Below, one piece after another: positions 1 to 35,049 of a stretch of DNA of 35,049 nucleotides (within the stretch, counting starts at the first letter, position 1; every line of letters starts with the position of its first letter). Below the pieces are notes generated by a model. It was given only the letters and a program-made list of their open reading frames with translations, made no database searches and was not told where the DNA came from. Origin of the DNA: Asterionella formosa. Its lineage: Eukaryota. The position numbers and the translations under genes are program-made. The stretch spans positions 1 to 35,049 of the forward strand of contig NKIB01000132.1 of assembly GCA_002256025.1 (NCBI GenBank), written 5' to 3'.

Positions 1-90
1 GTATATTTCGTGTCAAGGAAAAGATTTTTTGTGGATCGCACCACAGGATGAGGCCAGCAAAGGATTGTTGGTACATTTACCGTTGTGTAC

Positions 91-127
91 TACCAGGTAC
101 CATGGTACCGGTACCAGGTACCAGGTA
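91..127. repeat. Cluster of TA-CC(n)GG-TA units (GGTACC/ACCGGT-rich)
   Basis: Parses exactly as TA CCAGG TA CCATGG TA CCGG TA CCAGG TA CCAGG TA. Confidence 0.85.
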
Positions 128-333
128 GTTCAATGACAAGACAGCAACATCGCTCAAATTGCGGGAAAAACTAACTAATTCCCAAATGGGAATCATAATA
201 TTTCATTTATATAACTAGTCTAATAGAAATATTTTACTTTTTTTATAATGGTTTTGTCATCCTACGTCACAGTAGATGGGTGGTTGACAGCATTTAGGAT
301 TTCCCAAAAACAGATAGCATCGTTTTTTCGTCA

Positions 334-392
334 GTTGACCAAAACCAAAACCAATCCAAAAAAAAAGTTTTTGGGTTTTGGTTTGGGTCAAC
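334..392. repeat. Short imperfect inverted repeat / hairpin
   Basis: GTTGACCAAAACCAAAACC (334-352) pairs with GGTTTTGGTTTGGGTCAAC (374-392) with one mismatch; the loop is A/T-run rich. Confidence 0.75.
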
Positions 393-512
393 GGTTAGCA
401 ACGGCCTAACCAAGGTCGTTGAAAGGTTTTTTTTTCCTCCTGCTCGCTGATGACGGATAGCTTTCAGCCCTGCTTGGAAGTATGGCTATGTATGCGCTAT
501 ACGTATTTTATA

Positions 513-1938
513 AGCAATTCCCGCTCCAGCTATCGTCTTGCCATTCGGGTACTTCTAAGTAATTTTTAGGCTCTAAGTAATTTTTATTTAAGGGCAATAT
601 GGGGCACATCGAATTTTTCGGCAATAAAATTGCCGATTTTAGCATGACAACCAGAATAAAGGTAATATGCATAGAGATGGTACAACAAGCGTAAAACACA
701 CGAGAATGATTGTAACATGCCACATCAATGAAAATTGAGCATGATGTTTGGAGCAACCAAATTATGAAATGCAATGTGATAAGTAGCGTCAAATGAGAAA
801 TAGAAAAAATTGTTTTGGGTTAGAAATGAAGTAAAAAATAAGAGTTTCAATGGAGATGTATGCATTGTGACATTGTTAGTACTTACACAGGCAATTGAAT
901 TTCCAACACCACACAAGGGAAAAGCTGAACCCAATCTTGACCTGCATCATTGTGTAGTGTAGATCATCTGCTTGCTGTAACCATGCACATTGCTGTATCA
1001 ATCTGGCGCCGATTCCTTTTAAATTCAAATATTCAAATGGACACTTGAATCATGGGAATTCACAGTAGGAAACTCCCTGTTCCACGCTGTTTTTATAACC
1101 CTAGCGATATTTTCTCCAAACTAGGGTTAAGCCGGGGCTGCAACCTTAAACCATGCATGGTTGTTTTTAGTACTGGTACCCCGTATGTATGCAGACTAGA
1201 TGACTGCCGGTACCAGGGGTAATACCGGTAGAATATCCGTTAAGCATAATCACATGCATGACCAGAGCAAAAACTTGCCACCAACATCAGATGTATTGAT
1301 ATCATCATTTGTCCGACGAAATATGGATGATGCGACTACATGAATCCCTCGAGAATGCAAGAAAACCAACAACCAAACGCATCCGTTAGACAACGAATCG
1401 CTACTGGCATCATCGCAGAACTGATTTCGCTTCAAACCGGTCATGATGGACGACGATTGGCATGGTGAAAGGTGAATTGCCAGAGTCTACTTTTCAGGAG
1501 ATGAACAAAAACGAGGTGAATTCTAGATATAAATTATTAAAATCTGTATAGTATATTAAATGGTTTCCTTAAGTAGACCCCTTGCCGATTTCGGCAATCC
1601 CAGGGCTGGAAAACCGAGGGGCAATTGGTGTCTGTTGTCTTGCCAAAATGCGAACATATGAAATATACAAAATATATTCTAATGATGGGCAATATCGGAC
1701 CTTTGGCAATTTTCGAGCTGAAGATAGGAAATATACGAAATATATTTTATATGATGGGCAATAGTAAGCTAAAATTGACATTTATGTTTTATTTGTGGGC
1801 AGTTAGGTAAACGAATGACGCGATGATAGCTAGAGCGGTAATTGCCTCAACAATACCCTTCTCGGCGGCTACTTGCCTTCTCGTATACATGTGTACTCGC
1901 AGGCAAGAGACCACCTCGGGCGTGTATTGCCTTCAGCA
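513..1938 (+). mobile_element. Decayed inverted-repeat element, GGCAAT family, copy A
   Basis: About 25-bp inverted repeats: AGCAATTCCCGCTCCAGCTATCGTC (513-537) and GATGATAGCTAGAGCGGTAATTGCC (1822-1846). Three colinear blocks are shared with 16864-19180: 513-800, 1339-1495 and 1565-1938. Two ~69-bp-period subterminal repeats (..GAAATATAC.AAATATATT..ATGATGGGCAAT) lie at 1655-1763. Confidence 0.7.
996..1146 (-). mobile_element. Transposon end, AGGTT long-TIR family, copy 1
   Basis: Direct-repeat homology with 2184-2338. Ends in ...GCAACCT followed by TAA. Internal TAACCCTAG...CTAGGGTTA hairpin. Confidence 0.6.
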
Positions 1939-2183
1939 TGCTGTGGAAAGTGATCATCATTATCACTTACCGATTAGCTTGCATGGTAATTCTAGTATTT
2001 ATGTAGGAGTAATAGTCAAAAAAGGGGGCTTTGAAGTTTAAAAAATCTATGATACATAACTGCTCCTCTCCAGAAGTTAACTCCTGACATTTATAGGGTA
2101 CATGGCTATCTATTTTAATCTTCATGAAACCCTGAAGATGTAGATATAACACAAACATCTTCATTTGTTTTGAAATGGAACTC

Positions 2184-2338
2184 TATCAATGTGGCGCCAT
2201 TTTCTACTTAGTTTAAATATTCAGACAGATACTTGCATCATGGGAATACACAGAAACAAATTCTCGATTCCACATCAATTTTACAACCCTACTTGCGATT
2301 TTTTCACCAAACTAGGGTTTAAGCCAGGGCCGCAACCT
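2184..2338 (-). mobile_element. Transposon end, AGGTT long-TIR family, copy 2
   Basis: Homologous to 996-1146 (TATCAAT.TGGCGCC, CATGGGAAT.CACAG, AACCCTA...CTAGGGTT). Ends in GCAACCT followed by TTA. Confidence 0.6.
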
Positions 2339-2375
2339 TTACGATACACTGTCTAATATATACTCTGTGATACTA

Positions 2376-2500
2376 AGTTTCCAGCATTTGAAACCCTATG
2401 TAGGCAAAAATCAAAATATTGCATAGGGTTGCAGACTTTCCTCGGAATTGGGAATTTGTAGAAGCTAACCTTGAACAGCAATGACTCCAATTTAAATTCT
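2376..2500 (+). mobile_element. Transposon end, AGGTT long-TIR family, copy 3
   Basis: AGTTTCCAGCATTTGAAACCCTATGTAGGCAAAAATCAAAATATTGCATAGGGTT... aligns over about 120 bp with the reverse complement of 27420-27544. Confidence 0.6.
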
Positions 2501-2872
2501 ATGAACGCACTCATACAACAATTCCCGTAGTCAAAATTGGCAGGGAAATGAAGTAAATCGATATCCGATGAACCCCTCATTTCCTTTCTCTCGATCGCAG
2601 TGATGAAACGATGTTAATTTAGTTGTAAACAGTGTAAAGAAATTAGAATTCTTTTACCACCGAAATCAATTGCTCTTTTAGTCGCATCTATTTTGAAGCA
2701 CTACATGTTTGGTACTACTACAATACACCATAACATTTTTGATTTTTTTGCTGCCAGACTGTTGAGTCAATAAACCAGCTGTTGAAAATTCGAGTACAAG
2801 CATAAAATGACCAATGTACATTGACATTGAAAAAGTTTGAATGGTTCTTGCCTGAGTCTTCAGAAGCGACCA

Positions 2873-3120
2873 CAAAAGACTGCAAAGACTCAGAGAAGAA
2901 CACAAAAGACAGGGGAAATGAAGAGACCAACGCAAAAATGCAAAAGTAATGGGATGATCCAAATATGAGGCTTTTTTCATTCAAGTCTGGGTTATTCTGG
3001 TGTTTTACATTCTTTTGTAAACTTCACACATTCTTTTGCATTTTTCTGAAAAATGTGAGGCAGGGTTGGTTTTAGATAAAGCCCAAATTTTTCTACCTGT
3101 CATTTTGTATTTTGGAATTT
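2873..3120 (+). repeat. CpG-depleted homolog of the foldback element at 11605-11820
   Basis: CTTTTGTAAACTTCACA vs CTTTTGCGAACTTCGCG; AAAATGTGAGGCAGGGTTGGTTTTAGATAA vs AAAACGTGATGCCAGGTCGATTTTAGATAA; shared CAAAAGACTGCAAA motif. Confidence 0.6.
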
Positions 3121-4141
3121 CTCCTGCACAATTCAGGACTCCATCACAGGAGTCTTCCAGACAATCCAACGGAAAGCCATGAAGTTTGTCCACACTATAA
3201 ACTCAACCAGGAATCACCATTTTCTCAAACAATGATGATAATGGAGTAATGCCATCATTGACCTATGGTGTGTGTATACCATGCTAGATATACTCCATTA
3301 GATGATATAAGTCTTGCCTATATAATGTTAACCTTATAGGCTCTTCTATTCAGACTTTGTACTTGTTTTTACTCTCACTGTAGAGACTTACACATTCACA
3401 CCATGGTGTGTGTATATGTCAACTCAAGGTGTACCCTTGTTTTTACATTATACACACAACCAATGTGGTACCAGGTACCCTTCTCATCAAGGCTCTTGCG
3501 AGTACCCTTAACTATGAGCTAATGTAGATACCCCAATCATTAAGCTCATAATTCTTACCCAGAACCTCATTTTATCCTGACAACTGTAGGGCAATCACCA
3601 GATGATTTATCCAGTGGAGTCACTTAGAATCCTGGTAATTCATGATGACGTCCACCAATGCATGGGCATGATGACATGGTAATATGACAAGAACATCACC
3701 AGAAATTTGAGAAGCCATCATTGTCAACATGGTGTGTGGACCAAACATCATGCAAAACATCTTGGTGAAACAATCCAGCCATAATAGATCCAGTAATAAA
3801 TATTTCGTACAAAAGGAGACTAAGAATACCGGCACTACACCATGTTCAGTAGATAATACGTACTGGAAACATGTGAGTGAGCGAACAGCGAAGTCATCCC
3901 GACGACGATGATGAGCGAGGAGCGAGGGAGCATTCGCAATCTAATCGTTTCCTACATAAATATATATTATTAGCTATACATCATAAACAACGGATAATAG
4001 GCGTACCGGGTAGTATACCGGTACCAGTATTATTCATATACGACCAGTAAATATAATCACACTCCTATTACCGGTACTAATTGTAATAAACAAAGCAAGA
4101 ACAGAACCCCAACATCAAATCATCGAATACAACCGCCTACC

Positions 4142-5412
4142 ATGGTGAGCCAAATCTGAGTTTCTCTATTCATTCCAGTGACTTTGACTCGTAGCTCTAT
4201 GTTCACTTTCTTCTAACATTCATTTTTCGCTGCATCTTTGCGCTTAGCCTCCAGTTTTGGATCCTTCAAAGTCCAAAGTCGATGGCTTGGCCTTTTTAGG
4301 GCTATCACTGACCCGCCGCTCGGATAAGGGTCATCCCGACTCTATTACTCATCAGACAGCATTTGACCTTAACAAAGTCTTAGATCGAGACTATGAATTC
4401 CTTTTTTCAACCAATGATGATGGTTGGTTGGCAGGTGGCGGCGAGCCTGGACCTCCTGAATCGTACAAATTAGCCGCCAAAGATTCGTCGCATGTGGAAA
4501 TCATGAGAATTGGAACTTACCGACCAGAGTGGGGCGGAGTAGAAGAGAAGGATATCGTCGAGTGAGTATGTCAATGGGTTGCTGAAAAGAATAGTGGTTG
4601 AATCGTGATGAATGAATCGCCAGCTGACTCTATAGGTTGTTTTGTTCTCGTTGGACAGCGCCATTACATCTGGCAAAATTCTCATTCCTCAAATTGAAGT
4701 TTTACCAACTGCTGTCGTTGCCAATCCCGACAAACCGCCAGAGCTTGAAATAAGATTCGACATGGAACCAATGGTACCCAACTTTGATGATCTCTCCGCA
4801 CCTTTGCCCGTCAATTGGCAACTTCGCTTCATTCATAATCAGTTATTCAAGCATTTCAACTTTCCATCTCGATTCTGCCCAGGTGCATTTCATTCTACCA
4901 TATTGAGGAAGGCTGAGTTTCGATCTGAAAAGGTGAGTTATACGAAACCATACTCCTTAGCGGAAACCTTAGCGGAAAAATATTTTTCAACTCAGTTCTT
5001 ATTGACTTGCTTTCTTGCGCAAATCCCGCATAATCCTGTACATAAATAGCACCGACTTGGTTACTTTGCCAAGTGCAACGCTGCCATTCAAGCATGGAAG
5101 GCAGCTGGTCCTCAAGCCCTCAACAGTGGAGGATGGGATATCAAGGGCAAACTACTTGAAAACCCACCCAAATACATGTCTGGTATCTATTTGTTTGTGG
5201 ATCGCGAGAACATTACGCATTATTTCCCCCCGAACTTTGAACCGCCTTATGATACTCCCGAGAAGCGACAGATTATATTGGATTTTTTGCGCGAAGAATG
5301 GGATGAGAAAACGTTGAGCTGGAAGCCAGTATCAAGAAGTGGTCTTGACGGGCAGGCAGAAGCAATGCACCTCTTCGACGAAGTCGGCAAGCTGTTTTGT
5401 CATGGACGTTAG
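4142..5412 (+). CDS. Uncharacterised 317-aa protein, putative divergent 2H phosphoesterase fold; exons 4142-4144, 4248-4561, 4659-4932, 5050-5412
   Basis: Three GTGAG...AG introns (branch-like CTAAC at 4213, CTGAC at 4624) join the ORF-track fragments into one 954-nt frame. Motifs SSHVEIMRIG (H83) and AFHSTILRK (H184). Confidence 0.8.
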
Positions 5413-5573
5413 CAGCCTGATTGCTGGCGAATATTTTTGCTGGTCGTCTGCGAGTAGATACATATACCTAAGATATAGTGATCAATGCTTTCCCTTGATG
5501 TACGTTGTTTATGATACAATTCTTTCTCGATTATTAGAAATCTTACGAAGGCTACGATACTTTAAGTAGTTAG

Positions 5574-6671
5574 CTATTTTGAATGATCGGACTCGCCTGC
5601 TTCCTCTCTTGAACAGATGATCTGTACTTTCATGGTTGATCGCTCTGCGGCAAATTTGATGCCTTCATCCGCTTGTGTCAGCGGAAAGACTTTTGTAATG
5701 TACTTTTCAACATTCAGCGGCTTCATGTCATCCTTCAATTCCAGTAACTCCAACGCCTTGTCAATGGGTCCGCATCGACTTCCTACGATCTTGAGTTCAT
5801 GAATGACAAACGGTGCAGCATTGAATGGTTCACCTGCGGCGCATGTGCTTTTGAGAACTAATGTTCCCATGGGACGGCAAAGTTCAGAAGCGAGTGTCAG
5901 ACCAGCCGGACTACCGGTGGCTTCGACGACGACATCATACTTTGCAGCATGTTCAGCAGTGACACTGCCATTCTTTGCGTCCTTGGCTTCGTCGACCAGT
6001 CGACAATCCGCCCCGCTAGCCTTGACCATATCTAGTTTGTGTGGATGCTTTCCAAAGATAGTAACATTATTTCCATAGGCCCTTCCCAGTACTTCAGCAA
6101 TCATGAGTCCCAGCTTACCGTCGCCAAGAATAGCGACTTTATCTGTTTCCAGAATCAATCCTTGTTCTATAATCCTGCAGGCTGCAGCCAGTGGTTCAGC
6201 AAATACTGCCACTTCGTCAGACACATCCGATGGAACAACGTGTAGATTTCTTATGGGCAGAGTCAAATATTCTGCCATGGTACCATTCCGATTAAGTATA
6301 CCCAAGACGGTCCTGTGTGGACAGTGGTTCCGACTCATTTGACAAGGGCCGTGGGAATTTGCTTTATTGAGACATATCCCGCACACGTTACACCCAACAT
6401 TAATGTCTCCACAAACCCGCCTTCCTATCCACTCTATACTTGTTGAGTCTTTGTCGAATACATCTTCCACAATGCCCACAAATTCATGACCCAATACTCC
6501 CTGAAAGCCCATGTACCCCTGAAGGATTTCAAGATCCGTGTTGCAAACACCGGCTCGTAGGACACGAATCAATGCAAATCCCGGTTCGTCTAGTGTGGGT
6601 TTGGGAATGGTTTGGACACTTCCTGAGGAGCCGGAAACAACAAAGGCGAGCATGGTGTTTGAGGATGTCAT
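5574..6671 (-). CDS. Zinc-dependent alcohol/threonine dehydrogenase-like protein (MDR superfamily), 365 aa, intronless
   Basis: GVCNTD catalytic Cys, LGHEFVG motif, structural Zn cluster CxxCxxC...C, EPLAAA, Rossmann GDGKLG, LKST and GSRCGP. The ORF-track start at 6770 is TTG; the ATG at 6671 sits just before the domain. Confidence 0.92.
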   Translation of the reverse strand: MTSSNTMLAFVVSGSSGSVQTIPKPTLDEPGFALIRVLRAGVCNTDLEILQGYMGFQGVLGHEFVGIVEDVFDKDSTSIEWIGRRVCGDINVGCNVCGICLNKANSHGPCQMSRNHCPHRTVLGILNRNGTMAEYLTLPIRNLHVVPSDVSDEVAVFAEPLAAACRIIEQGLILETDKVAILGDGKLGLMIAEVLGRAYGNNVTIFGKHPHKLDMVKASGADCRLVDEAKDAKNGSVTAEHAAKYDVVVEATGSPAGLTLASELCRPMGTLVLKSTCAAGEPFNAAPFVIHELKIVGSRCGPIDKALELLELKDDMKPLNVEKYITKVFPLTQADEGIKFAAERSTMKVQIICSREEAGESDHSK

Positions 6672-7224
6672 GTGTCTATTCTGTGTTGGTCGAAAATATC
6701 TTGCTGATCTGCTATTTTTTGTTCTGTTGTGCATTACCTGGTGTAGCACGATGGTGCTCCCCCAATACAAATGTTACATCGGTATCACACCGGTATCACC
6801 TATGCTGTCTTTTCTACATTACCGGTATATTTTGCATTCTGTACTGCACAGTTCAATAATTTTACGTAGTATTAGACCACTGGTAAAACGGTACATAATA
6901 GACTACAGGTATCGCTATATATGATATCTTTCTTCATTTTTATGTATGAACAGACAAATGGACAATTTTTTGGCGCGCTTGCTATTGTTTTATCCATACA
7001 AGAAATTAGTGATCTATTTTACACAAATATATAAATAAATACGTATCACATCTTTTATACAAAGCTTATATTAGACTACTGCATAAAACTCTCCTACTAC
7101 CGTGTATATGTCATTATTTTCATCATAAAACTCACACACTCGTCAAGAAAGCATAGTCATCACTCCTATTCACTAGATCGCATTTGCCACCCCACCCCCC
7201 TCCTCATCCATCCCAACCAAACTC

Positions 7225-8492
7225 ATGTCACCATCGTATTCTTCGGATCAAATGGAAGAAGTCTGGTCCTGGGTCCACAATGAGCGGAAATGTGTGACCT
7301 CATTTCAGGTTGCCATGACACTTGGAGTATCGCGGACTGTGGCGAGTTTCCTTTTGAGGGATCTTCCTCTCCATAAGGAAATGCCTCACGACGACGATGT
7401 CATGTATGAAGTGACGAAGACCACGTGGGTTGAAATGGAAGGCAAGGATGGGACGAAGCAGACAGGTAAGTGCGAGTTGAGAGCGCGAGAGATAGCAAAT
7501 CTTATCATACTCTGAAACAAATTGCTCACACATGGGCAACAATCATTGCTCCCCCTACAGTCATCAAGCTCGTCAAGCACCTGACTAAAAATATTTCAGA
7601 AGACTCTATTGTGTATTCTGTGGCACTCAAGGACACACAGAACCTACTCACCGCTCACGAAGTACAAAAGGTGACCCTCCCAATTGGACTCGACTCGTTC
7701 GCACTTTCGACATCGCTGAACACGTCGCGGATTGCACCCTCTGTGGATATTGACAGGCTCTCACTTGGAGACGAGGGGCGCTTTGCAAGCATGCCAGATA
7801 TGGCACCAGCAACCAATAAATTCTCAGCTAAACCGAGAAAGACAACTACGGCAGCCACGTTCTTTGGGCAAAACGACAAAATTAAAGGTGACAAGAAACC
7901 AGCACCACCAATTGTCGTTTCAAATGGAAAGAAGAGCAATTCAGCAGAAACAAAGGCCGAATCTCCCGAAAGGAAAACACAACTGATGAAGCCTGAAACA
8001 TCTTTTTTTGGAAACAATGCTGCTGTCACCAAACCACGCCCTCTACCGGAAGGCGACGAAGAAAAGGAAAATGCTCCATCAAAGAAGGGAACTGCAGATG
8101 ATTTTATCGGGGATGATGACGAAGACGATGAATTTTTGGCGCAAGAGCAAGAACGTCAGCGACGTAATCGATTGCAGAAACAGGAAAAGGACAAGAAGGA
8201 GTTTCGTCGAGCAGAAAGGGAGCAAGTTGCCGCCAAGGAGAAAGCTGCTGTTGCCAAGCTACAACTGGATCAAGAGCAGGTGCCCATAAAGTCGAAAAAG
8301 CGACGGAAAAGATTGGTGGAAACAACAACAATGGATGCAAATGGATACCTTCATACCGAAACTCAAGCGATTTGGGAAGATGTTTCGGAATCTGAGGAAA
8401 TCGTGGTCAAACAAGCGCCCGTTACGAAAGTGACTGCAAAAAATGGAATGAAGCAAGGAAGTCTAATGGGATTCTTCGGAAAAAAGAAGTAA
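7225..8492 (+). CDS. POLD3: DNA polymerase delta subunit 3 (Cdc27/Pol32/p66), 390 aa; exons 7225-7465 and 7561-8492
   Basis: N-terminal winged-helix-like VTSFQVAMTLGVSRTVASFLL, low-complexity charged middle, KRRKR...MDANGYLHTE, and C-terminal PCNA-binding PIP box KQGSLMGFFGKKK. A phase-1 GTAAG...CTACAG intron joins the frames. Confidence 0.85.
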
Positions 8493-8826
8493 ATTAGCTA
8501 ATATAACAGTCGGGATGATTGGATGCTAGCTGTCGAAACGCTTTGGTTGCTTTGTTTCCGCTTGAATCGCACCTCAAAGACGGTTGAAAATCAACAATTT
8601 GATTGCAAACAAAATTTCTCTGCTACTTGCAGAATATTAACTACACTACGTAAGCACGGAGTTTGATTCTTGTTCAGTATTTCCGTATCAGATACGAGAG
8701 CTCGACTACCGCGTAGACTCATGAAGAGCTTAAGAATGTCCATTAAGCATGATATCACCTCAAAAAGAAAGAGTCTATAGCACATTCTAGGAAGCTGGTA
8801 TAGCAAAGCAGATTTTTCAATTTATA

Positions 8827-10617
8827 CTAATTCGACACTTTTTCGAGGTTGTCGAAAGAGATCAAGTCGTCCTCGTTTCCCTCATTCCTCCTTTCTTCTC
8901 GCGGCTTTTCATAGCCAGGGTTTGCTGTATTCAATAAATCAATCTGACCTGCAAAATTGTTAACACCGCTCCAAGCCTTAGTTCTAGCCGGCACAAAAGT
9001 TCGACCACTACCCAGATGTGCGTTCCAAAGCTTGCGATGATCACTATCCTCAACATAGAAGCGATGATCCACCTCCTTATCCATTCCCGCCAAAAGTAGG
9101 CCTTCGTGAGCATTCTCTGGGTGAAGATCACAAATCCACTGTTCATATGTAACGTTCGGTGTATTCGCCACGAATTCCACAAAATGATCCATAATGGTAT
9201 TGTAACACACTTCTTCAGCATGTTTCATCATTTCACGAGTCTCGTTCTCGTCATCCAAATCCGACCTCAATGCGTCGCCATGTCCTTCCTTCCAATTATT
9301 ATCTCTCATATTTTCTCCGTAAGATTTCTTTGCATTCAAATCTCCAATCTGAACTGAACCGTTGTTAGTGTGCTTCCATGGAATTGTTTTCGCCGATACA
9401 TACATGCGACCACCACCCAAATGCGCATTCCAAATCTTGCGATGATCACTGTTGTCACCATAGAAGCAATTTTCCATATTCATTCTATTCAAAAGTTTGC
9501 CTTTATGAGAAGCTTCTGGGTGAAGGTTGCAAATCCATTTTTCATAGGTAACATCCGGCGTATCAGCGACGAATTCCACAAAGTGATTCAGAATTGCATC
9601 ATACGGAATTCGTTCGACTTGTTTCATGACTTTACTGGGGTCAATATATAATTCTGAATCCAACCTCAAGTCTTCATTTTCTTCGTGTGTGACTTCAATG
9701 GGCACAACGTCAAAATTTATTGTTGGAATTGAAAATTCAACCTGATCCTTGTCCGTTGATTCAAAGTTATTCGTGCTAAAAAAATCAAAGTGATTTACAT
9801 CGTCACCGTTGCCCCATCCCATTGTTCTAGCTGTCACGTATGTTCTACCATTGGCCAAATGATTGTTCCAGAGTATACGATGATCACTTCCCTCCACATA
9901 GAACCGATGGTCCACCTCCTTATCCATGCCCTCCAACAATCTCCCTTCGTGAGTATTCTCGGGGTGAAGATCAGCAATCCATTGTTCATATGTTACATTC
10001 GGCTTGTCCGCGACAAACTCAAGGAAATGTTCGGTAATTGCTTGCATACATGCCTCTTCGGCATCTCTTATCATTTCAAGAAACTTTTTTTCTTCCATAA
10101 GGTCATTATTGATCCTTTCCAGATTGTCAGCTATATTTTGGTCCTTCTCCATCTCAGCAATGAGCCTGGGGAGATTAATTTTTTGAAGCCGGTCGCCAAT
10201 GCTCTTGACACCTTTGTTGGCCATTCTGACCCTCTCTGAATCTTTGAGTTCTTTCAATCGAATCCCCAGCTTTCGGACCGAGCTCTTAACATTTGTGGCT
10301 CCTTCCTGGACCTTGGGATTTGCTTTAATATCATTCCAGTGGCCGCCAAGTTTTCGAACCGAGCTACTAACGGTACTAGCTCCTTCCTGGACCTTGGGGT
10401 TTGCTTTGATTTCATTCAAGCATTCTCCTATTTTTCTAACCGAGCTAGTAACGGAACTAGCTCCTTCCTGGACCTTTGAATTCGCCTTGATATCATTAAT
10501 TCCAGCACCAAGCGCTTGGACGCCAATCGTTGCAAACTTTTGACTACTCGAGGCCAATTCCTGGGTTCTCTGATAGAGTTTGTCTCTGGCAGACTGACGC
10601 TCTTGATGTTCTGACAT
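8827..10617 (-). CDS. Uncharacterised 596-aa protein with 27-aa tandem repeats and three copies of a YEQWIxxLHPEN...RFY...SDHRxxWN domain
   Basis: Long uninterrupted ORF. First ATG is at 10617, with an in-frame TGA just upstream of the GTG used by the ORF track. 81-nt DNA period (CTCCTTCCTGGACCTT at 10299, 10380, 10461). Confidence 0.88.
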   Translation of the reverse strand: MSEHQERQSARDKLYQRTQELASSSQKFATIGVQALGAGINDIKANSKVQEGASSVTSSVRKIGECLNEIKANPKVQEGASTVSSSVRKLGGHWNDIKANPKVQEGATNVKSSVRKLGIRLKELKDSERVRMANKGVKSIGDRLQKINLPRLIAEMEKDQNIADNLERINNDLMEEKKFLEMIRDAEEACMQAITEHFLEFVADKPNVTYEQWIADLHPENTHEGRLLEGMDKEVDHRFYVEGSDHRILWNNHLANGRTYVTARTMGWGNGDDVNHFDFFSTNNFESTDKDQVEFSIPTINFDVVPIEVTHEENEDLRLDSELYIDPSKVMKQVERIPYDAILNHFVEFVADTPDVTYEKWICNLHPEASHKGKLLNRMNMENCFYGDNSDHRKIWNAHLGGGRMYVSAKTIPWKHTNNGSVQIGDLNAKKSYGENMRDNNWKEGHGDALRSDLDDENETREMMKHAEEVCYNTIMDHFVEFVANTPNVTYEQWICDLHPENAHEGLLLAGMDKEVDHRFYVEDSDHRKLWNAHLGSGRTFVPARTKAWSGVNNFAGQIDLLNTANPGYEKPREERRNEGNEDDLISFDNLEKVSN

Positions 10618-10831
10618 AGTGCCCACTCGTCGTCACTGATAGGCCTTGCTTGCAATCACAACAACAAGACGGTCAGCATACAAATGATTCTTATTTTGAA
10701 ATAATATAACATTTATAAGAAATATTGAAGTGAAACAGAGCATGACGACACAAAATGTTTCAACGTAACATCATGCATCATTTATGTACCGGAATATGCA
10801 TAAATCTCAGTTTATACCATTTGTATCAGAC

Positions 10832-11253
10832 TATGGTGCCAGGTACCAGGGTATGGTACCAGGTACCTGGTCCCGGCAGATGTGTTGCGAGTGCAAGGAG
10901 GCAGGGGACACTCCGTACTTCCTCGCTACGTGGAAAATTCCTTATGTGTATCGTGCACAGACCTCGTTGTCTTTTTATCAAATACTCTTGCAAAATTCTC
11001 AGATAACCGCGCGTACCATTTCTTGAAAATTACGCGCGACTACCATTTCGTCGAATCGAGTTTGAGCTCTGATCAGGCATTAAACATCCACGGGCAATAT
11101 GAACATGTTTCCAGTCCACGGCTTGATAGCACACGGTATACGAGTGTCCGGTACCGGCACCTGGTACCTGGTACCAGGTGGAGTGCCAGGTACTCCGTAT
11201 CTAATCATTCAAACCCTCTAGCTGTAGTTACCCTGGTACATGGTACCTGGTAC
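10832..11253. repeat. Three TA-CC(n)GG-TA clusters upstream of the 596-aa gene (10832-10876, 11146-11192, 11229-11253)
   Basis: Examples: CCAGG TA CCAGGG TA TGG TA CCAGG TA CCTGG; CCGG TA CCGG CA CCTGG TA CCTGG TA CCAGG; TA CCCTGG TA CATGG TA CCTGG TA. Confidence 0.8.
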
Positions 11254-11604
11254 AATTAGTTGGAGTACATATCGGCACCTTGATGTCACTTCACGTGCCG
11301 GATGCGGATGATAATATACCGGTAAATTCAAAAGTGAACGTATCCCTCATTACCTGTTACTAGGTATGTTCTGATTCCTGAGCCTGCTCGATTTTGTTTA
11401 GATAGAACACTGTAGATCCTATGTAGCACGGAATTGTGTTCAAGGAATGAAATATACCGGTAACACACACACATTATTGGTACAAAATATTTTAATGTTC
11501 GTTGACTATGCTCAATGCATTGTTCTTGGTTTCAAAAAAGCAGTCATTATCCATCGGACCAGTGGATAATGACAAATATTTAACATACAGACGGAGATCG
11601 AACG

Positions 11605-11748
11605 AAAAGACCGCAAAAGAACGCGAAGTTCGCAAAAGGTCGCAAACGTCACAAAAGAACGGCTCGAGCCGGATATCCGACGTTTTTCTACGGTCTTTTG
11701 CGAGGTTCACGTTCTTTTGCAGTCTTTTGCGAACTTCGCGTTCTTTTG
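11605..11748. repeat. Foldback structure built from a ~29-bp unit
   Basis: Perfect 25-bp inverted repeat CAAAAGAACGCGAAGTTCGCAAAAG (11614-11638 / 11724-11748). The right arm carries two tandem units. Confidence 0.85.
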
Positions 11749-11905
11749 GGAAAACGTGATGCCAGGTCGATTTTAGATAATCACAGTTTTTGTACGTGAC
11801 TTTTCGTACTTTAGAGTTTACGTAAACTCCCATTTATGTATCGATAAAATATTAGAAACATGCATATGTATATGATGGCTAATGGTACCTGGCACCACAT
11901 GAAAA

Positions 11906-12116
11906 CTGAGTGTCAACGTTTCAGTACTGCTTCTTTCGACTAAAATTATCGAAGTTTCTTACATTATAAAATTCGAACCAAGAACCGGTACGAACTATAT
12001 TGTATTCGATAGAACGGGGATAGCTGCAATTTAATCAGTTCTAAAGTAGAACATGCAGTTATGGAGATCGAAGCCATTTAATTTGATCCATTTCGACTCG
12101 TAACGTTGACTCTCAG
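11906..12116. mobile_element. Candidate MITE, 211 bp
   Basis: Terminal inverted repeats CTGAGTGTCAACGTT / AACGTTGACTCTCAG (14/15). AT-rich non-coding interior. Right flank is TA, left flank is AA. Confidence 0.5.
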
Positions 12117-12652
12117 TACATTTTTTGATGTATACATGAAGTTTTTAACCCACAAACCGTTTTATTGAACTCAATTGTTACCACAAAAACTATTCTATTA
12201 CTTTTGCTGATCCTATAATTAGCGGTACCAGCTACCAGTGCCAGGTTACCAGGGTATAAAGTGCCAATCATAGGAGTACCACTGGTAGCATATTCGTCAA
12301 GTATTCATTCAGACCTTGCATATCAATCACTTCAAATTCTCATCTGTCCGGTGGTCCTCCTCTTGTTTCAATTCATTTCACAGGTGATTTTTGTGATTTC
12401 AAGACAAATCCTGGTATGTTATGTTTTGGGTAGTCACGCCAAGAGGTCCCAGCTGATGTTCTACATTTAGGTAGAAGAGAATGCAAATTGATGTCGTTAT
12501 ATATTTTAACATAGCAAAAAAGTCTATTTGGACACTAAATGAATCTACCAACAGAAATACTTTCTAATACCTGTATACATATAAATAAAAGGTGATGCCA
12601 GCTGAATAAAACTAAAAATTAATTTAGCTTCTTTATTCCATTTCTCGTCAAC

Positions 12653-14272
12653 ATCATATCAACTATTTGCTTTTACTGTATACATTGAAAACCGAATAAT
12701 ATATTAACAAATATACTTTATGATTGATTTTTTCAATGATTATTGATAACATGTGTGTAAATATTTTATCCTGTTTTATTATCATTGCATTATTTTAACA
12801 TGATCATATTTTGATTAGAAGTATATCATAAACATTTTCATTATAGTTTTATGATCAATGTATCATAGCTATGTGACTAAAATTATTCAATATTACATAT
12901 CATATTTTGGTGATGTATGTATCGAAGTAGTCCTATCGTAATATCATATTATCATCTTATCAAAAATTCAATTTTGATTGCGAACTGTATACTGCATTGT
13001 ACTACCACGGAGTATGATATTATAACACGCACTGTAGTAACTAAGTACCGGTAACTGCTGTATTGTACACAAATCGACAGTGTATGATGTACACACAGGC
13101 TAAGCAGGTTTGAGGCAACAGACAGTTCCAATGAGTGAATGACGATACATTTACCAATCTTTCCAGCAGCAAAACACAATGATGAAGGACACTTGTCCCT
13201 TCATTGATGATGACACGGACACCGGCTTTTCCAGGAGCAAACAACAATGAAGAGAGCCACTTGTCGCTCTATCGATGGTAACAAAGATGCGGACAAGTTC
13301 AATAGTGAATACAAGAATAACATCCCAATGAAAATAAGTCTACAGTGCGTGTATGTACACGCTTATCAGGTTTGAGGCCACGGACAATTCCAACAAACAA
13401 ATGACGATACGGATATCAACTTTTTCCAGTGGCAAACCACAATGATAATGGTGAAGGTCATTCGTCCCTCTATTGCTGATGATATGGATACCGAGTTTTC
13501 CAGGAGCAAATTACAATAATGAGAGCCACTTGTCGCTCTATTGATGGAAATAAAGATGCAGACAAGTTCAACAGTGAATACAAGAACAACATTCCAAATG
13601 CGGAAACGAGTGGTACGAAAAAGGAATTGTAATCAGAATCATTTCATAACTATAACTATGTGGACAGCAGTCTGTTACATTTTCGTATCTCCTTCTAGCT
13701 ATTCTGAATCTCAATTGCAGATGTAGTATGTGAAAATTGAAAATGTCAACGAGAGCAAGGAATGTGTTTGTTATGAGTTGACTTGCTAGATTGTAATGCT
13801 GGTGGTTGACGAAATGGATTTAGCTACTGTGTGCGCTGTGTGCGGAACCATTCCGATTTTGTATGATTTCTTCTCTGTAAACTCTTAATTGACGAATGCT
13901 GATAATGAACATAGGATCACTTCACATGATGATAAATCAAAGATTTAATGATCAATTTACTGACAATTAAAGACGTTTTCGAAAACAATCATTCCACTCA
14001 TCATTGCCAGTATTTCGTCATTGTTGCAAAAATCGGCGTGAGGACTGATGACAATGAGCCAATGTATATTACTTTAGCTGGCTGGTACATTATCCTACCA
14101 AGAAATTTAAAAAAGGAGCCAAATAGAAAAAATACATATAATAATTAAATATTCATAGTCAACAGGGTTACTATTTAAATTACGAGGGCATTTATCAAAA
14201 TTATTAGATGATATAACGAAAAACGTATGATCAGATAATCATAATCCTATGATGCATCATAGAAAATATAGT
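12653..14272 (+). repeat. ~1.6-kb dispersed repeat with internal ~265-bp tandem duplication, copy 1
   Basis: Colinear with 25329-26872 from CATAT.AACT.TT.GCTTTTACTGTATACATT to TATGATCAGAT.ATCAT. AGAGCCACTTGTCGCTCTAT recurs at 13253 and 13522. Confidence 0.9.
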
Positions 14273-14467
14273 GAGTATCACCCAAAAGTATCACGAATAT
14301 TCAAAGGTTACAGGCTAGCTGTAAACACGTGCTTTTCCTTCCACACTTTGTGATAATCAACCAGTACTCAAACCATGTAGGAAATCTACATTTTATGTAC
14401 CAGTGTAGAATCAGTTGTCAATAGTACTGGTACCTGCTACTGGTACTTGAATCTAGGATAATGGCTC

Positions 14468-14718
14468 TGTTAGTTGGGCACGTTGTCTTTGATTTGAAGT
14501 TGTGTGGTTTGATTTCCGCAAATTTTTTGAGAAGGAATTGTTGGCTTCGACTCCCACACTCCTCACCATCCCGCGCGGTCTTGCCTGGTGTGCAAGGAAA
14601 AGTGGTTTGCCCCCCTACAAGCAGTGCCACCTTACTAGGTGGTCGGATTTTACCCTAATGCTGCGGCTAAGATGATCACCTTTTGCAAAAGACGGTTGGG
14701 GACTCACCTACTCTAACA
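14468..14718 (+). mobile_element. Candidate LTR (251 bp) upstream of copia remnant
   Basis: Bounded by TGTTAG...CTAACA and adjacent to a copia pol remnant. No matching TSD, second LTR or clear PBS seen. Confidence 0.35.
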
Positions 14719-14972
14719 AAACTAGGGAAGCACACAGACTTGTTGGCAGGCCGTGCTATGAAGATCCACGTGTAACTTGCTCCGTGGTCTTAGTAGAAAG
14801 CGCGTTATAAGTGAGTTTCAGTTTAAAATTGGTACTTTAATCTACCGGTATCTACACTTGAATTCCGGTAATATAGGTGTATGGAATCTATATTTGTATG
14901 AGGAGCTGTCCAAAGAATGTTAAGCTTATATGTGCATCATTTTGATCACTGTGATCAGTTGTACACAGTGCC

Positions 14973-16050
14973 ATGAGGCGACCTAAGATTAGGAAGCAAA
15001 TTCTCAAGTATGGCGTCAAGGTCCCACCAAAAAATGTCGACCATTCAATGGAATTGGATGAGCAAAGCGGAAACACATTCTGGCAAGAGGCAATCAAACA
15101 TGAGATTTACACACTTATCAAAATGGAAAGTTTCGAATTCAAGAACAATCCCAATTTCAACCCTGGAGTTGGATATCAATGGACAACACAGACAGTGATC
15201 TTTGACGTCAAACAAGACCTACAGTGCAAGGCAAGAATTGTGGCTGGTGGACATTGCTCTGGTTGATGATCTTGACAACAATATCTACTTTCAACTGCTG
15301 GGAAAGGCATAAGTGTCCGAATGCTACATGATATTGCACACAAGAAGAAGGTGAAGCTGCTTTGTGGAAATATTAGAAATGCCTACATCAATGCATTCAC
15401 TGATGAGCTGTTATATTGTCATACTTGACCAGAATTTGGAAAAAGTTGAAGGGATTAATCATTCTCATCCGAAAAGCACTATATTGCTTGAGGTCATTTT
15501 GGATGCCAGAAATACATACATGATTTGATTGCAAGAATTGAAATGATGTTTGGTGTGCAACCCCAAAGTACAATTCCAATGATTGTAAATTACCATCCAG
15601 AACTTGATGACACCACACTACTGGCTGTGTGATGATGAACATCAAAAGTTTTAGATGTTAATTGGCATGTTGAATTGGGTAGTAAAAATTGGAAGATTTG
15701 ATGATGCGCATCATGCCACAATTTCATTGTCAAGAATTGCTGTGTGTCCAAAAAAATGTCAATTAAAATTTTATAGCACATTAAAGCTATCCAATAATCG
15801 CACTTGGGCCAAAATAAATGGACACAATTAGCTAGTACCAGTTTTATCTGTCTGTATGGTACAATAGGACCTGTATTTTTCGGGCAGAGCGGGCAAGAAA
15901 TGATTGGTTGGAAGCTTCTGCCACCCTTGTAACTCCAAAGGAATTGTGTGATGCAAAAGAAGAGTATTTCAAAGTCCATTACAACTATATCGGCTCTGTT
16001 GACTCGGAATATTGATACCAAGAGATCTACGCACAAATTTTGGTTGATGG
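14973..16050 (+). pseudogene. Decayed Ty1/copia (CoDi-like) pol fragment: RT N-terminus to RNase H start, RT core deleted
   Basis: KYGVKVP..ELDEQSGNTFWQEAIKHE..IFDVKQD..KARIVAGGH; LLCGNIRNAYINAFTDE; KALYCLRS; YHPELDDTTLL; MLIGMLNWVVKIGRFD; DTKRST. Many stops and frameshifts. Confidence 0.88.
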
Positions 16051-16863
16051 GATGATTGCAGGATCGTCAACAACACTTACTTCGATAACCATACGCTAAA
16101 CACCAGAAATTTTCACGAAATGTGATGCTGCTTTGAATGATTTACAAGAAATCGGGATACTATTTTGCTATAATCGTAGCAGGCCAAAAAAAGCTGGAAT
16201 TTATCAAGCAGGCATATGCTAGCTCCTCCGATACATCTGTGGGAGGTTTTCTCTATTTAGAAAAAATTCGGCTTCTCAGGCGCTACAATCCATTCTTTGC
16301 GACACTGCGTTGTATGGAAAATGGACGTCAGCTGCCTATATTGATGACCAAGTCGTGCACTTGAATGACGACAACATAATGATGATGGCACGCAACAAGA
16401 CAAGATAAACAATCAAAATTTCGGCTTTTCCATTGGCAAAAGGGATGAAAATTCAACTCAGGATGATGTTTGTGCAAGTTTCAGGCAAGTCAGCAAACAA
16501 CTGCGCAACATCAGCAGTTGGGACACTGAAACATTTTGAAGAATCAAACCGACGCGAAAATCTCGACCTGCACGAGGAGACAAGTCAAGGAGTCAGGCGC
16601 TTTGTTGAAGAATAGGGCGCATCCGTGAAAGCATATCATGCATTACACTGTTCTGCTGCTAACCATGTGCTTAAATATGTTGAACTGCTTCTCGAATTTG
16701 TTTCTCACAACAAGCAGCTATAAGCAATCAATGTCTCAAACGAATACATGGTGATCCCACTATAATGTGAACGCTTACAAACCATGGGGATCTGTCAATT
16801 CAAACTTTCGTGTCTGAAATTTTGATAAATTTGGGTGTAGTCACATCTGCTGTGAATTTCACT

Positions 16864-19380
16864 GGCAATCCCCATCCTAGCTATCGTCTTGCTTTCGATG
16901 AGAACTGTGGGTGTCTAAGTAGTTTTTGTATTTAGGGGCAACATGGGGCACAGTTGATTCTTCGGCAGTCAATTTTAGGTTTGAGCAGCAGGGACCATCA
17001 GGCAACGTCAGGAGTAGAGTTTTCAAGAGAAAAAGTTTCGACAATTCAAAAATGCATTGACCACCAAATATACCGGTACCGGTATATGCATGAAAAATAG
17101 TCACACAAGAATGATTGTAACAAGCATCGAAAATTCAACACGATGTCATTAATCTACCAAAGTATGAAATGGATATCGAAAGGTAAGACGTGAAAATGAC
17201 AAGCAGGGAGTAGAATAAAAAGTGAAAAAGAAAATGGGTCAGCGGAAAAATCATGTGAAATTTTGTCAACGCATATTCATGAACAATTATCAATTCACAC
17301 TTTTTTGTCGTTGCAACGACAAAATTTTTCAGATCGGGCCTGGAGGAGCAGAAACCGATGCCTGAATGGATTAAGAGGCAATGCTGGTTTCTGAAATGAT
17401 TTGGACTTGTGGTTGCGGAGGTGTTGGAGGAGCAACAGCTTGATAGCGGAGGTTTCTTGGTGCTGGCGGTGCAGAATTCTGGCAGTATCCGGCAGGAGGA
17501 GGAGCAGGATGCATCGAAAATTTACTGGCTGATGTGGACGTTTGTGAATTGGAAAATCGAGGAGGACAGTTTTGATCAGGTTGATAGGGAGCAATGGAGT
17601 GATGTGTTGTTGGTGCTGGCGAGATACGTTGCCCACATTGTTTGCGACCTGGAGACTTTGCAATCTACGTGCGAGTTTCGATGAAAGTGGCTTGCTAGCA
17701 TTGGGAAACAGGAAAAGAATAATGTTAGTGTGTGTAAATTATACCTCGTAAAACAACAATCAACTGGCAACATATTTCACCGCATTGGACAAGCTAGTTT
17801 GACCAGTGTATACTGATTTGTTGCATCGTCAGGAAGTGGAGGAGTACTAACATGAAAATAGCTTTTATCAAGGTTCTGAAGAGGGAGAAATACGTTTCAT
17901 AATTAGTATACTTGACCATGGCGGGAACTCAAATATGACAATAACCATCAACAAGCACCTACCTGTCCTCTCTTCCTTGTTGAATACGTGCGTGTTAATG
18001 CAGAACACCGGTTCCATCATGTTCCGGCTGCTTTGCGGAGTTTGCGATAGCTCATTGAGATTGACGACTTTTCGTTTGTCATTGCTGTAGAAGATTATGC
18101 AGAAGTAACAAAAGTAATATTGTGATTAGAAAGCAATGAAACAATGCTATCGTAGGGCAGCGTAAAAAAGCCAGCACGTGAGCACTAAAACTTGCTGCCG
18201 AGATCTGATTTGAGATAGTGAAGGACACGTAGAAAACATACTACAAAAATATAGTCAAAATTTAACGGCTGATCATTTCTGACGAAAATACCGGTTCAAT
18301 GGCGAGATGGAAGCCTAACTTTGACCTACCATAACGTTTTGAGTTTTGATACTCAACAACTGATTGATGTCGCTTTTGAACAATCATTAATTTATTTATC
18401 ACTACATATAAAATCTAGCGAAGGAATTGACCGGAAAGGCTATCGGAAATCAACAGAAAGAGGAACCGAAATTTTGGCGCCACTGTGACGAAGCAAGCAT
18501 GATGCAATGATATGAATCCCATAAGAAATCGAATTATCCAACAACCAGCCAGATCCATTTGATGAAGAGTCAGTAATTGAGACATCAATGACCAGATTTT
18601 GTATACATCAGAACATGCTGGAAGATAGCAGGGATGTAAATAGTGGAATTGCCATCGACACTTTAAAGAAAACTATCATTTTGTGCCTTCATGTAGCTCG
18701 CTCCTCCTACTCTCGTCCAATTTGGGCAGTCGATTTTCCTTAAGTAAACGGCAGTCAATTGAGGGGCTGTAGATATCAGTAATCAAATTCCCGTAAATAA
18801 ACGGCAGTCGATTTCGGCAATAAAATCTAGGGGCTGTTGAAAATATTGAAGGTAGTTTGGCAGTTCAAAAACGGAGCATATGAAATGTACAAAATATGTT
18901 TTATATGATGGGCAATTGAAGGATTGAGTAATCCAAAAACTGTACATATGAAATCTACAAAATATGTTTTATATGATGGGCAATTGGCTAGTTTGCATCC
19001 AACATACAAACTATCTAAAATAGGTTTTCAATGTTAACTTAAAGGGCAATGTAGTGGCGAAAAGCGCGCCGATAGCCGGCGCCACTCATTCGGTCAACCT
19101 ACTCACGCCTCTCAAGCCTCGAACACAAGAATACTCGCAGGCAGTCTCCACCCTCGGTCGTGTATTACCTTCAGCAATTCACAAACTAGCTACCGGTATC
19201 AGCGGGCTTTTCGCGACTAAATTGCAATTTCGGGTATCATTTAAAAACTATTTTAAATGGTTTGTATGTGGGATACAAACTAGCCAATTGCCCTTCATAT
19301 AAAACATATATTTTTTATTTCATATATGTATAGTTTTTGGATTACTCATTACTGCAATTGGCCTTCATATATAACATATC
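16864..19380 (+). mobile_element. Decayed inverted-repeat element, GGCAAT family, copy B, ending in a ~490-bp foldback
   Basis: Starts GGCAATCCCCATCCTAGCTATCGTCTTGC like copy A. Shared blocks at 16864-17200, 18511-18670 and 18733-19176. Long inverted arms 18893-19082 / 19189-19380. Confidence 0.7.
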
Positions 19381-19676
19381 GGATTCTTTCCACCTAGACT
19401 CATCTCATGTCACAACACGTTTGGAGGTGCTACTCAAGCCTTTTGGTGGCACAACACCTGCTGATGTGGCAATCTTGGAAGAATTAAATGATGAGGCACA
19501 AAACGGTCATTTGGAGTTATCTTGGTACGATGAAGACAAGGACAATGAGTTCAAAAACAAAGCCATGATGGGGAATAAAAAACCATCCTCACACTTTAGC
19601 AGGCTATATAAGGATGTTTGTACCTGGTAGCACAGTATCATGTTATGGTTTGGTGCTGCCACATGTGACCTTCTAT

Positions 19677-22600
19677 TTATCGGCGACTGTAGTGACGGTT
19701 GTAGCGACCGTAGCGACGCTGCTGCACATTTTGTGACAACCAGATACATGCACATCCCAACAGAATGCTTCCAATAGCAACATTTCTCCAGTAGGCTTGG
19801 CGAGACGATAGTCGCTGGCTACGAGCTCTGGGACTGAGCAAGTCATTATCAGGATCTTCATCCCCACGAGGGGCACTCTTGACCTCGGTGTTGATGATGA
19901 ACTCACAAGGTGTTACATCAACAATCTTAACTTCCTCTTGTTTATCGACATTTTCATCCTGTATAAATGCTTTCCTTTCTACAGCACGCTCTATTTCGGC
20001 CCCATTGAACAAGATCGGAAATTCCCCTTCCTGCGATAGGTACGACGATGACTCAACGGTCTTAAGTGCTCGTGCTACGCTTGTTTTAGGGCAGCCACAT
20101 TAGTACACATTAAAAAGGCTTCTGGAAGGTATACAAGGGTGATTGTGACAACTGACCTTTCTTTTCATCAGTCTTGGGTTCCTTCGTCTTCTTGGCGGCC
20201 TCCTTCTTCCTGAAATCATCCATGGTGGTTGACACAGATAATAATTCAGGCTCATCGTCGTCGTCTTCAGTTTTACCACAGACCATTGCAGTGGTAAAGT
20301 ACTCTTCAACTTCCCGGCACGTCAAATTTTCTCTCCCAATCATCTGCAATCCCTCTGTATCGAATCGGCTAGCATCAGAATCGCGCTCAAGTTCCGCCAT
20401 GTGCATAGGAGTGGCAGTCGCACCGGGGCTAAAGTGAATCTCAACTCGGAATCGCCTTGGATCATCAACAGGGCGTCGTGAATCTTCGAAGAGACGAAGG
20501 ACAATTTGTGTAAGATAGCAGAGCTCGGGCGTGTTGCTAATAATGTGTTGACCTTCGTTAGAGAGGGGACAATTCTGTCCTTCCATTCCACCGAAGCGGA
20601 GAACGTTTAGCATTGTATGCAAATGACTTTCAGAAGTAAAATACAACCTTGTTCGGATTCGGCGCCCCATGGTGTTGATAGGTAGATCGGATCCGTAGTC
20701 CATGTTGATCATGTATCGCATATCAGCTTGGTTATCCGTTCGCGCAATAATCAAGTCGAATTTTATCTTTTCCAACAATGCACGACACATCTTGCTACCA
20801 ATGGATCGCTTTTCGGCAAGCGTCGTTCCATACTCTTGCGGTACCACACAGTCTGCGATTTCCTTGCTGACCTTGTAGAGCTTCTCCAAGGTGGTCGTTA
20901 AACCAATATGGGGATTGTGAAGCATGTCAAAGCGAACGTTGTCGTGAATGTCTGGGATACGAGACAGGTCAAACGTATCCTTATCTTCATCATAGAGATG
21001 GTTGTAGATGAATCGCCAGCGTTCCGTCAATTCCAACAGAGTTTCCCCCTTGTAAAGCTTTACCCCACTAAGCGCCTGATCTTCCTCGGTGTCGCCTTTC
21101 AATCCTTCTCCTCCCTCCAAGATATTCTCATCTCCACTAGCCATGGTACCTAGCATCTCCTCCAATTGATCGAGCAATTCTCCCATGGCGGTGCGGATTT
21201 TGAAGAGTGTCTTGCGAGGGTTGCCGAGGTGTTTAAATGCAGTGTGAAGCGACGCTAAACATTCCGGTCCAACTATAGCTTCATGTTCCAGCTTGGATGT
21301 AGTGTCAAAATCGATATCTTTTTGGAGTGCCCTGTTGATGTTGTCTTTGCATTCATCTTGCTCTATCTTCACTTCCTTGTTGCCCGATGGATCTAACATA
21401 TGCTGACTATCCTTTTCCTTGTGAACAAGTGAGACGAGAATAGGCGGGAGATCGCCTTCTAATTCTAATAAACCCTTTGCGAAAGCGGCAGCTGTCTTCA
21501 TGACACGTCCTTCATCACTTGTCTTGATTTTCAAATCGTGACGAAACGTAGAATGGAGGCGCAAAATACCACCCCCCGGAGCATCTGGGTAAAGTTCGTG
21601 GCGAAGGCGTTGCCCTAGATTGACAGCTTGCTTTTCCCCTAACTTTGTCAAATTGCCGCCCCACTTGAGAATGAGCTGAACTTCAGTGCATCTAGCCTGA
21701 TTTTCACCAAGTTCATCCGTGACCTCTTCCCACGAACGGGGCTTAATTTGCAGCTTCCGATTCAAGCCGACAATCTTCCATCGTTCCAAGACATCGCGCA
21801 TATGAAGCAACTTGTAGAGAATATCCTTTTCTGAAAGCTTGTGAAGGCTCACGGTACAGTCCTTCTGTTTCTCGGCAATCATGTTGGTAACCGTTTCTAA
21901 GAACTCAATCATTGGCAACCGATCCTTGACCTTGAGATCCTTCCGACAGTTACCGGCGTACTTCTCAAAGTAGTCCAAAATGGGTGTCTCTGTTGTGTTT
22001 ACCTTCAATTTCTGCTTCGGGGTCCGATCCCCATGACGAACAACAGCAATGACACACCGAAGTTCTTCTTGGTGCGACCCTCTCTTATTGATGATTTCGT
22101 CGTCGCCAGCCAACGAACCACAGTCGGACCCATTTCTGGATGCACTCATGGATGCAGGTTCCGATGCGAGCGTATCGGGAATTTGTCTCACTGGCACTGC
22201 ACCATCTTCCAAGGTAGTGGCTGCAGATACAGATGCCGCGGATTGTGCATCCTCATCTGGAGGAGGCGTCGACTCGAGTCGAGTCAACATGCGGGAAACG
22301 TTCTTCTGTAATTGTCCTGTGACACGACGAAAAATTGGAAAAGAACGATGATCGATCTCTTCATCCAGGTCTACACTCGTGGTCACGAGAGGGTGCAGAG
22401 TGGAAAAGCACCGGAGCGAATTCGGAGAGCACATGGCCAGCATATGTTCTGTTAGGATTTGAGCACAGTCATCATAATACTTGCTAAAGGAGGTAATATA
22501 TTACAGGGTCAGAGCCTCGAAATTGCATCAGCATTATGAAAGCGAAAAATGATTGTAACAAGGCGCTATAGCCAACTGAAATACGTACCGACTATTTTTG

Positions 22601-23616
22601 ACAAAGGACCACCCATTGACATCACATACATATGAGACCAAGGAATCTCCCTCCTGCACGCGTAACAAGTCAAATCCGCACACCCACTGCTTGAACCCCA
22701 AAACAATGCGCCTAGCGATTTCCTTTTCTCGAAGCGTCAATATGACCGGGAACCGCAGCTCCTTTCCATCAGAGTTCCGCTCCACCTTTCCATCCACAGC
22801 AGGAGACTTACGGGCTTCAGCGTGTCCATACTCCGGACCGACTGTATACATTTTTACATCGGTTCCTTGGGTTTCCACAAATTCTTCGTATATGTAACTC
22901 CCATCTCTCCTGACTTCGTTAATATCGGGGTAAAACTCAGAAGATCGGTTTCCGATCTTGCGAAAAAGTTTCTTACATCCGCCACCAGCAGAGCTGGGAT
23001 AATAAATGGCGATGTTATGATCGTCCGCATTAACTGGCTTCTCTACAAAAGGCTTGTTTATGGTGATTCCATTGACTTCAATATGATCGTCGAATTCCAG
23101 CACGTCTCGCTCGGCATTCCTATTTCCGTCGCCGCTGCCAGTGGAAACATATCCATCGCGAGATAAATAGACGTGTCGGGGCACGTCGATGCCACTTGCT
23201 TCCAACAAGTCATAAACTTTTCTTCGGTCTTTCAAGTAGTCTTGCATTCCTAGATCGTTCAATATGAATGGCTTCCTTAACGACGCATAGTCCCGTGCCT
23301 TGTCGAGTGGGTATCCCTTGCTATAAAACGCAATCATGACATTGCACCGGGGCCAGTCTTCCACTGGTTGATTCAGAATAACGTCGTCACCAAAAAACAA
23401 CACGTGAAACTGCGCATCATCCAATCGAGACAAAATCTCAGCCATTGGCTTCGACCTTGCCTTCTTGTCCATGGCGCAAACGCCCAAAACGATACGATTG
23501 TCATCTTCACGCGGCATTGCCGCTGGAATGTTTGGGATGACAGTGCTGGATTTGGATTTCTTGTGTTTCGGCTTTTCGACAGACATTGTCACATCTCCCG
23601 AAAAGTCGCTCGTCAT
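19677..23616 (-). CDS. VIP1: Bifunctional inositol pyrophosphate kinase/phosphatase (PPIP5K/VIP1/Asp1), ~1250 aa; exons 23616-22589, 22483-20157, 20074-19677
   Basis: ATP-grasp kinase motifs [31 protein letters not shown] and [20 protein letters not shown] (restored by intron 22484-22588). Histidine acid phosphatase motifs RHGDRTP, LKWGG and YFTSESH. A second intron 20075-20156 (GTCAGT...TACTAAT...TAG) is inferred. Alternative ATG at 23661. Confidence 0.93.
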
Positions 23617-23730
23617 CGTAGACCTATTTGTGAAGGCAACCAAGTAATTGATCGAGGCCATGGCCCAAAGAAGGAAAGGACTGTGATGAAGATTCGTCAA
23701 GTCGCAAAATTAAAAACTGGCTGCTCTTGT

Positions 23731-23901
23731 ACGGGTACCAGGGCTACCTGGTACCGTATTTCCTATTATGCATACCTGGTACCTGTTACCAGTAGGTCTA
23801 TGGTGGTCCAATGTGATGTAGCGACAAAATGACGTCAGCAAGGAGTGCTTTTGTTAAAAATTAATTACCGGTAGTAACCTACATGTACCGGTACATGGTA
23901 C
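23731..23901. repeat. TA-CC(n)GG-TA clusters upstream of VIP1
   Basis: GGTACCAGGGCTACCTGGTACCGTA, TACCTGGTACCTGTTACCAGTA, TACCGGTA, TACATGTACCGGTACATGGTA. Confidence 0.75.
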
Positions 23902-24264
23902 AATCAGATCAGATATAACCTTTACATAAGTTGGATGAAGTTCATGAAGTGTATAATGGATCATAGATGTAATTGTTTCAAGGTCCCAATATGCAAGATC
24001 TTTAGAAATGATCTGAAAATGATTTTTTGATACCTTCGACTCCATAAAATACAGAGGCGTAATTGCATATTTCTTGTGGGGTGCATTCGTGTGTACAAAT
24101 CTTTCCACAATTTTAGTTGTCCATGGGTTTTCAGCAAACTCAAGGAAAATGCAGTTTGCTTTGGCATAATAACTCTACACATTTCACATGCCAGCTCTTC
24201 ACAAAAGTAGGCTAGCTGCCTTTGGGATTGTTCTCGATGATTTTACAGAGAAATTCTTTTTCTT

Positions 24265-24981
24265 TCATGTATGATTTGGAAAAAGATTCAATTTTTTCTT
24301 CAAAGTTCGTTCCCAGCTCAGTGCATCAACTGCCTTAGCCAGCATCACATCTCTGTCTGCTGCATTTATCTTCTTGAATTTGAGGTCTTGATCTAGCTCA
24401 GACTTTTTCTTGAATATCTTTTCTTTTATAAATGCAATAGTTTCTCTGCTTTCATGATGTTCATCTTGATGTTCTGGACAAATAGTGAGACATATTTCTT
24501 GGTTATGCAACTTTTCAACCATTTCTACTTCAGAAGTGATGTATTCCACATTTCCGCCGGTATTTTCATTCATCGCATGAATTTGTTCATCAAATGAATG
24601 AGAATCACTGAGTTCTTCTTCATTATCAGCGATTTCAGGAGAATGAGGAGCAAAATACGACACTGCATGGAACTGTGCTTCTGTAGGAATAGAGTCTTCA
24701 TCTGCAAAGAACAACTGTTTGTGTTTACTCTTCGAAAGCAATCTTTCCTTCTTTTCAATCTCTGCCACTATTGTATCGGCATACTTCATTATTTTTTCCG
24801 GAGTACTATGAATCTGTTCAAATTCATCTGATCTTTGAGTGTATTCAAAGGAATCTTTGATTGATTTCATAGGTTTCTTCATCTTCTTTTCCGAAAACAT
24901 AAAGTCGTGTATTGTAAACAACAGAAGTAAGTCGTGTTTCTTGATTGACTGATCCATTCCATGAAATACATGAAATGCCAT
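24265..24981 (-). pseudogene. Unassigned ~238-codon K/E-rich ORF, probably a decaying gene or element relic
   Basis: Long open frame in AT-rich DNA. Protein-like sequence seems to continue in other frames past the stop (MKEKEFLCKIIENNPKGS*). No recognisable motif. Confidence 0.3.
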
Positions 24982-25328
24982 TTGGAAAGTTGTCAAAGGG
25001 CCAGAAGACTATGATGTAAAACAGTGGAGGGAAACGCGGAGCTTTTTGCGGCGCTTGTGGAGGTGCAACTGGTGTGATGGTAACCGAGTGTAGTAATTGT
25101 TGAACAGAGCACAGTGTAATATGCATGTTCCGCCAGCGTAGTGTTTACACAATACATATGCCAGTATATATAGCTATAAGAAGGAAAAAAGACACGAAGA
25201 TGAACGTGATGGCTGTTAGTTGAGGATACCGGTATGTGATATGCATCAATCCATGTCGCAAATCATATTATGGTGATGTACATATCAACGCATCCATATA
25301 CTTAGATCCTATCCGCTGTATAATACTG

Positions 25329-26872
25329 TCATATTAACTGTTGGCTTTTACTGTATACATTAAAAGTCGAATATATAAATTAAGTAACATACTTTATGAT
25401 CAATTCATTTATTTTCTATGATGTATTGATAACACTTGTGTACATATTTATCGTATTTTAGTATCATTGTATTATTTTAACATGATCATATCTTCCTCAT
25501 CAAAATTATCATATCATAACCATTTAAGAAAAGCATCATAGTTCTATGATCAATGCATCATAGCTATGTGATATACTTTATTCAATATTACATATCATAC
25601 TTTGGTGATGTATGCATCGATGTCACCCTATCATGATATCACATTATCATCTTATCAATCATTCAATGTTGATTGGGAACTGTATTCTGCATTGTACTAT
25701 GGAGTATGATATTATATCACGCACTTTAGTAGCTAAGTCACTCTTGTAATGTGGTACACAAGTCGACAGTGCACGTACACACACGCTAATCAGGTTTGAG
25801 GCAACAGACAGTGGTTCCAACGAAAGAATGACAATACGGGTGCCAATTTTTCCAGTGGCAAACCGCAATGATGAAGGACACTTGTCCCTCTATTGATGAG
25901 GATGACACGGACACCGACTTTTCCAGGAGCAAACAACAATGAAGAGACCCACTTGTCGCTCTATTGATGGTAACAAAGATGCGGACAAGTTCAACAGTGA
26001 ATACAAGAACAACATACCAATGAAAACAAGTCGACAGCGTGTGTACGCACACGCCAAACAGGTTCGAGGCAACGGACAGTTCCAACAAGCCAATGACAAT
26101 ACGGATATCAAATTTTTCCTATGAGCAAACAACAATGAAGAGAGCCACTTGCTGTCGCTCTCTTCACAGTATCAAAGATGCGGACAAATTCAATAGTTAA
26201 TTCAAGTTCAGCATGCCAAATTCAGAAACGAGCGAGCGATATGAAAAAGAAACTGTAATCAGAATCATTCTATAACTATTGCTATGTGGACAGTAGTCTG
26301 TTACATTTTCGTATCTCCTTCTATGCTGAATCTCAATAGTAGATGTAGTATCATGTGAGAATTGAAAATGTCAATGAGAACAAGTAGAATGTGTTTGTTT
26401 ACGGGTCGATTGGAGAGATTGTGATGCTGGTGGTCGACAAAACGGATTTACTATGTGCGCTGTATGCGGAATCATTATGAGTTTGAATGATTTCTTCTCT
26501 GTAAACTCTTAATTGAATGATTATGAACAAAGGTTCACTGCACATGACGATTACTCAAAGATAAAATGATCACTTGACCAACAATTGAAGACGTTATTGC
26601 AGGCAATCATTCCACTTGTCATCGCTAGTATTTCTTTGTTGTTGCAAAAATCGGAGTGATGACGGATGGAAATGACGAGCCAAATTACATTTTCTTTAGC
26701 TGGTACATTATCCTAAAATTCAAATACAGGAATCTAATAGAAACAATACATATAATAATTAAAAATATGTAGTCAAAAGGGTTACTATTTGAATTACAAG
26801 GGCATTTATCAAAATTATTAGATGAAAAAACGAAAAATTATGATCAGATGATCATGCATCATAGGAATATGA
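25329..26872 (+). repeat. ~1.6-kb dispersed repeat, copy 2
   Basis: Colinear with 12653-14272. It lacks one ~70-bp subunit of the second tandem unit. It may extend left to about 25233, where TATGTGATA..ATCATA..TGGTGATGTA is repeated. Confidence 0.9.
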
Positions 26873-27419
26873 TGGTTTTTATTTGCAGACGTATGTATCT
26901 AAATCGGCTTCAGACCCAGCCAACATTGAGCTATTGTTGTCCAAAAATTCGACAAAATCGACCTTTTCTACGGTCTCCAAAGAATTGGAATCAGAACCAC
27001 TTAGCGCCGAAACGTCATCATTGGAATGGTAGTACAGTACCGAAAATTTCATTCTTGTAAGTGCGCGCAGTATTATTATGCACTGATTGGCTATGGCGAA
27101 ATACTCGCCTCTGTTTGATAGCGCAAGTAACTGCAAACTTACACTGGCCACATTGGATACACATGTGACATTTCTTTGGGTGTACCGGTAAGCCGGTACC
27201 ATATCCAGTGCGGGGACCAGTGGATTATCATCATTGGAAATCATATGTGTGGTACCTGGTACCACTCGTTTATTGCACTTTCAAATATTTGCCAAGCCGT
27301 TGGGTTGTATATAAGAAAAATAATCGTTGGTACATATAGATACGGTGATGCACAATGTCTACATACACATTTAGCTATTCAAAAAGGAATCTATGTACAT
27401 ACGCGCAAATTTTCCACTG

Positions 27420-27544
27420 ATTTGAATATTTCAAACGGAATCATGTCATTCAAAAATAGCTCCTATAAATTCTTAGTTCCAGGGATTTTCGGCGACCCTA
27501 AGCAATATTTTAATTTTTGCCTTAGGGTTGAAATGCAGGAACCT
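27420..27544 (-). mobile_element. Transposon end, AGGTT long-TIR family, copy 4, abutting the copia remnant
   Basis: Reverse complement AGGTTCCTGCATTTCAACCCTAAGGCAAAAATTAAAATATTGCTTAGGGTC matches 2376 onward. Flanked by TAA (27545-27547). Confidence 0.6.
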
Positions 27545-27547
27545 TAA

Positions 27548-28499
27548 GGCTGAAGCCAAGAAGCATAACATTTCACCATCAAGGAACTTAGACCAATCAA
27601 GAAACATTTAGGATTTTGGTATGACTGGGGAGCAGAGGATATTGGTGGAAGATTTCTTGAATCTGCTATGGAGGATTTCGTTGAAGGAATGTCTGAAGAT
27701 TATAAGAATCTCTTTGGACGTTTTCCCACAATTGCACCAGCTCCTGGATTACCAGGTACAAGTTTGTCCCAGAATGATGCGCACACTCTTCTACATAGTG
27801 AAAACTGATCCATCATGGTTGGAAAAATCCAATACTTTGTAAAGAAGATATCTCCAATTTGTGCCAATGCATGTCGAGAATTGTCTCAGCATTTGAAGAA
27901 TCCAGGAGAGGCTCATTGGAAGGCGGTTGAACGTCTGTTGGGATTCTTATATGCAGACAAGAAACATCAGCGTATGAAGATGCGAACCCTTAAAGAAATG
28001 TTCCCTATGGATGTTGCTGACAGTGCATTTGCAGTTAACCCTGATACTTTCAAAAGTACAAGTGCATATCTCAGAACTATTGGAGCACGCTCCTTGGTGA
28101 CTTGGCTAGTTATCCAAAGGACAGAACATTGTAACTACATCAAGGACAGAAGCTGAGTATGTCAGCCTAAGTGACGGTGTCAAGGATACTACATTTGTTA
28201 CAAATCAATTGGACGAGGTCTACTAGGCAGTATGTGAAACTGCCAGCAATAATCGCTGAGGATAACACAGGAGCGATTTTCCTAAGCAAAAACCAACAAG
28301 TTGGATCAAGGACAAAGCAAATTGATATCAGTTATCATTTTATACATGAGAAGACTGAAGATGGATATGTTATTGTGGTCTAGCTATGCACATGTTGTGA
28401 TCTGCTTTCAAAGAATGTAACTCAGAAAAAAGTGCATGAGTTGCATGCATGTAATATTTGCAATGGGACAATTGATTGTTGGAACTGGAGCAGGGAGGA
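27548..28499 (+). pseudogene. Decayed Ty1/copia pol 3' part (RT C-terminus and RNase H) with polypurine tract
   Basis: FTIKELRPIKKHLGFWYDWG; VGKIQYFVKKISP..ANACRELSQHLKNPGEAHWKAVERLLG; DSAFA..DTFKSTS; TEAEYVSLS; EDNTGAIFLSKN..RTKQIDISYHFI; DLLSKN. PPT GGAGCAGGGAGGA at 28487-28499. Confidence 0.92.
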
Positions 28500-29375
28500 T
28501 GTCAAGAGCTGCGTGCATATTAGTTCAGTCGAACTAATAAATCTTGAATAATATTAAATTTTCCAGCCACAATTCCGTATTGAAATGCTGTGAGAATTTG
28601 AACAGCATTGATTGCCAAGAACTATATCAGCAAACCAAGGTAAATATTCGAATGGAGAATTTTCTAAGTAATCAATATTTCAATGAAGGAAAGGTATATA
28701 TATAGCTATACAATGCAGATAGCATTGAATATTCACGATTGTCCTACTAAGTGAGTGGAGTTGAGTTGTTTTGCTTCAGTTGAGAATTGAATGCCTAACA
28801 ACCCAATAAATATCTTTATACGAATTTGGGAAGAGAACCTTAATAATTGGTCATGTGAACGATTTCAAGACAGATCAAATAAGCTCACAATAAGTTGGGA
28901 TTAGAACAGAAAGCTTTAATACACTGAGCTTGCCTAGAAAATAGCTAGCATTGCAGTCAGACTGCAGAAGAATTTAACAATCACTTATTGTTAAATCGTT
29001 TTGATTGGTTGGTTTGATAGGGGAGGATTGTGCCTGATGTCTGTAGACTGAGGGCACTTCTTTACAGATAAAAAAATAAAAAAATGTTGCTTGGCCAAAT
29101 TTTTCTTATCTCACATATCCGGGTGATATGTTGCTGGAAGCGACATACTTTTTGTTGCTCCGAAATGTGTATCTGTGTGTATCGCTGCAGATACAGCGTT
29201 AAGAAACACAAATTTTATAAATTTAATATATGTTATGTAATTAAATTAATCAGCAAAGACACCATTTTTATCTCTAATGGCAACAATGAATTTTGGGAGG
29301 AGGGATTGCTTCTCAGCAGCAATTATTATTATCTCTAGCTACTACTCATGGAATAATGCTTTTCATCACTTGTAA

Positions 29376-30170
29376 ATGACTTCCGCAATGGCATCAATTG
29401 AATCTTCAGACAATGAAATTTACTCTGCAGCAAGGAAACAGGATGACCAGTGGGTTGCAAGTATCACTCCTGCTGATTTTTTCATTGTCAACGAAGTGTC
29501 TTTGACGACGATAGAAGACTGCTCATTCAACAGATATCGCTACAACGACTTCGTCGTATTTGCGTTCACTTTAAAATCGCCTGATACAGATACAGAAGCA
29601 AAACAAAGATGATAACGATTGCACTCATTAAGAATTCTTGGTTAAAGAATCTTGATCTTCGAGACATGATGGGGTCCAACAAAAAGTCATCGAAAAACCA
29701 AATTAGTATCTGAAAAGAAACGGCACTCCCTTTACTCCTGAATCATCAACAAGGAAGGCTCCTCGCCTACTGCTATCAAAGCAACTTTCTACTATCAGAG
29801 AAGATATTGCTAATGACTCAAGTACAGATTCCGAATTATCTCCTTCCCAATTGTCTGCATTTCCGTCTCCAGTTCCTGCTGATTTTTTATTGGATGACGA
29901 TTCTGAAAGATCCCACCAGATTATTAAGAAACAGCGATGACCTCCCAAGAATCAGAGGAAAAGAAATGCTGCAACTACTCCCAAATATATTAAGAAGCAT
30001 GGCACATACTATCGAGTAATTAATATCTTCTTCGATGAGAAACATCGGCAAGATATTTTTTGTCTTGGGAATACTCCAACTATATGTGAGTTGGATGCAA
30101 GGAAATTTCCCAATAAAGCACTTTGGGATAAGTTATTGGATACCTACATTGACATAGACAATGAGACATA
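29376..30170 (+). pseudogene. Second Harbinger ORF (putative DNA-binding partner protein), disrupted
   Basis: Frame-shifted protein-like blocks LRRICVHFKIA.YRYRSKTKM and GTYYRVINIFFDEKHRQDIFCLGNTPTICELDARKFPNKALWDKLLDTY. Lies inside the TIRs opposite the transposase, as expected for two-ORF Harbingers. Confidence 0.55.
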
Positions 30171-30849
30171 TAATGCTCAGACCAATATGCTTGAGGGAAG
30201 CCATCACAATCCTTTTTTCTTGCTTTATCAATAGGCTGTAAATATCCATCTATGGCACCAATGCATCTACGAAATAGTTGCTGCTCGCTTCTTTCAAGAA
30301 ATCCATTTCATCACTGTTTCTTTCTCCTTGTTTGTTGTAGGGGAATTTTATTGATAATGCTGTGCAGGAGTTCACCACATCAAGGGATGTTTTAGTTATG
30401 ACACAAACAGATGGATAAGAAACTGCATAGACATGACAAATGTCTATGAGTTTTCCGCCTGCAAGCCAGCGAAGTCCGATGGCAAGGATCAACTCAGGAT
30501 AAATATGCTGATTTGAGCTGTAAACACCGGAACTTGCATTTGATTTAACAACATTAGCTGTGATGGAAGGTCGAAGGAGTTCCAGTAGTTGATTGAAAGC
30601 TTCAAGAGACATGTGATATTCACGATGAAATCTATTCTCATGAAGAAGCTTTGTGACATGCTCATTCCATTCAATTTGTTGATGCTCCCATTTTGGAATT
30701 TGCACTGGCTTCGAGTTTTGTTCATAGGACTCCAAAGATGATAAAGCAGCTGCTGCAATAAACAAAAAGCTCAGTTATTCTGCTGCTACATCAAGATTGT
30801 CAATGACATCCCAGTTGTCAGGTTCTTCCAGTCGATTTGTCATTGTCAT
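30149..30849 (-). pseudogene. Harbinger/HARBI1-like DDE transposase, N-terminal half
   Basis: FHREYHMSLEAFNQLLELL..IYPELILAIGLRWLAGG..DICHVY (HTH region). After a frameshift comes LFRRCIGAIDGYLQPI..YWSEHY (first catalytic Asp, GAIDG). In-frame stop at 30775-30777; remainder deleted. Confidence 0.88.
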
Positions 30850-32172
30850 TACAGTAATGACAACAATGGTCAGACACATTGAATAATTGAAGCGCACATT
30901 GCAAATATTTTTGCTGAGTCTGATGCACATGTTTGCAGAGACGTAAAGAAAATGGCTAACTGTTTTGCTGTTACAGAGATATATTTGTGAAATTAAATTC
31001 TGTAAAGATTTTTTTTTGAAGATACAACAAAACAAATGTATCTCTAAGATTGGCCCTTAAGCCAGAAAAGAGATTTTGAGTTTGGAGAGAATTATTAAAG
31101 CAATGTAAGCAAGACTTGCGTACTTTGCATACAGAAACCTTTACTTTTGCGTCAAGCCGCCCCTCTATTGCCCGGTCATTGTTGTGTTTTCTTGACATTT
31201 CCCTGTTATGAAAAATAAAATTAGCATAAAAACCTAGTACGTCACTAAGTGGTGATCACCATGCGTACTGACGATTTTAAAGAGTGAATTGATTTTTTTC
31301 TATGTAAATAGACGCCTGTCCTGCGTCACATCATGAATTTCAGCAAAATGACCGCAATTGCTGGTTCATCTAACATATGTTTCAGAGCATCGCCACCTTG
31401 CAAAATGTGGTTGGCTTACTGTAAATAAATAATTTAATATAGGACAAAGAGAGCTAAGGTTTTAGTTTTAGCACAATTACCGGTACCGCAACTTGCTCAT
31501 CGACAAAAGGAAAGCCAATTTAGGTTTCGGGTCATTACACGTCACAATGCTTCACGTTCTTGGCTTGTTTTGATTGGCGAGAAAGCAAAATATTTTTTTG
31601 CCACCACCACCACATCGACCAAGACCAACTTTTCTTTCCTCTTATTTCGTCCACTTGGCTGACAATGACCCCCTTTTATCGACCAAAGCTATACTGGTAG
31701 TTTATAAAGGAATTTGGTCGGTTAGACTCCGACATCATCCAAAAAGAGAAGCGTTCTATTATATTCCTAGGTTGTGCTCGCGCCTGAACTATAATGTCTC
31801 TGGTTTTATCACCAAGATGACTTTGCAAACACCATAATCTCGTCATGAAGACAAAAATGTATTGCATTTAACCAGGTAGAACCAGTGACTTTTGAATATA
31901 CCGGTCATAGATTCTACATACCTAATAAAGGAATACATTTGCTCTTGGCGGCCGTTAAATGACTTTGTTCCCGGCCGCCGGTATAAGAAAAGCGATGGTT
32001 GTTCTTGCGAGAAACATCAGTACCGGGAGGGTCAACTTTGTCAGGAGGTCATTGATTGATGAACAAGTCGGTTGAAGAAATACCTGTAGAGATAGTCTCT
32101 CCATCATCCTAGCGACGCAAACATACAACCATTCCAGTCTTTATTGTCCCGGCTTTAGCCGTCGCCTACTAC

Positions 32173-35049
32173 ATGCGGAGCTCTAGGCCTTCTGTTGACG
32201 GAGTAAATAAAAAGGGCGATGAAGTCGAAGTCGACTCAACCGTTTACCGCCCGCAATTGGGTTCATTGTATGACTCAGGCACAACAAATGTTAGGCACAA
32301 CGACGAATCAGCCCAAAATAATGAATCAGTGGAGATGATGGCACAATATAATGACTCCAAAATGGATGGTATGAGCGAATCGATAGCAGGTCTTGGAAAC
32401 AGTTTTCAAACATTCCACCACTATCAGGCGAATGCCAGAATTACTGGGAAATACGGTCTTAAGAAAACGAAGGGCAGTGTTTATGCCAACTATGAAACTC
32501 TCATGCTGCTCGGTGGATCGGCGAATTCCGGTATTTACATGGTCAAGAGGAAGCAAAGAATCAATACTGCGAAGCCTGAACACAAGAACTGGAGAACGTC
32601 AATATTTGATGGCAACAAATCCAAAGAGCCACCGGGGGATGAGATCTACACTCTGAAAGTCCTTCTAATCAATACCGTTGATGACATAAGGCATTCTAGG
32701 ATAGTCGCACTTTTTCACGACATTGATGTATTTAAGGATATACAGCATCCGAATATCGTGAAACTGTTTGAATACTACGAGCGACACGACAGGGTCTATT
32801 TGATTTTGGAGAACTGCAGTGGAGGTAATCTTGCCGGACGGTGCCCTTATAGTGAATCAGAAGCCGCGCAAATCGTCACCAAAGTATTAAATGCTGTGAA
32901 GTATATGAAAGACCGCGGTATAATACACACGGCATTGAAATTGGAAAATATCCTTTTCGTGGATAATAGCCCGAAATCCGATATTAAAATTGCTGATTTT
33001 ACAGATGGCAAGGCTATGAGGGAGCGCCACGATGCAGCAGATGGTGGAAATCATGCAATATACGCGACAGCACCCGAGACCTTTGAGGGAGAGTATACTG
33101 GTCAATCAGATCTTTGGAGTATTGGTGTAATCACCTACATTATTTTGAGTCGCCAGGCTCCCTTTACTGGAAAGCGTACTGTGGAACAGATTAAACGAGG
33201 TCGCTACAGTTTTGATCATCCGGTTTGGGAAAAAATTTCAAAAAGTGCCAAGGACTTCATTCGGTTACTTTTACAGTTGGATCCCAACACAAGGCCAACG
33301 TTACAACATGCCATGAAGCACCCATGGCTAGTCAAACGAGCACTTCCACTGGGATTTCACACACACGTGACCGCACCAGTAACCAATGCGGAAGCCATAT
33401 GCATGGATCGAGTGCGCAGTGCATCTCAGTTCAAAAGAGGGGCTTTAGATGCCATTTCTGAAATCTCGTCGAAGAGGGAAATCCAAGAGATTTGTAAGTG
33501 GTGCACTCAGTTTGACGATACCAAAATGGGCAAAACAACATATTCGGAATTTAAATTGGCTTTGCAGGCTGTTGGATATACTTCTCAAGATATCGAAGCA
33601 GTGTTTGCAGCCTCCGAAGTAGACTGCAACGATTGGTTCTTTTTCCGAGATTTCTTGGCGGCGACTTTGGAAGTCAAGGGCCGAAAACAAGAAATCATAT
33701 TGATTCAGGCCTTTGATAGTAAGTTCCGAGATGAAGGTGCTTACATTTCAGAACATGAATTGTCTGGGTTGCTGGAATGTGTTGGAGAAAGCGGAAGCGC
33801 GAAAGATTTGTTTTTGGAAGCAGATTGGGATAGTGACCGCAAAAGTAAGTGATAAATTATATCGCTCGCCTGTATTGCAGATGTTAAGCCCTCACCCTTT
33901 GCCGTGAGAATAGTCTTGTTCAAGGAGTTCATGTTAGCTTTTAACCGTCAGACGAGAAAGTACAGTTGGGATATTTCGAGAAACTACGAGTACTCCATCA
34001 CTGCAGCCGTGAACATTAACACATTAAGCATTTTGCGGGAGCCATCCAAGTTCGCAGGCCTTCGAAAGTATAAGAAACTTGGAATTATTGGAGGGACACC
34101 TGTCACATGTATTCACCTAGTGAAAGAGAATGATAGAAGTGGCATCGTGCAGAATGGAAAATATCGCCGAGAGCAATCAAATTTTAGCAAGTTACTGGAC
34201 AACGTTTTCGGTAACGATCCCACCCATGCTCAGTCGATGATGATTGATATCACAACTATTGGCCAATTTGCAATGAAGACTTTTACAGGAACCACATCAG
34301 AGGCCGAATGCAAGCTCAGATCTGAAGCTCAGCTGTTAAGTGAAATGAATCATCCCAATATCGCTATCATTAAGGATTTTTTCGAGGAATACGGTCAGTT
34401 CTACTTAGTAATGGAATTGTGTATTGGAGGAAACCTGTATTCTCGTTTTCCGTACTCTGAACAAGATGCTGCGAGAATTACCTACAAGCTTCTATCTGCA
34501 GTGAACTATTTGCACACACGAGGTATCATCCACGGTGCAATAAGTCTAGAAACGGTTGTTTTTGCGAATACAAGCAGGACCAGCGAAGTGAAAATCATCA
34601 ATTTCGGCCTCAGTAGAAAGTATATGGGTCACGAGAGAGAGAATTTGGATGTAGCTGACTCGACTATCTACTCTGCTTCCCCCGAGAGTTTCCGAGGAGT
34701 ATACTTGCGAAATGGGGACATTTGGAGTATCGGTGTTATTGTGTACTATCTGCTTTCCGGTAGCAAACCATTTGGTGGAAAGGACATGAAAGATGACATC
34801 ATGAGTGGAAACTATGACTTTGAGAGTAATGAATGGAGTGCAAAGGCGAGAACGTTTATCCAGCATCTTTTGATTGTCAACTCCAGCCACCGACCAGAGG
34901 CGAAGGAGGCAATTCAGCACCCATGGTTGCGTAAGCAGACTTGGGATGGAACCCGTGTTGATACCGATCAATCGCAAGGCAACGGCGCCCAAGGAGAGAA
35001 GATAATCCGTGAAGCCGAATTTAAGCGCGTGACCTTAAATGCTTTGGCT
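32173..35049 (+). CDS. Tandem CDPK-like protein: pseudokinase, 4 degenerate EF-hands, second pseudokinase; exons 32173-33844 and 33914 to beyond 35049 (3' partial)
   Basis: Kinase 1: HPNIVKL, LENCSGGNL, IIHTALKLENILF, IADFTDG, APE, DLWSIGV, HPWL. A phase-1 intron GTAAGT...AATAG completes EF-hand DWDSDRK|ILFKEF. The frame then stays open to the window end: HPNIAII, MELCIGGNL, IIHGAISLETVVF, IINFGL, SPE, DIWSIGV, HPWL. Confidence 0.9.

What the first reader, a model, noticed from the sequence alone, without database searches (positions are those of the whole stretch)
91..31485. Pervasive TA-CC(n)GG-TA motifs that parse as stacked transposon excision footprints
Seen: the exact 8-mer TACCGGTA occurs at least 17 times by eye (106, 1223, 4016, 4069, 6820, 11317, 11455, 13046, 14843, 17071, 17077, 19191, 23866, 23886, 25227, 27183, 31478). 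Fewer than one is expected from base composition, and none lies in a called CDS. Clusters decompose into TA-separated cores CCGG, CCAGG, CCTGG and CCATGG. Paralog comparison shows the motif behaves as an insertion at TA: 13041 CTAAGTA[CCGGTA]ACT vs 25733 CTAAGTCACT, and 19186 CTAGCTA[CCGGTA]TC vs C(T/C)AGCTATC in the other TIR copies. Known: Tc1/mariner elements duplicate TA and leave a few terminal nucleotides on excision (e.g. TACATGTA for Tc1). Inference: an element with CC(A)...(T)GG ends has repeatedly jumped in and out of TA sites. Each footprint creates a new TA target, building palindromic arrays mostly near gene 5' ends. Such arrays would record accessible chromatin and could seed cis-regulatory sequence.
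Basis: partly seen in the sequence, partly recalled or inferred. Interest (0 to 1): 0.72.

Follow-up and report, generated by a model that had tools for sequence, protein, structure and literature searches.

The report
Pogo transposon scars crowd algal promoters
An eight-letter palindrome found about once every 2,500 bases in this alga's non-coding DNA is best read as the scar left when a resident cut-and-paste transposon jumps out, and these scars pile up in front of genes, where they can be mistaken for gene-control signals.

Summary
In detail: all 17 TACCGGTA sites are present (0.34 expected), none in a coding region, and the motif is genome-wide.

In repeat paralogs it behaves as a 6-base insertion at a single TA, not as a tandem duplication. 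I found likely donors: two pogo (Passer-like, DD35D) families that end TA|CCGTA, one with near-identical copies. Their CCG ends account for the cores CCGG, CCG/CGG and CC(C/G)GG.

The CC(A/T)GG cores are a partly separate, array-forming class whose origin stays open.

Within 500 bp upstream of ORFs, CCGG is 4-fold and CC(A/T)GG about 24-fold denser than downstream. The same 8-mer was published as a candidate transcription-factor site in Phytophthora.

A far commoner scar also appeared: a duplicated dinucleotide around G, C or GC, with no source found.

No locus was seen both with the element and with the scar. The scan reported this motif before on other pieces of this genome (at least 8 notes), and the GC scar once.

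The parts
91..127 (.). Stack of five units between TA dinucleotides: CCAGG, CCATGG, CCGG, CCAGG, CCAGG
   Evidence: no homolog among fetched loci
1211..1230 (.). TACCGGTA at 1223, ancestral in its repeat family, preceded by a 12-base insertion (CCAGGGG-type unit) that only this copy has
   Evidence: 7 homologs lack the 12 bases
3469..3477 (.). Isolated TA-CCAGG-TA in a GG|TA…TA|CC context
   Evidence: no usable homolog
4004..4076 (.). CCGGG unit (4004) and two CCGG scars (4016, 4069) 70-140 bases upstream of a + strand gene starting near 4141
   Evidence: contig of run X3 spans 3950-6484 with 0 gaps
6820..6827 (.). CCGG scar between divergent genes (zinc-binding dehydrogenase on -, Cdc27-domain gene on +)
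10844..10865 (.). CCAGGG plus CCAGG stack upstream of the - strand gene ending at 10632; one 7-base unit is absent from the 94% identical contig C11894 and is not a tandem duplicate of its neighbours
11148..11252 (.). GGTACC-rich stacks (CCTGG at 11165 and 11244, CCCTGG at 11229); 20 bases of the first stack are absent from C11894
11317..11462 (.). Two CCGG scars (11317, 11455), shared with C11894
13046..13053 (.). Derived CCGG insertion in repeat family X; most homologs read TC at the empty site
   Evidence: 19 of 28 TC
14843..14850 (.). CCGG scar, shared with C11894
17071..17084 (.). Double CCGG unit ancestral in repeat family Y; other copies show CpG decay
   Evidence: 11 of 29 homologs identical, several TACCAGTA or TACTGGTA
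19191..19198 (.). Clean derived TA to TA-CCGG-TA insertion in a family Y end, shared with two other copies (one decayed to CTGG)
   Evidence: (19 of 21 TA)
19621..19629 (.). Isolated TA-CCTGG-TA
23745..23893 (.). CCTGG units (23745, 23773), CCGG scars (23866, 23886) and one TACATGTA (23880) upstream of the PPIP5K-like gene on the - strand
25227..25234 (.). CCGG unit ancestral in repeat family X
   Evidence: 13 of 19 homologs identical
27183..27261 (.). CCGG at 27183 (1 of 2 homologs empty) and CCTGG at 27253 (inside a 10-base insertion absent from both homologs)
27750..27758 (.). TA-CCAGG-TA inside a degenerate retroelement-like stretch (label recalled; no Pfam hit)
31478..31485 (.). CCGG scar about 650 bases upstream of a protein kinase gene
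13821..13826 (.). Example of the second scar class: TA-GC-TA, derived 4-base insertion
   Evidence: 25 of 27 homolog alignments lack it
17845..17849 (.). Second scar class: TA-C-TA, derived 3-base insertion
   Evidence: 32 of 34 homolog alignments lack it
18083..18087 (.). Second scar class at a non-TA site: TG-C-TG, derived 3-base insertion
12653..14265 (.). Partial copy of repeat family X (second copy 23905-26891), used as substrate for the filled/empty test
16861..19379 (.). Repeat family Y modules with long inverted ends, used as substrate for the filled/empty test

Best explanation
TACCGGTA is the end-joining scar of resident Passer-like pogo transposons. Shown: these elements insert at TA, duplicate it and end in CCG…CGG; the 6-base insertion CCGGTA appears de novo at TA sites. 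Inferred, from how Tc1/mariner-type transposases cut: excision leaves three element bases (CCG) as a 3' overhang on each donor end. The terminal CG dinucleotides anneal and give TA-CCGG-TA. Keeping one overhang gives TA-CCG-TA or TA-CGG-TA, and a one-base mismatch joint gives CCCGG or CCGGG. Scars then decay at their CpG to TACCAGTA or TACTGGTA. The elements favour gene 5' regions, so scars collect in promoters. The CC(A/T)GG and CCAGGG units are a related but distinct class. They are seeded at a low rate, possibly by copies whose end has decayed to CCA or by an added A, and grow next to existing GG|TA|CC sites by duplication, fold-back or repeated insertion. That last step is not resolved.
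For: Filled/empty sites: plain TA in 19 of 21, 24 of 25, 20 of 23, 10 of 11, 23 of 31 and 21 of 23 homologs at six sites. Of 48 independent derived 6-base insertions, 9 are CCGG at TA and 2 more are CTGG; 3 of 41 five-base insertions are CCG/CGG at TA. Donors: 93 DDE_1 matches. Family B has nine copies 99.1-100% identical, 109 ends genome-wide against 4 for the control and DD35D spacing. Family C has the same CCGTA end. TA duplication is confirmed by empty paralogous sites. Spectrum in 380 kb: CCGG 150 (2.8 expected), CCG/CGG 50 (25.9; includes element ends), CCCGG/CCGGG 11 (1.0). Among one-mismatch neighbours the CpG transition has 94 counts against 4-23 for the others. Shared targeting: 8 CCGG scars in 3.4 kb of DNA flanking 34 family B ends (2.35/kb, p about 0.001 against 0.58/kb). 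Scars are 1.77/kb upstream, 0.42/kb downstream and 0.27/kb in repeats. Fish Passer TIR oligos begin TACCGTA (PMC9976928 supplement). That paper reports 0-4 bp footprints and a bias to gene 5' ends.
Against: No locus was seen both with the element and with the scar; the empty paralogs found show plain TA. About 27,000 scars (extrapolated) against about 109 family B ends is a very high ratio. At 13046 and at one CCWGG site the homologs read TC, not TA. CCG ends do not give CCWGG directly, yet CCWGG is as common as CCGG (139 against 150). Family A (CAG ends, 7 ends seen) leaves only a weak TA-CAG/CTG-TA excess (70 against 55). The enrichment beside family B ends fades by 300 bp (p 0.03) and is not significant for family C. 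CCG/CGG cores at two sites coincide with CCGG sites in sister copies, so they could be one-base deletions. The Passer footprint sequences are in a figure I could not see.
Confidence: 0.8

Rival explanations
1. One reading: one element with CCA…TGG ends produces CCGG, CCWGG and CCATGG by variable trimming, and stacks arise only because each scar offers a new TA.
For: CCA-ended pogo copies exist here (41 of 45 non-G hits, control 5), and one metagenomic relative has CCA at both ends (L240). Of 139 CCWGG sites, 35 cannot be copied from either flank (18 free, 17 with GG or CC only). Ten of 33 adjacent CCWGG pairs are in opposite orientation.
Against: CCATGG occurs once in 380 kb. The young family ends in CCG. 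A CCA end is paired with a CCG end in L181. CCWGG has GG/CC neighbours in 121 of 139 cases against 29 of 150 for CCGG. No Tc1 (DDE_3) match was found. The mariner profile also found nothing, but its controls were silent, so that search is uninformative.
Confidence: 0.1
2. The motifs are selected transcription-factor sites, as proposed for TACCGGTA and TACATGTA in Phytophthora; point mutation and selection create and keep them in promoters.
For: Strong 5' bias, above all for CCWGG (57 upstream against 2 downstream). The identical 8-mer is motif M94 in P. infestans promoters (PMC3597505), and a similar motif is reported upstream of Plasmopara genes (PMC10031896).
Against: The motif arises as a whole 6-base insertion inside transposon-like repeats and decays freely at its CpG. 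Arrays differ by whole units between 94% identical copies. This rival can still hold as later co-option; it fails as an origin.
Confidence: 0.05
3. No transposon is involved: breaks at TA are repaired with a fixed templated or untemplated insert, or palindromic GGTACC sites grow by slippage and fold-back alone.
For: 104 of 139 CCWGG sites are compatible with duplication or fold-back. Same-orientation neighbours are in excess (23 against 10). One of three derived CCWGG events is a perfect 7-base tandem duplication (L052). The genome has another stereotyped insertion class with no source found.
Against: 121 of 150 CCGG sites have no GG or CC neighbour, and derived CCGG insertions copy nothing nearby. 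The inserted bases equal the ends of resident TA-targeting elements. This rival is plausible for growth of the CCWGG arrays but not for CCGG.
Confidence: 0.05

Closest known systems
Excision footprints of IS630-Tc1-mariner elements (Tc1 TACATGTA as cited in PMC3520976; Sleeping Beauty TAC(A/T)GTA and Mos1, recalled)
   Same: Duplicated TA around a few terminal bases of the element; single TA at the empty site.
   Different: Known mostly from assays and single alleles. Here the scar is a fixed, heritable feature at about 0.4 per kb genome-wide and 1.8 per kb in promoters, with CpG-decayed older layers and stacks.
Passer family of pogo transposons (PMC7386202, PMC9976928)
   Same: DD35D, DDE_1 domain, short TIRs beginning CCGTA, TA duplication, known in stramenopiles, experimental bias to gene 5' ends, 0-4 bp footprints.
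   Different: Placement against Fot-like elements (also DD35D) was not tested and the DNA-binding domain was not recovered. A genome-wide footprint load was not found in the papers I searched.
Oomycete promoter motifs M93/M94 (PMC3597505) and motif-1/motif-9 (PMC3520976, PMC10031896)
   Same: The identical palindrome TACCGGTA, abundant in promoters of a stramenopile.
   Different: Those papers read them as transcription-factor sites. PMC3520976 rejects a footprint origin for TACATGTA because of its conservation and abundance, and PMC3597505 has no mention of transposons in its main text. Here filled/empty sites and a donor point to a scar. Whether that holds in oomycetes is untested.
Microsatellite-like arrays grown by slippage (general knowledge)
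   Same: 7-base GGTACC(A/T) units vary in number between close copies.
   Different: Units are seeded de novo, mix orientations and core types, and sit almost only upstream of genes.

Membership tests
ITm (Tc1/mariner/pogo) excision footprint | Duplicated TA in the filled state, single TA in the empty state | tested here: met
   window 19191 clean, 13046 needs a prior TC to TA change
ITm (Tc1/mariner/pogo) excision footprint | Core equals the terminal bases of a resident element (CCGG, CCG/CGG, CCSGG) | tested here: met
   Families B and C end CCG…CGG; spectrum
ITm (Tc1/mariner/pogo) excision footprint | Core equals the terminal bases of a resident element (CCWGG, CCAGGG) | tested here: inconclusive
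   CCA ends exist but may be decay; strong flank dependence
ITm (Tc1/mariner/pogo) excision footprint | Resident TA-targeting element with TIRs and an open DDD transposase frame, recently mobile | tested here: met
ITm (Tc1/mariner/pogo) excision footprint | Same locus seen with the element in one allele and the scar in another | tested here: inconclusive
   Flanks of 43 ends searched in fetched loci; homologous sites found for 12 showed no scar; read overlay swamped by repeats
ITm (Tc1/mariner/pogo) excision footprint | Scar produced in an excision assay | not testable with these tools
   Needs a bench test
Passer (pogo, DD35D) | DD35D catalytic spacing | tested here: met
   Invariant D148, D266, D302 in alignment A1
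Passer (pogo, DD35D) | Short TIRs and TA target duplication | tested here: met
   TIRs about 22-30 bp beginning CCGTA, as in fish Passer oligos
Passer (pogo, DD35D) | BrkDBD / HTH_Tnp_Tc5 DNA-binding domain | tested here: inconclusive
   Not found in the 5'-open frame of L012 or in L153; BrkDBD in 3 of 109 homologs
Passer (pogo, DD35D) | Phylogenetic grouping with Passer rather than Fot-like | not tested
   No named reference set at hand
Transcription-factor site (oomycete M94 type) | Enrichment upstream of genes | tested here: met
Transcription-factor site (oomycete M94 type) | Positional conservation across species, protein binding, reporter activity | not testable with these tools
   No related genomes held
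Slippage microsatellite | New unit duplicates adjacent sequence (CCGG) | tested here: not met
Slippage microsatellite | New unit duplicates adjacent sequence (CCWGG) | tested here: inconclusive
   73 of 139 duplication-compatible, 35 not templated by either flank; 10857 not a duplication

The most novel reading that the evidence does not exclude
In this lineage, cut-and-leave scars are the main source of small insertions. Pogo scars write tens of thousands of TACCGGTA words into promoters and seed self-growing GGTACC(A/T) arrays that have become regulatory sequence. The abundant oomycete 'promoter motifs' TACCGGTA and TACATGTA have the same origin. A second, undescribed element or break-repair process that duplicates any two bases around G, C or GC makes up roughly 45% of short insertions in repeats.
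Probability: 0.25. Interest if true: 0.82.

Novelty: new variant of a known kind. Interest (0 to 1): 0.6.

Why it matters
Excision footprints are usually treated as rare single-locus traces. Here one footprint is the most over-represented 8-mer of the window and among the top in the genome sample, and it concentrates in promoters. It would record past transposon traffic far beyond what surviving copies show and mark where the element lands. It also gives a testable alternative for the abundant stramenopile promoter palindromes TACCGGTA and TACATGTA, which are published as candidate transcription-factor sites. Motif-discovery studies in these organisms may be picking up scars, or scars that were later co-opted. 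The unexplained G/C/GC scar class points to an unidentified mobile element or repair signature with an even larger share of small insertions.

Tried and rejected
1. Read overlay of runs X3, X6, X7 and X19 on 3950-23940. It was swamped by repeat contigs; only 12 of 151 indel rows were shown, none at a motif. X3 contigs cover 4016, 4069, 11317 and 11455 without gaps. Another X3 contig (6455-10939) is 7 bases shorter, but the place is not shown, so I claim nothing from it.

2. Tc1 profile: no match. Mariner profile: no match, with silent controls.

3. Young PIF/Harbinger family (at least 150 DDE_Tnp_4 matches) as source of the G/C/GC scars. Rejected: in 4 of 4 copies the end begins GGG after TAA or TTA.

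4. Families X and Y as that source: ends and target duplications could not be fixed. A general TIR search was too noisy and its output was cut.

5. Co-occurrence test in 80 metagenomic pogo loci. CCGTA ends are common across the clade, but contigs are short; 14 TACCGGTA in 169 kb is uninformative.

6. Pure fold-back rule for the CCWGG centre. Rejected: the centre is A or T even when the templating base is C or G (35 of 35 non-array cases). Pure slippage is rejected by 10 opposite-orientation pairs.

7. CCWGG as CpG decay of CCCGG/CCGGG. Rejected: the partner product CCCAG/CTGGG is rare (6 against 139).

8. The reciprocal count of CTG-type decayed ends could not be run.

9. Literature searches found no paper on genome-wide pogo footprints in diatoms. 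The library lacks most subscription papers.


Full report
SETTING. The window is one whole contig (C132) of a 68.4 Mb eukaryotic assembly in 15,436 contigs. It has compact intron-bearing genes and the stretch occurs in freshwater and algal samples. Earlier scan notes call the organism a diatom. I did not test that beyond a 34% identical transposase homolog from Amphora, so 'diatom' is a likely label only.

1. OBSERVATION. All 17 listed TACCGGTA positions are exact. TACCAGGTA and TACCTGGTA occur 6 times each and TACCATGGTA once. The expectation for TACCGGTA is 0.34 (order-2 Markov), and none of the 30 motifs lies in my seven approximate coding intervals. TACCGGTACCGGTA occurs 593 times in the genome against 5 for the control; part of that is inherited inside repeat family Y.

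I took 38 stretches of 10 kb (380 kb). They are not random: they come from long contigs seen in earlier hit lists, mostly placed away from the hits. Counts between two TA, with expectation in brackets: CCGG 150 (2.8), CCAGG/CCTGG 139 (3.2), CCAG/CTGG 94 (13.7), CCAGGG/CCCTGG 18 (0.6), CCCGG/CCGGG 11 (1.0), CCG/CGG 50 (25.9). CCATGG occurs once. Extrapolated, that is about 27,000 TACCGGTA sites, probably an overestimate because long contigs are gene-rich.

2. IT IS AN INSERTION AT TA. Of 234 distinct motif instances in the first 420 kb of loci, 92 had homologs. Some are ancestral in their family (window 17071/17077, 25227; 1223). Others are derived: plain TA in 19 of 21 homologs (window 19191), 24 of 25 (L079), 20 of 23 (L080), 10 of 11 (L034), 23 of 31 (L096) and 21 of 23 (L122). 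Window 13046 is derived, but its homologs mostly read TC (19 of 28).

A motif-blind catalogue gave 618 independent derived insertion sites of 2-20 bases. A site needed at least 4 covering alignments and the same gap in at least half of them, and 1,022 raw events were merged for shared descent. Nine of 48 six-base insertions are CCGG at TA, two more are CTGG, and 3 of 41 five-base ones are CCG/CGG at TA. None copies adjacent sequence. The merging dropped some sites seen, so these are lower counts. Against the 93-95% identical contig C11894, the CCGG sites at 11317, 11455, 13046, 14843 and 17071 are shared, while two CCWGG stacks differ by 7 and 20 bases.

3. THE DONOR. A DDE_1 search gave 93 matches. 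Family B has nine copies 99.1-100% identical over about 1.95 kb at different sites, 109 ends genome-wide against 4 for the control, and full and internally deleted copies bounded by TA|CCGTA…TACGG|TA. Its catalytic spacing is DD35D. Family C has the same terminal CCGTA, and its empty paralogous sites show a single TA. Family A ends in CAG. Among 80 metagenomic relatives, CCGTA ends recur throughout; six TA-flanked pairs begin that way and one begins CCATA. Fish Passer TIR oligos begin TACCGTA (PMC9976928, supplement rows).

4. MECHANISM. The steps shown are TA targeting, TA duplication, CCG ends and de novo CCGGTA insertion. The inferred step rests on established knowledge of Tc1/mariner cleavage, recalled: the non-transferred strand is cut 2-3 bases inside the element. 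Two CCG overhangs can anneal through CG and give CCGG; two CC overhangs joined end to end give the same. CCG/CGG and CCSGG cores favour three bases, but two of the three CCG/CGG events coincide with CCGG sites in sister copies and could be deletions. Scars age by CpG transition: 94 counts against 4-23 for other one-mismatch neighbours, with direct examples in paralogs.

Position was measured on 83 non-repeat ORFs of at least 200 codons, used as a proxy for genes. CCGG is 54 in 30.5 kb upstream, 11 in 26.3 kb downstream (p 1e-6), 23 in 85 kb of repeats and 1 in 125 kb of ORFs. Living family B copies sit near scars: 8 in 3.4 kb within 100 bases of 34 ends (p 0.001), weaker at 300 bases (p 0.03) and not significant for family C. 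Passer has a measured bias to gene 5' ends in human cells (PMC9976928 passages).

5. THE CCWGG CLASS IS DIFFERENT. 121 of 139 sites have GG before or CC after, against 29 of 150 for CCGG. Of the 139, 48 fit duplication, 31 fold-back, 25 both and 35 neither. Adjacent pairs are 23 same and 10 opposite in orientation, and the centre is A or T whatever the flanking base. Upstream bias is extreme: 57 against 2. The three derived events in repeats are one tandem duplication, one fold-back-compatible and one untemplated at a TC site. CCA-ended pogo copies exist (41 of 45 non-G hits, control 5), but one copy pairs CCA with CCG, which suggests decay. I therefore accept scar seeding plus local amplification at moderate confidence (about 0.5) and leave selection in promoters open.

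6. A SECOND, LARGER SCAR CLASS. Of 107 three-base insertions flanked by an exact two-base duplication, 102 have C or G as the new base (background 38%, p 4e-36). Only 2 of 93 perfect three-base duplications lack C or G (22 expected), and 93 of 121 four-base insertions with a duplication of at least two bases allow the core GC. Any dinucleotide is used; TA is favoured (31 against 8 expected). Longer cores GAC, GCC, GACC and GGCC occur. Counting most perfect three-base duplications in, this is roughly 45% of the 618 sites, against about 2% for CCGG. TAGCTA shows no 5' bias. The young PIF/Harbinger family is not the source. Candidates, all inference: an element with G…C ends and a 2-base duplication; a C…G-ended element excising through hairpins; or staggered breaks with an added G. 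An earlier scan note (e1-7565080) saw the GC form.

7. COMPARISON WITH WHAT IS KNOWN. It works like a canonical ITm footprint and meets the testable features for CCGG; direct excision was not seen. The donors look like Passer (PMC7386202 passages: DD35D, TA duplication, present in stramenopiles), but Fot-like elements also have DD35D and I built no tree. TACCGGTA is motif M94 among 'high-confidence' promoter motifs of Phytophthora infestans (PMC3597505 passages). PMC3520976 (passages) considered and rejected a footprint origin for TACATGTA. PMC10031896 (passages) reports ATACCGGTAT upstream of 206 Plasmopara genes. I also saw passages of PMC4122938 and PMC7325037; other papers only as search listings. 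Nine searches found no description of genome-wide pogo scars in diatoms. Figures were not visible, including Passer's footprint sequences, and most subscription papers are missing.

8. EARLIER SCAN NOTES. At least eight notes on other pieces of this genome reach the same footprint reading. They are not independent evidence. My reading was recorded before I saw them; several call the donor unfound and one calls it pogo-type.

VERDICT. The feature is real. This is a new variant of a known kind, notable for its scale, its promoter bias and its bearing on published oomycete motifs. Interest 0.6.

Noticed in passing
Repeat paralogs genome-wide; window examples 13821, 16491, 17845, 18083: Stereotyped insertions XY+(G, C, GC, GAC, GCC, GACC, GGCC)+XY at any dinucleotide: 102 of 107 one-base cores are C or G; roughly 45% of derived short insertions; source not found.
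   Followed up: partly
G000 C191, C358, C584, C13060 (L228-L231) and many more: Very young PIF/Harbinger family: about 39 equal-scoring copies in the hit list, with a GGG end after TAA or TTA in 4 of 4 copies read.
   Followed up: partly
L004:297-2628: Pogo family A with TA|CAGTG ends; only a weak TA-CAG/CTG-TA excess in the sample and one derived CAG insertion.
   Followed up: partly
L096:1748 with L089:1684; L108:1599 with L113:1599: The same repeat position carries CCGG in some copies and CCG/CGG in others: either independent excisions from a duplicated insertion or a later one-base loss.
   Followed up: no
Family B and C inverted repeats (L012, L153): Both TIRs contain CCTGG internally, and the family C left subterminal region contains CCCTGGTA; templated repair from the TIR could supply CCWGG and CCCTGG cores. 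Speculation, untested.
   Followed up: no
window 10552-19802 against contig C11894 (L175): A 93-95% identical copy of a large part of the window (allele or segmental duplicate), lacking window 11555-12005.
   Followed up: partly
window 12653-14265 and 23905-26891: High-copy repeat family X (summed contig depth up to about 400 times single copy in run X3) with a CGTCTGC end; a related subfamily has this end on both sides (L159, L171); class unknown.
   Followed up: partly
window 513-1940 and 16861-19379: Modular repeat family Y with long inverted ends and hairpin-like spacers; some left ends begin with TATACCGG; class unknown.
   Followed up: partly
window 14955-15750, 27750-28500, 30250-30774: Degenerate copia-like reverse transcriptase/RNase H fragments and a PIF-like transposase fragment; labels recalled, no Pfam hit.
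   Followed up: no
window 8827-10632 (-): 601-codon ORF with three 27-residue N-terminal repeats and three copies of a roughly 140-residue domain; no Pfam family.
   Followed up: no
L223 (C358:1360-1520): A family X copy with a stacked CCGGG + CCGG unit, near a PIF insertion.
   Followed up: no
380 kb sample: Long poly-C/poly-G runs are the top raw k-mer excess; possibly an assembly artefact.
   Followed up: no
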